A stretch of DNA of 64,000 bases from an uncultured virus (IMG/VR IMGVR_UViG_3300008107_000530). Its lineage: Duplodnaviria; Heunggongvirae; Uroviricota; Caudoviricetes. Both the position numbers and the translations under genes were made by a program. The notes under the pieces are model-generated. The model saw only the letters and a program-made list of their open reading frames with translations, did not search any database and was not told the origin of the DNA. Below, one piece after another: positions 1 to 64,000 of this stretch (the first letter of the stretch is position 1; the number at the start of each line of letters is the position of its first letter). The stretch lies in IMG/VR virus record IMGVR_UViG_3300008107_000530. One strand, written 5' to 3'.

Positions 1-29
1 AGGGTAGCATAGCGGGGTGGGGGAGTCAA
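1..29 (-). promoter_or_regulatory. sigma70-type promoter reading out of the left end of the window
   Basis: Minus strand TTGACT (29-24), 17-nt spacer, TG-c-TACCCT (6-1); overlaps the endonuclease stop codon. Confidence 0.55.
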
Positions 30-1456
30 GCCCTCCAGACCCACCTCTTCTTGCCACAGTCATACAGCCTCCGGCACCCCATCAAGAATGTCATCTCGGA
101 TTCAGATCGCGCGTCTGTCTCAGGGTCAAAGTTTTCGGTCATCCCATGCTCCAGCAGTCGTTTGGGGATGTTGCGGCGTTGGTAGTGCGCCTTGGGGCGA
201 AGGCCAATTTTGGGGCTCCACACTTGGTAATCAGGCCCCGTTTCTTCCTCAAGCGCAAAGCCCAGTTGCGCGTACATACCCCCGTCAAAGTAGCGGTTGT
301 CTGAGAAAGATTTGACCTCTGTCGGCTGCTGTTCATCGATGAACGCCTTGAACAGACGCGAAGCACCGCCTGCAACTGTTACACGCGTAGCGTAGCGGGT
401 CAGTGTCCAAACCCTCGTCCTTGCGTCCCCTCTGTCATTGGCACCAAACGTAAACCGCATACACGCGACCAGCTTATCGCCCCAGTACAGACCATAGTGC
501 TCCCCGCTCCCGTCTCCGCCTTGGGGGTGATACCGTTCGTAAAACGCTCGTGCCTCGGAAAGCTCCGTCTTCTTCAACGCACACTTGCGGGCCATGAGCT
601 TGCCCCTCCCCTTACCCACGGCATTACGCATCAGGCGTTTGAGCGCGTGTTCTCGGGTTAGCCATTCAGATTCGTAGACTGTTAGAAGGCGGATGCCAAG
701 AGCTTTACACGCCGTGTACTTGTCGTAGTGGCGATTCTTGTTTTTGCGTTCAGATTCCTGATCCCCATGGCTGTGCCAATAGTCCCCGCAGTATTCAATA
801 GCAAGTCGCACCTCTGGAAGGAACGCATCCAACTCACGCGGGCGAAGCAGTTCGCGGTTACGTTGTTGAACAGTAGAAAACCGCGAAAGAAACGCAGCAA
901 TACGATTCTCATTGTCCGAACGCATGTGGTTACACGCAGGGCACGGTATGGCCCCGCGAAGCACGTTGTGTGGATGCGCAAGCGTTTCTTTATTGTGGAT
1001 AGTACACAAGAAGACCGCGTTATCGGTCATCGACTGATACCCGCTTACGTACTGCAATTTCCCTGCATGTACCTCTTGTAAACGCACAACAAGCTCAGTA
1101 ACCGGCAAGCGATTAGCGGCGCGTACCTCACGCCCTTCTGCAGCGACTTTTTTGCGATAGTGCTCCAGGCGGTACTGTTTATGCGCTTCAGGCATATCTG
1201 CACGGCGTTGCGCTTGAGCAAGTCGGTCTTTCTCTCGGACCTGTTCCCTGTTTCTCTCTCGGTATGCAGCGGCGTACTGCAGCCCCTTTTCAGGACGCGC
1301 CGCTAACCACGCCTGCTGTGCGGCCTTTGTGCACTCCGTACAGGTGCCCGTTTTTGTGGCACGGGGGGCAAGGTGCCCTTGTTTACACGGTGTCCCGGTG
1401 AAGTAATGCTTTTCGCCCTTGGCTACCGCTTCGGCTCGGGCAGTCATGTTGCGCAT
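26..1456 (-). CDS. Hef-like free-standing endonuclease (Zn-binding N-terminus, Vsr/PD-(D/E)XK-like nuclease, C-terminal GNAT-like domain)
   Basis: HYFTGTPCKQGH..CTEC and CPAC motifs; ELDAFLPEVRLAIEYCGDYWH nuclease motif; GGASRLFKAF..SFSDNRYFDGGMYAQLGF..YDCG C-terminal region; start set at ATG 1456 behind GAGGAG. Confidence 0.7.
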   Translation of the reverse strand: MRNMTARAEAVAKGEKHYFTGTPCKQGHLAPRATKTGTCTECTKAAQQAWLAARPEKGLQYAAAYRERNREQVREKDRLAQAQRRADMPEAHKQYRLEHYRKKVAAEGREVRAANRLPVTELVVRLQEVHAGKLQYVSGYQSMTDNAVFLCTIHNKETLAHPHNVLRGAIPCPACNHMRSDNENRIAAFLSRFSTVQQRNRELLRPRELDAFLPEVRLAIEYCGDYWHSHGDQESERKNKNRHYDKYTACKALGIRLLTVYESEWLTREHALKRLMRNAVGKGRGKLMARKCALKKTELSEARAFYERYHPQGGDGSGEHYGLYWGDKLVACMRFTFGANDRGDARTRVWTLTRYATRVTVAGGASRLFKAFIDEQQPTEVKSFSDNRYFDGGMYAQLGFALEEETGPDYQVWSPKIGLRPKAHYQRRNIPKRLLEHGMTENFDPETDARSESEMTFLMGCRRLYDCGKKRWVWRA

Positions 1457-1483
1457 CTCGGCTCCTCGGTGAACATGGATCAC

Positions 1484-1512
1484 ATTCTAACCGATGCCAA
1501 AAAGCCTGTCAA
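1484..1512 (-). promoter_or_regulatory. sigma70 promoter of the endonuclease gene
   Basis: Minus strand TTGACA (1512-1507), 17-nt spacer, TAGAAT (1489-1484). Confidence 0.8.
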
Positions 1513-1571
1513 CAAGTGATTTGGTGGCTTGGTTTAGGTAGTACCGGGCCGGTTTGCGCGTAGCGAAGCGC

Positions 1572-1598
1572 AAAAGAAAAAGGCCCCCGAAGGGGCCT
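1572..1598 (-). terminator. Rho-independent terminator after major capsid gene
   Basis: Minus strand AGGCCCC-TTCG-GGGGCCT followed by TTTTCTTTT. Confidence 0.85.
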
Positions 1599-1615
1599 CT
1601 GCTAAGGGTAAACCC

Positions 1616-2524
1616 TTAAGCGCCAGGGCTACCGAACACGCCCAGGGGGTCCGAAACGCCGAACGAATATCGTTCACGGGCCTTGTAGCGGTTGTTCCCG
1701 GTGTCGAAGTCCGAATCCATCGAAGTTGCCAGGGGCACACGCACAAAGTGCTTCATGCCGTTAGGAACATCGGTGCGGAGGAACCACGCGTTCGTATCGG
1801 TCAAGAAGTGGTTGATGGTGTAGCCTTCCGGGATCGAGCCGTTGTTCTTCAGGGCGTTGATGTCGTTGTCGGTGGTGCCAACGCGCAGGCTGGTTTCCAA
1901 CAGACGGGTAGCAACGAACTGCAGAGCAGGAGGCACGATCAGCTTGCGGGGCTTGGCAGCAATCAGCAGGCCTTTTTCGTCCGTCCAACCAGCGATCTGG
2001 ATCACAGCCGCTTCGAGGGACGTTTCGTTCAGGTCTGCAGCCGTCGCGGGACGGTTGCTGTTGGTGCCACCAGAGACAATCGGGTGAGCCGTCGAGAACA
2101 GGGAGACGCCATCACCGTAGACCACGGAGCTGGAAAAACCGTTGTTCAGGACTGCTGCAGCCTTGACCTGCTTGGTGTAAGACATGGCGCGAGCCAGTGA
2201 CTTGGTGTACCGAGCGGACAGACTGTCGTACAGGTTGTCTTCCATCGCCTCTTCGGTGATGGAGAAGCCCATAGCGATGGTCTCGTGGTTGTAACGAGCG
2301 GTCCAGGCTTCCTGTGCGTTGTCGTACTGGATGGCCGAACCTTCGTTCTTCACCGGGGCTGCGGAGAAACCGGCGAGCTTAGTTTCCTCTTCGAACGAGC
2401 GCTCTGAGGACTCGGTCTCGTAGATCTCCTTGTGCTCTTCGCCGTAGCGCTTGTACTCCATGCCGAACAGAGCGTTCAGGCCGGGCAGGAGTTCCTTCAG
2501 TAGTTGGGCACGTGAAATTGCCAT
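1616..2524 (-). CDS. major capsid protein
   Basis: MAISRAQLLKELLPGLNALFG start and DFDTGNNRYKARERYSFG C-terminus typical of this phage capsid family; AAGGAG RBS; downstream terminator. Confidence 0.9.
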   Translation of the reverse strand: MAISRAQLLKELLPGLNALFGMEYKRYGEEHKEIYETESSERSFEEETKLAGFSAAPVKNEGSAIQYDNAQEAWTARYNHETIAMGFSITEEAMEDNLYDSLSARYTKSLARAMSYTKQVKAAAVLNNGFSSSVVYGDGVSLFSTAHPIVSGGTNSNRPATAADLNETSLEAAVIQIAGWTDEKGLLIAAKPRKLIVPPALQFVATRLLETSLRVGTTDNDINALKNNGSIPEGYTINHFLTDTNAWFLRTDVPNGMKHFVRVPLATSMDSDFDTGNNRYKARERYSFGVSDPLGVFGSPGA

Positions 2525-2537
2525 TTTGAGTTACTCC

Positions 2538-3347
2538 TTAAGCAACGTAGTAGCGATGAGCGCCGAAGGTGATCTTGACGAACACTTCCTGCGATTGCAC
2601 CAGGGCGACCGTACCGGCAAGAGTCGTGCCGATAGTGGTCACAGTAAGCGCCTGACTGGTCGCGGACGCCACAGTGACTGCGCCGTTGACCGTTGCGCCA
2701 CTGAACTGAAGCTGACCATTGACCACGTTGAAAAGATCCGTCCCGGTGGGGATAACCTGACCAACCGTCAGACCAGACACAGTCACCGATGTACCAGTAC
2801 CGCCAGCAACGACAGTGGCACCAGTAACGATCTGCGTATCAGGCACCAGACCCAAAACGCGGAAGTTGCCCGTGGAGGTAGTGGCAGTCACAACACCACC
2901 CGCCGAGTTACCCGTAGAGGCGGAACCCGTGCTGGTGTTACCAGCCATGTTCTGACCCACAAGGATAGACGAGGCAGAGGCAATCGTCGCCGTACCGGCA
3001 GCGGTCACAACAGCAGCTTTGAAGACCGTGTCCGGGTCGTCGCAGATGATTGCGGTGATGTCGCCAGCCAGGGTGTTCGCAGGGTAGAACTGCGAGAACA
3101 GGCGCTGCTTGGTGGACGGGTTGGTGTAGTAGCAGCCCAGGAAAACGCCAACTGCCGCATTACCAGCAATGGTGTTTGCCAGGAGGGTCACATACCCACT
3201 GGTCAACTGCACGAAATCCCCGTAGAAGATGTTCGTGTTGTAGTTGTAGGCGATGGGGTAATTCCGGGTGGACCCCGAGAAAACTTGCCCCCCGATTAGA
3301 TTTACGGGTTTGAACCCGTAGGGAGCTTCAATCGTCGGATAAGCCAT
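2538..3347 (-). CDS. putative capsid decoration/minor capsid protein
   Basis: APYGFKPV N-terminal motif; Gly/Thr/Ala-rich; immediately upstream of capsid gene. Confidence 0.6.
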   Translation of the reverse strand: MAYPTIEAPYGFKPVNLIGGQVFSGSTRNYPIAYNYNTNIFYGDFVQLTSGYVTLLANTIAGNAAVGVFLGCYYTNPSTKQRLFSQFYPANTLAGDITAIICDDPDTVFKAAVVTAAGTATIASASSILVGQNMAGNTSTGSASTGNSAGGVVTATTSTGNFRVLGLVPDTQIVTGATVVAGGTGTSVTVSGLTVGQVIPTGTDLFNVVNGQLQFSGATVNGAVTVASATSQALTVTTIGTTLAGTVALVQSQEVFVKITFGAHRYYVA

Positions 3348-3362
3348 TTAAGACTCCTTAGA

Positions 3363-3812
3363 TTAGGAACCGCGTCCGAAAGACACTTCGCTGCGCCGTT
3401 CCTTGAACAGCGGCATACGAGCATCACTCTCGCGCATGAAGTTGTTGTCCACCGACTGCATCTGCCCTTCAGCTTGACGCTGGTAGTAGGCATTACGCTG
3501 TTCAGTGAACTCCTTTGGGGTTTTGCAAAGCAGCAGACCACCGACTTCAATACTGTCGGGGAAGCGACCTGAACCGCCTCCACCCAGTTGAATCTCAGGA
3601 TGTTCGCTTGCTTTTACGGGCTCCCAGCCCTCGCGGAGTTTTGAGGAGACGTTCATCGGGTCGTTGTTCCCGAGGGTGCTGATGCGAATCCAACGGAAAG
3701 CATACCCTTCTTCCGGGTTCGGATCGGGCAGGAGTTGGGGAGGCATCCACTGCTTAGGCCGTTCAGCCTTTGCGCGGGTGTCCAATTCACGTGAAATTCT
3801 ATTCTCAGCCAT
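3363..3812 (-). CDS. conserved phage head-region protein
   Basis: GYAFRWIR..KLREGWEPV..VGGLLLCK motif; lies between scaffold and capsid genes. Confidence 0.65.
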   Translation of the reverse strand: MAENRISRELDTRAKAERPKQWMPPQLLPDPNPEEGYAFRWIRISTLGNNDPMNVSSKLREGWEPVKASEHPEIQLGGGGSGRFPDSIEVGGLLLCKTPKEFTEQRNAYYQRQAEGQMQSVDNNFMRESDARMPLFKERRSEVSFGRGS

Positions 3813-4698
3813 TTTGTTTCCTCATTTCTTCCGCAACCGCACGGGCGTACTGTTCATTGGTCAGTCCGAGCCGCTTGGCGATACTCACTTGTGATTGCGT
3901 CAGCACGATCTTTTTGGGCGCTGTGCTACGCGTGGCTGGGGATACGACAGACTTCCGGGTCTTTCCAGAGGAAAACGCTTCTGGAAAACGATTACGAATG
4001 CGGGTGTTGATCGCGTCGTAATACCCATCACTGTTCGTGTCTACCCCCGAACTCACAAGTTGCTTGTGTACTGCCAACGCAACCGCCGTCATTTCCTCAT
4101 TTTCTCCAAACCACGGATTGGCTTGCTGCCACGCACGGGCTTTTTGATCAACTTGGGGCGGCGACTGAGTTGCCGGAGGGGTTTGTACCGCACTTTCTTC
4201 GCGCTGTAAAGAACCTTCCCCGCTTTTCAGTTTGTCTTCTTCAATTTTTGCTGCGGCAAGCGCATCCTGCGCTGCAATCAGAAGTCCAGAATCCCCCGTC
4301 TCATACGCTTGCTGGAGCTTGCGTTTGGCGTCTGCCAGCTCAGCATCGACGGTTTTCTTGCGCTCCGTAGCCTTGAGCCGCTTATTCTCTTCAGCCAGCG
4401 CTACTGCAGCGCGGAGGGCTTCTTCACGCTCCCGCAGTGCGGTTTCCTTGGCTCGACGCTCGTCGTGGTATCCCTTGGAGAAGTGCTGGATGCGCTTCTT
4501 GACGCTGTCACTGTATTGCGACAACTCCTCGTCCGTGACTTCCGCAGGGGGGTCCTTCATCGGAGTACGGCCCCGGTCTACCTCGGGGGTATCGTCTACG
4601 ACCTCAATCTCGGTGTCGCCTTCGCCTTCGACCTCGTATTCGACCCTGGTCTCGGCGGTTTCTTTTTCAATCTCGTCGGGGAACTTGAATTCAGCCAT
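3805..4698 (-). CDS. putative capsid scaffolding protein
   Basis: Acidic N-terminus, coiled coil, W..ANPWFG motif, C-terminal LT.SQVSIAKRLGL..EQYA; head-module position. Confidence 0.7.
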   Translation of the reverse strand: MAEFKFPDEIEKETAETRVEYEVEGEGDTEIEVVDDTPEVDRGRTPMKDPPAEVTDEELSQYSDSVKKRIQHFSKGYHDERRAKETALREREEALRAAVALAEENKRLKATERKKTVDAELADAKRKLQQAYETGDSGLLIAAQDALAAAKIEEDKLKSGEGSLQREESAVQTPPATQSPPQVDQKARAWQQANPWFGENEEMTAVALAVHKQLVSSGVDTNSDGYYDAINTRIRNRFPEAFSSGKTRKSVVSPATRSTAPKKIVLTQSQVSIAKRLGLTNEQYARAVAEEMRKQNG

Positions 4699-4708
4699 GA
4701 GTTACTCC

Positions 4709-5113
4709 TTATACCCGTTGAATCCCGCGAGGGTCTTGCACAACGGCTTCAACGCTGTCGTCGTTGATGATGCGCCATTCGGTGCCGTGAATCTTCAGGC
4801 GTGTACCCGTGTTTGGGCGCACGAGGATGAAGTCACCCACCTTGCAGGATGGCCCGCTGGGGAAACGCAAAGGGTCTTTGAATGCGTCAGGCCCCATCTT
4901 GGCCACGAACAGTACGGGGCTCATCACCTCTTCAAAGTGCATCGTCTGACCGGCTTTGACAAGCCCGCTTTCGTACTCGTCGTTGGCCTTTGGCAGCATG
5001 CAGAGCAGGTGGTAAGTCGCCGGATCAGGCACTTGCCGTGCTTTATCCGAATCCGTCTCCGGAAGTACCGTAGTGCTTGCGCCATCGCTCAGGAGTAGCT
5101 CACTCATCTTCAT
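4709..5113 (-). CDS. groES: co-chaperonin GroES-like protein
   Basis: ESGLV mobile-loop-like segment, VAKMGPDAF, CKVGDFILV..GTRLKIHG.EWRIINDDSVEAVV. Confidence 0.8.
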   Translation of the reverse strand: MKMSELLLSDGASTTVLPETDSDKARQVPDPATYHLLCMLPKANDEYESGLVKAGQTMHFEEVMSPVLFVAKMGPDAFKDPLRFPSGPSCKVGDFILVRPNTGTRLKIHGTEWRIINDDSVEAVVQDPRGIQRV

Positions 5114-5297
5114 TTCGCTCCATAGTTCGCACGAGGTCGGTGATAAAGGAATGCGCTAGAGAAAGACCCCGGATTTCTCCACACATTGACTTGTACTCGG
5201 GGAAATCTTTTGACGCACCCGAGATGAGAACCTGCGCGAGTGCATCGCGCCGTTCTTCGATTTCTTTCAATACCACGGAAAACGCAGTGGTAGCCAT
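5100..5297 (-). CDS. small helical head-module protein
   Basis: 65 aa ORF with AAGGA RBS between portal and GroES; EYKSMCGEIRGL motif. Confidence 0.65.
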   Translation of the reverse strand: MATTAFSVVLKEIEERRDALAQVLISGASKDFPEYKSMCGEIRGLSLAHSFITDLVRTMERNEDE

Positions 5298-5306
5298 GAC
5301 TCGTCC

Positions 5307-7778
5307 TTACTGTTTGGGTTGGGGCTTGGGCTGCGCAGCGCGTTGTGCAGCCTGCTGCGCTTGCTGCTGCATGCGCATCTGACTTGTTTGGGTCTGTTGC
5401 CTGACCTTCTGCTGGTGAAGCTGCTCTTTGTGTTGCATGTCCTGCTGCGCCATAGCCGCCTTCAGGCGGGGGTCCTCCCCCTGCTTTCTCTGGGCATCAA
5501 GTGCCAACCGAGCCTGCTCAATCTGCAACTTGCCCTGAGCGATCTGGAAGTCACGCTGGCTGTCAGCCTCCTTGCGCCGCAACTCCTCGGCCTTCAACTG
5601 CAGCTCGGCCTGCTTCATCTGTACTTCAGGGTTCTGGGCCATCTGCTGCGCTTGCTGTGCCTGGGCCTTCTGCATGTTGCTCTGCAGCAACTGCTGCGAG
5701 GCTTGCGCCACGAGACGGCTCAACTGGACTTCCGTGTTCTCATCCAAGTCAGCATCGGGTGCGGTCAACGGCACGCCCAACTGCTCTTCCACCTGAGCCC
5801 TGTAGCTGAACGCCAAGTGCTGCGAAATGTGGGCCATGATCGCTCCCATCATCTGCTGCGCCATCGGACTCTGCCCAAGCATCTGCATGATCATGGGGTC
5901 CTTCATCAGGGCCATGTGTGTCGCAATATGGGCTTCGTGGTCTTGGTAGATGAACGCCTTGGTCGGCTTCCCCGTCAAGAACGCCATGTTCTCGGAGATA
6001 GGATCTTTTGGTGTCTGATCGTCTTCGATAGGCACGAGCTTGGCCGCGTTCTTGATCCCCAAAACCTCCAGCATTTGTCGATGAAGCTGGGGCATGTCGT
6101 AGATCTGCGGAGCCCCTTGTGCGAGTTGCAGTGCAGCTTGGTACTGCATGATCCGCTGCGCCATCGTGGCCGCGTTGGGATCGCTGACCGGGATGATCTC
6201 CACTTGGTCATAGTCAGACTGCTTGACCGACCGGTCGCCGCCTTCTGGGGTGTAGGAATAGTCCGGTGGCAGGAAGTCACGGATAACCTTCTTCAGGAGC
6301 TTGAACTCCATCTTCAGGCTGTCATGCACCCGGGCCTGTACCGCACCCATGATCTTGAGTTGCCGCTCAAGGATAGCCAGCGTCGTACCCACTGGGGCCT
6401 GGGCAGACATGTCACTGATCTTCAGGTCAGCAATAGCCGCCAGACGCCGCCCATCGTCGGTAAGCTGCTGCAGCAACGCCGCCAGAACCTGACTCGGCTC
6501 CTTGTACGGCAGGGCCATGATGTTGTCTTTGACCGTCCCGCTGGGGATGTCCACATCCCTGAACTCGCCCGGGGCGATGGGCGTGTCGTCGCCCTTGATT
6601 CGCAACCCCCGGCTCTTCAAGCCACCGGGCAGGTTGCTCAGGGTGCCTGCGTCAACCAACTGGCGCAGAATCGACGTACCCGCACGTGCGTAGCCACCAA
6701 CCAGATTGATCAGGCCGATACCATATGGGCCGAACCCAGGCACGTAGGTGTACTGAGAGAAGTGCTGGCGCTTGAGCTTGCGAGAATCCGACTCGTCCCA
6801 GTTACGGCGGATAGCCAGAACCGTCGATGTACCCCGGTCGATGGTAACAACGTAAGGGAGCGCGATACCGTCTTCGTCCTCATCCCCGGGCATATTCCAG
6901 TCAATATGCACCTCAAGGATCTGATACCGGTCGTCGTCGGTCAGGCTGTAGCCCTGCTCCTCGGCCTTCTTCTTCTCCACATCCGTGAAGATCCGCACAG
7001 GCTCCCCAAGCTCTACATCACGGTAAAACCCTTCTACCTGCAGCTTCTTGATCTCGTTCTCGGTCTTGCGCATCACGTGGGTTACACGCTCGGCGCTGTA
7101 GATGTTTGACGCCCCGTACGGGATGACCATGTCCTCTGCGGGAATGAACGGAGCAGCAGGACGCTCAAGGCTGGGGTCGAAGTAGATCTTCTTGAACGCG
7201 GACCCCGACAGGCCCAGGTTGAACAGCATCCGCTCGTGCTCCGACCGGTACTCCACCATCTCTTCTGTGAGGCGGAAGTTCATGTCGTCCTGCACGCGTA
7301 TCGCAGCTTCCTTCTTCTCCTGGGTCTCCTCCCCGATGATCTGCGTCTTAACCGGTCCTTGAGCCGGGAATGTCTCCGTGATCAACTCAGACTGGAATCT
7401 GACTGCAGCCTCAGTCAGCAGCGGGGAATACGCACCACATGCACCGTTCCACGGCTCGGTACGCTCCTCATACTTCATGCCCAGAACTTCCAACCCCTTG
7501 ACATAGGCTTCGGCCCAGTCCTTGCGCGAGTTGATGTCCGCATCCACCAAGGCAATGATCTCGGACGCCAGGGACTGCATCTCCCCCTCGTCCATGAACT
7601 CCGCGAGGTTTGCGTCAAAATCTTCCGCCGTAGGGGTTTCCGGCGTCAATTCAATCTCGACCCCATCAATTCCGATGTTTACGGCTTCCGGGTCCTCGAT
7701 TTCAATCTCGATGGCGGGCTCGTCCGTCATGAGCATAGGGTCCATCGGGGAGAGTGCGCTGTCGATGTTTGTAGCCAT
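5307..7778 (-). CDS. portal protein
   Basis: 823 aa, directly after terminase; GSAFKKIYFD, LRQLVDAGTLSNLPGG, APVGTTLA motifs; Gln-rich C-terminal coiled coil. Confidence 0.85.
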   Translation of the reverse strand: MATNIDSALSPMDPMLMTDEPAIEIEIEDPEAVNIGIDGVEIELTPETPTAEDFDANLAEFMDEGEMQSLASEIIALVDADINSRKDWAEAYVKGLEVLGMKYEERTEPWNGACGAYSPLLTEAAVRFQSELITETFPAQGPVKTQIIGEETQEKKEAAIRVQDDMNFRLTEEMVEYRSEHERMLFNLGLSGSAFKKIYFDPSLERPAAPFIPAEDMVIPYGASNIYSAERVTHVMRKTENEIKKLQVEGFYRDVELGEPVRIFTDVEKKKAEEQGYSLTDDDRYQILEVHIDWNMPGDEDEDGIALPYVVTIDRGTSTVLAIRRNWDESDSRKLKRQHFSQYTYVPGFGPYGIGLINLVGGYARAGTSILRQLVDAGTLSNLPGGLKSRGLRIKGDDTPIAPGEFRDVDIPSGTVKDNIMALPYKEPSQVLAALLQQLTDDGRRLAAIADLKISDMSAQAPVGTTLAILERQLKIMGAVQARVHDSLKMEFKLLKKVIRDFLPPDYSYTPEGGDRSVKQSDYDQVEIIPVSDPNAATMAQRIMQYQAALQLAQGAPQIYDMPQLHRQMLEVLGIKNAAKLVPIEDDQTPKDPISENMAFLTGKPTKAFIYQDHEAHIATHMALMKDPMIMQMLGQSPMAQQMMGAIMAHISQHLAFSYRAQVEEQLGVPLTAPDADLDENTEVQLSRLVAQASQQLLQSNMQKAQAQQAQQMAQNPEVQMKQAELQLKAEELRRKEADSQRDFQIAQGKLQIEQARLALDAQRKQGEDPRLKAAMAQQDMQHKEQLHQQKVRQQTQTSQMRMQQQAQQAAQRAAQPKPQPKQ

Positions 7779-7787
7779 GATCTGTCC

Positions 7788-9335
7788 TTAGTAGTAAGCA
7801 GTACGCCGGCTGCTCTTGAAGTACCGTTGTTCTTCCCGCTCGTCCGTAGGCAAGCGTACAAACCCACCTTGGCGAAACCGCATCAGCGCCATCACCGTGG
7901 AGTCCACCAAGTCGTCGTTCGACATGAACGGGAACCCGGCAATCTCCTCCACAACCTCTTCTGCCCACCGGGTCTGTGGCACCCAGCACAGTTTGGACTT
8001 GACGATATCGGCTACGGAGTTGAGTCGGGCAAGTTTATCCCCGGAACCTCTGTGCGGGGTGTATTCCTGCACGGGCAACCCCATGCGCCGCATCTCCTGA
8101 TACAGCGCCGTACCGCTGGACTTCTTTTCAACGATGAACGAATCTGGCTCCCAATGCTTGTACTCATCAAGCGCAAGCGTCTTCAGCTCCGGGAACTCCA
8201 ACCGTTTCTTGATACTGTTGAGTAGGATGATGTTGTGGCAATCTTCTTCCTCGTTGAACCACACACCCCAGGTAGTAAGCGCCGTGAAGTCAGCACGGTT
8301 GTGGGATTCCGCTGCCGCGTCCAAGGACATGATGATGTATTCGCACCTGGGCGGGTCCTCCCCCTCCCAAGTGTTCCACCACTCCCGCTTGATGACCGAC
8401 GCCTCTTCGGCGGTGGGGTTCTGCTGGAACTGTGCATTCCACTGGAACAACGGCATGGACGCCTTGGTCCGCAGCAGCGCGGGGACGTCATAGAACTCGG
8501 GCCACAACGCACTCTGTGTGCCATCCGTACGGTCAAACAACGCCGGGAACTCCACGACCTCATACTGGTCCGCATCGGGGTTCTGCCCCATATCCTTGGT
8601 CACCCGACCCGTCAGGTCACTCAAATGCCAGCGGGTCTGGATGATGGCAACGCGCCCACCCGGCATGAGGCGAGTACGGGCACCGTACGTAAACCACTCA
8701 TACGCCTTGTCGAACACCTCAAAGTTACCGTTGATGATGTCCTGTTCGTTATGTGGGTCGTCAACCAGCAGCAGGTCGGCACCCCGTCCAGCCAACGCAG
8801 AGCCTACGCCGCAGGCGTAGTATTCACCCCCGACGTTCGTATTCCACCGACCCGCAGACTTGCTGTCTTGCGCAAGGAACACCGTAGGAAACACCTGCTT
8901 ATAAGCATCGGTATCGATGATGTTACGCACCTTGCGCCCGAAGTCCACGGCCAGATCTGACGTGTGCGAGACCATCAGCACCTTCTTGGTAGGGTACTTG
9001 CCGATGAACCACGCTGGGAAATAAATCGACACAAGCTGGCTTTTGCCATGCCGAGGCGGGATGTTCACGCACACCCGATCCTTCTTACCCTCGGCAATCG
9101 CCATCAGCATGTCCGCCAAGATCCGGTGGTGCTTACCAACCTTGTAATCCGGCTGGATGTGCTTGCAGAACTCGATCAGATCGTCCCGACAACGCTGGGC
9201 CTGACGCCTGCCTGACAAGGCTTCTGCAATCTGCAGGATCTCCTCCTGCTCCGAAGAGTCAAACTGCTCGATGTTGGCAACCAACAGATCGATATCGTCG
9301 TCTGTCAGGTCATCGAACGTGTCTGCAACGGTCAA
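7788..9335 (-). CDS. terL: terminase large subunit
   Basis: Walker A NIPPRHGKS, Walker B LLLVDDPH, QTRWH coupling motif, nuclease region SLDAA..DDLVDS; TTG start behind GGAGGAG. Confidence 0.93.
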   Translation of the reverse strand: MTVADTFDDLTDDDIDLLVANIEQFDSSEQEEILQIAEALSGRRQAQRCRDDLIEFCKHIQPDYKVGKHHRILADMLMAIAEGKKDRVCVNIPPRHGKSQLVSIYFPAWFIGKYPTKKVLMVSHTSDLAVDFGRKVRNIIDTDAYKQVFPTVFLAQDSKSAGRWNTNVGGEYYACGVGSALAGRGADLLLVDDPHNEQDIINGNFEVFDKAYEWFTYGARTRLMPGGRVAIIQTRWHLSDLTGRVTKDMGQNPDADQYEVVEFPALFDRTDGTQSALWPEFYDVPALLRTKASMPLFQWNAQFQQNPTAEEASVIKREWWNTWEGEDPPRCEYIIMSLDAAAESHNRADFTALTTWGVWFNEEEDCHNIILLNSIKKRLEFPELKTLALDEYKHWEPDSFIVEKKSSGTALYQEMRRMGLPVQEYTPHRGSGDKLARLNSVADIVKSKLCWVPQTRWAEEVVEEIAGFPFMSNDDLVDSTVMALMRFRQGGFVRLPTDEREEQRYFKSSRRTAYY

Positions 9336-9994
9336 TTCAGCTCCTCCGGAGCCATCCCAAGCTCCGCATCGAGGTCTACAACCAGCGGAACGTCATCTAC
9401 AGGGGCAAATTGGGTGGAATTGATGACATTTGCGTCTTCCACATCGTTTTTCAGGGCCTTGGACCGCAACGCCTGGAGCTTTTCACGCAACGATTGCTTC
9501 AAATCATCCGTAGACCGGTGGGTAACCGTCACTTCCGAGCGTTCCGTGAACAAACCAACGTCAGAAATCTTGCCCAGAAGCTCTAAAGCACGAATACGCA
9601 CCCTGGGATCAGGGTTTGACGCCTCTTGGAGCAGCTTGTTAGTAACAAACGTCCGAATCTGGACCGCATTACGCACCACCACATGGCTGAACTCCTGCAA
9701 CGCATCCTCCAACTGCAGGATTGCAGCGGGGCGCATGGCCGAAAACTTCGCCGGAGTCATGGATTTGTTGGTGGCCTCCTCGTCCTTGGCGTACGAAGTC
9801 AGTAGCTTTTCGACAACTACGTCGTCTTGGGGGTCATGCACCAGGGTTTCGGGGTCCAAACCATTCTCCAGAAGCACATGGATGGTCTTACATGCAGCAG
9901 CAGCCCGTTCACGCAACGTCGCGTGGGGCATATCCTCAGGGGGAACGATAACCCCGAGGTCTGGAGTAATAACTAGCTCAGGAGCACTAGGCAT
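9332..9994 (-). CDS. putative terminase small subunit
   Basis: Overlaps terL start; RIRALELLGKISDVGLF motif; start set at ATG 9994. Confidence 0.6.
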   Translation of the reverse strand: MPSAPELVITPDLGVIVPPEDMPHATLRERAAAACKTIHVLLENGLDPETLVHDPQDDVVVEKLLTSYAKDEEATNKSMTPAKFSAMRPAAILQLEDALQEFSHVVVRNAVQIRTFVTNKLLQEASNPDPRVRIRALELLGKISDVGLFTERSEVTVTHRSTDDLKQSLREKLQALRSKALKNDVEDANVINSTQFAPVDDVPLVVDLDAELGMAPEELN

Positions 9995-10079
9995 AGATGT
10001 TCGCAACTTGGTATGGAACCAAGCGTGATGCGGAACATACCACAAAAATTGCAAAACACAAGGAGGTTGGGACTCCTAC

Positions 10080-10129
10080 CGGGGGGTGTTTCTATATAGA
10101 CGGGGGGTGTTTCTATATAGACGGGGGTG
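10080..10129. repeat. 21-bp tandem direct repeat (2 copies plus partial) containing palindrome TCTATATAGA
   Basis: CGGGGGGTGTTTCTATATAGA twice, then CGGGGGTG. Confidence 0.9.
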
Positions 10130-10278
10130 GGTACCTACAAAGCCAAACGTAAAAATTGGGCATCGCGGGCGCGGAATAGTAGCACCTAGAGGCGCGATGG
10201 AACCAAACGTCATTTTGGGGGGTGCCACCCCGGTGGGTCAATTGCCCGTAGCCTGTTACGATCAATCCCTGCCATCCC

Positions 10279-10306
10279 TTGCCTAAACGTATCAACCCGT
10301 TACAGT
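10279..10306 (+). promoter_or_regulatory. possible sigma70 promoter for first early gene
   Basis: TTGCCT, 16-nt spacer, TACAGT. Confidence 0.35.
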
Positions 10307-10401
10307 TCAACCCATGGCATCGCTGACCACGACGCCAAGTGCAGCATCATTCGGGTGAATGGTGCGCATCACATGGTCGATTTGATTGAAAGGATCAAAT
10401 C

Positions 10402-11133
10402 ATGGCTTCACGTATCAACGCACCTAAGGGTGCCATCGCCAGCGCCGCTGAGGTTCTGGTAAACGCTCAATCCGTCGCCCCGACGGAGGACGACGCGAAC
10501 TGGATCCCAGCGACGGAGGGTTTCATCGGCGGCAAGTTCAACCTTGCCAAAGATCCTGAGGTTCTTCAGGTTCTGCCGATGGCGATGAAAGCCACGGATG
10601 CTGCCGCCACGACGTGGGCAATTCTGGCTGACATTCTCCACGGCAAGGGTATCCGCGCTGCGATGCTGACCGGCAAGGATATGGCCGAAGAAACCCGGCA
10701 AGAGGTTCAGGACGTCGTGACTGTTACGCGTTTTGGCAACACCATCGCTGCGGTCTACATGCGCGACGGGCAAGAGCACAGAATCTCCGCAGTCGAAGAC
10801 CTCCGCGCCTCTGAGGATCGCAAGTCGATCCACTGGAAGATGATGAGCGAAGAGCGCAAGGACTTTGTGAAGATCCGCGCCGGGCGAATCCGCGCCTACA
10901 TGGCGGACCTGATCGAGCAGCTTCGTCGGCTGGAGACCGCACCGGCCAAGGGTAAACAACCTAAGTCAACCCTTGAAGAGCGTTACCTTACGCTGCTTGG
11001 CCCCGTGCTGCTCTTCTTGCAAGGGATCGACCTGACCAAGGAAGACCCCAAGTTTGAATGGCGCGATGAGTTCGACGCAATCAGCGCTGCAGTTGACCGC
11101 GCCAAGACCGCCAAGAAATTGGCAGTCGGCTGA
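10402..11133 (+). CDS. hypothetical early protein
   Basis: 243 aa ORF, GAAAGGA RBS, own terminator. Confidence 0.75.
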   Translation: MASRINAPKGAIASAAEVLVNAQSVAPTEDDANWIPATEGFIGGKFNLAKDPEVLQVLPMAMKATDAAATTWAILADILHGKGIRAAMLTGKDMAEETRQEVQDVVTVTRFGNTIAAVYMRDGQEHRISAVEDLRASEDRKSIHWKMMSEERKDFVKIRAGRIRAYMADLIEQLRRLETAPAKGKQPKSTLEERYLTLLGPVLLFLQGIDLTKEDPKFEWRDEFDAISAAVDRAKTAKKLAVG

Positions 11134-11148
11134 TACCCTGACCCCTTC

Positions 11149-11175
11149 AAGCCCCGCTTCGGCGGGGCTTTTTTT
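11149..11175 (+). terminator. Rho-independent terminator
   Basis: AAGCCCCGC-TTCG-GCGGGGCTT followed by a T run. Confidence 0.9.
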
Positions 11176-11247
11176 CGCCCCTACACACCCAAAACACCCC
11201 GCATCCCACACGTCACACCACATCACCCCAGCATCATTGTTGGGGAG

Positions 11248-11379
11248 CGAAACCAGTTCTCCGAGCAGCGGGGAGGGGCACAACCAGCCCCGCGCAGCGG
11301 TGCGGACCACATTGCCCGTAACAACGCTACACCCATTTCAGCACCCCCAACACCCCGAAACCAGTTCTCCGAGCAGCGG
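11248..11379 (+). repeat. 24-bp exact direct repeat pair
   Basis: CGAAACCAGTTCTCCGAGCAGCGG at 11248-11271 and 11356-11379. Confidence 0.9.
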
Positions 11380-11416
11380 CGAGCGGCGAGCGGCCCAATC
11401 GGCCCCTAAAACGTAT

Positions 11417-11852
11417 TGTTCGTAACGTAGCTACGACCATTGTGGGTAGTGTTCGTTTGTACTGTGTTCGGGTTGTTCTAATGTAGTTGGATGGACTGTT
11501 CGTAATGTTCGGGCTTGTAATGTTCGAATGTTCGGGTTGTTCTAACGTTCTGTGTTCTACGATTTGGGTTGTTCGAACGTAGTTGGATGGACTGTTCGAA
11601 TTGTTCTAATGTAGTAGTTTGTAATGTTCGGGTTGTTCTAATGTAGTAGTTTGGAATGTTCGGATTGTTCTGTAGCCAATCTGGCGACCATCACCTGTTT
11701 TCGGTGCCTAATGTTCTTGCAATGTTCGGAATGTTCATAATGTTCGAATGTTCGGTAGGTCAGGGGGTACTAAGGGGGAAAAATGGCCTGCCCGATTCCG
11801 AACATTAGGGGTGCAGTGTTCGGATTGTGTTCGGAGGCCATTTCCGAACATT
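11417..11852 (+). repeat. dense TGTTC short-repeat tract (candidate origin or protein-binding array)
   Basis: About 24 TGTTC copies by eye on + strand plus two inverted copies; non-coding; G/T-skewed. Confidence 0.8.
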
Positions 11853-12003
11853 AACTACCCGACCCGGTTCAGACAGTTGAAAAGTGAGGCTTTTCAAGGA
11901 CTTGCAGTTCTACACTTCACAACACTCCAGTACATATCACGTTCCTCCACTTCTTTCCACCCTTCTCATCCACATCACACACCTCACCACACACCGCTAA
12001 AAT

Positions 12004-12032
12004 TTGACACTCCCCGCTTGTTGTGATACAAT
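12004..12032 (+). promoter_or_regulatory. strong sigma70 early promoter
   Basis: TTGACA, 17-nt spacer, TG-a-TACAAT. Confidence 0.9.
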
Positions 12033-12092
12033 GTTATTTAGACGGTGAGAGATTGGCTCTCCCCGCTGCAACCGAGAGAAAGGCTACACCCG

Positions 12093-12392
12093 GTGAACAC
12101 CAACCGCACACCGCCCAACCCGACCCGCTTCGCGGGTAAATACAGGAGTGCCGGATTCCGCCCCGTCAACTCCCCGAGCCCCCTGCTCAACCCCAAACCC
12201 CACGTGCGGCACGCCCCCGTGCCCGCATCCCTCAACCCATCCCAGACCGGTGCCCCGCTGGCCCTCAAGCCCACGCCAAACAAGTACACAGGTGCCGCCT
12301 GCCTGGGCATAGCCACGCTCCACAAATCCAACGCGGTCCCCGTCTTCAACCAACAAGCAGCCATCGACGCTGCACAGATGCGGAGAAACTGA
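12093..12392 (+). CDS. conserved phage hypothetical protein
   Basis: GTG start behind GAGAAAGG; C-terminal YTG..LGIATLHKSNAVPVF..MRR motif familiar from aquatic phages. Confidence 0.65.
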   Translation: MNTNRTPPNPTRFAGKYRSAGFRPVNSPSPLLNPKPHVRHAPVPASLNPSQTGAPLALKPTPNKYTGAACLGIATLHKSNAVPVFNQQAAIDAAQMRRN

Positions 12393-12393
12393 T

Positions 12394-12777
12394 ATGGACG
12401 AGAAGATGCACCCCAGTAACTGGATGTTCCAGTCCCTCATCGGTAAAACCGTCGAGGCGGTGGAGTACGTGGATGACTTCGACGAAGGCATCACCCTGCG
12501 GTTCACGGACGGCTCGTTCCTGTGCGTCTGTGAGGAGATGCAGGCCGGTCGCATCCAAGTGGCAGCAAGCATTGTCGAAGCCGAATTCACCGGGGAGCAA
12601 GACCCTGAGCCTGAACAGATGCCCCTGCACGAGGCACTGCGCGTTGCCCTGTCCGAGATCTATGCCACGTTGAGCGAGGTCGAACAGCACCCTGGGGAAG
12701 AAGATTGGTGGCTCAACCCGCCCGATGCCCTGCGCGAGGCCGCACGGATCATTGACCAGCACATGAGGAGTGCCTAA
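12394..12777 (+). CDS. hypothetical protein
   Basis: 127 aa acidic ORF, GGAGAAA RBS. Confidence 0.65.
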   Translation: MDEKMHPSNWMFQSLIGKTVEAVEYVDDFDEGITLRFTDGSFLCVCEEMQAGRIQVAASIVEAEFTGEQDPEPEQMPLHEALRVALSEIYATLSEVEQHPGEEDWWLNPPDALREAARIIDQHMRSA

Positions 12778-12780
12778 ACC

Positions 12781-13110
12781 ATGCGACTGTCGGACATCAA
12801 GAAGGAGGCGTGGGGCGCACGCGCCTGTTCCATACCTACCAAGATGGTGCCGGACTTCGACGCGCTGTTCGACACACTCAACAAGCAAGGGTGGTTGGTG
12901 CTGGAGCCCCCGGCCATCGACCACAGAGAAACATCCAACGGTGCGTTGGAGTCCAAGATCGTCAAGGACTTCAAGAACTGGATGATCCACAACCCACGGT
13001 TGATGCTGAATCACCGTCGAATCGGTGAGTACCGTTGGTACATCACTATCGGAGCCCCGTGCATGAGCACGAAACAACGCCGCAAGGCAAACCAAGGAGA
13101 AAGCAAGTGA
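12781..13110 (+). CDS. hypothetical protein
   Basis: 109 aa ORF, GAGGAG RBS, tight packing. Confidence 0.6.
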   Translation: MRLSDIKKEAWGARACSIPTKMVPDFDALFDTLNKQGWLVLEPPAIDHRETSNGALESKIVKDFKNWMIHNPRLMLNHRRIGEYRWYITIGAPCMSTKQRRKANQGESK

Positions 13111-13571
13111 CTTCAAAAGCCAAGACCAACCCGTTCACCTTCCGCGTGACGTGGAAACCGTTCACCCAACAAGACATCACGTGGGTCCAGCGCTTCATCT
13201 CTCTGCTGCCCAACAACCCGGAGCTGAGGTTTTTCAAACGTGCCGCATCCAGGGTGCATATCACCAACTCGGGCGAAGCCCGGTACGTGGACTCGCTCAA
13301 CGAGTTCATCTACGAGGAGGATGACGTGCTGGTGCTCGGGGACTACACCATTACCAAGTCCATCACAACGACGATCACCGAGACCGCAACCAAGACCACA
13401 CGCAGGGAGAAGTTCCTGTACATGGTGCATGAACCCGACGCGGACGAGATGGCTGCGCATGAACTGGGCGAGGCCGATTCGCTTGCAGGTGCGGTGAAGA
13501 TGATCTTCCTGCACGAGTACGAGGCGCTGTTCGACATGATGGTGGAGGAGATGCAGGAGGAGTGCGTATGA
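13107..13571 (+). CDS. hypothetical protein
   Basis: GTG start behind AAGGAGAAAG; GTGA overlap with upstream stop. Confidence 0.65.
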   Translation: MTSKAKTNPFTFRVTWKPFTQQDITWVQRFISLLPNNPELRFFKRAASRVHITNSGEARYVDSLNEFIYEEDDVLVLGDYTITKSITTTITETATKTTRREKFLYMVHEPDADEMAAHELGEADSLAGAVKMIFLHEYEALFDMMVEEMQEECV

Positions 13572-13768
13572 AGCATGCACATGCGAGAGCGCAAGAAGCC
13601 GCACGACCTAAGCTGCGTCCGTGGTGTGACCTGTGCAAGAACATCTTCTCCCCATCCGCCCGTAAGGCCGGGTTCACCGTGTGTATCAACTGCAGAAAGA
13701 ACAGCTCATGGACATTGAACCTCAAGACTTCGCGCTCGGCGTCGTCGCAATCGTTGCCATCGCTTTGA
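13568..13768 (+). CDS. small Zn-finger protein
   Basis: CDLC..CINC; ATGA overlap; GGAGGAG RBS. Confidence 0.55.
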   Translation: MKHAHARAQEAARPKLRPWCDLCKNIFSPSARKAGFTVCINCRKNSSWTLNLKTSRSASSQSLPSL

Positions 13769-13798
13769 TGGTGTTTGGTGTTATCTAGTATCAAATAC

Positions 13799-13827
13799 TT
13801 GACACTTGTGTCATGTAGTGTTACAAT
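13799..13827 (+). promoter_or_regulatory. strong sigma70 early promoter
   Basis: TTGACA, 17-nt spacer, TG-t-TACAAT. Confidence 0.9.
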
Positions 13828-13885
13828 GTCATTTGACGGTGGGAGATCGGCTCCCACCGCATCAACCCCGAAAGCGAGAAAGATC

Positions 13886-14791
13886 ATGAACTTCGAATCC
13901 ATCCACGCCCCGACCCCGGCACCTGTCAACGTGCCTAAACTCACCACGGCAATCCGTCTGGTGGAGCTGTCCATCTCCGTGTGGTCCGGACGCAAGCAAG
14001 ACAAGAACGCCACGCGTGACGCAGCCATCGCGTCCAACGCAGACAAGACGCTGCTCAATACCACCAAGAAGCTGCTTGGTGACTGCGAAGAGCTGGAGGC
14101 TGTGCGTAAGTTCGCAGCCAACGCACGTAACTTCGTTTACTCATCTACCTCACCGTGGGGTGACCTGGGTCAGCGTAGCTTTCCCATGTCCAAGTTCCCT
14201 GACTTCCACCGCGAGATCACGGGGATGCAGACCGAGTTCGACCGTCTCGTGACTAACTTCCTTGCGGTATACGACTATGCACGTACCAACGTGCAGGCCA
14301 AGCTGGGTGCCCTGTACAACCCCGACGAGTACCCCACCCCTGCATCTCTGCAGGACAAGTTCCGTTTCTTCTTCACCTACCCACCTGTGCCTGAAGCCAA
14401 CATGTATTCACAAGTTCAGGACGAGGCCGAGGCGTACCTCCGAGATGAGTATGCGCGTGTGTACACAGACCGTATCAACGGCATGATGAAGGACGTATGG
14501 GAGCGCGTGTACGACGCACTCAAGCACATGTCCGAGCGCCTGGACTACCCCGAGAACGCAGACAAGGGGACGAGAAAGATTTTCCGCGACACGTTGGTTG
14601 ACAACGTGCGTGAGAGTTTGGGTATGTTGAAGGACTTCAACATCACTGGAGATTCCCGACTGACTCAGTTGCACATGCAACTGGATAGCGCCCTGATGGG
14701 CGTGACGGCTGACGGACTGCGTGAAGACGACAGCTTCCGGCAGGAGACCAAGCGTACCGTGGACAGCATCCTGTCCAACATGTCTTGGTGA
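13886..14791 (+). CDS. DUF3150-like protein
   Basis: LVELSISVWSGRKQD..TKKLL..PWGD.G.R..LGALYNPDEYP motifs; precedes AAA and vWA genes; ATG 13886 behind GAGAAAG. Confidence 0.6.
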   Translation: MNFESIHAPTPAPVNVPKLTTAIRLVELSISVWSGRKQDKNATRDAAIASNADKTLLNTTKKLLGDCEELEAVRKFAANARNFVYSSTSPWGDLGQRSFPMSKFPDFHREITGMQTEFDRLVTNFLAVYDYARTNVQAKLGALYNPDEYPTPASLQDKFRFFFTYPPVPEANMYSQVQDEAEAYLRDEYARVYTDRINGMMKDVWERVYDALKHMSERLDYPENADKGTRKIFRDTLVDNVRESLGMLKDFNITGDSRLTQLHMQLDSALMGVTADGLREDDSFRQETKRTVDSILSNMSW

Positions 14792-14841
14792 GTGTGTTTG
14801 TGTGTTTGTTTATCAACCTGTAACAACCTGAGAGAAAGACC

Positions 14842-15972
14842 ATGAGTAATTCCAACTTCAACGCCACCGCTGCCCTGTATGACGTGTCGATTGCGCAAGC
14901 GACGAACATGATCCGCCTGTGCGGCTCCAAGAACACCGTGCTGCTACAGGGTCACATGGGTACGGGCAAGTCGTCCGTGCTGAAGACTCTGGCAAAGATG
15001 CTGCCTACGCACCGCCCCGTGTACTTCGACTGCACCACTAAAGATCTCGGTGACATCATGCTGCCCCGGATCAAGGAGGCCACCGATGGTGAAGCCATGT
15101 GCGCTCAGTTTGTGCCGCACGAGGAGTTGGGTCTGCACATCCCCGGGCCTGTGATCCTGATGGTCGACGAGTTCGGCAAGGCCAACCCCGCTGTGAAAAA
15201 CGCCATGCTCAAGATCATCCTTGAGCGTACGGGCCTGCATAAAGATTCCATCGTGTTCCTGACGACCAACCTCGGGGCCGAGGGGGTCGGTGATCTGCTG
15301 CCTGCACATGCACGCAACCGTATTACTGTGATCCGCACGCGCAAGCCCACTAACGTCGAGTGGGTGGAGGACTTCGCTATCGACGCAGGTATCGACCCGA
15401 TCATGATTGCTTGGGTCATGGAGAACCCGCAGTTGTTCCAGAGTTTCGAGCAGGTGAGCAAGCCCGACGAGAACGAGCACATCTTCCACCCTGCAGCGCC
15501 GGGACGGGTAAGTTTCTTCACGCCACGCACAGCAGAACTGGCTTCACATTGGCTCAAGCAGCGGGAGTTCCTGTCCGATCACGAGTTGACCGCAGCACTC
15601 ATGGGCACTATCGGTGTGGCGTCGGCACGTAGCTTGGCTACGTACGTGAAGATCGGTGATCAGATGCCCAAGCTGCAGGAGATCAAGGACACGCCCGACA
15701 CAGCCAAGGTGCCTACAAACGAGACCGCTATCTGTATGGTGGTGCACCGCACGCTGCAGACCATCGAGCGTAACTGGACCGAGTCGTGGGTGAAGTACAT
15801 GGAGCGTCTGCCTAAAGAAGCTCAGGGTTTGTTCGCCAACGCCGTGCGTAACGCAGTGGCTAAGTCCAAGAACGGGCAGGCTAACAAGCGACTCATCGAG
15901 GTCACGACGAGCAAGGCATACATGGACTGGTGCCTGAAGAACAACTACATGTTTGCCGCGGATAAAATGTAA
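14842..15972 (+). CDS. AAA+ ATPase (MoxR/dynein-related type)
   Basis: Walker A GHMGTGKS, Walker B ILMVDEF, TTN sensor, NR finger, TPR motif. Confidence 0.85.
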   Translation: MSNSNFNATAALYDVSIAQATNMIRLCGSKNTVLLQGHMGTGKSSVLKTLAKMLPTHRPVYFDCTTKDLGDIMLPRIKEATDGEAMCAQFVPHEELGLHIPGPVILMVDEFGKANPAVKNAMLKIILERTGLHKDSIVFLTTNLGAEGVGDLLPAHARNRITVIRTRKPTNVEWVEDFAIDAGIDPIMIAWVMENPQLFQSFEQVSKPDENEHIFHPAAPGRVSFFTPRTAELASHWLKQREFLSDHELTAALMGTIGVASARSLATYVKIGDQMPKLQEIKDTPDTAKVPTNETAICMVVHRTLQTIERNWTESWVKYMERLPKEAQGLFANAVRNAVAKSKNGQANKRLIEVTTSKAYMDWCLKNNYMFAADKM

Positions 15973-16017
15973 ACGAGGGTATACGTATCAACAAGTAATG
16001 AATCGGAGAAACACAAA

Positions 16018-17373
16018 ATGCTGATGATCGGTAAAAAACTCACCGCGCATCAGCGCCTGAGCAAGGCGCTGGTGGATATCCTCGCAGTGGAACGCTTCAC
16101 TGCACTGTCTGGTGTGCTGCTGTTGGTGGGGCACCGCATACAGAACGCGGACGACCCAAAAGCCAAGACCGGGACTGCGTGTACTAACGGTATCGAGTGC
16201 GTGTACGCGGAGAAGTTCGTGGAGTCACTCAACGATGCGGAGCTTCGCTTCCTCATCCTGCACGAAACGTATCACTGCATGTTCAAGCACCTGACTACGT
16301 GGGAGCACCTGTATGAGGAGGACCCGTCGCTGGCCAACCAAGCCTGCGACCACGTGATCAACTTGTTCCTGCTGGACGCAGCCGAAGAAATATCGAACCT
16401 TAACGCGACATTGCGTAATTTCATGGCCATGCCGTCATGCGGGGGCTGTGCAGACAAGCGGTTCGCCGGGATGGACGCAGCCAAGATCTTCCGTATCCTC
16501 AAGCAGGAGCAGGACCAACAACAGCAACCGCAACAACCGCAAGATCAGGGCCAAGGCGAGGGGCAGGGGGATGGTGACGGTTGTGACGGTTGTGACGGTA
16601 AGTCTGACAAAAATGATGTGTCCGAAAATTCTTCGGGTGGTACACCACCCAAGAACAAAGCACCACAAGGCTTTGACGACCACGACTGGGAGGGCGCTGC
16701 CGAGCTGAGCGACGAGCAGAAGGCCGAGATCGGACGCAAGATGGACGAGGCTGTGCGTCAGGGTGCGCTGCTTGCCGGGAAGGTGGGTAGCGGGGGTATG
16801 CGCGAGATGGAGGACTTGCTCAAGTCCAAGGTGCGGTGGCAAGACGCGCTGCGGGAGTACCTGCACTCGGTGTGTACGGGTAACGACTTCAGCACGTGGC
16901 GCAGGCCCAACCGCAGGTATCTGGCCGCAGGTATCTACATGCCGTCCGGTGTATCCGAAGTTATTGGCGAAATCGTAATCGGCGTGGACACGTCAGGCTC
17001 CATCGGTGGGCAGGAGATCGCGCAGTTCCTGGGCGAGATCGCGGGTATCTGTGAGACGGTTCGGCCCGAGGCAGTGCGTCTGCTGTACTGGGACACGCAG
17101 GTGTGTAAGGACGAGCGGTACACGCAAGACCAACTGGACACGCTCACCAAAACAACCAAGCCAGAAGGCGGCGGTGGCACCAGCCCCGACTGCGTGCCGA
17201 TGTATCTGAACGCAAACAACATGAAGCCGCAGGTGTGCGTCATGCTCACTGACGGTTACGTAGGCAACAACTGGGGCGACAACTGGCCGTGCCCTGTGTT
17301 GTGGTGTGTGGTCGGCAACGCCAGCGCCGAGGCGACCACGGGAAAGACCATTCACGTCGAGTGGGATCGGTGA
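16018..17373 (+). CDS. DUF2201-type metallopeptidase-vWA protein
   Basis: TACTNG, HETYH (HEXXH), NQACDHVIN; DTSGS MIDAS motif, GGGGT, LTDG. Confidence 0.85.
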   Translation: MLMIGKKLTAHQRLSKALVDILAVERFTALSGVLLLVGHRIQNADDPKAKTGTACTNGIECVYAEKFVESLNDAELRFLILHETYHCMFKHLTTWEHLYEEDPSLANQACDHVINLFLLDAAEEISNLNATLRNFMAMPSCGGCADKRFAGMDAAKIFRILKQEQDQQQQPQQPQDQGQGEGQGDGDGCDGCDGKSDKNDVSENSSGGTPPKNKAPQGFDDHDWEGAAELSDEQKAEIGRKMDEAVRQGALLAGKVGSGGMREMEDLLKSKVRWQDALREYLHSVCTGNDFSTWRRPNRRYLAAGIYMPSGVSEVIGEIVIGVDTSGSIGGQEIAQFLGEIAGICETVRPEAVRLLYWDTQVCKDERYTQDQLDTLTKTTKPEGGGGTSPDCVPMYLNANNMKPQVCVMLTDGYVGNNWGDNWPCPVLWCVVGNASAEATTGKTIHVEWDR

Positions 17374-17412
17374 ACGAGAGTTATCAACTGTCAACAACTT
17401 AGGAGAAAGATC

Positions 17413-18330
17413 ATGGGTTACACAAATACTCCAGTGTCCGCTATCAGGGAGTTCACGGTGTGCGATGCCAAGGGTTGGGATTGCATGGGGCCGCACGCCA
17501 ACGACGTGCATCCGAACTTGGCGGAGTTCGTGAACGAACTGCGTAGAGCAGCGCCGTGGCTACGGTTTGCCGTGGATCGGGTCATACCCTATATCCGCGA
17601 GGTGTACGTGTACATGGACAACCACGAGTACGCGCTGGGTCGGGTCGGCTACGGTGACTACGCCATACGTGACACCAACACGGTGTACATGGTGAGCAGC
17701 CGCAACATCAAGAACGGCAAGGTGGCGGACTGGCGCAGTCAGCACCACATGGTGCAGACGGAGGACCTGAAGCGTGCAGTGAAGAGCGCACTGAAATACC
17801 TCACGCCGATGTCATGCGTGGAGATCGCAAGTGAGTCCTACGATACGTTCCACTCCGGCATCCGGGAGACTAAGAATAACAAGATCACACAGAGCGGTGA
17901 CCTGTTGTCCGCCTGCCGTAGCGCGAGTGTATTTTCTGTAGAGTTCCAGAACCTGCTGACCCAGAACGTGACTTTTGTCACACCGGAGTTCCAGAAAGCT
18001 GCACGAGAATACAAGGAAGCCGAGCTTACTTCCAAGACCGCGATGGTGCGCAAGGTCGGTGCGCTGTTTGTGCGGGTGCGCACTATGGGGCAGGGCGACG
18101 ACAACCTCATGGCCGAGATCATCAACTTCAAGACCGACCTGATCGGGAAGTACTACGTCAAGAACGTGCATCCGGACAACCGCCCGCAGTCGCTGGTAAA
18201 GATGTCTGACCTGTCAGAAGATCTGCAGTCCAAGCTCGCTACGTTGTCAATGATGCCGGAGAACACCTACACAACAGATCTCGGTATGAAGGTATCAGAC
18301 ACGTTGTACTGGGTCGAGCAGGATGTTTGA
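17413..18330 (+). CDS. hypothetical protein
   Basis: 305 aa ORF, AGGAGAAAG RBS. Confidence 0.75.
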   Translation: MGYTNTPVSAIREFTVCDAKGWDCMGPHANDVHPNLAEFVNELRRAAPWLRFAVDRVIPYIREVYVYMDNHEYALGRVGYGDYAIRDTNTVYMVSSRNIKNGKVADWRSQHHMVQTEDLKRAVKSALKYLTPMSCVEIASESYDTFHSGIRETKNNKITQSGDLLSACRSASVFSVEFQNLLTQNVTFVTPEFQKAAREYKEAELTSKTAMVRKVGALFVRVRTMGQGDDNLMAEIINFKTDLIGKYYVKNVHPDNRPQSLVKMSDLSEDLQSKLATLSMMPENTYTTDLGMKVSDTLYWVEQDV

Positions 18331-18643
18331 GCCTATCGCATCTTGTGTAAACCTAGACGACATCTGCCGAGTGGATCTCACACCACCTCACATCGTGGTC
18401 ACGTATTCTCCGCTTGCGCAGGTGTCAGTAGTTAACTATGATGGTGCCGAGTGTCTTCCAGAGTGGATGCAGCGTAAGCTGGCTGTTCTGATGACGCTTG
18501 ACCCAGATAAGGTAAACGCAGAGTTACCAGGGATCGGTAGACGTATTTCAATGTACGTTTATTGGATTCGGTGTTCCCAAGGAGAAACGATTGGCACTCA
18601 CACCCGAGAGGAAAGTAAAGCTCCTCGTTCGGAAAGTCCTTGA
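18323..18643 (+). CDS. hypothetical protein
   Basis: 106 aa; LPEWMQRKLAVL..IGRRIS..VYWI resembles the C-terminus of the upstream protein (LSEDLQSKLATL..LGMKVS..LYWV). Confidence 0.6.
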   Translation: MFEPIASCVNLDDICRVDLTPPHIVVTYSPLAQVSVVNYDGAECLPEWMQRKLAVLMTLDPDKVNAELPGIGRRISMYVYWIRCSQGETIGTHTREESKAPRSESP

Positions 18644-18884
18644 TGAGTTAGGTGCGTACTACGTCATGCCCGTCACAGGCGGATATGGCAACTCAGGCGC
18701 ACCCGACTTCCTTGCCTGCCTACGTGGTCGGTTCATCGGAATCGAATGCAAGGCAGGTAAGGGCAGGACAACCGCACTGCAGGAAAAGAATCTTAGCCAG
18801 ATAACCACTTCTGGCGGGATAGCCCTTGTCATTAACGAGGATGGCGTGGGCACACTGAAGCAAGACCTCGTATCTCTTTTATAG
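18591..18884 (+). CDS. VRR-NUC domain nuclease
   Basis: TPE.KVK, GAPDFLAC..GRFIGIECKAG..TALQ; TTG start behind AAGGAGAAA. Confidence 0.85.
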   Translation: MALTPERKVKLLVRKVLDELGAYYVMPVTGGYGNSGAPDFLACLRGRFIGIECKAGKGRTTALQEKNLSQITTSGGIALVINEDGVGTLKQDLVSLL

Positions 18885-18893
18885 GAGTAGTTC

Positions 18894-19256
18894 ATGACAA
18901 CGGAAACCAAGATCGAACTCGGCGCAGCGCAGCCGCCCGTGAAGAAGAGGCGCGGTCGCCCCGCGAAGTCCAACGCTCAACGCGTCCGTGAGTTGAGCAA
19001 CGCAGGGTTCACGCCGAAACAGATCGCGGCCAAGACCGGCGTTAGCGTGCAGCAGGTGTACGTGGTGCGCCACACGGAGAAGCGGCGCAAAGAGAAAGAA
19101 CTGGCTTCAAAGTCGCGCGTCGTTGGGAAGCCCTTTGCGCCTGCCCCAGTCAAGATCGAGGGGGCGAAGATCCCTTACGACACCGTGACGGTGGCTGCTG
19201 AAGCACCTAAACCTACGTTCTGGCAGCGGGTCAAGGCCGTGTTTTTCCCCCAGTAA
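18894..19256 (+). CDS. putative DNA-binding protein (AT-hook plus HTH)
   Basis: KKRRGRPAK; GFTPKQIAAKTGVSVQQVYVV. Confidence 0.65.
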   Translation: MTTETKIELGAAQPPVKKRRGRPAKSNAQRVRELSNAGFTPKQIAAKTGVSVQQVYVVRHTEKRRKEKELASKSRVVGKPFAPAPVKIEGAKIPYDTVTVAAEAPKPTFWQRVKAVFFPQ

Positions 19257-19274
19257 ACATACAAGGAGAACGAG

Positions 19275-19487
19275 ATGCGAGATAAGAGAGAGTTTTTCCG
19301 ATTCGACCACCCCAAGGACATCATGATCGGCAAGGGACGTATCGTCTACGAACCGTCTTACGAGACGTGGATTCTGCCGGGGGGTATCCGCACCCGCGAT
19401 CAGGCTCGTGCCGAGTTAATGGCAAAGACCATCAACGAGATCACGCTTCGGCAGGAGGAATCCAAGCGGAAGGCGGTGCGTAAATGA
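19275..19487 (+). CDS. hypothetical protein
   Basis: 70 aa, AAGGAGAA RBS, WILPGG motif. Confidence 0.65.
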   Translation: MRDKREFFRFDHPKDIMIGKGRIVYEPSYETWILPGGIRTRDQARAELMAKTINEITLRQEESKRKAVRK

Positions 19488-19657
19488 GCACACCCACGCT
19501 ACACCCTAAGGCGCTCATGCGCCACGCCCACGAACTGTGGAACTCTCCGCTGGTCCCTGCAGAGACCAACAAACACAACCGCAAAGCCTGGGTACGCAGC
19601 GTGATACGCCTCGGTGATCGGTGGCTGTTGGCACGCAAGGTAGGGAGGGTGCAATGA
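19484..19657 (+). CDS. small hypothetical protein
   Basis: 57 aa (MSTPTLHP..NRKAWVRSVIRLGDRWLLA), below ORF-track cutoff; overlaps both neighbours. Confidence 0.6.
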   Translation: MSTPTLHPKALMRHAHELWNSPLVPAETNKHNRKAWVRSVIRLGDRWLLARKVGRVQ

Positions 19658-19830
19658 GCAAGCTGCCAAAAGGTTTAGACCAACAAGGTCGGCACCCGGA
19701 GGCAGCGGAAGCTGCCACGGAAATTGGCGTGGAAGACCTGCCCGAAGCAGTCGGCAGTGTGGTGCTGCTGGCTGTGGTCGTGATTGTTGTGATTGCAGTG
19801 GTTGCCTTGCTTGCGGGGTACTACGCATGA
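19654..19830 (+). CDS. small membrane protein
   Basis: C-terminal hydrophobic helix VVLLAVVVIVVIAVVALLAG; GGAGG RBS. Confidence 0.55.
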   Translation: MSKLPKGLDQQGRHPEAAEAATEIGVEDLPEAVGSVVLLAVVVIVVIAVVALLAGYYA

Positions 19831-20081
19831 ACGACCTTCCGCGAACCCCGTGGTTCGGTGCGCTGGAATACCCAGTACGCGAAGGTGTGTACGAGCGCAA
19901 GCTGTTCGACCACCACAATGCAGATCCCTTGATTGTTTACTCCTACTGGGATGGCAAGCAGTGGTATGTCGGTACGTACGCACCTGAAGATGCTATGGCT
20001 ATGGCCGAGAAGTACGGCCCGACGATGACCCTATACCGCGAATGGCGCGGACTAATCAAGGAGAACGAAGATGAAAGTTGA
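19827..20081 (+). CDS. hypothetical protein
   Basis: TPWF..PVREGVYER..SYWDGKQW..WRGL phage motif. Confidence 0.65.
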   Translation: MNDLPRTPWFGALEYPVREGVYERKLFDHHNADPLIVYSYWDGKQWYVGTYAPEDAMAMAEKYGPTMTLYREWRGLIKENEDES

Positions 20082-20250
20082 AGTAACTGAAGCACAAGTG
20101 GTAAACGACATGGGCGTGGTAGCCAGAGTGTTGTTGGTAGACGAGAACGTAGTACAGATAAACATCAAACAGGTCACCGGCTGGAACGACTGGATCGAAG
20201 TCTACGAGGCGGTCAAGCGCATCATGATGCTGATGGAGGTGAAGCAATGA
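20071..20250 (+). CDS. small hypothetical protein
   Basis: 59 aa (MKVEVTEAQ..), AAGGAGAA RBS. Confidence 0.55.
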   Translation: MKVEVTEAQVVNDMGVVARVLLVDENVVQINIKQVTGWNDWIEVYEAVKRIMMLMEVKQ

Positions 20251-20480
20251 TTGATACCGGAGGACCGGCGTTCCCGTTCGTCTTTGACGATACGGCCACG
20301 CGCAGTCGGCAGATCTATACAGGCATGAGTATTCGAGATTACTTCGCCGCCAAGGTGGTTCAGGGGCTCTGGGCGAACGCAACTGCACTTGCACAAATGC
20401 CAGCGGGCACAGAGGCTGAATCGATTGCGAGTGTGGCCTACGATGTGGCAGACGCAATGCTGAAGGAGCGGAGCAAATGA
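20247..20480 (+). CDS. conserved phage hypothetical protein
   Basis: GGPAFP..GMSIRDYFAAK..AYDVADAML motif. Confidence 0.75.
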   Translation: MIDTGGPAFPFVFDDTATRSRQIYTGMSIRDYFAAKVVQGLWANATALAQMPAGTEAESIASVAYDVADAMLKERSK

Positions 20481-20641
20481 CTAACAAGTACCACGACTCC
20501 GTTACCCACGGGCTTGTTGAGGAGTTACTCCAGACGATCTATCGGTACAGCGACACGATGCTTGTCGCCACTGCTGTGGGCTGTTTGGAACTGGCAAAGA
20601 TGCAACTGATTGCAGAACAAGAGGAGTTGGACGATGACTGA
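20477..20641 (+). CDS. small hypothetical protein
   Basis: 54 aa (MTNKYHDS..VGCLELAK), ATGA overlap. Confidence 0.5.
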   Translation: MTNKYHDSVTHGLVEELLQTIYRYSDTMLVATAVGCLELAKMQLIAEQEELDDD

Positions 20642-20891
20642 CTCCCAATTCCAAGCACTGTGCAACACCTACGGTTTCGCCCCCAGCAGGGCACTGCGGG
20701 AGTTGCTGGATACAGCAATCGGTCAGGCTGCTGTTGTGCGTAACTCCATTGCGTACATCAAGGAACTGGAGATGCTAAATCACCAAGCATTGGAGGCACT
20801 GAAGATGATGCGGGACAAATACGGCGAGTATGCCTGCCCCGCGTGTGACCACGCGGATGCTGCGATCTCTGCGTTGAAGGGGGTGAAATGA
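20634..20891 (+). CDS. hypothetical protein
   Basis: ATG 20634 behind GAGGAG. Confidence 0.55.
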   Translation: MTDSQFQALCNTYGFAPSRALRELLDTAIGQAAVVRNSIAYIKELEMLNHQALEALKMMRDKYGEYACPACDHADAAISALKGVK

Positions 20892-21181
20892 CACAACCTA
20901 CCGCCCTGCGGTTGGCTGATGCGCTGCTCAAATACCTTGGCGGAAACACAGCATCGCAAGCCGCCGCCGAACTGCGCCAATTGCACGAAGCAAACGAAGC
21001 GTTTGGCAAACGACAGGAATGGTGGAACGAACGCATGTTTGTGCTTGAACAACAGCGTGATGCGCTGCTGTCGCTGCTAGGCAGCATTCGCGGTTGGGAC
21101 GTACTGGACGCAACTGCGGATGGGGCGTACTGGAAACGCGAGATCGACTCCGCCATCAAGGCAGCAAGGGAGAACACATGA
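20888..21181 (+). CDS. hypothetical protein
   Basis: MTQPTALRLADAL..AAAELRQLH phage motif. Confidence 0.65.
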   Translation: MTQPTALRLADALLKYLGGNTASQAAAELRQLHEANEAFGKRQEWWNERMFVLEQQRDALLSLLGSIRGWDVLDATADGAYWKREIDSAIKAARENT

Positions 21182-21269
21182 CCCGAATTCACTACTGGTG
21201 CCCGGTGTACCGGGCGTATGTCTATGCCTTGGTGCCGACCGAGGTTGCTTTCAAACTGATGGGGTGGGT

Positions 21270-21476
21270 ATGACCACACTACGCGAAGCCGTGATTACGA
21301 TTTGGTGGATTCTTGTGCTGGCGTGTTGTGTGGTGGGCATCGTGGTTGGATTAAGCGCAGTCATGCCGCCGCGAGAAGTGCGACTGAGCCAGAAAGAAGT
21401 TGACTTCCACTTCGCGTGTGTGGAAGTCAAGGGCCGCGCCGTATGGAACGGAAGACATTGGGAGTGCTTGAAATGA
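21270..21476 (+). CDS. small membrane protein
   Basis: N-terminal hydrophobic helix; ATGA overlaps. Confidence 0.5.
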   Translation: MTTLREAVITIWWILVLACCVVGIVVGLSAVMPPREVRLSQKEVDFHFACVEVKGRAVWNGRHWECLK

Positions 21477-21886
21477 CACCCCTGAGAACCGCCGCCCAGC
21501 AGGCGATTGCGCTGATATGCAGCGCCAGACTTTGCGAAGTCAACAGCATGAGCAGCAGGCAAGAAATGCTCCGCTTGCTGATCGAAGCTACCGACACCCT
21601 CCGCGCCGCGCTGACAGAGGATGCCCTGCAACGCTTCACCGATGTGAACCAAGAGATTGAGGCCGCGCTGGCAGAGCCGGTGCAGGAGCCGTATGCATGG
21701 ATGGCTGTCGGCGGAACTGTCTGGCGACACAAGTCTAGTCAAGACGATGTCCCTCTCTACACCACCTCACCCCAGCGCAAGCCGCTGACGGAGGAGGAGA
21801 TTTACGGCATGTACAGCGAACCGAGCAGTGACGCCGAAATGGTTGAGTTTGCCCGCGCCGTCGAGCGGACGCATGGGATCACATGA
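21473..21886 (+). CDS. hypothetical protein
   Basis: EPYAW..VPLYT..RKPLTEEEI..FARAVE..HGI motif common in proteobacterial phages. Confidence 0.65.
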   Translation: MTPLRTAAQQAIALICSARLCEVNSMSSRQEMLRLLIEATDTLRAALTEDALQRFTDVNQEIEAALAEPVQEPYAWMAVGGTVWRHKSSQDDVPLYTTSPQRKPLTEEEIYGMYSEPSSDAEMVEFARAVERTHGIT

Positions 21887-22004
21887 ACCCTAAACAATTC
21901 CTCCGCCGTTGCTTCGCATGCAACAAGGATCTACCTGAACACACTGGCAGTAGTAAGCCCCGTGGGTTGTGGCGCTGCGCTGCCTGTACACAAAAGAGTA
22001 AGCA

Positions 22005-22190
22005 ATGAAATACGAACAAGCCAAACCTCTCGTTGAGCGGTTGATGGACATCTGCGTCCTGTACCACGGAGCACCAACGCTGCTGCGGGAGAAGATCTAT
22101 ACAGCCATTGAATTTCACATCCCGCATATGGATCAAGGCTGTCTTGAGCGTGGCTGCGCTTGTGCTGATGACTGGAGGAAGAATGAGTAA
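22005..22190 (+). CDS. hypothetical protein
   Basis: 61 aa ORF in overlapping gene run. Confidence 0.5.
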   Translation: MKYEQAKPLVERLMDICVLYHGAPTLLREKIYTAIEFHIPHMDQGCLERGCACADDWRKNE

Positions 22191-22359
22191 ACAAATTGCC
22201 GAGCACACAGCCCGGTTCGACATCGCAGCGCTTCGCGTGTTTGGACGCAGTGCCCCACCACCTGAAGGTGTCATCACTCCGCTACTGCTCAAGGCAGCAG
22301 ACGACATGGAGAAGATGTTGGAGGAGTTGCTTGAACTACGTGCAAAGGAGAAGAAATGA
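22183..22359 (+). CDS. hypothetical protein
   Basis: ATG 22183 behind GGAGG. Confidence 0.5.
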   Translation: MSKQIAEHTARFDIAALRVFGRSAPPPEGVITPLLLKAADDMEKMLEELLELRAKEKK

Positions 22360-22673
22360 GCAAAGATGACATCATCCGCATGGCGCGGGAAGCGGGTTTC
22401 GCTGTAGAGGATGGTGGCGTTTACACCCCAGACGCATACGGACCCGGCGATGTTACGCAGTTGGTGAAACGCTTCGCCGCCCTTGTTTACGAGTCAATAT
22501 TCCGTGACGCAAACATCGCCGCTTCACGGACGATATTGGATGCGGCAGTTCTGGAAGAACGAGAAGCCTGCGCGAAGGTGTGTGAAGCCAGAGCCGACGA
22601 GGAAGTCGGCATGGCGTATGCAGGGATCGCACTTGACTGCGCCGCCGCCATCCGCGCAAGGAGTAACACATGA
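22356..22673 (+). CDS. conserved phage hypothetical protein
   Basis: DDIIRMAREAG..RFAALV..EREACAKVC..CAAAIRAR motif. Confidence 0.7.
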   Translation: MSKDDIIRMAREAGFAVEDGGVYTPDAYGPGDVTQLVKRFAALVYESIFRDANIAASRTILDAAVLEEREACAKVCEARADEEVGMAYAGIALDCAAAIRARSNT

Positions 22674-22858
22674 GATACGAAGCTCAAGACTTCGCCCGCT
22701 GTGCGGGTAACCCATGCTTTGAATACTGCAACGCATGTAAACGTAATCTCAAGAACTCTCCGGTTCACCCGGAGGCAACCCATCAGTGGCACATGGGGCC
22801 GTGGATCATGGAAGATGAGAAGTGCCCGTCATTTACGGAGATGAAGGAGGATGTTTAA
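22670..22858 (+). CDS. small Cys-rich protein
   Basis: DFARC..C..C..C.R; AAGGAG RBS. Confidence 0.55.
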   Translation: MRYEAQDFARCAGNPCFEYCNACKRNLKNSPVHPEATHQWHMGPWIMEDEKCPSFTEMKEDV

Positions 22859-23084
22859 GTGTCCCGAGTGCGGAGTGTGGACGGAGGTGATAGACACGCG
22901 AGTGAGGGCCGATGGCTCGCGCCGCCGTCGTTACCAGTGCGGGAACCTGCACAAGTTCTGGACAGAGGAACGCATAACCCCTGGCCCTTCCTCTACAGCT
23001 ACCGCCAAGACGGAAGCGTTACAAAAAATCGAGGAAGAAAAACAACGCGTTATGCTGAAGCTGAAAGTATGGGAGAAGCCCTAA
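22851..23084 (+). CDS. NrdR-like Zn-ribbon protein
   Basis: KCPECG..VIDTR..RRRRYQC..KFWTEE; lacks ATP cone. Confidence 0.7.
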   Translation: MFKCPECGVWTEVIDTRVRADGSRRRRYQCGNLHKFWTEERITPGPSSTATAKTEALQKIEEEKQRVMLKLKVWEKP

Positions 23085-23085
23085 T

Positions 23086-23301
23086 ATGAGTGCAAATGAG
23101 ACACAGGTGGGGGGAACCCACTACAAACAGTTCCAGTATGAAACCTGGGACGTGATCCTAGACTGGCAGCTCGGGTATCTTGACGGCAACGCAGTCAAAT
23201 ATCTCAGCCGTTGGAGACATAAAAACGGAGTGCAAGATCTGAAGAAGGCTGCGCATTACATCCAAAAGCTCATCGAGGTGGAGGAGTCCCGTGCCGCTTG
23301 A
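23086..23301 (+). CDS. DUF3310 family protein (putative nucleotide kinase-like)
   Basis: QVGGTHY..GNAVKYLSRW..KNGVQDLKKA.HY. Confidence 0.85.
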   Translation: MSANETQVGGTHYKQFQYETWDVILDWQLGYLDGNAVKYLSRWRHKNGVQDLKKAAHYIQKLIEVEESRAA

Positions 23302-24655
23302 GGTCATAAGAAAACTTCTTGTAGCACGCAAGCCGAAGTCCGTGCTCGAAATCAAGGACGCCGACCCTGATTGGTCACCATTGCGCCACTGCGTTGCACA
23401 CGATGTCGAGTGGACTATGGCGGACGATCTAGCTGCGTGGAAGCCTCAGAGCAAGTACGACGTTGGGTTGATTGGTCGGGTGCTTGAGCGTTTCAGTGTG
23501 TCCGACGCCCTGTTTCTGATGCACCGGATGTCCGAGTGCTGCAGCACGGTGGTTCTGCGTGTAAAACGAAGCAGTGAACTCGTCGCCGCGCTGCCCGCAC
23601 CGCAAGAGATGTACGTGGAGGACGACATCGGTGTTTATGTATATACAAGTACAAGCGCCGAAGCCGCACCGCTGCCCACCATCTTCGTGAACATCGCTTC
23701 GTACCGTGATGACCATGAACTGTGGGCGACGGTCGAAGATGCAGTAGCCAAGGCCGAGCACCCTGAACGACTGCGGTTTGCCGTAGTTGATCAGACCGTG
23801 TACCCTGCCCGAGAAGATAAGCTGGCGTTGGCCGCACCTGCGCAGATCGAGTATCTGTTTGTGGACTACAAGTTCAGCCGTGGCCCTTGTTGGGCACGAG
23901 CGGTGGGGTTCACGCTTTTGTACGACGAGGACTACGCGCTACAGGTCGATTCACATTCGCGGTTCGATCCCGGATGGGATACATGGTTTATACAAACAAT
24001 AGAACGCTTGAGGTCCAAGTCAAGCAAGCCTTACCTGTCCATGATGCCGTATGGGTTCACCTATGAGAACAACAAGGTGAAGCTGGATCGCTGGGGCTCA
24101 GCAACCGTAGGGCAGAAGCCCGCCCAAGATGGGCCGATGAGCGCCGTGGCTATCAACTATGCGGGTGCGATATGCGCACACGCCGATGATCTGGAGGGTA
24201 GCCGTATATCTGCAGGCTGCGTGTTCGCTCCTGCAGACCTGTTCAGGCAAGTGTTGATTGACCCGGCCCTGTACTTCTACGGTGAGGAGCACAACTTCAC
24301 GGTACGTGCTTTCACCCACGGGTGGGATCTGTTCTTCGTTGCAGGACAACCTGTCTTCCACCTGTTCAATGATACGAAGTGCTCCGTCCGTGCGCCGCAT
24401 TGGAACGAGGGGGATGACAAACAGCGGGCTAAGCGCTGGTGGACATACGATGAGCAGTCAAACAAGCGGCTGAAAAGTTTGCTGGTGGGCGGGGCAAACC
24501 TTGGGGCTTACGGGCTCGGCACTGCACGTACCCTAGCTGATTACGCTGACAAGTTTGGCATCGACTACCCGAACATGCGCGTGCGCGATGGCTTCGGGGA
24601 AAAGAAACAACCTGAGAACTCGGAGAACGAACAACATGGACCTGATAACTCTTGA
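23291..24655 (+). CDS. GT60-like (GlcNAc-transferase family) glycosyltransferase with degenerate methyltransferase-like N-terminus
   Basis: TIFVNIASYRD, HPERLRFAVVDQ, SRGPCWAR, LQVDSHSRF..WD, DP.LYFYGEE..RAFTHGWD, YGLG..RTLADY. Confidence 0.75.
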   Translation: MPLEVIRKLLVARKPKSVLEIKDADPDWSPLRHCVAHDVEWTMADDLAAWKPQSKYDVGLIGRVLERFSVSDALFLMHRMSECCSTVVLRVKRSSELVAALPAPQEMYVEDDIGVYVYTSTSAEAAPLPTIFVNIASYRDDHELWATVEDAVAKAEHPERLRFAVVDQTVYPAREDKLALAAPAQIEYLFVDYKFSRGPCWARAVGFTLLYDEDYALQVDSHSRFDPGWDTWFIQTIERLRSKSSKPYLSMMPYGFTYENNKVKLDRWGSATVGQKPAQDGPMSAVAINYAGAICAHADDLEGSRISAGCVFAPADLFRQVLIDPALYFYGEEHNFTVRAFTHGWDLFFVAGQPVFHLFNDTKCSVRAPHWNEGDDKQRAKRWWTYDEQSNKRLKSLLVGGANLGAYGLGTARTLADYADKFGIDYPNMRVRDGFGEKKQPENSENEQHGPDNS

Positions 24656-26372
24656 CTTTGAAACGTACTACGACAGGGAGTTCAGCCTCACGAAACTTAC
24701 AACTGAAGAGTACATACGCGATAAACGGTTTGAGGTTATCGGCGTGGGGCTCAAGGTCAACAACGGCGTAGTGGAGTGGGCAAGTGGGACTGAACAGCAG
24801 ATCAAAGATTGGTTACTCCAGTTTGACTGGGAAAACTCTATGGCGTTGGCTCATAACGCTATGTTTGATGGGGCCATTCTGGCTTGGCGGTTTGGCATTC
24901 TGCCTAACCTATGGCTTGATACTCTGTGCATGGGGCGGGCTCTGCACGGTGTGGAAGTCAGTAACTCCCTGGCAGCGCTAGCGCAGCGCGAGGGGCTCGG
25001 CACCAAGGGCGTGGAGGTGCTGACCGTAGCGGGTATGCGCCGCGAGGACTTCTCCAAGGAGCGGCTGGCTCGGTACGGGGACTACTGCGTCACCGACGTG
25101 GAGCTTACGTACCTGCTGTTCAAGAAGTTCTTACCCCTGTTCCCCAAGAAAGAACTGAAGCTCATAGATACAACGCTTCGTATGTTCATTGAACCTACGC
25201 TGCGGCTGGACAAGGATCTTTTGCAAGAGCACCTGCAGAGTATTCAGGAACAGAAGTCCAAGTTGCTGGCCGACAGTGGTGTGGAAGCATCGGATCTGAT
25301 GAGCAACCCAAAGTTCGCAGAGGTGTTGGCCAATCTTGGTGTAACGCCGCCGAGGAAGACGAGTCTGACCACAGGTAAAGAAACGCATGCGTTTGCCAAG
25401 AACGACGAAGACTTCATCGCATTGCTCCATCATCCGGACTGGCGCGTGCAAGGGTTGGTATCGGCACGTCTTGGAATGAAGTCAACGCTGGAAGAGACTC
25501 GCACCCAACGGTTCATTGACATAGCCGAGCGGGGCGCACTGCCGGTGCCGATCAAGTATTACGCAGCGCACACGGGGCGGTTCGGCGGGGACGACAAGAT
25601 CAACCTGCAGAACCTGCCGAGCCGAGGAGAGAACGCGGGGAAGNNNNNNNNNNNNNNNNNNNNNNNNAAGAAACAGTTTAAGCACGACCCGTACAAGCTG
25701 ATGGCATCACAAATTTACGGTAAGCCAACCACCGAGATCACAGACCCTGAACGGTTTGTAGGTAAGACAACGATCCTTGGTGCCGGGTACGGTATGGGCG
25801 CGGTGAAGTTTCACGCCCAGTTAAGGGGCTCAGAGGCGAACGTGGATCTGGACGAAGCCCGCCGAATCGTGGAGGTATACCGGAAGTCAAACCCGGCGAT
25901 CACCGGTTTGTGGCGACAGGCGCAGCTCATGCTGGTCGCGATGCTGCGGGACGAGCCGGCCATGCTGGGGCGCTCCGGTGTGCTGTCAATAGTGCCCGTG
26001 GAGAAAGCAATCCTGTTGCCTAGCAAGCTGATGCTGCGGTACGATGACCTGAAGGCGCAGGAGGGTGAGAAGGGGATCGAGTTCACCTACAAGACCCGTA
26101 AGGGGCGCACCCGCATTTACGGCGGGAAGGTCATCGAGAACGTCTGCCAAGCCATTGCCCGCTGCATCATCGGGGAACAGATGCTGCGCATTGCCATGAA
26201 GTACAAAGTTGTGCTGACAGTGCATGACGCTATCGCGTGCATCTGCAGAGACGAAGAAGTAAATGAAGCTCGGGCGTATGTTGAAGAATGTATGCGGTGG
26301 GTGCCGAAGTGGGCAGGAGGACTGCCTGTTAACTGTGAAAGCGGAGTAGGAAAAAGTTATGGCGACTGCTGA
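24636..26372 (+). CDS. polA: family A DNA polymerase with 3'-5' exonuclease domain (spans assembly gap)
   Basis: ExoI DFET, ExoII HNAMFD, ExoIII YCVTD; HTGRF..NLQNLP, motif B RFVGKTTILGAGYG, motif C VHDA; motif A falls in N gap 25644-25667. Confidence 0.9.
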   Translation: MDLITLDFETYYDREFSLTKLTTEEYIRDKRFEVIGVGLKVNNGVVEWASGTEQQIKDWLLQFDWENSMALAHNAMFDGAILAWRFGILPNLWLDTLCMGRALHGVEVSNSLAALAQREGLGTKGVEVLTVAGMRREDFSKERLARYGDYCVTDVELTYLLFKKFLPLFPKKELKLIDTTLRMFIEPTLRLDKDLLQEHLQSIQEQKSKLLADSGVEASDLMSNPKFAEVLANLGVTPPRKTSLTTGKETHAFAKNDEDFIALLHHPDWRVQGLVSARLGMKSTLEETRTQRFIDIAERGALPVPIKYYAAHTGRFGGDDKINLQNLPSRGENAGKXXXXXXXXKKQFKHDPYKLMASQIYGKPTTEITDPERFVGKTTILGAGYGMGAVKFHAQLRGSEANVDLDEARRIVEVYRKSNPAITGLWRQAQLMLVAMLRDEPAMLGRSGVLSIVPVEKAILLPSKLMLRYDDLKAQEGEKGIEFTYKTRKGRTRIYGGKVIENVCQAIARCIIGEQMLRIAMKYKVVLTVHDAIACICRDEEVNEARAYVEECMRWVPKWAGGLPVNCESGVGKSYGDC

Positions 26373-26550
26373 GATCGTGGACTACGCTATGCCTCTGATG
26401 AACATCGAGCGCATGGCCAAACAACTGTATAACGAATGCCTGGAGGATGATCTCCCGGCTGCGGAAGAGACCGCCCTGCGGATGGGTGTAGAGGTACGAG
26501 TGCTTCAGGCTACCCTTGCGATCATGCAAAACAAGGAAATGCCGCGATGA
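26359..26550 (+). CDS. hypothetical protein
   Basis: 63 aa overlapping ORF, VDYAMPLMNIE motif. Confidence 0.6.
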   Translation: MATAEIVDYAMPLMNIERMAKQLYNECLEDDLPAAEETALRMGVEVRVLQATLAIMQNKEMPR

Positions 26551-27218
26551 GCACGAGCCGCTGGTCATACAGCAGCCTGAAACTTTTTGAACAGTGCCCT
26601 CGAAAGTATTACCACCTGCGGGTGGTCAAGGACTTCAAGGAGCCTGAGTCAGAAGCAATGATGTACGGCACGCGGTTCCACGAAGCTGCGGAGTTCTACA
26701 TCAAGGAAGACCGCCCACTCCCCCCGTACTTCACCTTTGTCAAAGGTGCTTTGGACAACCTGAAGCACATCAAGGGGGAGAAGCTGTGCGAATACGAGAT
26801 GGGGATTACGGAAGACCTGCAGCCCTGTGCGTTCAACGCACCCAATGTTTGGTTCCGTGGGATTGCTGACCTGCTGATTCTGGATCGGGAGTCAGGAGAG
26901 GCAAGGATCGTTGACTACAAGACTGGCAAGTCTTCCAAGTACGCGGACCCGGATCAGTTGGAGTTGATGTCCCTGTGCGTGTTCAAGCACTTCCCCGAGA
27001 TCAAGAAGGTGCGCTCCGGCCTGCTGTTCGTGGTGTGCAACGCATTCGTGAAGAGCAAGTGCGAATCCACCCAGCAAGATACGCTCTGGAAGAAGTGGAC
27101 AGACAAGCACGACAAACTAAAATTTGCCGTGAGCCACGACGTGTGGAACCCCAAGCCTTCCGGTCTTTGCCGAAAGCACTGCGTGGTGACGAGCTGCCCG
27201 CACAACGGAAAGAACTGA
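26547..27218 (+). CDS. PD-(D/E)XK (RecB-like) exonuclease
   Basis: WSYSSL..FEQCP, GTRFH, RGIADL..IVDYKTGK, QL, C-terminal C..C..C. Confidence 0.85.
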   Translation: MSTSRWSYSSLKLFEQCPRKYYHLRVVKDFKEPESEAMMYGTRFHEAAEFYIKEDRPLPPYFTFVKGALDNLKHIKGEKLCEYEMGITEDLQPCAFNAPNVWFRGIADLLILDRESGEARIVDYKTGKSSKYADPDQLELMSLCVFKHFPEIKKVRSGLLFVVCNAFVKSKCESTQQDTLWKKWTDKHDKLKFAVSHDVWNPKPSGLCRKHCVVTSCPHNGKN

Positions 27219-27219
27219 C

Positions 27220-27477
27220 ATGCCCTACACCAAGTCCCCCCGCCCGTACAAACACGAGTACGACATGCAGCAGCAGCGCGGCGAACACGAAGACCGCATG
27301 GAGCGGCAGCGTGCCCGGAGGGCGATGGATAAGAAGGGTGTCAACCGCAAAGGTAAAGATGTTTCTCACGTGAAAGCGTTGGCACGCGGTGGGACTAACG
27401 CTGACGGCTACAAGCTGGAGTCTCCGAAGGCAAACCGCAGCAGGAATCTGCACAAAAAAGGCGAAAAAGCCACTTGA
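27220..27477 (+). CDS. small HNH-like protein
   Basis: GKDVSHVKAL..GGTN..NRSRN. Confidence 0.65.
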   Translation: MPYTKSPRPYKHEYDMQQQRGEHEDRMERQRARRAMDKKGVNRKGKDVSHVKALARGGTNADGYKLESPKANRSRNLHKKGEKAT

Positions 27478-27502
27478 CGTGCCAGCGCGGTAGCGCTACA
27501 TT
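27474..27502 (+). promoter_or_regulatory. sigma70 promoter
   Basis: TTGACG, 17-nt spacer, TACATT. Confidence 0.7.
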
Positions 27503-27508
27503 GGATTT

Positions 27509-27661
27509 GTCTGCGGTGGCAGATCCCCTGTAAGGTGTGGGTGGGGGGCAGCGGTCTTCCGAGGGACCGATAACTACACCAGTCGGCACGAGAATCCTTT
27601 CTCCTCTCGGGAACCGATAAGCAGACGGCGGAACAGCTAACCCTGTTCTGCCTGTTCTGCC
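27509..27661 (+). ncRNA. putative structured RNA or 5' leader with anti-SD loop
   Basis: Non-coding, behind promoter; stems GTCTGC/GCAGAC, GGTGTGG/CTACACC, CGGTC/GACCG, CGAGA/TCTCG (loop ATCCTTTCTCC), GGCGGAACAG/CTGTTCTGCC. Confidence 0.55.
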
Positions 27662-27679
27662 ATTCCAACAAGGTACGAG

Positions 27680-29218
27680 ATGCAAATCATTGACAACAAA
27701 GCGCTGCTCTTGACACTGCGTGACCCTACCAAAGTTACGTCAGTCATCCCAAAGAGCAAGGTGGTCGGCGCTAACAAGGTGGCGGTGCATTGGGGTCTGG
27801 ACGAGGCACAGGTGCTGAAGAACCTGAAGATCAAGAACGTGCCGTCCCCCATCCTCAAAGAGTACGACTGGCCTGGGCTGCACGCCCCCTTTGAACACCA
27901 GAAGACAACCGCAGCGTTCCTGACATTGAACAAGCGGGCGTTCTGCCTCAACGAGCAGGGCACCGGCAAGACTGGCAGCGTCATCTGGGCAGCAGACTAC
28001 CTGATGAAGAAGGGCCGAATCCGGCGCGTGCTGGTGGTGTGCCCCCTGTCTATTATGGACTCGGCATGGCGTGCGGACCTGTTCAAGTTCGCAATGCACA
28101 GGTCGGTGGATGTGGCTTACGGGTCAGCAACCAAGCGCAAGGAAGTTATCGCAAGCCAGACAGAGTTCGTCATCGTCAACTTTGATGGTCTGGAGATCAT
28201 TGCCGAGGACGTTGCAGCGGGCGGGTTCGACCTCGTGGTGGTTGACGAAGCCAACGCATACAAGAATGTGCAGACCAAAAGATGGAAAACGCTCAACAAA
28301 CTGCTGCGTCCTGATACGTGGTTGTGGATGCTGACAGGAACTCCCGCAGCGCAGTCCCCTATGGATGCCTACGGTTTAGCTAAGTTGGTCAATCCGTTAG
28401 CTGTGCCGAAGTTCTTCTCCTCCTTCCGCGACATGGTGATGTTCAAGGCGACCCAGTTCCGCTGGATACCCAAGCCGACCGCCACGCAGACGGTGTTCAA
28501 CGCCCTGCAGCCAGCCATCAGGTTCACCAAAGCCGAGTGCCTTGACCTCCCCGAGATGACCTACGTGGACCGCCACATAGCGCTGACCAAACAGCAGGAG
28601 CAGTATTACAAGGTGCTCAAGAACAAGATGATTGTCGAAGCTGCGGGGGAGGAGATCACTTCCGTCAATGCAGCCGTCAACCTGAGTAAGCTACTGCAAC
28701 TGTCTTGTGGTGCGGTCTACGCAGACACAGGTGATACGGTCACCTTCGACATCAAGAACCGATACAACGTACTGCTGGAAGTCATCGAAGAAGCAGCCAA
28801 GAAAGTTTTGGTGTTCGTCCCGTTCCGCAACTCCATCGAACTTGTGGCAAGCCAGCTTACCAAGGACGGGTACACAGTAGAAATCATCAATGGAGATGTG
28901 CCAGCCAATAGACGCACTGAAATCTTCAAACGCTTCCAAGAAACGCCAGATCCGCGTATCCTTGTCATTCAACCGCAAGCTGCATCGCACGGTGTCACGT
29001 TGACCGCAGCCGATACGGTTGTATGGTGGGGGCCTACTAGCTCCTTGGAGACCTACTCACAGGCAAACGCACGGGTACACCGGGCAGGGCAGCGCCACCC
29101 CACAACGGTGGTACGGCTCCAAGGATCGAACGCGGAACGCCACGTGTATCAAATGCTAGACACTAAAGGAGATGTCCACACACAAATAGTTGACCTCTAT
29201 AAGAGGCTACTAGCATAG
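27680..29218 (+). CDS. SNF2-family helicase
   Basis: EQGTGKT, VVVDEA, LTGTP, HGVTLT, QANARVHRAGQ. Confidence 0.9.
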   Translation: MQIIDNKALLLTLRDPTKVTSVIPKSKVVGANKVAVHWGLDEAQVLKNLKIKNVPSPILKEYDWPGLHAPFEHQKTTAAFLTLNKRAFCLNEQGTGKTGSVIWAADYLMKKGRIRRVLVVCPLSIMDSAWRADLFKFAMHRSVDVAYGSATKRKEVIASQTEFVIVNFDGLEIIAEDVAAGGFDLVVVDEANAYKNVQTKRWKTLNKLLRPDTWLWMLTGTPAAQSPMDAYGLAKLVNPLAVPKFFSSFRDMVMFKATQFRWIPKPTATQTVFNALQPAIRFTKAECLDLPEMTYVDRHIALTKQQEQYYKVLKNKMIVEAAGEEITSVNAAVNLSKLLQLSCGAVYADTGDTVTFDIKNRYNVLLEVIEEAAKKVLVFVPFRNSIELVASQLTKDGYTVEIINGDVPANRRTEIFKRFQETPDPRILVIQPQAASHGVTLTAADTVVWWGPTSSLETYSQANARVHRAGQRHPTTVVRLQGSNAERHVYQMLDTKGDVHTQIVDLYKRLLA

Positions 29219-29265
29219 CCCACAAGAACGTACTAGAATTCAAACCCCGACAACAGGAGAACGAC

Positions 29266-29697
29266 ATGGACGACACGGTTGCAACGACCGAGAGCGAAGC
29301 CTCCCCCCAAATTTCAGTAGACCGGTTGGTACGTGCATTCCTCAAGATGCGCACCGCCAAGGAGAAGCTGGTCAAAGAACACGAGGAAGAGGTCGCCAAG
29401 CTGGAAGAAGGTCTCAAGACGATCAAGCTGGCGCTGCTCGGGTACTGCAAAGACAACAACATCGATAGCGCCAAGATCGCTGGGGTAGGCATGTTCTACC
29501 GTGGCGTGAAGAAGCGCTACTGGACAAACGATTGGGAAGCTATGGGTAGGTTCGTGCTTGAACACGAAGTGCCCGAGCTTTTTGAGAAGCGCCTGCACCA
29601 AGGGAACATGGAATCCTTCTTGGAGCAGCACCCGGAATTGCTACCACCCGGGCTGAACGTGGATAGCGAATTCACCATAACTGTCAGGAGGGCTTAA
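29266..29697 (+). CDS. conserved phage replication-region protein
   Basis: Coiled coil plus DWEA..LFEKRLHQGNM..PPGLN; AGGAGAA RBS. Confidence 0.7.
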   Translation: MDDTVATTESEASPQISVDRLVRAFLKMRTAKEKLVKEHEEEVAKLEEGLKTIKLALLGYCKDNNIDSAKIAGVGMFYRGVKKRYWTNDWEAMGRFVLEHEVPELFEKRLHQGNMESFLEQHPELLPPGLNVDSEFTITVRRA

Positions 29698-29933
29698 TGG
29701 CCGAAGACAAATACGTTGCAATTGATAAGGTCGCTGACTACTTCCAAGTCTCGGTCTCAACCGTGCGGTCATGGGTGCGTACTGGGGCCGTGCCTGAAAC
29801 CGCATACCTCAAGATCGGAAAGACCTACCGGTTCCAACTGCCAGAGGTAGAAAACGCTTTGCGGGCACACAACGCAGCCAAGTCCGCAATGCTGACCCAA
29901 GCGGCTGACTCAAACCCCGACCAAGATCTTTAA
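29697..29933 (+). CDS. excisionase/MerR-type HTH DNA-binding protein
   Basis: IDKVADYFQVSVSTVRSWVR.G.VP..LKIGKTYRF. Confidence 0.75.
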   Translation: MAEDKYVAIDKVADYFQVSVSTVRSWVRTGAVPETAYLKIGKTYRFQLPEVENALRAHNAAKSAMLTQAADSNPDQDL

Positions 29934-29945
29934 GGAGAACAAACC

Positions 29946-30854
29946 ATGAGTAACGAGATTGCACTGTTTAAGGGCGGCGTCCCGGCCTACCTGCGTCAAC
30001 TGGAAGATGACACCACGAACGCCCTGGCGGGTGGAGAGATGGGGCAACGCCGCGTCTCTATCAAGGGTGGCGTGTTCCGCGAGATGATTGGCTCCAAGGA
30101 ATACCGCACTTCTGAAGAACGGTCTATGGGTGTGATCATCATCAAGGCCGCACCGAGCGTACATCGCACGTACTTTGAAGGCACCTACGTCGAGGGGCAG
30201 GCAAGCTCCCCCGTTTGCTGGTCTACCAACTCTCAGACCCCAGCGCCGGAAGTTCCCGAAGACCAACGCCAAGCCTCCAAGTGCATGGACTGCCCCCAGA
30301 ACGTAAAGGGTTCAGGCCAAGGTGAGACCCGCGCTTGCCGGTATCAGCAGCGGATCGCTGTAATGCTGGAGGGTGAAGTTGAGAAGCGCGAGGTGTATCA
30401 GGTGGTACTGCCACCGACCTCAGTGTTCGGTGACGGTGAGAAAGGTAAGCTGCCTCTGCAGGCATACGCCCGCCATCTGAGGGCTCACGGCACCCCTATC
30501 GCCGGGGTCATCACCGAGATGCGGTTCGATACCGCAAGCCCCACGCCCAAGCTGATCTTCAAGCCCGTACGCCCGATCACCGAGGAAGAACTCGAAATCG
30601 TGCAGGAGATGAAGAACTCCAAGGAAGCGGAAGAAGCCATCAAGCTGACCGTGGCACCGCCGAAGCCGAAGGAACCGCTGTTTGAAAAGCCGACCACCTT
30701 AGCAGCTAAGTCGGTTGCTAAGTCGGTTGCTAAGCCGACCCCGGTTGTTGAAGAAGAGGAAGAAGCACCTCCCCCCAAGAAGGTGGAAGCCAAGAAGCCC
30801 ACTGCAAGTGCTACCAGTCTGGAAAGCCTTGTGGATGGTTGGGACGACGAGTAA
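29946..30854 (+). CDS. putative single-stranded DNA-binding/annealing protein
   Basis: RVSIKGGVFR, CWS..CMDCPQNVKGSG..C, Lys/Pro linker, acidic WDDE tail; lies between helicase and primase. Confidence 0.6.
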   Translation: MSNEIALFKGGVPAYLRQLEDDTTNALAGGEMGQRRVSIKGGVFREMIGSKEYRTSEERSMGVIIIKAAPSVHRTYFEGTYVEGQASSPVCWSTNSQTPAPEVPEDQRQASKCMDCPQNVKGSGQGETRACRYQQRIAVMLEGEVEKREVYQVVLPPTSVFGDGEKGKLPLQAYARHLRAHGTPIAGVITEMRFDTASPTPKLIFKPVRPITEEELEIVQEMKNSKEAEEAIKLTVAPPKPKEPLFEKPTTLAAKSVAKSVAKPTPVVEEEEEAPPPKKVEAKKPTASATSLESLVDGWDDE

Positions 30855-30922
30855 ATAGCACGGGGGGTGGTGACCCCACCCCCTCTCAGCTACTCGATCT
30901 ATAACCCCAGCCATTCTCGGAT

Positions 30923-33769
30923 ATGCAGACAAACGAATTTCTATCCGCAGTCCTTGGGGGAGATGGGTACATCTGTGTGTTTGGCGCGAACCCTGAAAAG
31001 AAGCGCATCATCCAGAAGCTGTACTCCACCGTAGAAGCTGCATCAGCAACAGCAGCGAACCTGATGAACGAAGGCTTTGATGCCTACTTTGGGTTGGCTA
31101 CATATACCACCGACCAATCACGGAGGGCAGACAACGCGAAGGGTTTGAAATCCTTCTTTCTGGATATTGATTGCGGGCCACACAAGACCGAGCAGGAGGG
31201 GTATCCGGGCGGACAGACAGATGGCATCGTTGCACTAAAGCAATTTTGCCGTAGTACCAGACTCCCTCGACCAACGCTGGTGAACTCCGGTCGCGGTGTG
31301 CATGTGTACTGGATCTTGGAAGAGGCAGTCACACCTGAGGAGTGGTTACCCGTTGCCGAAGGGCTCAAAGCACTGTGCGTAACCCACGGGTTGAAGGCAG
31401 ACCCTGCGGTCACGTCTGACATTGCTCGGGTGCTACGGCTCCCCGGCACACTGAACTTCAAGGACAACCCCCCAAGAACGGTTAGCTTGCTCGGGGACAT
31501 TGCACCTTCCGTAAGTTTCGACACGTTCAAAGATATTGTGGGGGCCGTATCCAAACGCCCTCAGTTATCCACAGCGGCTTCTGACGACGACATCTCTGCG
31601 TCGATCCTCGGAAACTACCGCAACGTCTTTAAGACCATCATGATGAAGACGGAGGCTGGGCGCGGTTGCGCACAACTGAAGTTCATCATTGACGAACAAG
31701 AGACCATGCCGGAGCCTATGTGGCGCGGCGGGTTGTCGATTGCCAAGTTTTGTGTGGATGCAGAAGAAGCTGCGTACGAGATTTCCGGTAGGCACCCGAA
31801 CTACACCGTAGAAGAAACGAACCACAAGCTGGCGCAGATCAAGGGGCCGTATACCTGTGAGACGTTTGAAAACCTGAACCCAGGTTCACTGTGTGGGGAC
31901 TGCCCCAATAGGAACAAGATCAAGAGCCCAATCGTACTGGGCCGTGAAGTGCTGGAGGCAGCAGAAGAAGACAACGTAGTTGAAGACACCCCCGAGAGCA
32001 TGCCCGCAGCGGGCAAGCAGACTTACGTGATCCCCAAGTACCCGGCTCCGTTCTTTCGCGGTGTGAATGGTGGGGTCTACAAGCGCACCAAGGACAGGCA
32101 AGGGGACCCGGTTGAAATCCCCATATATCACAACGATTTGTATGTGATCCGTAGATTGACCGACCCAGAACTGGGCGAGTCAATCGTCATCCGACTGCAC
32201 CTCCCAAAAGACGGGGTACGAGAGTTCACCATTCCTCTGGCCTCGGTGTTGTCCAAAGATGAATTCCGTAAGCACATGGCAATGAATGGTGTTGCCGTAA
32301 TCAGGATGGACGAACTTATGTCGTACACAACTGCATGGGTCAACAAGCTCCAAGCTGAAGCCGGGGCTGACATCGCACGCCGACAGTTTGGCTGGGTCGA
32401 TGACAACATGGGGGCATTCGTTGTCGGCACGCGAGAGATTCACGCCGACCGTATTGAGCCGAACCCACCGTCGAGTTCCACGGTGCGGATGTTCCCCGCG
32501 CTGCAGTCCAAGGGGACGCTGGAAGAGTGGATCAAGATGGCTGAGTTCTACAACCGCCCCGGCATGGAGATGCACCAGTACGTGATTGGGCTGAGCTTCG
32601 GCTCCCCGCTGGTGGCGTTCTCAGCGGACGGCTCGGCCCTGTTCCACATGCACAGTAAGGACCCGGGCATCGGTAAGACCACCGCTATGCGTGTGGGCAA
32701 CTCGATCTGGGGCGACCCGGAAGACATGATGTGTCAGGAGCGGGACACGTTCAACTCCAAGATGAATCGTGCGGAGGTGTACAAGAACATCTTCCTGAGC
32801 ATTGATGAGTTGACGAACGTCAGCCCCAAGGACGCAAGTGACTTCCTGTACCAACTGACTGGGGGCAAGCAGCGCAACCGGCTCGGCATTGGCGGGAACG
32901 TGGAGCGCTACCGGGGTGACCCCTGGAAGATGAACGCCACTAGCACCGGCAATACAAGCCTGATCTCCCGCGTCACCATGTACAAAGCCATGCCCAAGGC
33001 CGAGTCGGTACGGGTGCTGGAGCACCACGCGGTGGCGTATAACTTTGGCGACAAGGCGATCACGGACGAGTTCAACCGGGATCTGATGGGTAACTACGGG
33101 GTTGCATGTGTACCCTACATGCAATACTGCATTCGGAAGAGGGACGAAGTTCGTGATCTGTTCTTCTCGGTTCAGGGGCGCATAGACAAAGCAGCGGGGT
33201 TGGTGCAGCCCCACCGGTTCTGGTCTGTGCAGGCAGCTTCGGCATTGGCCGGACTGCTGGTCGCCAAACAGCTCAAGCTGATCAACTACGATCTGACCGC
33301 GCTGTTCAAGTGGGTTATCGCGTTGTTGGACGCGAACAAGGCTGGGTACATTGCGTCGAATGACGACGCCGAAAGCATCCTGACCTCGTTCCTTGCGGAG
33401 AACTACAACAACATCCTGCGCATCAAGAGCACCGACGACGCCCGGAATACGGAGGCATCAGATGTGTTCATCGTGCCAGACAGCACACCACGGTTCCAGC
33501 TTGTCGCCCGGTATGAGTACGACGTGAAGCGGCTGTATCTGATGCCGAAGCCGTTGCGGGAGTGGTGCAACAAGCTGCAGCTTTCCTACCACGATTTGGT
33601 ATCAAACCTGAAGACTGGATCTACCCGAGGCGTCATCAAGAAGATTCGTATGGGTAAAGGCACCCGCATGAACCTGCCTCCGATTGACGCGCTGATGCTG
33701 GATTGCTCAGGCTTTATGTCTGAAGAACGCGAAGAAGAGTTGGCAACCTTGCACTCTAGACAGGCGTGA
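30923..33769 (+). CDS. primase fused to DUF927 (superfamily 3-like helicase) domain
   Basis: FFLDID, VNSGRGVHVYW, D.ARVLRLPGT.N primase motifs; C..C..C Zn site; PGIGKTT Walker A, IDELTN. Confidence 0.85.
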   Translation: MQTNEFLSAVLGGDGYICVFGANPEKKRIIQKLYSTVEAASATAANLMNEGFDAYFGLATYTTDQSRRADNAKGLKSFFLDIDCGPHKTEQEGYPGGQTDGIVALKQFCRSTRLPRPTLVNSGRGVHVYWILEEAVTPEEWLPVAEGLKALCVTHGLKADPAVTSDIARVLRLPGTLNFKDNPPRTVSLLGDIAPSVSFDTFKDIVGAVSKRPQLSTAASDDDISASILGNYRNVFKTIMMKTEAGRGCAQLKFIIDEQETMPEPMWRGGLSIAKFCVDAEEAAYEISGRHPNYTVEETNHKLAQIKGPYTCETFENLNPGSLCGDCPNRNKIKSPIVLGREVLEAAEEDNVVEDTPESMPAAGKQTYVIPKYPAPFFRGVNGGVYKRTKDRQGDPVEIPIYHNDLYVIRRLTDPELGESIVIRLHLPKDGVREFTIPLASVLSKDEFRKHMAMNGVAVIRMDELMSYTTAWVNKLQAEAGADIARRQFGWVDDNMGAFVVGTREIHADRIEPNPPSSSTVRMFPALQSKGTLEEWIKMAEFYNRPGMEMHQYVIGLSFGSPLVAFSADGSALFHMHSKDPGIGKTTAMRVGNSIWGDPEDMMCQERDTFNSKMNRAEVYKNIFLSIDELTNVSPKDASDFLYQLTGGKQRNRLGIGGNVERYRGDPWKMNATSTGNTSLISRVTMYKAMPKAESVRVLEHHAVAYNFGDKAITDEFNRDLMGNYGVACVPYMQYCIRKRDEVRDLFFSVQGRIDKAAGLVQPHRFWSVQAASALAGLLVAKQLKLINYDLTALFKWVIALLDANKAGYIASNDDAESILTSFLAENYNNILRIKSTDDARNTEASDVFIVPDSTPRFQLVARYEYDVKRLYLMPKPLREWCNKLQLSYHDLVSNLKTGSTRGVIKKIRMGKGTRMNLPPIDALMLDCSGFMSEEREEELATLHSRQA

Positions 33770-33975
33770 AGTACGAGATAAACCCCGACGGCGTGCCGAT
33801 GTCCATTGAATGGAAGAAGTTTGTCGTCGGAGCTTCCATGTTTATACCGGCTGTCAACGTCACGCGCCTCGTTCGGCAGATGAGGTCAGTAGCCCGTACC
33901 AACGGCATAAAGGTACATCACGTGGAGCGCATCGAGAACGGCAAGCTAGGGGTACGGTTTTGGCGGGTCATGTGA
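33766..33975 (+). CDS. conserved phage hypothetical protein
   Basis: IEW.KF.VGASMFIP..IENGKLGVRFWR; GTGA overlap. Confidence 0.7.
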   Translation: MKYEINPDGVPMSIEWKKFVVGASMFIPAVNVTRLVRQMRSVARTNGIKVHHVERIENGKLGVRFWRVM

Positions 33976-33987
33976 TACCATGCCGTC

Positions 33988-34054
33988 CCGGTGGCGCAAT
34001 GCCACCTGTTGTCTCGTTCTCCTTGTACCCCGGCCTAGCGCCGGGGTCTTTTTT
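33988..34054 (+). ncRNA. putative small RNA with anti-Shine-Dalgarno seed
   Basis: TG-a-TACCAT extended -10 (33973-33981); 5' hairpin GGTGGC/GCCACC; unpaired TGTTGTCTCGTTCTCCTTGT; terminator hairpin; seed complementary to early RBSs. Confidence 0.65.
34027..34054 (+). terminator. Rho-independent terminator at junction of early and late arms
   Basis: ACCCCGGC-CTAGC-GCCGGGGT followed by CTTTTTT. Confidence 0.85.
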
Positions 34055-37000
34055 AGTCCTCTTGCTCGGCTGCGGTCTGCAGCAGTTCATCGCGTAGGGA
34101 CTTACTCAGCACAACGCCGTGGTACATCGTCTGGGTGGTCCGCTCGTGCTGGGCCAGCGACCGCTTGATGGTTGCCTCCATATCACCGAGTCCCGGGTGT
34201 TTGACGTAAAGCTCCTGCAGCTTCTCGCGTGCCTCCAACGCACCGTCAATATCCCCCATCCGACTTGCGGTGTACATCTCCCGCAGGTACTTGGTTCGGT
34301 TGGTTGTCACCGCCTTGTCGATACCCTTCAGCATCGAATTGATCTCAAGCTGCTTGTTGTACTCTGCAGGGGCAAAGCCAAAGATCTGTGCTGCCACATT
34401 CCAAGGCCCAATGTCTCCGACGATGGGGTCGCCGCGAAGGGTGGTCGCACCTTCTGTCGCAAACCGTACCGCCTTCATGGGGTTAGCCGCAAACACCGGC
34501 ACCATAGCCTCCATACCGCGCTGATACTCCCCGTCGTTGATCATCTGTAAACCACGTTGCAGGCGACTAGCGATACCGTAGGCGGGACCCCCGAAAGTTT
34601 GTGCAGCCCATTCACCGAGCGTTTCAGAGCCGGACGACACCGGGCTGGTGCGGAAGATCAGATTGCTCAGGCCAACTCGCTCGGCAATGCTGAGACCAGT
34701 TACCTCGTTTACCAGTCCTTTGTACATGGACTCGCCCGTGAACCCACGCACCACAGCGCCGAAGTCTTCGTCGTCATCTTCCTTGAACATGTTGTACAGC
34801 ATGGCGACCACACCGAACAACGGCATACCCTGCAGACCAGCAAACAACCCAGACGTAGCCATGATGCCCGCGAGTTGCTTGAACGCAGCGCGACGGACTT
34901 CAGGAGTCTCCCCCCGCAGGGCTTCCTTGGCAGTCTTGAACAACAGGTAGTTCATCAAGACGCCGTACTTCTTGAACATGAACAAGACCTTACCCACGGC
35001 ATTCTGCGCGATGGGCGGTGCGGTAGCTGCGGAGGAGCCGCCGTTGGTCATTTCTGCCAAGTAGATCGCTTGATGGGCGGCACGTGTTTCCTTGTCCGCG
35101 TCCGATAGCGCACGCTCTTCTGCGGTCGCATCTTTACCGTTGAGGCGCTGCAACTCCAAGTCATACGCAGCCATCATGGAGACTTCCCGGTTCAGGCGCT
35201 CGGCATGGTGGAACATGAACCCGCTGAATGCGTTTATCCGAGTCAGGGCGCTTTTACGATCATCAACCTCCAATGTGTCGTACATCATGGAGCGGTTGAA
35301 CTGCCCCATCTTGTTTGCTTCGCGCACAAGAGCCTCGTACCGCTTGACTTCTTTGGGTAGATTAGGGTCGCTGAAGTCGTAGTTATCCAGGGAAGGAGCG
35401 GCACGCCGCTTGTCCTTCTCACCCTTGGCCCCGAGAATTTCTACTTCTCTACCGAACCCGCTGGACATGAACGTCTTGTACGCACGGGTAATTGCTTTAC
35501 CAGCATCTCCGTAGCCGTACTTGCCACCCAACATCGGCATGACGATGATCGGAACCTGCGTCAAGTTCACCAAAGCCGAGGAGACGTTGAAGCCGAGCAA
35601 GTAGTTGAAGCCGACCGTGTTGATAAGCTGTGCCGTCTGACTGACAGTGGGGCTGACAGCGAACTTGATCCGGCGCTCCATCTCGTCAAGATATTCCTTG
35701 GCAAGCTGGTTGTCTTCGGCAGCGCCCTTGCCCATCTTGATCACGTCTTCGCGCATATCCTGCTGCACTTCGTACATGCGGGCTGCGTACTTCATGTTCG
35801 ACAACTGCCGAGACATCGAGAACGTCTTCTCACGCAGCGCACGGATGGAGTCTTTCTTGAAGCCCTCGGTCTCCTTACGACGTTGGAATGACTGGGCAAT
35901 CGCGGTTTCCGGCAGCGTAGTCAGATACATACGCAAGACGGACTCCATAGCCTCGTCAAAGCGTTGTTGCTCCACCGAACCCTTCGGGCGGCTCTTCTCC
36001 ATCGTCTCCAGAATACCGCGTACAAACGACGCGGGCGGGGCGTTCTTGTAAGACAGTTCTCGTACGTTGGAGAACTTCTGTACGTCGGTGGCACCTGCAG
36101 CTTTCACTGCAGCAATCGCGCGGTCACGCTCCCGAGGCGATTCAAACGCTTCCACGTAGAGTTCGGTCTGCCCCTTGGCATCCTTCGCGTTGTACGACAG
36201 CCAGTAGTTGCCGTTACGGGTCAGTGGGAAGTACGGGTCGATTTCCCCCTTGGACGCTAGCTTGGCATGCAGTTCATCCTTCAACCGTACACGGGCAGCG
36301 GGGTCATCTATAGATGAATCCACACGAGAGTCGATTGCACCAAGGAGTTCGTTGTACAACTCTGCGTAAGCATCACGCATGTTGATGTACAGGTTACGTG
36401 CCCCGGGCGTGGAGTCCAACAACTTGTTCAGACGATCCCAGGTATCGAGAGCATTCTGTAGATCCACTGCCGAGGCAAGTGCGTACTTGTCTTCGTAGAA
36501 CTTGCGGGGCCGAGTGGGGTCGATCTTGAGCGTGGTGCTGTCGTAGACCACGGTATCAAACCGTTCTGTTGCGGTCGGACCCGAACGACGAGCCCACTCT
36601 TCAGCCTTGCGGACCACCCCTTCAATCTTCTGGTTCCGAGCGTTCTCATCCCCGGCGCGTTCACGCACCAACTCATTGATGCGCGGTGCTTGAGGTAGGT
36701 ACTTCTTGGCTACGTCTACGAACACCTCAAGAGGCATCACCGAGAAACCAATCCGCCGAGCAGTGTCCCCAGCCGTGGCAAAGAATCTGCTGGCAGCGTT
36801 GGCAGCATCTTCACCGACAACTTGCGCGGGGTAGTCAAACATCGAGTCGATTGCGCGAGAGACGATAGGCGCTTTCGGGTTCACCGTCGCTGCAAACAGC
36901 AGATCCGCTTCGCGGTACTCCGGGGCTGCAGACAGGATAGCCTTGATCGCACGGTCGGCTGAGTCATACGCAGTCTCGATAGATACCGAGGGCTTACCCA

Positions 37001-40000
37001 TGAAGCTGCGGAACATGTTGCGGACGATGTTGACGAACCGCTCCCATACCGTGATTGCCGCGCCCTTGGGGTTGATGGAGTTCAGCTTCGCCTTGAACTC
37101 CTCGTTGGCCCAGGTTTCCGCTACGAACTCATCCAGACTTGTGGCACCGTATGCGGTGTCGAGGCTGTCCTTTACATCGTTGAACAACGTGGTAAGTTGT
37201 TTCGTGTAGGGGTTCATCGGGTTGGCAGTGACGTGTGAGGTCATTGCATGCCCCAGTTCATGGAACAACACATGGTTGTTCATGCCGAACACGGAATCCA
37301 ACGAGATGGAGTTGGTGCGCGGGTCGTATAGCCCCGCTACACGTTTACCTGTGGCATCAGTCAAGTTGTCCACCGCCTGGACGGTGGTGTTCATCGGAAT
37401 GCTCAGATACAGCTTGGCCAGCTCAGCACTAGGTCCTTCGGACTCCGCAGCGAGTAGGCGCAACGCCTGTTTCAGGTCTCCGTTGTACAGCGCATGGCGC
37501 ACCACAGGGTGCAGGGGTACTGCGAACTGCCCAGCTTCTTCCAGACTCTTCGGTGTCCAGCCAAGATCTCTCCAGACTTCAGGCGGGGCCACTTTCTTGG
37601 GTTTGGCATACGCAGCGATCTCTCGTGCTGCTTCGATGGTGTCTTTTGCCGCAGCTTCCGCGTAGTCCCGGGTTTGTTCCTGTTCGGCATCGTGCCGAGC
37701 CATACCAACTTCGGTATTTCTGAGGGAGCGCTGATGCTCCGCTACAAACTTGTTGTACAGCGCCTTGGCGTCTGGAGACAGCTTCTCCTGCACCCACTTC
37801 TGCGCTTGCTGTGCAACCTTACCACCCGTGCCTTGGAACCGCGCCTTCTCAACCGAACCTTCACCTTCAGCACGCCGGTACTTTGAGGTCGGGTTCACCA
37901 CATCGAACGCAATGTCGTACAGGACATCGATCAGGTTCGATGACTTGGAGAAGTACGCCCGGGCAGCGGCAGCGGTCTCGCTGAGCTTGCGCGTTGTAGC
38001 TACAACACCAAGAATGGTCTTGCGGTCCCGAGGCGGGAGCTTCTCACCAGACGTAGGTTGATACCCCTTGCGGTCCAGTTCAGCCCAAGTCTTGCGTGCA
38101 TTCTCCTGCGCCCTGCGCTCATCCGGCGTCAGGTCTGCGTCTTCCGGTGCAGGTTTGGCTTCCTTCTTTTCAGTCTGCGGCGCGGGTTTTTCTATAGCTG
38201 GCGCAGATTTTTTATCGCTTTCCGTAGGTGGGGCAACTTTTTCTATAGGTGGCGCGGGTTCAGTGGGAGGTGCAGCAGCTTCATCGGCCTTGCGCTGTGC
38301 TTCCTCTGCACGCTCCAACATTTGTTGGGGTGTAAATTTAGGCGTAGAAGGGGTAGGTGCGGTCAGCAGCGAGGGGTCGAAGTCGTACCCAGTAGTTTCT
38401 TTCCACTGCTTGAGCTTCTGTTCAAGCTCGGCCTCAATCGCTTCGTACTCTGCACGTGCAGGTGAAGGTGCCTTGCCTTGTCGTGGCCGGAACGGTTCCC
38501 GCCCATCGGCGGTCATCAACTCACCCTTGCGCGTATTGATCCGACGCAGGTCCTCAAGGAGGGATTCCTGGGTTACCGGGCCAGCGGGAGCGACAGGCGG
38601 CGCAACAGGGGGCGCAACAGGCGGTGGGGGAGGAGGTGTGACAGGGGGCGGCGGTGCGGCGGCTTCTACTGCAGGGGGTGCAACTCCCTCTCCCATAGCA
38701 GGGCTTGGAGGAGGTTCTGCAGGGCGTACCACTGAAGGTTGTTCAGGTGCGACAACTCCTGCGGGGGTTGCTTCTCCAACGGGTTGCACAGGTACTGAAA
38801 CGCCCTCTCCAACAACGGGAGGGGTAGGTTGTCCAGCAGCATCTTGTTGTCCTTCCGGAGGGGCAGCAGCCTTACGCTTATCAAGCTCGGCTTGGACCGC
38901 CTGAATCAGATCCGACTTTTGTTGCTCTGGAGGCTTGGCCAACTGATGTTGCAGTGTGGTTTCCAGTAGACGGACAGGCCACGCATCCATCGGAGGGATT
39001 TCGGGCGCACCGGGAGGGGCGGCTTCCGCAGCGGGGGCAGGTTCGGGAGTAACCGCAGCTTCAGTAGTAACGGGGGCAGTAGCTTCAGTAGTAACGGGGG
39101 CAGTAGCTTCAGTAGTAACGGGAGCTTCGGGAGTAACGGGAGCTTCGGGAGTAACGGGCGGCTCAATGGCAGGAGGTGCCGGAGGGGCAACGGGGGTTTC
39201 AGGCGTGGGGGGTTGTTCCGCCGCAGCCCGCTCGTCCAAGATTCGCTGAGCCTCAGACTTCTGCCGCTGTGCTTGCGCAACTGCACCGGGAGCACCGAAC
39301 GCAGTGCCACCAATCGCCCCCTTGATGCTGGCGTTGAGGATACGGTCGATGTTCTTCTGGCTGAATACTTCTCCTGTGGCACCCGCAGTCTGCTCGGCCA
39401 AGATACCAAGAAGTTCTTGCGCACCTTCCGTCGCGGCTTCGCCCAATCCAGTCTTCGCCAATTCCTTGGCGATGTTTACCTTCAACGACTGAGGAACAAT
39501 CGTGGACTGCTGAATGAGTTCATTGGCGACCTTGGCACGGGCGGCAGGGGAGAACTGCCCCAACAAACGCGCAGGGATGATCGAATCCAACGCAGCTTGC
39601 GCAGCACCGAAAGTAATTGCGACACCCGGAGCAAGGTTACCCGTTTCCTCAAAGATGCCCTGAAATGTGCTTGGGGCATTCAACCCCAACGACGCGGTGC
39701 CGAGACCGATGTTGGTTCCGCGTGAGGCCCCCCTAGCCGCAACCTCTGCACCATAACGATCAGCAGCGCGTGCCGCGAGTCTCTCGGCGTAGATCTTCGC
39801 CGCGTCTTCAGACATCCCGCGTGTGGCGGCGGTCTGTGCGGCTTTCTCCGCAGCAAGACGTTCCAACCCGCTGGTCGCTACACGCTTACCAATCGCTCCA
39901 GATGCACCTGCACCCGTAAGCATGGCGATCATGTCTGGAGTCAGTTCGCCAAGAGACTCCGCTATGTATCCAGGCAGATCACCCGCACCGCGAATATCTC

Positions 40001-40334
40001 TAAACGACTTGAACGCGGTGGGGTACTTGAGTTCGGCTTCTTGTTGCTTGGCCTGAGCTTCCGCAAGTTGTTCCCGAGCATAAGCCTCGTTACCAACGAG
40101 AGACCCCGCGAGTGCGGGGATCAGGTCGGTGACGGTACTACCCAGGCCAGACACAGCGCGGCCAAAGCCGCCCTTGATAAGCTGCCCCAGTCCCAGTTCC
40201 CGGTAGTCCGGACGATACCCAAACTTTTGTTCTGCAAGAGCGGCAAGCCGCTGTGCCTGAGCCTGTACTACTTCATCCGGTGTGGAGTCGGGAAACGATA
40301 CAGGCCCATAGTTGGGTATCTGGACTACTTTCAC
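34053..40334 (-). CDS. large internal virion/ejection (polyvalent-type) protein with zincin motif
   Basis: 2093 aa, last late gene; Pro-rich linker; GLYDP..HVLFHELGH..LDEFVAE metallopeptidase motif. Confidence 0.7.
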   Translation of the reverse strand: MKVVQIPNYGPVSFPDSTPDEVVQAQAQRLAALAEQKFGYRPDYRELGLGQLIKGGFGRAVSGLGSTVTDLIPALAGSLVGNEAYAREQLAEAQAKQQEAELKYPTAFKSFRDIRGAGDLPGYIAESLGELTPDMIAMLTGAGASGAIGKRVATSGLERLAAEKAAQTAATRGMSEDAAKIYAERLAARAADRYGAEVAARGASRGTNIGLGTASLGLNAPSTFQGIFEETGNLAPGVAITFGAAQAALDSIIPARLLGQFSPAARAKVANELIQQSTIVPQSLKVNIAKELAKTGLGEAATEGAQELLGILAEQTAGATGEVFSQKNIDRILNASIKGAIGGTAFGAPGAVAQAQRQKSEAQRILDERAAAEQPPTPETPVAPPAPPAIEPPVTPEAPVTPEAPVTTEATAPVTTEATAPVTTEAAVTPEPAPAAEAAPPGAPEIPPMDAWPVRLLETTLQHQLAKPPEQQKSDLIQAVQAELDKRKAAAPPEGQQDAAGQPTPPVVGEGVSVPVQPVGEATPAGVVAPEQPSVVRPAEPPPSPAMGEGVAPPAVEAAAPPPPVTPPPPPPVAPPVAPPVAPAGPVTQESLLEDLRRINTRKGELMTADGREPFRPRQGKAPSPARAEYEAIEAELEQKLKQWKETTGYDFDPSLLTAPTPSTPKFTPQQMLERAEEAQRKADEAAAPPTEPAPPIEKVAPPTESDKKSAPAIEKPAPQTEKKEAKPAPEDADLTPDERRAQENARKTWAELDRKGYQPTSGEKLPPRDRKTILGVVATTRKLSETAAAARAYFSKSSNLIDVLYDIAFDVVNPTSKYRRAEGEGSVEKARFQGTGGKVAQQAQKWVQEKLSPDAKALYNKFVAEHQRSLRNTEVGMARHDAEQEQTRDYAEAAAKDTIEAAREIAAYAKPKKVAPPEVWRDLGWTPKSLEEAGQFAVPLHPVVRHALYNGDLKQALRLLAAESEGPSAELAKLYLSIPMNTTVQAVDNLTDATGKRVAGLYDPRTNSISLDSVFGMNNHVLFHELGHAMTSHVTANPMNPYTKQLTTLFNDVKDSLDTAYGATSLDEFVAETWANEEFKAKLNSINPKGAAITVWERFVNIVRNMFRSFMGKPSVSIETAYDSADRAIKAILSAAPEYREADLLFAATVNPKAPIVSRAIDSMFDYPAQVVGEDAANAASRFFATAGDTARRIGFSVMPLEVFVDVAKKYLPQAPRINELVRERAGDENARNQKIEGVVRKAEEWARRSGPTATERFDTVVYDSTTLKIDPTRPRKFYEDKYALASAVDLQNALDTWDRLNKLLDSTPGARNLYINMRDAYAELYNELLGAIDSRVDSSIDDPAARVRLKDELHAKLASKGEIDPYFPLTRNGNYWLSYNAKDAKGQTELYVEAFESPRERDRAIAAVKAAGATDVQKFSNVRELSYKNAPPASFVRGILETMEKSRPKGSVEQQRFDEAMESVLRMYLTTLPETAIAQSFQRRKETEGFKKDSIRALREKTFSMSRQLSNMKYAARMYEVQQDMREDVIKMGKGAAEDNQLAKEYLDEMERRIKFAVSPTVSQTAQLINTVGFNYLLGFNVSSALVNLTQVPIIVMPMLGGKYGYGDAGKAITRAYKTFMSSGFGREVEILGAKGEKDKRRAAPSLDNYDFSDPNLPKEVKRYEALVREANKMGQFNRSMMYDTLEVDDRKSALTRINAFSGFMFHHAERLNREVSMMAAYDLELQRLNGKDATAEERALSDADKETRAAHQAIYLAEMTNGGSSAATAPPIAQNAVGKVLFMFKKYGVLMNYLLFKTAKEALRGETPEVRRAAFKQLAGIMATSGLFAGLQGMPLFGVVAMLYNMFKEDDDEDFGAVVRGFTGESMYKGLVNEVTGLSIAERVGLSNLIFRTSPVSSGSETLGEWAAQTFGGPAYGIASRLQRGLQMINDGEYQRGMEAMVPVFAANPMKAVRFATEGATTLRGDPIVGDIGPWNVAAQIFGFAPAEYNKQLEINSMLKGIDKAVTTNRTKYLREMYTASRMGDIDGALEAREKLQELYVKHPGLGDMEATIKRSLAQHERTTQTMYHGVVLSKSLRDELLQTAAEQED

Positions 40335-42010
40335 TGGGCTCCTCCAAGCTCACGCATTGCCTGCTCTACGGAGGTTATCCCAGAATCACGCCCAGTGGAA
40401 CCAAGGATGTCGCGCTTGTACATCTCTGCAGCGCGGTTAATAGCCGATTCTGCTGCGCCCCAGCCAGTTCTAGGATCGTACTTGATGCGCCCGTTGGCAA
40501 TATCGTTCAGCACGCGCTTGCCGTCTTCACTGCGGTTCAAGTAAGCACGCATCTCAGGGGTGACCGCCCCCGTGAAGAACTTGGAGTTGACATCCTGCCG
40601 TAGGGCCAACTCATCACGCATCGACGGAGGCTTGATCCCACCGATACCTTTGTTCGCCGCGAGGGCCGCACGCAACTGTGCTTGCTGGTTGGCGATTTCT
40701 TTCCGAGCAGTGGTAGCTTCCCGACGCGTAGCTGCTTGTTCAGCAACTTGGAACGCTTGCCCTGCCAACTGCATCTGGTTGTTGTCGAACGCTTTACGCA
40801 GGCGCTGGTATTCGTCCATCTTCTTTTGATAGAGGTCGAACCGGTTCATAGCCTCGGCGCGGCGGGCTTCTTCTATAGTGGACTCCATCTTGATGATGAT
40901 CGCCTGCTGTTCATTTCGCAGCTTGTTGAACGCCGCGTCTTGGGCCTTCATACGATCTTCATAGGCGAGGCCACCGCGCCCGGCGTTTGCCAAGTTCTGC
41001 CAAGCCTTTCCGCCCCGAGCCCCAGCAAGGAGAAACTCCTGCAGCCCACGCATAGCACGACCCTTCTTCTCCTCCTCATGCGTCATCGCCTGCTTGTTGT
41101 ACATCTCCTGAAGTTGTTTGATGCCAGACTCCAGCTTCTGCCCTGCGGGACCGGTAATACCAGCAGCCTTGAGCGCCGCATCCATGTCGGCGTTGATCCC
41201 TGTTTGCGTGGGGGCCTGTTGGTCAAACTGCCTCTTCAACGCGTCATCAACGTATTTTGCGTAAGGGTTTACATCCGGCGGCTCAGCAGCGGGCATCGCG
41301 GGAGTGGTAGGTTTGGCCGCGCCGGGGGCATTGGGCACCCGAGTAATCTTCATGGGCGCTGCCGGAGCCGGGGCCGCAGCGGCAGGTGCCGAAGGCGCTG
41401 CTGGAGCTTGAGAAGCAAAACGCCTCTTAATCTCCTCCTCTGGGTAACCCATCTGCCGAAGCTCGGCAGCGGTGAACATACCCTTCTTCCCCCCAGGGCC
41501 GTATGCTTCAACACGCGGCTCGTTACTGGGAGGTTCAGAATACGCAACCCCTTCGGCTCCCGCAAACTCAGGCGTCAGACCGCCCGGAGCGAACCCGAGT
41601 TCGTCATCGTCGTAACCCAAAATCCCGCCAGCACGCAGGGGGACGATATCCGGCTCCAAGCTGGTGATACCTTGAGGGCGGTTTTGCTGCTGAATCTGCT
41701 GCGCCATCTGCTGCATGGCTTGCTGGTCCTGCATCTCTTCTTGACGCATCGCAGGTAGGGCAGTGTCACGGACATCCTGAAGATCAGGCTCCGACATACC
41801 TTCATCTGCTGCCCCCATATCAGGGGCCATATTCTGCGCCGCTGCCGCTGCTATCCCCTCGGCCACAGAAGGCGTTGGCGAACCGCCCCCCTGCTTTTGG
41901 GACATCAGGTAATTAACCAACCCCATCAAGTCTTGCAGGGGCTTCGGCACATTGGCGGACGCCGCACGGGGAGGCTGACCAGCTTGGATGACAGATTCGA
42001 TGCCGTTCAT
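40331..42010 (-). CDS. putative internal virion protein
   Basis: Ala/Gln-rich and helical; AGGILGY and FAPGG motifs; start set at ATG 42010 behind GAGGT. Confidence 0.6.
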   Translation of the reverse strand: MNGIESVIQAGQPPRAASANVPKPLQDLMGLVNYLMSQKQGGGSPTPSVAEGIAAAAAQNMAPDMGAADEGMSEPDLQDVRDTALPAMRQEEMQDQQAMQQMAQQIQQQNRPQGITSLEPDIVPLRAGGILGYDDDELGFAPGGLTPEFAGAEGVAYSEPPSNEPRVEAYGPGGKKGMFTAAELRQMGYPEEEIKRRFASQAPAAPSAPAAAAPAPAAPMKITRVPNAPGAAKPTTPAMPAAEPPDVNPYAKYVDDALKRQFDQQAPTQTGINADMDAALKAAGITGPAGQKLESGIKQLQEMYNKQAMTHEEEKKGRAMRGLQEFLLAGARGGKAWQNLANAGRGGLAYEDRMKAQDAAFNKLRNEQQAIIIKMESTIEEARRAEAMNRFDLYQKKMDEYQRLRKAFDNNQMQLAGQAFQVAEQAATRREATTARKEIANQQAQLRAALAANKGIGGIKPPSMRDELALRQDVNSKFFTGAVTPEMRAYLNRSEDGKRVLNDIANGRIKYDPRTGWGAAESAINRAAEMYKRDILGSTGRDSGITSVEQAMRELGGAQ

Positions 42011-42018
42011 ATGTGACC

Positions 42019-43737
42019 TCAACCGTTCGGGAACAACTTCTTGATTTGATCGGCCAACCCCATCAGGCCCCCCAACGTACCAGATAGTTGCCCCAGACCC
42101 GTCGTAGCCTCAGAAGTGGTTTGCGTACTTACGGGCAGGCCCTGAATGAGGCTTTGCTGGAACTGCAACTGCTTGTAGGGGAAGAGACGCTCCTCCTCAA
42201 ACTGAGCACGATCCGCTGCGATACCTTCGGATTCGATATCGCGCTGTGTTCTCCCCATACCAGACATCATGTCCGCAAGGGTCTTGGCTTGGCCTTGCTC
42301 GGTGTTGAACTGCCCCATCGCCCGGTCGTAGGCGTTGGCATACCCGGTGCCGATTGCTTTGTTCTGCTCTTGCAGAAGGTTACGTTCAAGCTCGGAGGAT
42401 TCAATTGCTTGTCGTCCACCCCCCATAGCACTGAACGCCCCAGCACCGCCAGCCCCACCAAACTTAGCGCCGAGCTTGGTGCGAGAGATATCCCCTTGAC
42501 GGCGCATTTCCTCAAGCTGCGGAGTCAGCACCGCCTGCAGGTATGGGTTCATGTACTGGGAGGCGATGCCGCCTGGACCAGTTTGTTGCCCAGTGACTCC
42601 CGTAGAAGTCATGGTAGGAAGTTGGTAAGCATCGGTAGAAGAGAACGTCTGCCCGAGCTGCCCGGGGAACGACAAACCTTCCAGCCCAGTGGAAACCTTG
42701 CTCTGCAGTGCCGAGGGACCTGCCGTCAGGGGGCCGGTGTAGGCTTGATACGGTGTAGCGGCAAGTGCTTGCCCTTTCCCCATGTAGTCCGCTACATAGG
42801 GTCCGATATATGCAGACAGATTCGATTCTGTGCTGGTGTCCCCAGCCAATCCACCTGCATCAAATGCAACCGCACCGCCCTCGGCAAATCCAGCAATACC
42901 CCCAGGAGTGAACTTGGCCGGGTTGATCTGCCTACCTTGCTTCTTGGTTCCCGTACGCGCCTGCCGCACCCGGTCCATCATCTTGTAGAGGATCTTGGCA
43001 CCTGCATCGGAATTACCGTTACCAAGGTGGGAGACCACATCAGCCGGGATGACGAACTCACCATGACTTAGTTTGGCGGGACGCTTGCCGTCGATGGAGC
43101 TTGGGATCTTGTCCGCCATACCGTCTGTCTCCCCGCGCAAGTATCGAGGAGGTAGAGCCCTGCCACCTCGGGCAAGCCCCATCAGCCCACCTTGAGCGGC
43201 ACCTGATGATTGTTTGTACTCGGCGTCGGTATCCCCAGGAGCCCCCGTAGTTCCAGAAGTCCCCGTAGTTCCAGAAGTCCCCGTAGTTCCAGAAGTCCCC
43301 GTAGTTCCAGAAGTGGGAGCCACAGTCGGCGCATAGGTGACATCGGTGAAATACCGGCGTCCAGCACTACCGGGCCTACGTGCGGGAGAACCCGCAGCGG
43401 GTACAGGCTGCGCAATCTGGGACCGAGTGGCGGTCAACGAGGGGATACCCCCACGGTAGCCGGGGGGCTTGCTGCTTTTGAACGCCCCTAGAAGTCCGCC
43501 AAGCCCCGCCAATCCAGCGATCTGCCCAGCAGCGCCGAAAGGAGAAGTACCGGTAAAAAGTTTACGTATGTCGTTCCATGAGAAATTATCCATGTTCGAC
43601 GTAAGTTGGTCCCAGTATGTTGGAGACCGCAGGCCGGTATCTTCGTTACCCCCCACAGTGCCTGATTGCTGGTCAACCCACTTGCCGAGGTCTTCATCCC
43701 AGACGGCAACGCTTTCGGTATCATTAGGGTCAGACAT
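42019..43737 (-). CDS. putative internal virion/DNA-transfer protein
   Basis: GETDGMADKIP..LSHGEFVIPADVVSHLGNG, YMNPY, GGGRQAI motifs; TSGTTG repeats. Confidence 0.65.
   Translation of the reverse strand: MSDPNDTESVAVWDEDLGKWVDQQSGTVGGNEDTGLRSPTYWDQLTSNMDNFSWNDIRKLFTGTSPFGAAGQIAGLAGLGGLLGAFKSSKPPGYRGGIPSLTATRSQIAQPVPAAGSPARRPGSAGRRYFTDVTYAPTVAPTSGTTGTSGTTGTSGTTGTSGTTGAPGDTDAEYKQSSGAAQGGLMGLARGGRALPPRYLRGETDGMADKIPSSIDGKRPAKLSHGEFVIPADVVSHLGNGNSDAGAKILYKMMDRVRQARTGTKKQGRQINPAKFTPGGIAGFAEGGAVAFDAGGLAGDTSTESNLSAYIGPYVADYMGKGQALAATPYQAYTGPLTAGPSALQSKVSTGLEGLSFPGQLGQTFSSTDAYQLPTMTSTGVTGQQTGPGGIASQYMNPYLQAVLTPQLEEMRRQGDISRTKLGAKFGGAGGAGAFSAMGGGRQAIESSELERNLLQEQNKAIGTGYANAYDRAMGQFNTEQGQAKTLADMMSGMGRTQRDIESEGIAADRAQFEEERLFPYKQLQFQQSLIQGLPVSTQTTSEATTGLGQLSGTLGGLMGLADQIKKLFPNG
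43243..43314. repeat. 18-bp perfect tandem repeat x4 (encodes TSGTTG)
   Basis: CCCCGTAGTTCCAGAAGT four times. Confidence 0.9.
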
Positions 43738-43758
43738 TTCTTGTCCTCAATTTTGGGG

Positions 43759-46700
43759 TTACCTGCCCAAGAGACGCATCAGATCTGCGAGGGCTTGTTC
43801 AGCGGAGCTTAGTTGTGATGCGGGGGCTTCAGCCACTGCACGGGGTCCAGGCACATTCCGTTGTTCTGGGGCGGGGGGCGGTGCAGGTTGCTCAACTTGC
43901 TCCCCTTGGTTTCTCTGCTGCCATTCGCGTTGCTTCTCTGCCTGCTGCCGTTTCCATGCCTTATAGAACGGAGTTTCCAGATCGGGTTCCGGCACATTTG
44001 CAAGTAGGTCTTTGTATTGTGCCTCACGAGCTTGCGGAAGTGCAGCTAAACCTGACGGAGTTGTGCCCGTTGTGCCGGTCGTACCGGTAGTGGAAATTGG
44101 TTTAGCCGTAGTAACCGGTGGCGCAGTTGTTGGCGGAGCCGTAGTTGGCGGGACCGTAGTTGGCGGGACCGTAGTTGGCGGGGCCGTCGTAGGAGGCGGA
44201 GGTGGAGGCGGAGGCGGAGGCGGAGGCGGAGGCGGAGGCGGAGGTGGAGGCGGAGGTGGAGCAGGGGGCGCAGTTGTTGGCGGGACCGTCGTAGGAGGCG
44301 GAGGTGGAGCAGGCGTGGGCGGAGGTGGAGCAGGCGTGGGCGGAGGTGGGGCTGGAGGTAACGTAAAAGTAATTACCGGCGTGGGTGAGGGCGACGGAGC
44401 AGGTTCCGGAGCAGGGGCAGGGGCAGGGGCAGGGGCAGGTCCCGGAGCAGGAGCAGGTTCCGGAGCAGGGGCAGGGGCAGGGGCAGGGGCAGGTCCCGGA
44501 GCAGGAGCAGGTCCCGGAGCAGGTGAGGGTGATGGCGACGGAGCAGGTCCCGGAGCAGGAGCAGGTCCCGGAGCAGGTGAGGGTGATGGCGACGGAGCAG
44601 GTCCCGGAGCAGGAGCAGGTCCCGGAGCAGGTGAGGGTGATGGCGNNNNNNNNNNNNNNNNNGGAGCAGGAGCAGGTCCCGGAGCAGGAGCAGGAGCAGG
44701 AGCGGGTGAGGGGGGTAACGTAAAAGTAACCAAAGGTGTCGGCGACGGAGCAGGTCCCGGAGCAGGAGCAGGTCCCGGAGCAGGAGCAGGAGCAGGAGCG
44801 GGTGAGGGGGGTAACGTAAAAGTAACCAAAGGTGTCGGCGACGGAGCAGGTCCCGGAGCGGGAGCGGGAGCGGGAGCGGGCCCAGGAGCGGGAGCGGGCC
44901 CAGGAGCGGGTGAGGGGGTAACTAATGGCTCAATTGGCGTTCCGGGCACCGGGACTATTGCAGGGCGAACTGCCGGATCAGGCTGATCCGCAGGAACTAC
45001 AGGCCCCACGGGAGGGGCTACAGGTACGACATTTGGTCGTGTATCTGGGTTAGGTTGGTTGTCTGGCTGGGGTTTAGGGACCGCTGCACCGCCTTCGGTA
45101 GGGAACACAAAACCGTAGATGTCTAGCATCTCTTGGTCAGTGAGATAGCCGTACGGAGTAAGCCGTTTACCTGTGATGACTACTTGTTGAACCTCTGGAC
45201 TTACGGTAACTGCTGGTGCGGTCGGTGCAGGGGCGGGCGCAGCCACATCCCCGGGGATAACAGCAGCGGCGGTTAACCCCAACGCCGTAGCCACGTACTG
45301 CATCAACGGGTTAGCCGACCGGGCTACCAACGCCGCGAATCTTGGGTCATTTGCCGCCATACGTGCTATGGCGGGCATAGCGGTTTCAACTGCTTCAATC
45401 GCTACCGGAACCCCCCGAGCAAGTCCAACCGCCAAGGCAGGTAGCGCCGCATACTGTTCGGTGGGCGCGTTTTCTTGTATTAGCCGGTTGACGTAGGCGT
45501 TTAACTCATCGTCAGTTGTAGGAGTAGGGAGTTGATCTACGGGGGTATTTCGATCAAGATACGCAGCGCCTGGGGTATAAGCTGAATAAGTTGGTTGTGT
45601 TGGCGCAGGGGTTGGCTGCAGAACATCCTGCGACCGTGACGGGTCGGCATAGGCAGCGGATACCGTTTTACCGGTCTGGTACTTATCTATCTCAGAGCCA
45701 AACCCCTGAATTGCAGAAGTTATGGCAGCTTGGTTACCAGAGCTAATAGCAGTAGCAAGCCGACTTGCGGACGTAGCAAGCCCCAGCTCAGGGCTATCGA
45801 TGAAGTTGTTAGCCCCAGCCAGAACTTGGGTTAGGTCTCCAGACTGAATACCCTTGGCGATGCCGATTGCCGCGCCAATGTCTTTTGAAGACAGCCCCGA
45901 CGATTGCAGTACCCCCGCAGATCCTGTGGTGATCGCACCAGAAGCCGCAGCCGTAAGAACACTTCCAAAGTTCCCAGTCGCCAATGCGCTCGGCAGTGCT
46001 CCCGCAGCGCCTGTAATCGCACCCTGAACAGCTTTACCGGCGATATCTCCGGCTGTACCGCCCATCTGACTTGCAATCTGCGCGCCTGTGGTCTGAGCAA
46101 AATTGGCGACTGAGTTAACAGCGGCTTGGCTCAATCCACTTGCAGCGGCGGCTTTCAACGCATCTTGAAGGTTCCCACCTTGTGCAACAGTAAGCGCGGC
46201 GTTGATTGCTGCATTACCAATTGCCGTGGCCGTTGCGCCGGTCGCTCCAAGCGCAGTGCCGATACTTCCAGCCAAAGGGCCGAGCGCACCGGCGCTCATA
46301 GCGGTCATGATCAACGGAGCAAAGTCCGTTGCTATTGTCTCTACCGCCCCGCCTAACGTGCTGAAGAAATCTCCGAAGAATCCTCTACTACCTTCTTTGA
46401 ACTGACCTGTACCCGTTACTTGCCCAGTGGCCCTATCAATAATCTCATAAGGCTGACCGGCACCTGTTTGCCCAGTTTTGTACCGGTATACGTATTCAAC
46501 CGCCCCCGGTGCTTCGCCTGTTTCCGCGCTAGCGGGTTGTGAATACACAGGTTGATATGTGTACTCACCAATAGTCCTCGTGTCGTATTCATTTGTACCC
46601 CAAGACCATGCGGCAGTAGGCGCAGGAGTAGGCGCAGGAGTAGGCGCAGGAGTAGGCGCAGGAGTAGGCGCAGGAGTAGGCGCAGGAGTAGGCGCAACGG

Positions 46701-47376
46701 TGCGGGGTAAGGTGAACGTCGGTGTGGGTGTCGGACCTACGAAACCAGTTGGTAATGGGGTAGGCCCCGCTATTGCAGGAGCAGCGGTCGGAGCAGCCGT
46801 AGGAGCAGCCGTAGGAGCAGCCGTAGGAGCAGCCGTAGGAGCAGCCGTAGGAGCAGCCGTAGGAGCGCGAGTGACTAGGAGAGTCGGCGCGGGGGTAGTA
46901 GTCGGCGCGGAAGTGACCAAAAGGGTCGGTGCGGGGGTAGGAGCAGCAGTTGGTGCAGGGGTAGGGGCGGGAGTCGGAGCGACCGTAGGGGGTAGAGTAA
47001 ATGTCGGTGCGGGTGTAGGTGCCGCAGTTGGAGCCGGGATATACGGCCCGTATTGCTCGTACGGATCAGAGTACGTCTCTAAATCCGCTTCAGACGCCAA
47101 CGTCTGGTATCCGCTCGTGGGACGAAAAATTGTTGGGGCCGGAGCAGGTGTAGGTGCAAGTGTTGGAGCGACAGTAGGGGGTAGCGTGAACGTCGGTGCT
47201 GGAGTAGGGGCCGGGGCGTAAGTCCCTAAATATCCATTGTTAAGCATCCAGTTAATAGATGCTTGGTCTACGCCCTGACTTAGTAAGGTGTTGGTATCAA
47301 CTTGGTTTTGGTTAAACCAGTTGATTTTCTTCGTGGCATCGTAAGTGCCCCAGTCTGATGGCAGTGCAAGAGCCAT
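43759..47376 (-). CDS. mucin-like Pro/Thr/Ala-repeat virion-region protein (spans assembly gap)
   Basis: (PTAA)n, (PTPA)n, (PAPGPA)n, poly-Pro and PPTT(V/A) repeats around a Gly/Ala-rich core; frame across 44646-44662 Ns unverified. Confidence 0.6.
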   Translation of the reverse strand: MALALPSDWGTYDATKKINWFNQNQVDTNTLLSQGVDQASINWMLNNGYLGTYAPAPTPAPTFTLPPTVAPTLAPTPAPAPTIFRPTSGYQTLASEADLETYSDPYEQYGPYIPAPTAAPTPAPTFTLPPTVAPTPAPTPAPTAAPTPAPTLLVTSAPTTTPAPTLLVTRAPTAAPTAAPTAAPTAAPTAAPTAAPTAAPAIAGPTPLPTGFVGPTPTPTFTLPRTVAPTPAPTPAPTPAPTPAPTPAPTPAPTAAWSWGTNEYDTRTIGEYTYQPVYSQPASAETGEAPGAVEYVYRYKTGQTGAGQPYEIIDRATGQVTGTGQFKEGSRGFFGDFFSTLGGAVETIATDFAPLIMTAMSAGALGPLAGSIGTALGATGATATAIGNAAINAALTVAQGGNLQDALKAAAASGLSQAAVNSVANFAQTTGAQIASQMGGTAGDIAGKAVQGAITGAAGALPSALATGNFGSVLTAAASGAITTGSAGVLQSSGLSSKDIGAAIGIAKGIQSGDLTQVLAGANNFIDSPELGLATSASRLATAISSGNQAAITSAIQGFGSEIDKYQTGKTVSAAYADPSRSQDVLQPTPAPTQPTYSAYTPGAAYLDRNTPVDQLPTPTTDDELNAYVNRLIQENAPTEQYAALPALAVGLARGVPVAIEAVETAMPAIARMAANDPRFAALVARSANPLMQYVATALGLTAAAVIPGDVAAPAPAPTAPAVTVSPEVQQVVITGKRLTPYGYLTDQEMLDIYGFVFPTEGGAAVPKPQPDNQPNPDTRPNVVPVAPPVGPVVPADQPDPAVRPAIVPVPGTPIEPLVTPSPAPGPAPAPGPAPAPAPAPGPAPSPTPLVTFTLPPSPAPAPAPAPGPAPAPGPAPSPTPLVTFTLPPSPAPAPAPAPGPAPAXXXXXXXPSPSPAPGPAPAPGPAPSPSPSPAPGPAPAPGPAPSPSPSPAPGPAPAPGPAPAPAPAPAPEPAPAPGPAPAPAPAPAPEPAPSPSPTPVITFTLPPAPPPPTPAPPPPTPAPPPPPTTVPPTTAPPAPPPPPPPPPPPPPPPPPPPPPPPTTAPPTTVPPTTVPPTTAPPTTAPPVTTAKPISTTGTTGTTGTTPSGLAALPQAREAQYKDLLANVPEPDLETPFYKAWKRQQAEKQREWQQRNQGEQVEQPAPPPAPEQRNVPGPRAVAEAPASQLSSAEQALADLMRLLGR
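46615..46861. repeat. two 12-bp perfect tandem arrays (6 copies each)
   Basis: AGTAGGCGCAGG x6 at 46615-46686; GGAGCAGCCGTA x6 at 46790-46861. Confidence 0.9.
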
Positions 47377-47380
47377 TACC

Positions 47381-48754
47381 TTACCCCGTTAAGTCCCAGA
47401 AGGTCAGAGAGCCCACGGCGTCACCCGTGGTAGCGCCCGACACGGTTCTGATCTGGATGGTGTATATGTCACTGACCCCGGCAAGGGAGGAGCCAAGCTG
47501 CAAGTCCCAGTTATAACCAGCAGGGTCCGCAAGGGGGTTTGTACCACCGCTGCCACTGGAAGTCACGTAGTCGGTTTGAACAATCGTCCCGCCTGTCACC
47601 GCCGTAGCGGTCACATCCATCTCGACGTTGTTTGAGGTCGTAGCAACCCAGGATGCACCAGTCAGCGTGGGGTTCTTCACCAGAGCGACCTCGTAGTTTT
47701 GCGAGGTGGTTGGCAACACTTGAACCCGTTGAGGGAGCACCACTGCACCAAGTCGCGTGGACTTCAGGCGGATGGAAACTATGGGGAGGAATGTGCTGCC
47801 GATGGTGCCAAGGATCGCAGTGCGCCGAGCGATATGCCCGAACGAATACTGCTCATACCCGCCCTCAGAAACAACCGAGGAGCAGATCTGCTTGAGCGTC
47901 CCTGCCACAGCAACAGAGGAAACAATCTCGTAGCGCACCGGCAACGTAGCCGTGCTCATGTAAACAGTGGCTACGTTGTTGGCGTTCTCAAACGTGTGGC
48001 AGACGATGTACTGGCCGTCGATGATGAATCCGCACCGCACAGAGCCAACGCCCAGCCACTCAAAGTCCATCCACAGAATCTGTGCCTTGGACGGGTCAAG
48101 GGTATACCCTGAGTCTCCGGTGCCATCGAGCTTATCCCCGTTCCAGTCAGTTTGGTTGACTGTCCGCGCATCGCTGGGCGTACCGGGCGTGGGGATGGAG
48201 TTTGAACGCAGGACGAAGGAATAGACCCCGTCTACCTTCTGGAAGAACACACCGTTGTCGGTGTTGTAGTAACCAACCCGCTGGGTCAGTCCCGCATTCA
48301 AACTGCTGTCCATCACAAATGTGGAGAGGACGAGTAGACCCTTACCCGGCTGGTACGGGAAAACCCGATACGTCTGCTTGACTACGGAACCCACACCGCC
48401 CGCAGTCACGGCCATGTTTACCGCAGCTTCGTTTGAAGCGTAGGTGGCTGACCCAGTGCCCGTAGTAGTGGTGTCGAACTGGGGATCTGCTTCGTACCGG
48501 CTCTGAGAATCAAACAACGTGTACGGCTGGCTTACACGTACACGCCCAAACGCATCGGTGTTGGTCCCGCCAATGGAAATAGGTACAGGACTTCCGGTAG
48601 TTGCCACGATCTGCTCCAGCAGGTTGTCTAGTTGGTTGAAGTACAACCGCAGAATGTTGACGAGCGCATCAAAGTAGGTGCGGTCATACTCCACCCCTGG
48701 TTTTGGTAGCGCGGGAGCCTTAAACCGCTTGATGAGGCTTACCCAAATACTCAT
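47381..48754 (-). CDS. putative virion structural protein
   Basis: APALP..LRLYFNQLD N-terminus, DAFGRVRVSQP, WLGVG beta-rich domain. Confidence 0.6.
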   Translation of the reverse strand: MSIWVSLIKRFKAPALPKPGVEYDRTYFDALVNILRLYFNQLDNLLEQIVATTGSPVPISIGGTNTDAFGRVRVSQPYTLFDSQSRYEADPQFDTTTTGTGSATYASNEAAVNMAVTAGGVGSVVKQTYRVFPYQPGKGLLVLSTFVMDSSLNAGLTQRVGYYNTDNGVFFQKVDGVYSFVLRSNSIPTPGTPSDARTVNQTDWNGDKLDGTGDSGYTLDPSKAQILWMDFEWLGVGSVRCGFIIDGQYIVCHTFENANNVATVYMSTATLPVRYEIVSSVAVAGTLKQICSSVVSEGGYEQYSFGHIARRTAILGTIGSTFLPIVSIRLKSTRLGAVVLPQRVQVLPTTSQNYEVALVKNPTLTGASWVATTSNNVEMDVTATAVTGGTIVQTDYVTSSGSGGTNPLADPAGYNWDLQLGSSLAGVSDIYTIQIRTVSGATTGDAVGSLTFWDLTG

Positions 48755-50613
48755 CAGCTTTTCCTGCCGTCCTGCTTAATGTCAAGTCGCGGTGCCCCTA
48801 ACTGCCACTGTACGCCAACAGCATCAGACGCAATTTTCAACGCCATCTGCCTACCCCGCACTCGGACATTGATTTGCTGTGTGAACTGTTCAATAGGCAC
48901 AGTTGCAACCCGAGAAATCGCGCCGTTGTTTGTACCACCTTGGGACACAGGACTGTTGTACCCTGAACCCGAGTTTTGTAAAGGGAGGAGTGTAAGCGTG
49001 GCGCTCGGTGTGCCAGCGGTAGACCCACGGAATGTGATATCGGGCAGTACGCGCCAAACGAAACCAAAGCGATCCCCGTCCTCAATGTCAAACTCAGACG
49101 AAGTAATGTACGCGTTGATGGGTACAGGTGTTCCAGTAGTGTTGTCATCAACACCGAACTCGTGATAGACCAGCTTATTGGCGGTTGCGGCTATCGGATA
49201 ATCACTGGTGACGTTGGCATCGATCCAAGCGGTGCGATTCAGCGTGCCGTAGTACCACGCTTTTTCAAGGTAGTTGTAGATTACGTACCTATCGATTTCG
49301 GTACTGCTGGCGGAGCAGTAGAACCACCAGACTTCGTTGAACTGCTCAACGGTGGAAGAAAAAATCTGCTCGTTCTGGTCGTAGTTAAAGTCACTGAAAA
49401 TGTACTGCCGGATATCGCACTCAAGCGTGCTCACGCGACCGTCATAGCTATAAAACTTTTCTTGCCCCATCCAGTAGGTTACGCCTGCCGCGACAGACCA
49501 AGCCCGGTCGCTAAAAATAGACACGTTGTCAGAGAGCAGTTGGGAACCCCAAACAATCGGAGGGCCAAAATACTGCAAAGAATACATGGAAGTGTCGGTC
49601 CAAACCAGAATTTCCTGCCTGACCTGACCAACAGCAACGATCTCTGAGCCGTGGGATAAGCGCAAAGACCCCGCTTGGTTGGTGGCGGCAGGGGTCCAGT
49701 TAACCGCACTTTCCTGATCGCTCCAGCGGATCAGCATAGGATCTTGGGCCGAAGTGCCGTAGTCGTTACACCCAAACACCAGCACAAAACGAGAAGCATC
49801 GGAGACGAGCAAGCTATTTTGGATTACTGGGGCATCAGAAGCTCCAGGCAACGAAGTAAGTGCAACGCCTCTATTAAGCAAACCGCTGCTTGCGTCCCAA
49901 TAGTACAAACCCCCACCGCGAGGCCCAAAGATAAGATCTTCACCAAAGTTCTGGTGGTTCCAGATTCGGAACTCCTTAGTGTTCAGACTGCCTGAACCCC
50001 AGGTGCCGCCACCCCAAGTGCCTGTGCCCCAACCGGAAAGCGGGTATTGAATATCCCCACCGGTAGTAACTTGGTACGCCGCTGTTACCGTCCCCCCTCC
50101 ACCGGGAGGTTGGGTTACCGTTGAACTTGCGTTGCTTCCAGCGTTGATGGTGTATGTGCTGGCGTCAATTACCGTTACGACGTACTCACCAGAAATAGTC
50201 AGCCCACCAACCGCTGTTGCCCCCGAAAAAGTTACATAGTCGCCCGTCAAAGCTCCGTGGTTTGAATCGGTAACGGTTACCGTCGGCAAGCTGATTGTGG
50301 TAGAAAACGGGTTTGTCAGAACAACGCTGCGCCGAATCGGTGTGATGTCGTAGTACACACCACCAAAGGTGATGTAATACTTTAGGTTGGTGCCAACGCC
50401 GAGCAATCCAGAGTAAGAGAAGGTTGACCACGGCCACAGCGCCCTGCAGATCCCAAGGTATGTAGTCGTGGAGAATTGCTGCCACCCACCAATTTTCTCA
50501 GGCGTACCTTGGCGGAACCGTACCTTGTCGCAATCGTACCAACCACCTTCAGTGGTATAGCGCGTGTTTTCGCGGTTTACGCCCGGTTTGAATACTATCT
50601 TCTTGAGTGGCAT
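48754..50613 (-). CDS. tail nozzle / packaged-DNA stabilization-like protein
   Basis: MPLKKIVFKPG..VRFRQGTPEKIGGW, IRWSDQE..W, NEVWWFY; start set at ATG 50613. Confidence 0.7.
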   Translation of the reverse strand: MPLKKIVFKPGVNRENTRYTTEGGWYDCDKVRFRQGTPEKIGGWQQFSTTTYLGICRALWPWSTFSYSGLLGVGTNLKYYITFGGVYYDITPIRRSVVLTNPFSTTISLPTVTVTDSNHGALTGDYVTFSGATAVGGLTISGEYVVTVIDASTYTINAGSNASSTVTQPPGGGGTVTAAYQVTTGGDIQYPLSGWGTGTWGGGTWGSGSLNTKEFRIWNHQNFGEDLIFGPRGGGLYYWDASSGLLNRGVALTSLPGASDAPVIQNSLLVSDASRFVLVFGCNDYGTSAQDPMLIRWSDQESAVNWTPAATNQAGSLRLSHGSEIVAVGQVRQEILVWTDTSMYSLQYFGPPIVWGSQLLSDNVSIFSDRAWSVAAGVTYWMGQEKFYSYDGRVSTLECDIRQYIFSDFNYDQNEQIFSSTVEQFNEVWWFYCSASSTEIDRYVIYNYLEKAWYYGTLNRTAWIDANVTSDYPIAATANKLVYHEFGVDDNTTGTPVPINAYITSSEFDIEDGDRFGFVWRVLPDITFRGSTAGTPSATLTLLPLQNSGSGYNSPVSQGGTNNGAISRVATVPIEQFTQQINVRVRGRQMALKIASDAVGVQWQLGAPRLDIKQDGRKS

Positions 50614-50615
50614 GG

Positions 50616-51119
50616 TTACCCCAAAAACAACGCACGTTCGTCTTTGCGGCGCTTGGCGAGCCCAGGCAACTCTCTGCCGCCGCCCTTGGTCCAAGCCATG
50701 AACGCATCGGCTGCACCTTCAAAGTCACCCCGGTTGTTCTTCATGCGGATGGTGCTTCGCTGGTAGTTGCCTAACCCGGCGTTGAAACTAAAAGAGACCA
50801 CAGCGTCAAATGCGCCTTGACGATCAGCCAGATTAGGAGACAGTCGAAGAGCACCACGCTCAAAAGATGCGACATCTTGGCTGAAAAGCTCTTCAATCTC
50901 ATCTCGGCTCCAGACCCGGTTGTCCTCTGGGCGCAGCGGGTACTCCTTGCGGATGACCCCAGTGTAATCGCCTACCCTTGCGACAGGAAGCCTGATCTGT
51001 TCTTGGTACAGAACGTGGCCGTAGCCGATGGTCCAGATGTGCGCAGGGCAAAGGTAAGGCTTCGTCCGATACCCCTCGTATCGGTGCATCAGATCAGCGC
51101 CGACCTTGCTGAGTTTCAC
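50616..51119 (-). CDS. endolysin, lysozyme GH24 family
   Basis: EG..PYLCPA.IWTIGYGH, FDAVVSFSFNAG, W.KGGG..LPGLAKRR..E..LF. Confidence 0.9.
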   Translation of the reverse strand: MKLSKVGADLMHRYEGYRTKPYLCPAHIWTIGYGHVLYQEQIRLPVARVGDYTGVIRKEYPLRPEDNRVWSRDEIEELFSQDVASFERGALRLSPNLADRQGAFDAVVSFSFNAGLGNYQRSTIRMKNNRGDFEGAADAFMAWTKGGGRELPGLAKRRKDERALFLG

Positions 51120-51619
51120 TTCTTGTTCCAGCTACGGGTTCCGAACCAGAACCCAATGATTCCACCCAGCATTGCCATCTCGTCTTCAGAGAAGATCACG
51201 GCGGTCACGCGAATCAAGCTGTCCACATCCTTGATCAACCCAGGCTGGTTAAACGCGTACCAAGCAATCGCTGCGTTGATCGCCACAAGCTCAAGGATGA
51301 AGATGTAGGTCACTGTCGGGCGCACAGTACCGACATAGTTGGCAACCCAGCGAGATGCTTTCTCCAAGACCTTCTCGTCATGCTCCAGAGCCCGCTCGGT
51401 CATGGAGGCTTCGGTCTGCATCTGGACCTGCTCGGTCCTGATCTCTTCCATCCGGGCCTGGGCGGCAAAGCCTTGAGCCGCGAGTTGCAGTTCTCGCTCC
51501 GTCTGCACACGGGCAAGCGCCAGTTCATGCTTCTGGTCAGCACGGTTCTGGAAGAAGTCCAGCAGCTTTGGTAAGCCGGAGATCAACAGGCCACCGAGGG
51601 TGGAAAGAAGAGACAGCAT
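51116..51619 (-). CDS. putative holin (3TM-like)
   Basis: Hydrophobic segments, VRPTVTY and IIGFWFGTR; overlaps endolysin start. Confidence 0.65.
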   Translation of the reverse strand: MLSLLSTLGGLLISGLPKLLDFFQNRADQKHELALARVQTERELQLAAQGFAAQARMEEIRTEQVQMQTEASMTERALEHDEKVLEKASRWVANYVGTVRPTVTYIFILELVAINAAIAWYAFNQPGLIKDVDSLIRVTAVIFSEDEMAMLGGIIGFWFGTRSWNKK

Positions 51620-52090
51620 TTACTTCTCCAGCAAGAAGGTCAGGTTCTTGTGCTTGGGGTACGTCACAGTACGCTGGCCCTCGGGGCACTTGTATGTAAT
51701 CGTTGCAAGCAGCGTAGCCGTCCCAGGCGCGATCTTGTCCTTGGGAGACATTGTCAGTTGGTAGGTGAAGGTGTCCACCTCGGGGCTTGCGGGGCCAGTG
51801 AACTTTGACATGCTCGGCGTGGCTTCGTGGATCACCCCAGACGCATCACGCACCGTGGGCAAAAAGCCTTCAACTGAGCAGTCATCGCGCCGCTTGATAC
51901 GTGCCACCTGCACCGTTATGGGGGCTCCAACCTTGGCAGGCTGGATCTTGAAGTGCTCCGGTGACCACTCCAGAATTGGCTTCTCCGTTGACCACCACCC
52001 AAACTTGTCGCCAGCCGTAAAGCCCCCCACCGCCAATGCGAACGCAGCGGTACAGAACTGAACAACGGGGGTGAGCTTAGGGATTTCCAT
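51620..52090 (-). CDS. hypothetical membrane-anchored protein
   Basis: N-terminal hydrophobic helix, two Cys; adjacent to lysis genes. Confidence 0.55.
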   Translation of the reverse strand: MEIPKLTPVVQFCTAAFALAVGGFTAGDKFGWWSTEKPILEWSPEHFKIQPAKVGAPITVQVARIKRRDDCSVEGFLPTVRDASGVIHEATPSMSKFTGPASPEVDTFTYQLTMSPKDKIAPGTATLLATITYKCPEGQRTVTYPKHKNLTFLLEK

Positions 52091-52110
52091 AGGTTTATGG
52101 TTTTGCCAGC

Positions 52111-54135
52111 TTACGTAAAAAACGCCAGAAGATTGCCTTGGGAAGTAGGGAAGTTGAACGTCCAGTTGACGTTGTTCCCGGCGTTGGTGGAGTTCACTGC
52201 GTAGAAGGTGGACGCGGGGGAGGCGTTGATGTCCTTGACCGAAATAAAGTTGGACACGCTAAACCCGCCACCTGTCTTTGTTAGATTGGCACGAGTGCCA
52301 GAAGACGAGCTTTCAACTGTAATGATGTTCCCAGAGCTTCCGTTTACGTTCCACGCACCGACCGTAGTTGTACCGCTGGCAGGTAGCCTCAGAAAGTAGG
52401 CATTAGTCTTGGTGCTGGTGATGGATGTAAAGGTGTTGTTACCCGATATTGAAATTGCAGCCGCGCCCGTCGACCCACTAATTAACAAGTTATTGTAAGT
52501 AGCCCCACCACCGGCAAAGGAATATGTCACCCCAACCGAAGCCGCAATTTCAATCGTGGATGTTTCTGGGAAAAGAGTAAAAGTACCACTTGCGGTATAA
52601 CTCCACCCAGAAGTGCCAGTGGCTGTCCACGTTCCGGACCCCATATAAACGGTCAAATTTGGGGAGGAGGTGTAACCGGTTGTGGAGTTTTGAACGGAGA
52701 ACCTACCAGAGGTAAGGTTGTAGTTATTAGCTTCAAACAGCCCGCCGTATATGTAGCTATCTGTTTGAACGGACAAATTTGCGTTCAGCCTATAGTTACC
52801 AGCAAAAATTGTGAAGTACAGCTGCTTTCCAGCGGTGTTTATTGTATTAGTTCCATCCCCCAAAAAAGATAGTATCTTGTTGTTGTTGGTAAACGTCAAG
52901 GCCGAACTCAAGGTAAAACTCTTATATACCTCAATATCCACCCCAAGAGAGATTACCCGAGCGCCTAGCGCTGATGCGTTCAAAGCGCCAATACGGGGCA
53001 CGTTAAATGTATATGTGCCAGCCCCAGTGTTGGCATCAAATACAGCCGTGTCTTGAGGTAGGGGTACTGATGCGCCTACTGAGCCCCCAGAAGTAGCCGA
53101 CCATACAGAAGTATTGGAGAAATTACCTGAAGCCACCGCATACCGAGTTACGGCTGCGGGGAATGTGATGTCCGAGTTATTACCCAGGTCTCCTACACGT
53201 TGCCCTGACAGAGCCCAAGGAACCGCCGCGCCGTTGGCGTTTATGTCACGAAAATCCGTGTCTTGAATGGAAACAGCGGCTGCGTTGATTGCCCTTTGCG
53301 TACCTCGAATGTTGCTGTAAACGACGTTACGATCTTGAACGCCTGTGCCAAAGCTGGTAAACGTACCGTTTACCGTAATGTTTGCAGATAGCTCAACCTG
53401 CATATACGACGCGCTCGGTACAATAGAGAGATTATTAAATGTGGTTGCAACAGTAAATTGGTTAAAAGCTAAAACGCTACCATTTATTGTTACGTTGTAC
53501 AGCGTATATGGCCCCCCCGAGGGTATTTGTACAACCCCAGTGGTTATGGTTGATGTACCCGCGTTTACAGTAGCGCCCGATAGATATAAAGAGCTACACG
53601 TTATTGTTGAGGACCCCAATACTACAGTGCCGCCAACAGGAGCAAACTGCCCACAGGATATGTTGTAGTTGTTTGTGGTGAAGGTTCCGTTGGCTACTTG
53701 TATCGGCGCAGTATTGGTTAGGGCGTCCTGAAGCGTCCAACCCCCACCAGAACCAAAAAGTATCAGTGCGGAATTACCAACACTCTTACCGTTTGTGGTA
53801 ATTGTCTTACCAGAAGTCGTAGCGGCAAACGCAAGATTGCTGCTGGCGGACCATGTCATGCCAGCGGATACAACCAAGTTACCGTATATGTATATTTCCG
53901 GCGTGTTTGAAACGCTAAAGATTGTGCCGGTGAACCCGGAAAAATTCAGGTTATTGCAGTTGGCGTTGACTGTTGAAATTGTTACCGTGCCAGAACCAGA
54001 GCTAGCGTCAAAAAAGACATTATCGGCAGAGGTTGGAACAGATGCACCACCAGCACCACCAGAAGTGGCGGACCACTTGGTCCCAGCCGTGCCGTCCCAA
54101 TTTGCGGTGCCGCCGACCCAGTAACGATCTGCCAT
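52111..54135 (-). CDS. tail fibre/adhesin-like beta-rich protein
   Basis: RYWVGG..WSATSGG.GASVP..FDA.SG.GT unit present twice; Ser/Thr/Gly/Asn-rich. Confidence 0.65.
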   Translation of the reverse strand: MADRYWVGGTANWDGTAGTKWSATSGGAGGASVPTSADNVFFDASSGSGTVTISTVNANCNNLNFSGFTGTIFSVSNTPEIYIYGNLVVSAGMTWSASSNLAFAATTSGKTITTNGKSVGNSALILFGSGGGWTLQDALTNTAPIQVANGTFTTNNYNISCGQFAPVGGTVVLGSSTITCSSLYLSGATVNAGTSTITTGVVQIPSGGPYTLYNVTINGSVLAFNQFTVATTFNNLSIVPSASYMQVELSANITVNGTFTSFGTGVQDRNVVYSNIRGTQRAINAAAVSIQDTDFRDINANGAAVPWALSGQRVGDLGNNSDITFPAAVTRYAVASGNFSNTSVWSATSGGSVGASVPLPQDTAVFDANTGAGTYTFNVPRIGALNASALGARVISLGVDIEVYKSFTLSSALTFTNNNKILSFLGDGTNTINTAGKQLYFTIFAGNYRLNANLSVQTDSYIYGGLFEANNYNLTSGRFSVQNSTTGYTSSPNLTVYMGSGTWTATGTSGWSYTASGTFTLFPETSTIEIAASVGVTYSFAGGGATYNNLLISGSTGAAAISISGNNTFTSITSTKTNAYFLRLPASGTTTVGAWNVNGSSGNIITVESSSSGTRANLTKTGGGFSVSNFISVKDINASPASTFYAVNSTNAGNNVNWTFNFPTSQGNLLAFFT

Positions 54136-55056
54136 TTAGACCTCCGAGGCGATGCCCACTACATCCCAGAAACCTGCGTCTGAGTTGTATACGCACCCAA
54201 CATAGATGGTTTTGTTAATGGTAGTCGTGGTAGGCAGCACGGTGCCGATGACACGGTAGCCGCCAGCAGTGATAGTCCAAGAAATTGTCCGAGACGTCCC
54301 GTTATCCTTGATCCGAATCATCAGCTTCTGTCCGTTGACGGGAGTACCCGAGGGGGCGGCAATTGCTGTGTTGGTCGCTAGTGCTGTGATGGTATAAACA
54401 TCACAAGTGTCCGCTGTGGGAGTGATGGTAGCCGAGCTTGCAACCGTGTCTACCCGAGGGTTCACCCGCTTGTTTGTCAGCGTTTCTGTACCCGCCAAAG
54501 TCGCCAACGTGCCGGTTGTAGGCAGCGTAACAGACGTTGTATTGGTCGCGGTAAACGTGATGCCAAAAGCACCGACCGTCGTAAACGCATTGGCAAAGGT
54601 AGCGTTACCCCCCAAGGACAGCGTGTACCCGCCGATAGTGAAGGAACTCAGGTTGGTGATGGCATCTACTACGCTTGTCCCATTGCAGTACAACGCCATC
54701 GTCTTGCCGTTGGGAACTGAGATCCCTGCACCAGACAGCGTTTTCAACGTCAAAGCATACCCGCCCGTGACGTTGTTAGACAGGAAATACAGCTTACTTA
54801 CAGCAGGGCAGATTACATTACGGGCCGCACCGGGGGAGCCGGTAGCCACAATAAACATCTTTCGCGCTTCGTTTGTGCCACCGTCTGTGTTGGTCAGGGT
54901 GTAATCGGAACCCGCAATCGTTATGTTGGCAGTCCCTGCTACTGCATCGTCAACGAGCTGTGTAATGCCGGTGTTGACGATATTGCCCCACGTGCCGGAG
55001 TTTTCACCTGTTGCCGGAAGCGTCAGGCGCAGGCTGGTGGTATAGGTTGACGGCAT
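54136..55056 (-). CDS. putative tail fibre/structural protein
   Basis: MPSTYT..L.LPATGENSGTWG..N, TLTNK linker, C-terminal fibre-like domain. Confidence 0.65.
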   Translation of the reverse strand: MPSTYTTSLRLTLPATGENSGTWGNIVNTGITQLVDDAVAGTANITIAGSDYTLTNTDGGTNEARKMFIVATGSPGAARNVICPAVSKLYFLSNNVTGGYALTLKTLSGAGISVPNGKTMALYCNGTSVVDAITNLSSFTIGGYTLSLGGNATFANAFTTVGAFGITFTATNTTSVTLPTTGTLATLAGTETLTNKRVNPRVDTVASSATITPTADTCDVYTITALATNTAIAAPSGTPVNGQKLMIRIKDNGTSRTISWTITAGGYRVIGTVLPTTTTINKTIYVGCVYNSDAGFWDVVGIASEV

Positions 55057-55064
55057 GTGTTACC

Positions 55065-55493
55065 TCAAGGAAAGCGGAGCAGAGCAGTGGTGGGCGTGGC
55101 GGCGGGTAGCTGCACCGTGAAGGTAGTGGTCGAGGTCTTGTCCGCGCCAAAGTCCAAAATTGCCACCGAGCGATCTGCCTTGCTGGAGTTGTAGATCAGC
55201 GCCCCACGGGCCGTCAGGGCCGCGTTAAACACCGGGTTGTCGAAGGTGACGTAAACGGGAGCAGGTTGCGTTGTCGTTGCAGGCCCCGTCGTGATCGTCA
55301 CTCCAGTCAAAACCAAACCACCTGCGGTGTATCCGCTGGCTACAACTTCCCCGGTGAGCGTGTAAACCTGGGTGGTCGGGTACAGATCCGCAACGCTCGT
55401 GTAGAGCGCCATCTTCAGGATGTCAGTGTCAAGGTCATGAACACCTTGCAGCATCTCCGAGCGGAATGAGTTGGTAACGCACTGGATAAGCAT
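55065..55493 (-). CDS. virion structural protein
   Basis: SF..E.L.G.H..KMALYT..GYTAGG..TARGALIYN..LDFGADK. Confidence 0.7.
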   Translation of the reverse strand: MLIQCVTNSFRSEMLQGVHDLDTDILKMALYTSVADLYPTTQVYTLTGEVVASGYTAGGLVLTGVTITTGPATTTQPAPVYVTFDNPVFNAALTARGALIYNSSKADRSVAILDFGADKTSTTTFTVQLPAATPTTALLRFP

Positions 55494-56141
55494 TTACACC
55501 ACCTCAGTTCGGACCTGCCCCGAACGATACGCATCCTGTCGATCCTTGCCGTCACCCAAGTTCTTCAACAACGTCAAAGACTGGACGTACTGTTTGCTGG
55601 CTTCCGCCACAACGTCAGGCTCCTGCTTCATCCACCGAGCAACTTCAACCAGCACCGCGTTAAACAGTACGCTGTCAAAGTTGTCGCCAAGCCATGTGGT
55701 AGTAGCCGTGACAATGCTCTCTGGGTAGTAGAAGTAGTTCAGTTCTGCTGTCAGCGCAGCGGCGGGCGTGGGCCCCAACAGGAAGGATTGGACCTTCGGA
55801 GTTCCCGTCTGCGTGCCGTACAGAGCGTAATACTTCGGCGTTCCAGTAACGGCAACACTTGGGAAAGACTCCCGCATGAAGTTCACATCCTTGTTCAGCA
55901 GAAAGCTGAACTCCCCAGCGACGGTCACGCCCAAAGAAAAAGCTGAAAGGAAGTCAGCCGGGACAACAAGCAGTGGGTTGCCGATGACCAGCGTAAGGTT
56001 TGAAGTCTTACGTAGGTTGGGGAGTTGCACCGAGTTGTAGATGCGCTGCTCCGCCAACTTCGTCATTGTGGCAAAGTCAGCCGACGAGAACGTGTTCTCT
56101 ACCGCGTCCTGAACAGCGGTCTGCAACTCGGTGTAGTTCAT
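55494..56141 (-). CDS. putative head-tail adaptor protein
   Basis: MNYTEL..AEQRI..GTPKYYA..LGPTP..TTWL. Confidence 0.65.
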   Translation of the reverse strand: MNYTELQTAVQDAVENTFSSADFATMTKLAEQRIYNSVQLPNLRKTSNLTLVIGNPLLVVPADFLSAFSLGVTVAGEFSFLLNKDVNFMRESFPSVAVTGTPKYYALYGTQTGTPKVQSFLLGPTPAAALTAELNYFYYPESIVTATTTWLGDNFDSVLFNAVLVEVARWMKQEPDVVAEASKQYVQSLTLLKNLGDGKDRQDAYRSGQVRTEVV

Positions 56142-56159
56142 AGCATACTTTTTTGTATG

Positions 56160-56348
56160 TTACGCCATTGGCCCACGGGCCATGAAGCCACGGGTGGCGG
56201 CACCAGCACCGCGCATCTTCACGCCGGAGGTCTTGGCCGGAGGAGCAACCTCCTTGGAGGAGTTGCCAATCACCATGCACAGGTCACGGGGGTTCTCAGC
56301 GCCTTGAGGATAGCTGGACTTGGCAGGAGCAAGTTTCTTGGTCTTCAT
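56160..56348 (-). CDS. small basic late protein
   Basis: KMRGAGAATRG..RGPMA C-terminus. Confidence 0.65.
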   Translation of the reverse strand: MKTKKLAPAKSSYPQGAENPRDLCMVIGNSSKEVAPPAKTSGVKMRGAGAATRGFMARGPMA

Positions 56349-56351
56349 GGC

Positions 56352-56510
56352 TCACCCCGTCTTCTGGTTCATGGCGCGGGACATATTCTTGCCCAGGCGC
56401 ATGCGGTCATCGGTGGTCGGGCCACCCTTTTTGAAGCCTTTGCCGTGAGCTTCACTGGCGGGCTTCTTGGCGTGGGCTCGGAGAGCCGCCATTGCATCTT
56501 TTTTCATCAT
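56352..56510 (-). CDS. small basic late protein
   Basis: 52 aa (MMKKDAM..FKKGGPT..LGKNMSRAMNQ); TAAGGAG RBS; below ORF-track cutoff. Confidence 0.65.
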   Translation of the reverse strand: MMKKDAMAALRAHAKKPASEAHGKGFKKGGPTTDDRMRLGKNMSRAMNQKTG

Positions 56511-56516
56511 CGCTCC

Positions 56517-56909
56517 TTAAGTCACGACCACCGTGACCGTACCGACTTCTGCTGGAGAAGTCAACCAATTGGGCGTCAGCCCGTCATCAAAAGACTGAGA
56601 ACCACCGACTGGTGCCCAGCCCCACTGGATTACTCTGCTGCCCTCGCCGGTAGACCCAGTTGCCGTTTGGCCCGAGGCGTACCAAGTGTTTGTGTCTGGA
56701 CGAGGATCGCGGATGGCCTGGGGGTCACTTACCGGGAAGGTCCCCAACAAAAGTTGTGGGTGATCCATTGACCAGCATTGAGGACACGCCTTTATTTGTG
56801 TCTGCTTTGTCTTTACAACTTCGTTTTTAAGTTTCTTCAGTGGAAACCTAAAATTACAATAATCGCAGAACCCGAAGGCCTTTGCGCCGTTTGCAAAACG
56901 ATTGCTCAT
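56517..56909 (-). CDS. Zn-binding late protein
   Basis: CDYC..CPQC..HPQL..DPRPD. Confidence 0.7.
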   Translation of the reverse strand: MSNRFANGAKAFGFCDYCNFRFPLKKLKNEVVKTKQTQIKACPQCWSMDHPQLLLGTFPVSDPQAIRDPRPDTNTWYASGQTATGSTGEGSRVIQWGWAPVGGSQSFDDGLTPNWLTSPAEVGTVTVVVT

Positions 56910-57601
56910 GAGATGAACATCTGGCGTGGGACCAGACGAATAGCTGCCTTCTCACGATCTTCCGTCGAAGCCAGATCCCAGGCTTCATCGTACTGCTGCT
57001 TCAGAACCTGCATGCGCTCCATAGCGCCAGGGATCTTCATGGACAGGTAGTACGCAAGCCCCGCAACCAGTGCGTTGAGGAAGCGGAACGGGATGTCCTG
57101 CGTGTACGTACCACCGGCCCCAGCATCCTGAATCCTGCGCAACCGCCAGTAGACGAGCGTGTAGGTCTGCGAGTTGTCGGGCGTGGGCCACACAGTGAAC
57201 TGCGGAGCAGGGCCTTGGCGGTTGATCCAGATCTGAATCGGCCTTGCTTGTTGCAGCTTGTTCGGGATGGACGAGTAGGTGGAGACCGAGATGCGCGTGA
57301 TGGTCAGGTCGGTCTGTGTTGAAACAGAACCGGAGCCCGTGCGGATCACATGCTCAAGCAAATCCACCGTGTCGGCAGGCAGCGTGTAGGTATTTGTACC
57401 GGGTGTCAGGACTTGTGAGCCTTGCTCCACCGTCCAGAGGTTAATCCCTCGGTTGGCCCAGTCTGTGAAGAGCAGGTTCATCGACCGCCGTGCGGTCTTC
57501 AGGTCATAACCCGTGCGAAGCTCTGCACCACAGCGCTCAAAGGCTTCCTCAACCGCTTCGTTGAGGTCAAGATTGAATGTAGTGATGCCGGAGGTTGTCA
57601 T
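56906..57601 (-). CDS. tail tubular/adaptor-like protein
   Basis: EEAFERCG..TARRSMNL..WANRGINLW, PFRFL..GLAYYL, EDRE. Confidence 0.7.
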   Translation of the reverse strand: MTTSGITTFNLDLNEAVEEAFERCGAELRTGYDLKTARRSMNLLFTDWANRGINLWTVEQGSQVLTPGTNTYTLPADTVDLLEHVIRTGSGSVSTQTDLTITRISVSTYSSIPNKLQQARPIQIWINRQGPAPQFTVWPTPDNSQTYTLVYWRLRRIQDAGAGGTYTQDIPFRFLNALVAGLAYYLSMKIPGAMERMQVLKQQYDEAWDLASTEDREKAAIRLVPRQMFIS

Positions 57602-57602
57602 A

Positions 57603-57833
57603 TCACTTCGCCGTCATTGCGGAACGCTTGAACGCTTTGGCAGTAGGAGCGCCGGGAGCACCCGGCTTGCGCATGGTTTCGCCCGATCCTGCGGCAATCC
57701 GTTTGCGCTTGGCATTGATGTTGGCGTAGAGGCCAACTTCGCCGCCCTTGGCGTACTCAGTGAAGTCAGTGTTATCACGGCGCTTCTTCACCACACCTTT
57801 ACGGATTGCCCCCATACCCCGTGAAGCCATCAT
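57603..57833 (-). CDS. small basic late protein
   Basis: SRGMGAI, YAKGG, GLYANINAKRKRI..MRKPG..GAPT. Confidence 0.7.
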   Translation of the reverse strand: MMASRGMGAIRKGVVKKRRDNTDFTEYAKGGEVGLYANINAKRKRIAAGSGETMRKPGAPGAPTAKAFKRSAMTAK

Positions 57834-58597
57834 ACAAACCTACCTTTGGTTTTACCCCGAGATTCGCATCCACCGCCACGGACTGATCCACCCGAAGCAT
57901 AGCCAATCCGACCACCCTTAGCGCGGAGTTCGTAGTCAGGTTCACGATCCTCCCGTGTACGGTCACGAGGGGAAGCCTTCTTGGGGGTAGCCTGTAGGAC
58001 GGGCTTGTTACGCTCCATCGTCTCTGCACGAGCTTTGGCGGTCCTACCCGCTTCTGCGCGTTTGGCTTGAAGTTGTTTACGCCCAACTGCTCCACGCATC
58101 GTGGACTCGGCGGCTTCCATCTCGGCCTTGGGGCTGAACCTACGCCCAGTTTCCGTGGTGACCTGCTTCGCCGTTTGTGGGGAGGAAAATTTAGCCGCTG
58201 CGGCCTTCGCAGTTTCTTTCGCGGCTTCTGCGGCCTTCTCGGCTCGGCTCAACCGTGCAAGTTTTGCTGCGCCTGCAATCCCCGCGCCCGCGCCCAACCC
58301 CATGAAAATGCGGTCCATGTTGCTGGGGCCAGAAGTATCTTCACCCGTGCTCGCGGGGGCGGCTTCCTTACCCTTGGGGATCTCTGCGCTTGCCGCTTTT
58401 GGTGCGGGGGCGGGAGCAGATGCTTTGGGCTTTGGTTTCGCCGGTGCAGCCGCCTTGGGGGCGTCACTTCCCCCACGCTCTAGAAACTTTTTCGCCCGAG
58501 CGTAGGTATCTTCGTCAAAGCTACCCTTTTCACGCCCAGAAGCGAGTTCGTCTAGGGCAGCCGTGCCGCCTTCAGAGAATTTGCGGTACTTGCGCAT
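57830..58597 (-). CDS. Ala/Lys-rich late protein
   Basis: FSEGG near N-terminus; YASGGSVRGGGCESRGKTKG C-terminus. Confidence 0.65.
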   Translation of the reverse strand: MRKYRKFSEGGTAALDELASGREKGSFDEDTYARAKKFLERGGSDAPKAAAPAKPKPKASAPAPAPKAASAEIPKGKEAAPASTGEDTSGPSNMDRIFMGLGAGAGIAGAAKLARLSRAEKAAEAAKETAKAAAAKFSSPQTAKQVTTETGRRFSPKAEMEAAESTMRGAVGRKQLQAKRAEAGRTAKARAETMERNKPVLQATPKKASPRDRTREDREPDYELRAKGGRIGYASGGSVRGGGCESRGKTKGRFV

Positions 58598-58598
58598 A

Positions 58599-58832
58599 TC
58601 ACATCACCCGTCCTTTGGTATGGCCCTTGGTTACACAGCCGTCACCACGAGTTACAGACCCACCACCTGCCATCTTCTTTACCGGAACCTTGGCAGGCTT
58701 CGGGGGCGGGTAGTCTTTCTTGGTCTGAGCCGCTGCCTTCTTTTCCCCAGAAGCGCGTTGCGCCGGAGGAAGTGCGGACAACTGGTCGATGTCCACCGGA
58801 GGCGGACCCATCTCTTTACGGTATTCAGCCAC
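58599..58832 (-). CDS. small late protein
   Basis: GTG start behind GGAGG; MAGGGSVTRGDGCVTKGHTKG C-terminus. Confidence 0.6.
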   Translation of the reverse strand: MAEYRKEMGPPPVDIDQLSALPPAQRASGEKKAAAQTKKDYPPPKPAKVPVKKMAGGGSVTRGDGCVTKGHTKGRVM

Positions 58833-59145
58833 AGGAACCTCCACGCATCATTTTGACCATCTTGCCCTTGGTCTTGCCACGAGACTCGATGCCACCGCCC
58901 TTGGCGTAGCCCTTACCCTTGGCTTCCTTCATTTCTTCAGCAGCCATCTTGGGCTTACCGGCCTTCTTCAGGGCGGCAGCGTGGCGCATTTCCATTGCCT
59001 TCTTGGCTGGGGACATCTTCATTTCGCCTCCTTCGGCATGGGCTTTAGGCCCGACAAACTTCTTCGCTACGCTCGGCGGGACATCCGTCTTGCCAGCGAG
59101 AGACGCATACATGAACCGGCGCTGCTTCTCAGATTGAACCGGCAC
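58825..59145 (-). CDS. small basic late protein
   Basis: MPVQSEKQRRFM start (GTG behind GGAG); YAKGGGIESRGKTKG. Confidence 0.65.
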   Translation of the reverse strand: MPVQSEKQRRFMYASLAGKTDVPPSVAKKFVGPKAHAEGGEMKMSPAKKAMEMRHAAALKKAGKPKMAAEEMKEAKGKGYAKGGGIESRGKTKGKMVKMMRGGSCG

Positions 59146-59380
59146 TTTGCTTACTCCGCAGAGTATCCAGCTTGGCTTCGATCCTGTCAAAGCGCTCCAG
59201 CAACTCTTTCATATCAGCCCGGAACTCGGACCGAGTGATGTGATCACGAGCAATCTCTTCCCTCGTGCGGTTGAGCAGGATGGACAACCTATCAAGCTCC
59301 TTGAACTTGGCCGACATGAAGAACGCCACTGCACCAATCAGGATGGTCAGGACGAGGTTCCAGAGTATTGTCGCTTCCAT
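59129..59380 (-). CDS. membrane-anchored coiled-coil protein
   Basis: N-terminal TM helix, ILLNRTREE, FDRIEAKLD. Confidence 0.65.
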   Translation of the reverse strand: MEATILWNLVLTILIGAVAFFMSAKFKELDRLSILLNRTREEIARDHITRSEFRADMKELLERFDRIEAKLDTLRSKQSAGSI

Positions 59381-59383
59381 GAG

Positions 59384-59623
59384 TCAGCACTTCCATGCAC
59401 GCCGCGCTTTCCTCAGGCGGCTATCAGGATCTTTGGCCGCTTCCGGCCACATCTTCATCTGCCCCGCAGAACGGGCGCAGAACGACTTCTTGCGAGGACC
59501 GCCCTCGGGCTGAGGAGGCTTCAGATTCATACCCTGGGCTTTGGCAGATGCCCGCCCCTTGGCGTTTAGACCGCCCTTGGGGTTCTGCCCCTCCTTGCGG
59601 GTCCAAGCGGGAGACTTAGCCAT
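59384..59623 (-). CDS. conserved small basic phage protein
   Basis: AW.RKEG.NPKGGLN.KGRAS..RKKSFCAR..DPDSR..W.C. Confidence 0.75.
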   Translation of the reverse strand: MAKSPAWTRKEGQNPKGGLNAKGRASAKAQGMNLKPPQPEGGPRKKSFCARSAGQMKMWPEAAKDPDSRLRKARRAWKC

Positions 59624-59624
59624 T

Positions 59625-59906
59625 TCAGCACCACACCCTTCTCGGCACTGCAGGGCCGGGGTCCACGATGTATGCGTCCAACTCAGGCGCTTCAGGGGTC
59701 CGCACGTTCACATACCAGCCGTCCAGCGGCACGGGGTCATACGGCTCAGGCAGCGGCTCAGGCGGGCGCTCGTACAAGGTTCCCAGCGTGTCGATGGCGT
59801 AGTAGTTGGGCGTGAGAGTGACCTGACCCTCGTCGTCCTCGGTGGAGGTGTAGAGGATGGCCGTGGCCTCAGCCTCATCAGCAAAGCGCAGCATGTAGTC
59901 TGTCAT
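59625..59906 (-). CDS. small acidic fibre-associated protein
   Basis: DYMLRFADE..GWYVNVR..P..P.RVW; follows fibre gene. Confidence 0.65.
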   Translation of the reverse strand: MTDYMLRFADEAEATAILYTSTEDDEGQVTLTPNYYAIDTLGTLYERPPEPLPEPYDPVPLDGWYVNVRTPEAPELDAYIVDPGPAVPRRVWC

Positions 59907-62900
59907 GTGGTCGTCAATGCCTGTAGGGTTGAGTTAGGAAGACGGGTGTTGTAGTAGCCGATGCGGCGGATGGTGCCGTTTAAATTGCTAGAACCATTGA
60001 AAGCACTACCAATGTTTAGTTTGTTAACTGGAGGTATTGCTCCAGATGTATCAGTGGCTGGTGTCGCTCCATTTAGTGATGCAGCAAAATCATTTTGCTT
60101 GTATGCCGCTGCAATCTTTGTCAAAGACGTTGGAGAGCCACTAGATGAAAGTTGGGCTTGAGGAACACCCCCAACGTACACCCATTCTGTGTAAATAGTA
60201 GATGGTCCAGCGAAACTTTGGATTACGTTTGCCGACGTTCCATCACTCAATTCGTAATACCTGTTTGTAGTGGTTCCTGCATATGCAGTCGCCTCAGCAC
60301 TCAACGTCCCCTGATTCGGGTTATACCAAGCGTAGAAGTTGTCCCCCAGCATGCTTGCCGAGTCAGCGTTTCGCGTGACCTGAGAGGCTACAGTGGGGAT
60401 GTAGCTGGTGGCGAAGGAGCCGGCTTCTAGTTGAGCGCCCCAGATGAAGATGCCAGAAGTGCCGTTGCCAGTTGTTGCTACCGTGTCTACAGGCAATATG
60501 CCGGACCTAATCGAAGTATCAGTGTCAGATGTAACAATAAAAATGCAGCGATACCAACCGTTGCCAACAGACTCAATTGATGCCGTTGCTCCAGAAAAAC
60601 CGCTCCCAAATGTTGTAAGTGAACTATAGGTGCCTGTAGCAAGGTTAAACGTGCATCTTCCGCCATTACTTCCGGCCCCGTTTGCCATGAACAGCATGAC
60701 GCTGTTGAACTCGGCGGCTTTGGCAAAGACACTTTCGGTGTACGTTATTGAAGTTGCGGCTTTTGAAGGTTGTTGACGCACCCCCGCGCCCGTTAATGCT
60801 CCAAGTTGAACCCCATTTGCAATGATAATTTTGTCCGCAGTTGTTGCCCCGTCTGGTGCAATCGCGGAATTGGTATTGAATGATGCAGAGGTATTAATCC
60901 AAGCCGCATTACTGAAATCTTCGCTATACGTCACCAAGTTCGTCCGCTGCTCCTCAATCAGCAAGCCCTTTGCAGTGGCGGTGTAACCGGTGACTTCTTT
61001 GACGGAGATGTTGGAGACAACCGCAGTCGTTGTTGAAAGACGAGCACGAACACCAATAGCCCCAGTTCCAGTTGCGTAGACCAACTGTCGGTACACACCG
61101 TTTCCGGTTGCTACAAGTCCGATTGAGTTACCGGCATTTGTAAAACTTACTCCGCCAGCCCCTGAATACCCCGATACAGTAAACTCAGCGATATACCCGA
61201 CACCGACAACTACAGTTCCTGTATTAGCTGCCGCATCTGTAGCAGGAGATGCAGAAAAAGTTACTACTCCACCGCTTTGACTCACGCCTGTGCCCGACAC
61301 CGACCAAGATGAGGTAATAAGCTCACTCCCCAACACCGGAAGCCCGGTCGGGTCATAGTCGAACCTCGGGCCGTAGTACGCCGTACTCGCCGCCGCTGCC
61401 TGTGGGTTGTAAACGTAAGGGTCTACGCTGGCAGAGTTGGAAAGCTGGAAGTCACTGACGTAGATGCCACTGGTGCCGTCGCCGGTGTAGCTGGTGCCTG
61501 TGGTTGCGTTGTCGTTAATGCCAATATAAGCCGTAGAAGACGTAACAATCGTCACAGTGTTGCCCACACGGCAGCGATACCAGCCATTGCCGACACTTTC
61601 GATTGAAAAGATCAACCCACCATTGCTGGAATAGGTCTGTGCCCCTGTCTCAAGGTCAAAAATAACGTAGCCTGAACTGCCGCCCCAAGCGCCGGGAAAG
61701 CCAACACGCACATACCTTTTTTCGCCTTGTTTGGCGTAGACCGAGAGCGTGTAAGGCGTGTTCGCGGTAGGCGTGAAAGTCGGGGTGCGAATCTCATGTT
61801 GTGTGCTGGTCGCCGTATCCTCAACCAGCTTCCTACCCGTCAGCGTACCGTCCCAGTTCACATACCGCGTCGGTGCCGCTGCACTGGTGGTCTGCGTGTA
61901 GTCTCCTGCGGTGCTGCCTTGGACGAGTTGAGCGCCCCAGATGAACAGACCGTCTGTGCCGTTGCCTGTAAAACTCTCTCCGCGCACCGCCGTCGAGCTA
62001 GTGACTACCCCAATCCGAATGGCCGTAGAACCTGCGGCAAATGTCTTTGTCCCTGTGCAGCGATACCACCCGTTGCCCACAGATGTAATCGCGCCCGTAT
62101 AACCCAATGAAGAACCTACCTGCTCCGTCAAGAGATTGAAATTAACAAAGTCTGTCGTGAGGCCATCGAAAATCTGCACTGCACTGTATTCGCCAGCTTT
62201 TGCGTAGAAACTAAACGAGTGCGCTAAGTTCGGAAAAACATATGTCTGCTGCGCCGCGTGAAACCCAGCAACAGCGTTTGGAATAAATTTGTCTGCCGTT
62301 AAAGTGCCATCAGGCGCAACAATCGTATTTGCGCTAACCGTTATCCCACCGTCAATGGTCTTCACCCAAGCCGCATTATCAAAATCCTGACTCCATGTCA
62401 GCAAGTTCTGCTGCACATACGAGTTGCTCTTGGTCCACGCTGCGTTCTCAGGCTCCTGAGTGAAGCCAAGCAGGTTCTTGGGCGTGGTGGGGTTGTACGC
62501 CGGGGGCAGGTAAATGCTGCTCGTCGTGGCTACGTAGGGCAGGGCTACAGAGCCGGTGTTGAGTTGAGCGCCCCAGATGTAAACAGAAGTGACTGCCGCA
62601 AATGTCGGGTTTCTTGTAGCCGTACCTGAATCCACAGGAACCACAATAAACGTGGCACTTGAGCTTGTAAGCACCGTAGTCATCACTGCTACACAGCGAT
62701 ACCAGCCGTTGCCTACGCTAGTGATTGTTGCCGTTGCGGAACTACCAACAGCCGACACAACACCAGTTTGCAAATTGAAGTTTGCGTAATGGTTTGCGCT
62801 CCCTGCCGTCAAGTTTGTGGTGATCTGCAAAAAGTTGGTAGCCCCTGCTTTTGCATAGACACTGAACGCATACGTGGTGGTGGCAGCTAACGTAGGTGAA

Positions 62901-63733
62901 GCAGAAACAATGTGTTGGTTTGATAGTCCATCAGAAGTTAACGTATCCGCAGTAGTTGTGCCGTCTGGAGCTACTACGGAATTTGCCGCCACCGTTGCGG
63001 CGGATGGCGTCCAAGCCGCATTCGTGAAATCCTCACTCCATGTCAGCAGATTGACCGGAGCGTTGGCGATGTTGAGTTGGGCTCCCCAGAGGAAGAGACC
63101 GCTGGTTCCGTTGCCGATGTAGTTTATTGTGCTCCCGGTTGAAACCAAACCCACTTGCACTCCGCCAGAGGCGGTCGATGCCGCCAAAACGGTTAGAGAG
63201 ACTCGGTAAAAGCCATTACCGGCGGGCGTAACTGAAACAGTGACAGAACCCGTTGAGGATACAACTTCCCCGGTACTAAAGTCTACATTAGCAGTAAAAG
63301 CAGTCAGCGTAGCGTTTGAACGCTCAAACCAAAGTCTTGTACGTTCTGCGGCTTTAACGTAAGCAGAAAAAGTATAAGAAACGCCAGAAGTTAAACTAGC
63401 GTTTTGGGCAGTTACATGCACGCCCGTTGATGTGTCTTCTACGAGTTTGTCTGCCGTAGTTGCTCCATCTGGTGCCACCGTAGCATTTGCGGTTACTGTA
63501 GCCCCGACTTTAATCCAAGCCGCAGCCTCAAAGTCCTCCGAGTTCGTCAGCAGGTTGTGCGGCGCATAGGCCACCCGTCCGTTACTGTCCGTCAGCGTGG
63601 CGTTGGTGCCTCGGGAGAAGGTGACCGTGGAAGGCAGGAGTCCCGTACCTACGAAATCAAGGTACAGCGATGGGCTCAGCCCACCGCCAGAGGTCAACCT
63701 GCGCGGAAACCCAAACCCGAAGCCAAACGACAT
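59903..63733 (-). CDS. multi-module fibre/spike protein
   Basis: LYLDF..TFSR..AT N-terminus; repeated NLL..SEDF..AAW/APDG/GNGWYRC/WGAQL modules; PRFDYDP..GLLIEEQRTN; TSYIPT..VTR.AD. Confidence 0.75.
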   Translation of the reverse strand: MSFGFGFGFPRRLTSGGGLSPSLYLDFVGTGLLPSTVTFSRGTNATLTDSNGRVAYAPHNLLTNSEDFEAAAWIKVGATVTANATVAPDGATTADKLVEDTSTGVHVTAQNASLTSGVSYTFSAYVKAAERTRLWFERSNATLTAFTANVDFSTGEVVSSTGSVTVSVTPAGNGFYRVSLTVLAASTASGGVQVGLVSTGSTINYIGNGTSGLFLWGAQLNIANAPVNLLTWSEDFTNAAWTPSAATVAANSVVAPDGTTTADTLTSDGLSNQHIVSASPTLAATTTYAFSVYAKAGATNFLQITTNLTAGSANHYANFNLQTGVVSAVGSSATATITSVGNGWYRCVAVMTTVLTSSSATFIVVPVDSGTATRNPTFAAVTSVYIWGAQLNTGSVALPYVATTSSIYLPPAYNPTTPKNLLGFTQEPENAAWTKSNSYVQQNLLTWSQDFDNAAWVKTIDGGITVSANTIVAPDGTLTADKFIPNAVAGFHAAQQTYVFPNLAHSFSFYAKAGEYSAVQIFDGLTTDFVNFNLLTEQVGSSLGYTGAITSVGNGWYRCTGTKTFAAGSTAIRIGVVTSSTAVRGESFTGNGTDGLFIWGAQLVQGSTAGDYTQTTSAAAPTRYVNWDGTLTGRKLVEDTATSTQHEIRTPTFTPTANTPYTLSVYAKQGEKRYVRVGFPGAWGGSSGYVIFDLETGAQTYSSNGGLIFSIESVGNGWYRCRVGNTVTIVTSSTAYIGINDNATTGTSYTGDGTSGIYVSDFQLSNSASVDPYVYNPQAAAASTAYYGPRFDYDPTGLPVLGSELITSSWSVSGTGVSQSGGVVTFSASPATDAAANTGTVVVGVGYIAEFTVSGYSGAGGVSFTNAGNSIGLVATGNGVYRQLVYATGTGAIGVRARLSTTTAVVSNISVKEVTGYTATAKGLLIEEQRTNLVTYSEDFSNAAWINTSASFNTNSAIAPDGATTADKIIIANGVQLGALTGAGVRQQPSKAATSITYTESVFAKAAEFNSVMLFMANGAGSNGGRCTFNLATGTYSSLTTFGSGFSGATASIESVGNGWYRCIFIVTSDTDTSIRSGILPVDTVATTGNGTSGIFIWGAQLEAGSFATSYIPTVASQVTRNADSASMLGDNFYAWYNPNQGTLSAEATAYAGTTTNRYYELSDGTSANVIQSFAGPSTIYTEWVYVGGVPQAQLSSSGSPTSLTKIAAAYKQNDFAASLNGATPATDTSGAIPPVNKLNIGSAFNGSSNLNGTIRRIGYYNTRLPNSTLQALTTT

Positions 63734-63987
63734 CAGAACACCCTGGTCATCGACGTAGCGGTCGTGTTCGTTGCGAACACCTTGATCACCTGCACCGGGA
63801 GAACACTGCCACCCAGCACACTGGTGAACGTCACATCACTGCCCTGAGCAGTCAACACACGCACGTTCCCCGCACCGCCCACGTAGATCACGCTGGGGGT
63901 AGAGAAGTTAACGGTGTCGCTCGTGGTCACAGCAGCCGCGTCCCCAGGGTACATGGGAAACGTCGGAGAGTAATTGGTTTTTGCCAT
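63733..63987 (-). CDS. small virion structural protein
   Basis: AAAVT.SD..IYVGGAGNV.V..G..VTF..G.VLPVQV.KV..T.TTA motif. Confidence 0.7.
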   Translation of the reverse strand: MAKTNYSPTFPMYPGDAAAVTTSDTVNFSTPSVIYVGGAGNVRVLTAQGSDVTFTSVLGGSVLPVQVIKVFATNTTATSMTRVF

Positions 63988-64000
63988 GCGGCCCCCAAAA

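Follow-up and report, generated by a model that had tools for sequence, protein, structure and literature searches.

The locus raises the question of why a set of early genes carries the same few bases after the GGAG of the Shine-Dalgarno (SD) sequence, and of what might read these bases. The window, meaning the whole 64,000-nucleotide stretch of phage DNA that was analyzed, has its early genes on the + strand and its late genes on the − strand. The initial annotation had listed GGAGAA or GAGAAAG before 16 early starts, had stated that late genes avoid this tag, and had proposed that the bases 3′ of GGAG are an address through which UUCUCC-bearing RNAs silence early genes.

Distribution of the tag at start regions

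The −20 to −1 regions of all hand-curated starts in the window, 42 early and 35 late, were tabulated. GGAGAA or GAGAAAG was found at 16/42 early and 1/35 late genes (Fisher p = 1.8e-4), and the enrichment survived permutation of the arm labels over all 5-mers, which corrects for the choice of motif (family-wise p = 0.0016). For plain GAGAA, the counts were 16/42 and 2/35, the second late case being gene 59623, in which the motif lies 17–20 nt upstream of the start. The base 3′ of GGAG was A in 14/27 early and 1/11 late cases. Because the rate of any SD core did not differ between the arms (29/42 early and 20/35 late, p = 0.34) and the A content of the start regions was close (0.36 early, 0.31 late), the tag does not merely reflect more SD sequences or an A-rich arm. 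It was absent from 26 of the 42 early genes; overlap with the upstream gene was seen in 19 of the 25 untagged early genes with a measured gap, compared to 6 of the 16 tagged ones. The canonical anti-SD cannot pair with the A after GGAG, and the 16S 3′ end of the host itself may differ.

The late starts that had been named do use other SD variants: AAGGAGT (capsid, decoration and scaffold), AAGGAC (portal, 5297), GAGGAGC (terL, 40334), GAGGT (42010, 54135, 55056 and 55493), GAGGAC (43737) and AAGGAGC (56510). The more general statement that late genes avoid the tag held only in part. Early enrichment carries the signal, but late avoidance is mild, since GGAGA precedes 59/682 late genes (9%) and 39/387 sampled bacterial genes (10%).

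All 16 early starts carried the motif within −20 to −1, and they fell into two classes sorted by position. The eight listed from 12093 to 18591 (12093, 12394, 13107, 13886 (DUF3150-like), 14842 (AAA ATPase), 16018 (DUF2201/VWA), 17413 and 18591) all have GAGAAA; with gene 10402 they form a first tier, whose tagged start regions span 10382..18590 (+) with the motifs GAGAAAG, GGAGAAA or GAAAGGAT. The eight listed from 19275 to 29946 (19275, 20071, 21178, 22356, 23086, 24636 (DNA polymerase A), 29266 and 29946) all have GGAGAAC or GGAGAAG, and the start regions of this second tier span 19255..29945 (+). What had been taken for a single tag is in fact a pair of tags, and for each there is a separate conserved non-coding RNA that matches it.

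Two first-tier genes follow an early sigma70-type promoter with a leader hairpin. The promoter before gene 12093 is TTGACA-17-TACAAT (12004..12068, +; 11/12 consensus match), and a second promoter of this type, with a near-identical leader hairpin (z −2.4), precedes gene 13886 (13799..13862, +). The same design was found in G046, L404, L405 and L407. It resembles the PeSL cassettes, which are terminators in T4-type phages according to the available part of PMC2839356. An excisionase-like HTH gene was also observed at 29697.

The sole late GGAGAA (start region 51620..51639, −) precedes the holin-like gene 51619 and had suggested that the tag perhaps delays lysis. This idea was rejected, as GGAGA is kept in 0/6 orthologs of the gene and the site pairs by only 6 nt; the motif here is probably due to chance. 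The 'holin' label was given because of the position before the lysozyme gene, and the only family match is a PHROG of unknown function, with no Pfam hit.

Two candidate RNAs complementary to the tags

RNA-A is a conserved structured RNA in the 5′ leader of the helicase gene (27522..27626, +). Its predicted architecture is a hairpin, a 6-bp pseudoknot and then an internal-loop stem, with a variable tip that is the seed. In a 21-sequence alignment, 93.8% of the cells were paired, the pseudoknot helix was 100% paired, and two-sided changes occurred in 18/24 pairs. Strong hits were obtained in 9/46 genomes searched, and no matching Rfam family was found for this RNA. The seed loop, AUCCUUUCUCC (27594..27604, +), is the complement of GGAGAAAGGAU and has a perfect complement at 9 of the 12 first early genes and at 0/30 downstream early genes; these first-tier matches are short, at 7–8 nt only. 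A promoter-like TTGACG-17-TACATT (27474..27502, +; 9/12 match) precedes RNA-A and the helicase gene, and relatives with RNA-A have a promoter-like site at the equivalent place. RNA-A has no clear terminator and may require processing. Folding of the whole leader without the pseudoknot left the seed mostly paired, which counts against an open seed, and real targets are lacking for the RNA-A tip in G023 (0/31) and in G058 (1/27).

RNA-B sits at the junction of the converging early and late arms (33988..34054, +). It is predicted to consist of a hairpin (33990–34006), a single-stranded seed (34007–34026) and an intrinsic terminator (34027–34054). The fold has a z of −4.2 (0/200 shuffles), and the unpaired probability exceeds 0.9 at 18 of the 20 seed bases. 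It is preceded by TG-A-TACCAT (33973..33981, +), a promoter-like extended −10 that lacks a clear −35; most relatives have this motif in the equivalent position, and a strict sigma70 scan did not pick it up. The stop codon of the last early ORF (33766..33975, +; 69 aa, no assigned function) overlaps this site and provides a positional anchor. In the window, G023 and G024, the late operon also has an extended −10 without a −35 upstream of it; no such site was found in most other relatives, and so a late promoter driving RNA-B is only a lead.

A terminator scan found the junction element in 66/74 distinct loci. Across relatives, the promoter, the terminator and UCUCC are kept and the remainder diverges. 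UCUCC occurs in 36/44 delimited junction RNA bodies compared to 4.5 in shuffles, and the true anti-SD word CCUCC in only 6/44 compared to 3.6. A reverse-strand peptide at RNA-B was ruled out: opposite-strand ORFs are absent or 1–91 aa long in different frames, and none is conserved.

Perfect complements of the RNA-B seed were found at all of the listed second-tier genes, with lengths of 15 nt (19275), 12 nt (20071), 7 nt (21178), 8 nt (22356), 6 nt (23086), 9 nt (24636), 10 nt (29266) and 9 nt (29946). The duplex energies were −27 kcal/mol for 19275, −23 for 20071, −22 for both 24636 and 29266, and −16 for 29946. In terms of whole-body duplex energy, early and late start regions of the window were not separated (−15.3 and −15.0, p = 0.45), but they were separated by the longest perfect complement. 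The features expected of a trans-acting sRNA, namely its own promoter, a terminator, an accessible seed and co-varying complementarity to start regions, were all found for RNA-B at the level of sequence.

Seed and address among relatives

Starts in the relatives were taken from a custom gene caller, which agreed with hand curation at 38/42 early and 29/35 late starts and with one GenBank record at 31/32, and early and late were set by strand. This split is not meaningful for DSL-LC04, HTVC023P and G043, because most of their genes are on one strand. The tree of relatives was built by neighbour-joining, without support values.

GGAGA was more frequent in early than in late start regions in 19 of the 20 first-set relatives, with p < 0.05 in 14; this tally includes G026 and G027, which are near copies of G023 and G024. 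With both again counted, the RNAs have 28 perfect complements of at least 12 nt elsewhere in their own genomes, of which 20 fall in early start regions, although these account for about 2% of the total length, and 0 in late start regions. When the seeds were compared with start regions of their own and other genomes (16 genomes, G026 and G027 left out), the own-genome match was better for early regions (p < 1e-5) and not for late regions (p = 0.14). Independent nearest-neighbour pairs, with the same two genomes left out, were positive in 11/13 cases for early (p = 0.0012) and 7/13 for late regions (p = 0.29). In 13 held-out genomes, with RNAs chosen by position only, an RNA-B complement of at least 8 nt was present in 88/467 early and 11/490 late start regions; the match was again best in the own genome (early p < 1e-5, late p = 0.12), and 7 of the 9 long matches were in early start regions. 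In genomes with a UCUCC junction RNA, A followed GGAG in 276/421 early and 83/279 late cases, compared to 71/152 and 90/204 in the 10 genomes without one, among which G043 was still counted.

The address also follows the seed where it departs from GAGAA. G040 has the seed GCUCC and GGAGC at 17/31 early and 3/16 late starts. The RNA-A loop of G046 matches AAGGAAAC at the orthologs of genes 13886 and 17413, and that of G004 matches UGAAAGG-type sites (6/48 early, 0/43 late). Between G023 and G024, the helicase site and the seed differ by one compensating base. The address therefore varies by lineage, is divided between two RNAs and does not always read GAGAA.

Exceptions were found in both directions. 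G007, G009 and G038 have the bias without a junction RNA; other candidate RNAs are present in G007 and G009, and no convincing candidate was found in G038. G051 has a junction RNA and no GGAGA bias, and G055 has the bias and a seed without UCUCC. In G008 and G011, the candidate RNAs fail to match the genes of the genome that encodes them (ranks 13 and 12 of 16). The bias-free G014, G053 and G056 count as one event, since they form a single low-GC clade. Pag-Yong1 and Rollin have no arm bias, and there was no UCUCC-terminator hit in Pag-Yong1, 50 kb of Rollin or 50 kb of HTVC023P.

Proposed function and alternatives

Our data make it likely that the bases around the SD core of many early genes are a phage-private address read by two phage RNAs, which shut early translation in two steps. 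The RNAs probably switch early genes off, because they are exact complements of the tags and change jointly with them between lineages. The computed tags, RNA gene architectures, complementarity and co-variation support the core of the original proposal, in which bases next to GGAG are an address for UUCUCC-bearing RNAs; it passed both of the checks put forward with it, full tabulation and comparison with relatives. Its silencing part we infer, along with the transcription of the RNAs, their timing and the order of the two steps. RNA-A would be transcribed together with the helicase gene, from a promoter that has a −35 box, and its targets would be the GAGAAAG sites in the first block of early genes. 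RNA-B would come from the promoter without a −35 where the early arm ends, and would target the GGAGAAC sites of the later early genes and the replication genes. The duplex would cover the SD, and the AUG as well in several relatives, and would block 30S loading; early translation would be turned off in two steps, and late genes, without the address, would keep their ribosomes. If this is true, small RNAs serve an abundant freshwater phage group in the way that the RegB nuclease serves T4: early mRNAs carry a mark in their ribosome-binding sites and are cleared from ribosomes.

A broader reading is offered tentatively, as somewhat more apt to fail than to hold: the lytic programme may be timed by an RNA-programmed code in which private SD extensions sort genes into classes, and successive RNAs, with swappable seeds on conserved scaffolds, silence one whole class after another. 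RNA-A would then provide a scaffold with a pseudoknot and a programmable tip, perhaps for transfer to a protein partner, and the changing addresses might serve as immunity types too. A full-text literature search, in which most subscription journals were outside coverage, found no paper on a phage sRNA seed that co-evolves with a set of its own ribosome-binding sites, and the phage sRNAs in the available part of a review (PMC12197685) are single-target or host-directed. The natural seed/target pairs provide direct test material for reporter fusions and ready-made orthogonal translation switches.

The same pairing may instead serve superinfection exclusion or carrier-state immunity against an incoming phage of the same address, with fast address turnover marking immunity groups as for c4 in P1/P7. 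All of the co-variation results fit this equally well, addresses differ between the window and G046 despite replication proteins that are ~75% identical, and the excisionase-like gene is in its favor. In the same part of the review, c4 (P1/P7) and sar (P22) are antisense RNAs that control antirepressor synthesis for lysogeny, and c4 specificity underlies P1/P7 heteroimmunity; both share with the RNAs described here a phage origin, pairing (predicted here) near the ribosome-binding site, a loop-displayed seed and a specificity that differs between related phages. Unlike in these systems, about 15 window genes share the address, and the predicted targets comprise a large number of early and replication genes. 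Among the PHROG and Pfam hits of the window there was no antirepressor, repressor or integrase, no C4 (RF01695) hit was obtained for the window at gathering score or for either RNA at E ≤ 10, and a time course accounts better than a single immunity switch for two RNAs whose targets are sorted by position. We regard immunity as an unlikely purpose. The immunity and shut-off readings are compatible with each other.

It is more doubtful still that the RNAs pair with the tags for something other than simple repression, such as guiding a nuclease or protein, activating translation, or mainly hitting host mRNAs with GGAGA, which do occur at the bacterial rate given above. The best Rfam score for RNA-B, 24.4 bits, was to RF02278, a betaproteobacterial family toxic to E. 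coli, with a gathering cut-off of 50; the same score was seen in 2/5 related records, none of them over the cut-off. Its members are likewise about 60–70 nt long with a UCUCC-rich 5′ part and an intrinsic terminator, but they are chromosomal and their function is unknown (PMC4603805), and section 13 of that paper describes no co-varying target set. Against such roles, the seeds track the phage's own genes, and their coverage of the SD is not easily reconciled with activation. Of the start regions sampled from bacteria, only 15/387 and 12/387 reached the match length of phage targets, the hosts being guesses. The Cuckoo/alpha-r14 sRNAs of Alphaproteobacteria also display an anti-SD-like pyrimidine motif, as invariant CCUCCUCCC loops in 2–4 hairpins, according to the available part of PMC4615179; the RNAs described here instead have UCUCC seeds, one or two in number and variably extended, with no enrichment of CCUCC and no Rfam hit to this family. 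No Rfam hit at gathering score and no tRNA was found in the window.

Ordinary SD usage is very improbable as an explanation. Early genes would have a host-like A-rich SD, late genes would differ because of their composition or because genes overlap, and terminator flanks would account for the pyrimidine tracts. A is indeed the commonest base after GGAG in 4/5 sampled bacterial MAGs (39/104 overall), the late GGAGA rate equals the bacterial one, and three relatives have the bias without a junction RNA. However, such usage cannot yield genome-specific complements of 12–15 nt, the own-genome preference in independent pairs or the switch to GGAGC, and Pag-Yong1 and Rollin are without the bias; the independent-pair test largely refutes it.

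According to the available parts of PMC1702504 and PMC3014915, T4 RegB is an endoribonuclease that cuts GGAG with an A-rich 3′ extension (consensus GGAGRAYARAA) in the SD of early and not late mRNAs, marking them for shut-off with the proposed purpose of freeing ribosomes. The window would also use the bases 3′ of GGAG as an early-mRNA mark, but RegB is a protein nuclease that needs S1 and has one fixed consensus, while the proposed reader here is RNA and the address differs from one lineage to another. A function cannot be assigned to many of the early ORFs, yet a protein reader is hardly credible, as a nuclease leaves the co-varying complementary RNAs unexplained and the RegB consensus is in 0/77 start regions (0/42 early, 0/35 late). 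REGB_T4 (PF10715) had no hit in 46 Pfam-scanned ORFs or in 5 related records; in the latter the control also found nothing, and this negative carries little weight.

The phage group to which the window belongs is common and abundant in freshwater. The capsid is 63% identical to that of HTVC023P and 71% to that of Pag-Yong1, and the replication module is of the Pseudomonas phage Rollin/Rhizobium RHph_TM3_14A type. The genome bins that contain relatives of the capsid belong to unrelated phyla, and these relatives look like phage contigs caught up in the binning.

A probable address before early genes

The window is a nearly whole phage genome (64 kb, 56% GC). Its + strand carries the early and replication genes between 10402 and 33975; the genes for packaging, virion structure and lysis are on the − strand. 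The initial annotation had assigned GGAGAA or GAGAAAG to a list of early starts and other SD variants to most late ones, and every listed start bears its named motif. In a full tabulation of hand-curated starts, this tag was found at 16/42 early and 1/35 late genes (p=1.8e-4; p=0.0016 when motif choice was corrected by arm-label permutation over all 5-mers). SD presence and A content differed little between the arms, and the base after GGAG was A in 14 of the 27 early GGAG genes versus 1 of the 11 late ones. The majority of the 26 tagless early genes overlap the upstream gene; they may be coupled to one that carries the tag.

Starts in the relatives were called with our own gene caller, whose SD term gives no reward for A after GGAG and which agreed with 38/42 and 29/35 curated window starts and with 31/32 annotated Pag-Yong1 starts. 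The bias recurred in related phages: GGAGA was commoner early than late in 19/20 contigs, with p<0.05 in 14. The arm bias was absent from Pag-Yong1 and from 50 kb of Rollin. For the window and 14 relatives pooled, GGAGA preceded 204/549 early and 59/682 late genes; since it also preceded 39/387 genes sampled from five bacterial bins, early enrichment is the main signal. As for the proposal that late genes avoid the tag, late depletion becomes visible only once conditioned on GGAG, with A following in 83/279 late GGAG genes where a UCUCC junction RNA is present versus 90/204 where it is not (per-genome p=0.034, the genomes not being independent). The suggested delay of lysis through the late tag at the holin-like gene (51619) fails, as 0/6 orthologs keep GGAGA.

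Two near-identical leader hairpins (12041-12068 and 13835-13862) each directly follow a consensus early promoter, a layout also seen in G046, L404, L405 and L407, and could be antitermination or stability elements. At 30860-30922, the primase gene has an SD in 0/20 relatives by GGAGA count, and its leader has a G/C hairpin.

The junction RNA and its probable pairing with early starts

The predicted RNA-B (33988..34054, +) consists of a hairpin, a 20-nt open stretch (the seed, 34007-34026) and a terminator (34027-34054), and sits where the last early ORF and a late gene converge, in the gap that separates them (fold z −4.2). It is preceded by an extended −10 motif that overlaps the stop codon of the last early ORF, and no conserved ORF was found on the opposite strand. 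A terminator was present at the junction in 66/74 distinct loci, and TCTCC, by a crude delimiter, in 52; cleanly delimited junction bodies contained TCTCC in 36/44 cases versus 4.5 in shuffles and showed no enrichment of CCTCC, the true anti-SD. When non-coding 40-nt windows were scanned without bias, the junction ranked first in matching early start regions, both in the window and in 8/18 relatives, G013 and G015 being scored by a terminator-flanked candidate in place of the junction.

Perfect complements of at least 12 nt within own genomes fell in early start regions in 20 of 28 cases and in late ones in none (19 genomes). Each RNA matched the early starts of its own genome better than those of others (rank 1 in 8/16 genomes, p<1e-5; late starts, p=0.14), with the G008 and G011 candidates failing this 16-genome test. 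Because these RNAs had been selected with a TCTCC filter, 21 further genomes were analyzed with RNAs chosen by position alone. A junction element was found in 13, and G042 has another by eye that the script missed. In these 13 held-out genomes, matches of at least 8 nt occurred in 88/467 early versus 11/490 late start regions, own-genome preference was significant for early starts (p<1e-5; late, p=0.12), and 7/9 long matches lay in early starts. Among non-overlapping nearest-neighbour pairs, the early own-genome excess was positive in 11/13 (p=0.0012), and the late excess in 7 of the same 13 (p=0.29).

The seed of G040 reads GCUCC, and GGAGC occurs in 17/31 of its early GGAG genes. In G014 the RNA lacks UCUCC and there is no GGAGA bias, yet its own early genes are its best match. 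The initial annotation had tied the bias to anti-SD RNAs. Bias without a junction RNA was seen in G007, G009 and G038, of which G007 and G009 have plausible anti-RBS candidates elsewhere in the genome; G053 and G056, a single clade with G014, have neither the RNA nor significant bias, and G051 and G055 fit the pattern poorly.

The tag is a real, conserved feature. For the proposed address, comparative evidence strongly supports the pairing part, so that address and reader very probably pair; silencing as the direction of the effect, and its timing, we infer from the SD-covering seeds and the promoter form. Most likely, and with fair probability, the pairing serves repression that drives a switch from early to late genes.

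A second predicted RNA and further candidate readers

A second conserved, predicted RNA, RNA-A (27522..27626, +), lies within the 170-nt helicase leader and comprises a hairpin, then a pseudoknot of 6 bp that is paired in 21/21 aligned sequences, and a stem whose pyrimidine tip (27594..27604) varies. The model built from these 21 sequences matched strongly in 9/46 genomes, of which 5 were in the training set or near copies of its members. The window's own tip, AUCCUUUCUCC, has a 7-8 nt match in 9/12 genes from 10402 to 18591 and in 0/30 later genes, and the RNA-B seed one of at least 8 nt in 2/12 and 6/30, respectively, with the first-block boundary set after the data were seen. Tip and first-block sites are both altered in G046 (to AAGGAAAC) and G004 (to UGAAAGG), and own-genome preference was significant (p=3e-4, 7 genomes). 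RNA-A is less certain than RNA-B because its tip has no real targets in G023 and G058 and is buried when the leader is folded without the pseudoknot. In relatives L002-L047, the helicase RBS is directly preceded by a further hairpin, whose loop is GAGACCCA/GACACCCA-like and which is kept with or without RNA-A.

In the non-coding gap that follows the 11149 terminator, a 22-nt stretch with GTTCTCCGAG in it occurs twice (11250-11271 and 11358-11379). The complement of this stretch has a 10-nt match to the DNA polymerase start region (24636), L407 holds a single copy with one base changed, and no promoter was seen; it may be a third reader or a piece of the origin region. Extra UUCUCCU stretches at the primase-leader place in G002 (14411) and G025 (7231) match 10 and 13 early start regions, respectively. 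In the cultured relative DSL-LC04 (L330), a possible bench system, a UGUCUCCUC stretch and then a terminator lie near 28003 (−), just after the DNA polymerase gene; the stretch matches a single start region over 10 nt.

Known systems and genome setting

T4 RegB is described as inactivating early mRNAs at GGAG with an A-rich extension (PMC1702504; PMC3014915), the same logic as the proposed window address. No RegB homolog was found in 46 Pfam-scanned window ORFs or five related records (a control search of the records was also empty), and its consensus site is absent from the window start regions (42 early, 35 late). The c4 and sar antisense RNAs, as described in PMC12197685, and the bacterial anti-SD sRNAs RF02278 and cuckoo RNAs, as outlined in PMC4603805 and PMC4615179, use the means proposed for the window; RF02278 scored 24.4 bits against a cut-off of 50. 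The window system is a member of none of these, and no phage regulon of this kind came up in the literature searched.

The capsid belongs to the HTVC023P type, with 63% identity, helicase and primase resemble those of Pseudomonas phage Rollin, and relatives abound among contigs of uncultured viruses. At 1512-1456 (−), an HNH homing-endonuclease-like gene with its own sigma70-type promoter follows the capsid terminator. The last gene of the late arm (34053-40334, −) encodes a protein of 2093 aa whose C-terminal part is DarB-like (PHROG 10089), and a 1205-aa repeat protein rich in Pro/Ala/Thr (43759-47376, −; N run near 44646) is likely a virion or adhesion protein. In the early arm, a GlcNAc-type glycosyltransferase gene (PF11397; 23291-24655) lies directly ahead of DNA polymerase. 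Between the divergent arms, GT-rich direct repeats with 32-nt spacing (family D5, 11440-11830) are a candidate replication origin or packaging region.

What the first reader, a model, noticed from the sequence alone, without database searches (positions are those of the whole stretch)
33973..34054. Candidate phage anti-Shine-Dalgarno small RNA targeting early and replication genes, including DNA polymerase
Seen: the gap between the converging arms has sRNA architecture: extended -10 (TGaTACCAT), 5' hairpin GGTGGC-gcaat-GCCACC, an unpaired seed TGTTGTCTCGTTCTCCTTGT (34007-34026) and an intrinsic terminator, about 65 nt in all. Positions 34012-34027 are the perfect 16-nt reverse complement of 19260-19275 (TACAAGGAGAACGAGA), the RBS and first start-codon base of ORF 19275. 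Positions 34007-34022 pair over 15 bp, with one bulged C, with 24622-24636 (GGAGAACGAACAACA), the polA RBS and start. Other RBS matches: 12 nt at 20057-20068, 10 nt at 29255-29264, 9 nt at 29932-29940 (SSB-like gene), and CAAGGAGAA before 13107 and 18591. Pairing extends beyond the generic SD core into gene-specific spacers. Inference: a trans-acting sRNA that occludes these RBSs, acting as an early-to-late switch or a lytic-repression device, and possibly also hitting host mRNAs.
Basis: partly seen in the sequence, partly recalled or inferred. Interest (0 to 1): 0.9.

Follow-up and report, generated by a model that had tools for sequence, protein, structure and literature searches.

The report
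Phage RNA mirroring early ribosome sites
An uncultured lake phage and dozens of its relatives carry a gene for a roughly 67-base RNA whose exposed stretch mirrors the ribosome-landing sites of the phage's own early and DNA-replication genes and changes in step with them, so it probably switches off their translation, though nobody has yet seen the RNA.

Summary
The 77-nt gap between the converging arms has a TGTGATACCAT box, a 5' hairpin, a 20-nt unpaired CU-rich stretch and an intrinsic terminator.

The element is conserved. 71 of 85 distinct relatives keep the architecture. TAnnnT directly follows the neighbouring gene's stop in 66 of 70 contexts. The 5' hairpin has compensatory and G-U changes that fit only the + strand. 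CTCC occurs in 69 of 71.

The seed pairs with the phage's own start regions far better than seeds shuffled with CTCC kept: 0 of 1000 and 0 of 100. Targets lie on the early/replication arm: 40 of 380 genes against 4 of 333.

Seed and targets co-vary across 14 genomes. This holds for a 140-aa gene, the SNF2 helicase and a 300-aa gene, but not polA or three control genes.

Best reading: a trans-acting anti-Shine-Dalgarno sRNA that represses early translation. No transcript data exist. The closest known family, Rfam RF02278, is matched only below threshold.

The parts
33766..33975 (+). Small conserved gene (69 aa, C-terminus GKLGVRFWRV[M/L/V]*), last gene of the early/replication arm. Its stop codon is embedded in the sRNA promoter box.
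   Evidence: Alignment A2 of 10 orthologues; 160 related loci found with it.
33971..33981 (+). Promoter-like box TGTGATACCAT: extended -10 (TG at 33973-33974, hexamer TACCAT at 33976-33981). No -35 element.
   Evidence: TAnnnT directly after the stop in 66 of 70 distinct contexts, with free middle positions. TGTGATAnnnT occurs only twice in the window; the other copy is in the near-consensus promoter at 12004-12032. The box is duplicated in L016/L150.
33988..34054 (+). Predicted sRNA, about 67 nt. The 5' end is inferred 6-7 nt after the hexamer.
   Evidence: G at +15 from the stop in 52 of 70 contexts. Fold z = -3.8. Covariance model R1 scores 83.6 bits here and finds the element in 11 of 14 genomes at E < 0.01.
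33990..34006 (+). 5' hairpin GGTGGC-gcaat-GCCACC.
   Evidence: In 14 relatives 90% of cells are paired, 3 pairs have compensatory changes, and G-U pairs fit only the + strand.
34007..34026 (+). Unpaired seed TGTTGTCTCGTTCTCCTTGT, with anti-SD core TTCTCC.
   Evidence: Unpaired in the MFE and centroid folds. CTCC is present before the terminator in 69 of 71 family members against 23.5 expected, and unpaired in 63. Shuffle tests.
34027..34054 (+). Intrinsic terminator (8-bp GC stem, T6). The T-run overlaps the TAA stop of the converging 2093-aa gene.
   Evidence: 71 of 85 distinct relatives pass a hairpin + T-run test.
19260..19277 (+). Target start region of ORF 19275-19487 (70 aa): 16-nt perfect complement.
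   Evidence: duplex -28.6 kcal/mol; net -20.6.
20057..20073 (+). Target start region of ORF 20071-20250 (59 aa): 12-nt contiguous complement.
   Evidence: Best net binding of all 78 start regions, -23.2.
24622..24638 (+). Target start region of polA (24636-26372): 9 + 6 nt with one bulge. Specific to this window.
   Evidence: Not conserved in orthologues.
29255..29268 (+). Target start region of the 143-aa gene (29266-29697), the most consistently matched target across the family.
   Evidence: Own sRNA matches >= 9 nt in 9 of 14 genomes. Own 9.36 against cross 6.60 nt, 0 of 20000 permutations.
29932..29948 (+). Target start region of the 302-aa gene (29946-30854): 9 nt.
   Evidence: own-against-cross permutation p = 0.001.
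27660..27682 (+). Start region of the SNF2 helicase (27680-29218). Interrupted match here (ACAAGG..ACGAGA); long matches in other lineages.
   Evidence: -17.2 kcal/mol. 12, 11, 11, 10, 10 and 9 nt in G002, G007, L021, G005, L024 and G003. Permutation p = 0.0002.

Best explanation
The gap holds a gene for a trans-acting small RNA of about 67 nt (33988-34054, + strand). It appears to be transcribed by the host sigma-70 polymerase from an extended -10 box that overlaps the stop codon of the last early gene, and it ends at its own intrinsic terminator. A 5' hairpin caps the RNA.

The 20 unpaired bases between hairpin and terminator carry UUCUCC, a look-alike of the 16S rRNA tail, plus phage-specific flanks. 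This seed pairs with the Shine-Dalgarno site, spacer and sometimes the start codon of a subset of the phage's own mRNAs. These mRNAs are nearly all on the same-strand early/replication arm, whose genes use a private extended SD of the GGAGAA type. The structural arm uses GGAGT/GGAGG.

Pairing should keep 30S subunits off these sites and so turn down early/replication protein synthesis. The RNA would accumulate as the template copy number rises, giving a dosage-dependent shut-off of the early module.

Shown here: the anatomy, its conservation, the strand, excess complementarity, arm bias, and seed/target co-variation. Inferred: that the RNA is made, that pairing represses rather than activates, and the timing.
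For: (1) Anatomy. Ext -10 box, hairpin, unpaired seed and terminator are present; fold z = -3.8.

(2) Conservation at the same place in relatives whose primase is 100, 81, 60, 50 or 47% identical. Of 160 loci found through the neighbouring small gene, 85 gave distinct segments of at least 90 nt, and 71 of these have hairpin(s) + CU motif + terminator. The other 14 are 13 marine-type variants without a clear T-run and one locus without the element.

(3) Promoter signature. T, A and T of TAnnnT are kept in 66 of 70 contexts while the three middle positions vary. The last sense codon is NTG whatever the residue (M/L/V). With TGA stops (49 contexts, TG present) the mean match to TATAAT is 4.27. 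With TAA stops (14 contexts, no TG) it is 4.79, and 12 of these 14 read TATACT. With TAG stops (7 contexts) it is 4.29. The same TGTGATAnnAT form stands in the near-consensus early promoter TTGACA-17-TACAAT at 12004-12032.

(4) RNA structure on the + strand. In A3, 95% of cells pair, helix 1 has 3 compensatory pairs, and there are 19 G-U/U-G cells; 0 of 500 shuffles reach the covariation score. In A4 the 5-bp helix is 100% paired in 26 sequences, with 2 compensatory pairs and 10 G-U cells, around an invariant CUCCU loop.

(5) Excess complementarity with the SD core controlled. Seed duplex test: 0 of 1000 shuffles (CTCC fixed) and 2 of 1000 (TTCTCCTT fixed). Cofold net energies: 0 of 100, and the top five are 20071, 29266, 19275, polA and 29946. 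In 8 of 14 genomes at most 3 of 200 flank shuffles reach the own top-3 contiguous match.

(6) Arm bias. Of 203 genome-wide matches of >= 9 nt, 44 lie in sense start windows (3.6 expected). 40 of 380 same-strand genes against 4 of 333 opposite-strand genes are hit (Fisher 6e-8). GGAGA follows in 116 of 180 GGAG sites on the sRNA's arm against 28 of 101 on the other (p = 3e-9). Window net binding: median -9.2 against -6.1 kcal/mol (p = 0.0004).

(7) Co-variation.
- Window: TCTCGTTCTCC with GGAGAACGAGA.
- G008: TCTCGCTTCTCC with GGAGAAGCGAGA.
- G003: TCTCTCTCC with GGAGAGAGA.
- G004: loop AACATTCTCCTGTT with AACAGGAGAATGTT.
- G011: AACTCTCCTGTT with AACAGGAGAGT.
- G002 and G007: GTCGTTTCATCT and GCCGTTTCATCT with helicase sites AGATGAAACGAC and AGATGAAACGGT.

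The double-centred energy matrix gives permutation p = 0.0005. The per-orthologue tests are significant for the 140-aa gene, the helicase and the 300-aa gene. They are not significant for the primase, HTH and 85-aa genes, which share the same phylogeny.
Against: - No transcript evidence: no RNA holder was listed, and three small metatranscriptomes laid nothing.
- The host is unknown and there is no cultured relative, so nothing is tested in cells.
- There is no -35 element.
- The flank-shuffle test is weak in 6 of 14 genomes: G010 7, G003 26, G006 34, G009 38, G014 41 and G012 62 of 200. Several of these are short contigs with 18-53 start regions.
- The own probe ranks first or tied first in only 7 of 14 genomes.
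- A duplex energy over the whole probe, hairpin included, does not discriminate: for the window 142 of 200 shuffles are as good.
- polA pairing is not conserved (p = 0.055).
- The number of moderate hits is not above shuffles.
- Start sites come from a home-made gene caller that rewards SD motifs and made at least two errors in the window. Controls share that bias but were not checked against another caller.
- The 14 genomes fall into about 8 lineages, so the permutation p-values overstate independence.
- Repression against activation is not addressed by any search.
Confidence: 0.65

Rival explanations
1. The RNA is real but is aimed mainly at host mRNAs. It would be a phage copy or mimic of the CU-rich 'double-hairpin'/'toxic' sRNAs of Betaproteobacteria, damping host translation or metabolism. 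The matches to phage sites would be a by-product of a shared SD type.
For: Sub-threshold, full-length matches to Rfam RF02278: window 24.4 bits; relatives 41.2, 39.6 and 38.3 bits; gathering score 50. Members of that family carry unpaired CU-rich stretches complementary to ribosome-binding sites, and over-expression of ncS27 slows growth (PMC5688073, passages read). The generic core UUCUCC would pair with many SD sites.
Against: Seed flanks outside the core track the phage's own start regions from genome to genome. Hits concentrate on one arm of the phage. Neither is expected if host mRNAs alone shaped the seed. Host targets could not be examined because the host is unknown. The two roles are not exclusive.
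Confidence: 0.15
2. There is no separate RNA gene. The gap is only the 3' untranslated end and terminator of the early operon, possibly stabilising the mRNA or stopping convergent transcription, and the CU stretch is a passenger.
For: The element sits exactly where a terminator is needed between converging arms, and the T-run abuts the stop of the 2093-aa gene. No -35 element and no transcript data exist. A 3'-end-derived RNA would need no promoter.
Against: A plain terminator does not explain four things: the TAnnnT box kept in 66 of 70 contexts with free middle positions; the duplicated box in L016; CTCC in 69 of 71 members against 23.5 expected; and the co-variation of the linker with start regions. 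Even if the RNA is cut from the operon's 3' end, the seed evidence stands.
Confidence: 0.08
3. The RNA acts otherwise than by masking start sites: as a decoy for an RNA-binding protein, or as an activator or protector of the paired mRNAs.
For: No call distinguishes repression from activation. The long U-tail and hairpins are features that chaperone-bound sRNAs also have (recalled knowledge).
Against: Pairing covers the SD site and often the start codon itself, the classic geometry of repression. A protein decoy would not need to co-vary with start regions.
Confidence: 0.07
4. The signal belongs to the - strand: a leftover or live ribosome-binding site for a tiny - strand gene after the 2093-aa gene.
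For: Read on the - strand the seed is a textbook site (ACAAGGAGAACGAGA). In some relatives a start codon follows, for example L033 with a 14-codon frame.
Against: 31 of 71 family members, including the whole window subfamily, have no start codon 4-10 nt after a GGAG. Where frames exist they are 4-53 codons and merely antisense to the small gene. G-U pairs in both helices would be A-C mismatches on the - strand. The T-runs and the -10 box are oriented for the + strand.
Confidence: 0.02

Closest known systems
Betaproteobacteria 'toxic small RNA' / double-hairpin sRNAs (Rfam RF02278; ncS03, ncS05, ncS27, ncS62 of Burkholderia cenocepacia; PMC5688073 and PMC4603805, passages read)
   Same: Both are 57-92-nt RNAs with unpaired CU-rich stretches complementary to ribosome-binding sites and a GC hairpin + U-tail terminator. 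The consensus begins UGUCUCCUC, like UGUCUCG/UGUCUCCUC in the phage family. Predicted interactions concentrate on start regions.
   Different: The match is below the curated threshold: 24.4 bits here and at most 41.2 in relatives, against 50. In the window the model's first hairpin is deleted, and an extra 5' hairpin lies upstream of the match. RF02278 members are chromosomal and multi-copy, with unknown native role. This RNA is single-copy, phage-borne, fixed next to one gene, and its seed tracks phage start regions.
c4 antisense RNA of phages P1/P7 and CI RNA of P4 (Rfam RF01695). Properties recalled; no call retrieved them.
   Same: A phage-encoded RNA masks ribosome-binding sites of the phage's own genes transcribed on the same strand.
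   Different: No Rfam match to C4 appeared at E <= 10. c4/CI act on one or two dedicated sites of an immunity operon in temperate phages. Here the seed is SD-centred and multi-target, no integrase or lysogeny module was seen among the genes scanned, and no relative turned up in bacterial genomes.
Other phage sRNAs listed in a 2025 review (sar of P22, OOP of lambda, VpdS of VP882, PreS of lambda; PMC12197685, passages read)
   Same: Phage-encoded regulatory RNAs. sar and OOP act on phage mRNAs. VpdS and PreS are trans-acting.
   Different: sar and OOP are cis-antisense to a single gene. VpdS and PreS chiefly act on host RNAs. In the passages read, none is described as an SD-mimicking seed matched to a class of the phage's own early start sites.
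RegA translational repressor of phage T4 (recalled; no call retrieved it)
   Same: Proposed role: one phage factor turns down translation of many early mRNAs by occupying their start regions.
   Different: RegA is a protein. Here the factor is an RNA, and recognition is by base pairing.

Membership tests
Trans-acting base-pairing sRNA with anti-SD seed (functional class) | Own promoter | tested here: met
   By sequence only. TAnnnT in 66 of 70 contexts, with TG when the stop is TGA. The same box form is in the near-consensus early promoter. Activity not measured.
Trans-acting base-pairing sRNA with anti-SD seed (functional class) | Rho-independent terminator | tested here: met
   71 of 85 distinct relatives pass; 13 marine-type variants lack a clear T-run and one locus lacks the element.
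Trans-acting base-pairing sRNA with anti-SD seed (functional class) | Conserved unpaired seed | tested here: met
   Unpaired in MFE and centroid. CTCC in 69 of 71 members, unpaired in 63.
Trans-acting base-pairing sRNA with anti-SD seed (functional class) | Complementarity to start regions beyond chance, with the SD core controlled | tested here: met
   0 of 1000, 2 of 1000 and 0 of 100 shuffles. 8 of 14 genomes at <= 3 of 200.
Trans-acting base-pairing sRNA with anti-SD seed (functional class) | Seed/target co-variation | tested here: met
   Permutations: 140-aa gene 0 of 20000, helicase 0.0002, 300-aa gene 0.001; controls not significant. About 8 independent lineages.
Trans-acting base-pairing sRNA with anti-SD seed (functional class) | Discrete transcript and a regulatory effect | not testable with these tools
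   No RNA holder listed; nothing laid.
Rfam RF02278 Betaproteobacteria toxic sRNA | Score at or above the curated gathering score (50 bits) | tested here: not met
   Window 24.4 bits. Best of 30 relatives' loci scanned 41.2 bits. No gathering-level hit in the window.
Rfam RF02278 Betaproteobacteria toxic sRNA | Architecture: 5' unpaired CU stretch, hairpin with CU loop, terminator hairpin | tested here: inconclusive
   L177 aligns over all 64 model positions, with 4 non-standard pairs in helix 1. The window aligns with helix 1 deleted and has an extra 5' hairpin.
Rfam RF02278 Betaproteobacteria toxic sRNA | Chromosomal, several copies per betaproteobacterial genome | not tested
   The host is unknown. 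Only the neighbouring small gene was sought in bacterial genomes, and none was found.
C4/CI antisense RNA of P1, P7, P4 (Rfam RF01695) | Match to the family model | tested here: not met
   Not among the 14 matches at E <= 10 in the 141-nt scan, nor.

The most novel reading that the evidence does not exclude
This phage lineage splits its genes into two translational classes by a private extended Shine-Dalgarno site: GGAGAA plus flanks on early/replication genes, GGAGT/GGAGG on structural genes. It also encodes a look-alike of the 16S rRNA tail that recognises only the first class. Because the RNA is made from every genome copy, it would work as a copy-number-driven timer that hands ribosomes from replication genes to virion genes. 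That would be an RNA counterpart of T4 RegA that co-evolves with its regulon. The sub-threshold likeness to RF02278 would then mean that the unexplained 'toxic' sRNAs of Betaproteobacteria and this phage family share descent, through phage capture of a host sRNA or the reverse. Unchecked notes from this scan on other uncultured phages hint that such self-directed anti-SD RNAs are a general phage device.
Probability: 0.25. Interest if true: 0.88.

Novelty: new variant of a known kind. Interest (0 to 1): 0.78.

Why it matters
Few phage small RNAs have known targets, and most come from temperate coliphages or act on the host (review PMC12197685, passages). This one is conserved and widespread in lake and marine phage contigs. 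Its targets can be read from co-variation alone: the phage's own early and replication genes.

If it works as proposed, timing in a lytic phage can be set at the level of ribosome binding by an RNA that imitates the ribosome's docking sequence. Phages could then carry private Shine-Dalgarno 'dialects' for gene classes. The idea can be tested directly with reporter fusions in a laboratory bacterium, even though the host is uncultured.

Searches turned up no description of this family or of this mechanism in phages. That covers only the open-access library searched.

Tried and rejected
- No DNA-level relative among 50,697 GenBank phage records.
- tblastn with three versions of the small gene found nothing there.
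- The nearest cultured phages share only the terminase (pelagiphages HTVC027P/023P, 44-45%) or the primase (Pseudomonas phage Rollin, 30%). Rollin has overlapping convergent genes and no such element.
- No whole genome is held for the window.
- No relative of the small gene in one genome per 185,579 bacterial and archaeal species.
- Rfam at gathering thresholds: 0 matches. No tRNAs.
- No RNA holder listed. Three small lake metatranscriptomes kept as contigs laid nothing on 33700-34300.
- Duplex energy over the whole probe including the GC hairpin does not separate real from shuffled seeds. It was replaced by contiguous-match, seed-only and cofold measures.
- MFE of the + against the - strand does not tell the strand: -27.7 against -27.2, with + better in 42 of 71.
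- The first gene caller, which went by ORF length, was discarded.
- - strand micro-ORF reading rejected.
- Extra hits of model R1 in G004, G005 and at window 11094-11175 are plain terminators.
- Kimelman et al. 2012, the source of the 'toxic sRNA' name, is not held. Its content is known to me only through citing passages.
- The function of the two best-conserved target genes stays unknown: PHROG 'minor head protein' for the 143-aa protein, and language-model neighbours 'Pam3 gp33-like' and 'Pam3_Gp34', are leads only.
Full report
SETTING

The window is a phage-like contig of 56% G+C. Genes on the - strand in 26-10054 include a large terminase (7788-9335). Genes on the + strand in about 12.1-34.0 kb include:
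- an AAA ATPase and a DUF2201/VWA protein;
- family-A DNA polymerase;
- a PD-(D/E)XK nuclease;
- an SNF2 helicase;
- an HTH protein;
- a DUF927 primase/helicase;
- a 69-aa gene ending at 33975.

From 34053 the genes run on the - strand again, beginning with a 2093-aa LPD39 protein. The + arm is headed by two near-consensus sigma-70 promoters, TTGACA-17-TACAAT with TG, at 12004-12032 and 13799-13827. I therefore read it as the early/replication arm, transcribed by host polymerase (inference). No whole genome is held, and there is no DNA-level relative among GenBank phages.

THE OBSERVATION

The 77-nt gap 33976-34052 folds as:
- a 6-bp 5' hairpin (33990-34006);
- 20 unpaired bases (34007-34026);
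- an 8-bp GC hairpin with T6.

The MFE is -28.1 kcal/mol against -18.9 +/- 2.4 for 200 shuffles. The 16-nt perfect match to 19260-19275, the 9 + 6-nt bulged match to the polA start, and the 12-, 10- and 9-nt matches at 20057, 29255 and 29932 all lie directly before start codons. The polA start at 24636 is fixed by a conserved N-terminus.

IS IT A CONSERVED ELEMENT?

Searching viral contigs with the primase gave 25 loci at 100, 81, 60, 50 and 47% identity. Every locus that reaches the gap shows the same layout.

The 69-aa gene is itself conserved (A2). It retrieved 80 metagenome and 80 viral loci from lakes and oceans. Of these, 85 gave distinct segments of at least 90 nt:
- 71 pass a simple hairpin + T-run test and show one or two 5' hairpins and CU-rich stretches, with a median length of 74 nt;
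- 13 are marine-type variants with a long 3' hairpin but no clear T-run;
- one locus (L061) lacks the element.

CTCC occurs before the terminator in 69 of 71 (23.5 expected from shuffles) and is unpaired in 63. In many lineages it sits in the hairpin loop, as in GCAAC-AUUCUCCU-GUUGC. A covariance model built from 14 sequences of the window's subfamily scores the window at 83.6 bits and finds the element in 11 of 14 fully fetched genomes at E < 0.01.

PROMOTER AND STRAND

Directly after the stop codon of the small gene, TAnnnT is kept in 66 of 70 distinct contexts, while the three middle positions vary freely. The last sense codon is NTG whatever the residue. G stands at +15, where the first hairpin begins, in 52 of 70.

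With TGA stops (49 contexts) a TG precedes the hexamer, and the mean match to TATAAT is 4.27. With TAA stops (14 contexts) there is no TG, and the mean is 4.79; 12 of these 14 read TATACT. With TAG stops (7 contexts) the mean is 4.29. L016 carries the box twice, and the second copy is no longer a stop codon. TGTGATAnnnT occurs only twice in the window, here and in the early promoter at 12022.

The helices vary by compensatory and G-U changes. In A3, 95% of cells pair, helix 1 has 3 double-change pairs, and 0 of 500 shuffles reach the covariation score. In A4, the helix is 100% paired in 26 sequences, with 2 double changes and 10 G-U cells. G-U pairs, T-runs and the box all point to a + strand RNA.

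A - strand micro-ORF is not conserved. 31 of 71 members have no suitable start, and none exists in the window's subfamily.

IS THE COMPLEMENTARITY MORE THAN ANY UCUCCU SEQUENCE WOULD GIVE?

Starts came from my own codon-usage gene caller. It rewards SD motifs and made at least two errors in the window, which I corrected by hand.

Shuffling the seed with CTCC fixed gives a top-3 duplex mean of -18.2 +/- 1.6 against the observed -24.9 kcal/mol (0 of 1000). With TTCTCCTT fixed, 2 of 1000 are as good.

Net energies from cofolding the whole 67-nt RNA with 60-nt start regions rank 20071, 29266, 19275, polA and 29946 first. Nine of the top ten are on the + arm, and 0 of 100 shuffles match the top-3 mean.

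Across 14 genomes, the own top-3 contiguous match is reached by at most 3 of 200 flank shuffles in 8 genomes. The result is weak in six: 7, 26, 34, 38, 41 and 62 of 200. A whole-probe duplex energy is uninformative, and the count of moderate hits is ordinary.

WHICH GENES?

Genome-wide, 44 of 203 matches of >= 9 nt lie in sense start windows (3.6 expected). They hit 40 of 380 genes on the sRNA's strand against 4 of 333 on the other (Fisher 6e-8).

The arms use different SD variants. GGAG is followed by A in 116 of 180 sites on the sRNA's arm against 28 of 101 on the other (p = 3e-9). In the window it is 12 of 40 against 1 of 38 genes.

CO-VARIATION

The seeds differ between lineages, and the start regions differ with them.

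| Genome | sRNA stretch | Start-region sequence | Target genes |
|---|---|---|---|
| Window | UCUCGUUCUCC | GGAGAACGAGA | several (see above) |
| G008 | UCUCGCUUCUCC | GGAGAAGCGAGA and AGGAGAAGCGA | 134-aa and 295-aa genes |
| G010 | GUCUUCUUUCUCC | GGAGAAAAGAAGA (one bulge) | the same two genes |
| G003 | UCUCUCUCC | GGAGAGAGA | three genes |
| G004 / G013 | loop AACAUUCUCCUGUU | AACAGGAGAAUGUU | 14, 14, 13, 12 and 11 nt matches |
| G011 | AACUCUCCUGUU | AACAGGAGAGU | 140-aa gene orthologue |
| G002 | GUCGUUUCAUCU | AGAUGAAACGAC | SNF2 helicase |
| G007 | GCCGUUUCAUCU | AGAUGAAACGGU | SNF2 helicase |

The last two rows, G002 and G007, differ by a compensatory change.

The own probe ranks first or tied first in 7 of 14 genomes. 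The double-centred energy matrix gives permutation p = 0.0005.

Per orthologous gene, own against cross longest match is:
- 9.36 against 6.60 nt for the 140-aa gene (0 of 20000 permutations);
- 7.21 against 5.60 for the helicase (p = 0.0002);
- 7.36 against 6.42 for the 300-aa gene (p = 0.001).

It is not significant for polA (0.055), the nuclease (0.04, marginal), HTH (0.15), primase (0.21) or the 85-aa gene (0.57). These controls share the same tree, so relatedness alone does not create the signal. Still, only about eight lineages are independent.

MECHANISM

I commit to a trans-acting sRNA that masks SD/start sites of a class of early/replication mRNAs and lowers their translation. Expression from every genome copy would make it a dosage-driven shut-off.

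Shown: anatomy, conservation, strand, excess and arm-biased complementarity, and co-variation. Inferred: transcription, the direction of the effect, and timing.

No RNA holder was listed, and nothing was laid.

KNOWN RELATIVES

Rfam has no match at gathering level. At relaxed thresholds the best family is RF02278, the 'toxic'/double-hairpin sRNAs of Betaproteobacteria. The window scores 24.4 bits and relatives up to 41.2, against a threshold of 50. By passages I read, those RNAs carry unpaired CU stretches complementary to ribosome-binding sites, and over-expressing ncS27 slows growth (PMC5688073; PMC4603805). So this RNA works like them but fails the membership score and differs in layout and genomic setting.

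c4/CI of P1/P4 (recalled) are the nearest phage analogues in principle, but they do not match. A 2025 review of phage sRNAs lists nothing of this type in the passages read. Literature searches found no description.

Earlier unchecked notes of this scan report similar self-directed anti-SD RNAs in other uncultured phages. They are leads, not support.

VERDICT

This is a new variant of a known kind. The main gap is the absence of any transcript or functional data.

Noticed in passing
window 11417-11860: A roughly 450-nt non-coding array of more than 20 AATGTTCG(G/A)-type motifs with a 32-nt period and inverted copies at 11795-11853. It lies just upstream of the early promoter at 12004-12032. It may be a replication origin (iterons) or an operator array.
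   Followed up: partly
window 11248-11279 and 11356-11387: Two 32-nt copies (94% alike) of CGAAACCAGTTCTCCGAGCAGCGG.. in the same non-coding region. They contain GTTCTCC, the sRNA's own core motif, on the + strand.
   Followed up: no
window 12004-12032 and 13799-13827: Two near-consensus sigma-70 promoters (TTGACA-17-TACAAT with TG, 11 of 12 matches) heading the + arm. The first shares the TGTGATAnnAT form with the sRNA box.
   Followed up: partly
L189 9610-9684 (- strand; G002 about 49.6 kb): A second sRNA-like element in a relative: a TGATAATGAT box, hairpin AGTGCTTTCAGCACT, unpaired CTGTAATCTCTCCCCCTCC, and a terminator. Found by model R1 at 22.9 bits, E 0.002. It may be a paralogue with another seed.
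   Followed up: partly
L016 6806-6850 (= L150): The promoter-like box and its upstream bases are duplicated in tandem (GGGGGATCTGTGATAAAAAA / GGGGGGATCTGTGGTAAAATCG). The second copy has TGG instead of the stop codon and a better hexamer (TAAAAT).
   Followed up: partly
L088, L093, L095, L100 (marine loci), about 1700-1850: Marine variants insert 3-4 tandem copies of a roughly 11-nt unit (GGTGTTCACTG or AGTGAACCCC) between the box and the AUUCUCC motif, and end in a long hairpin without a clear T-run.
   Followed up: no
window 34053-40334 (-): A 2093-aa protein with an LPD39 'large polyvalent protein' domain. Its TAA stop overlaps the sRNA terminator's T-run.
   Followed up: no
window 14842-17373 (+): An AAA_5 (MoxR-like) ATPase followed by a DUF2201 metallopeptidase-like/VWA protein in the early arm. 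PHROG labels the latter 'HNH endonuclease', which the Pfam domains do not support.
   Followed up: no
window 25644-25667 and 44646-44662: Two masked stretches (41 N in all), one inside polA and one inside the 1205-aa gene.
   Followed up: no
window 11133-11175: The stop of gene 10402-11133 is also followed by TGATACCCT and then a strong terminator (model R1 14.5 bits, E 0.89). It looks like a plain terminator, but the box resembles the sRNA's.
   Followed up: partly
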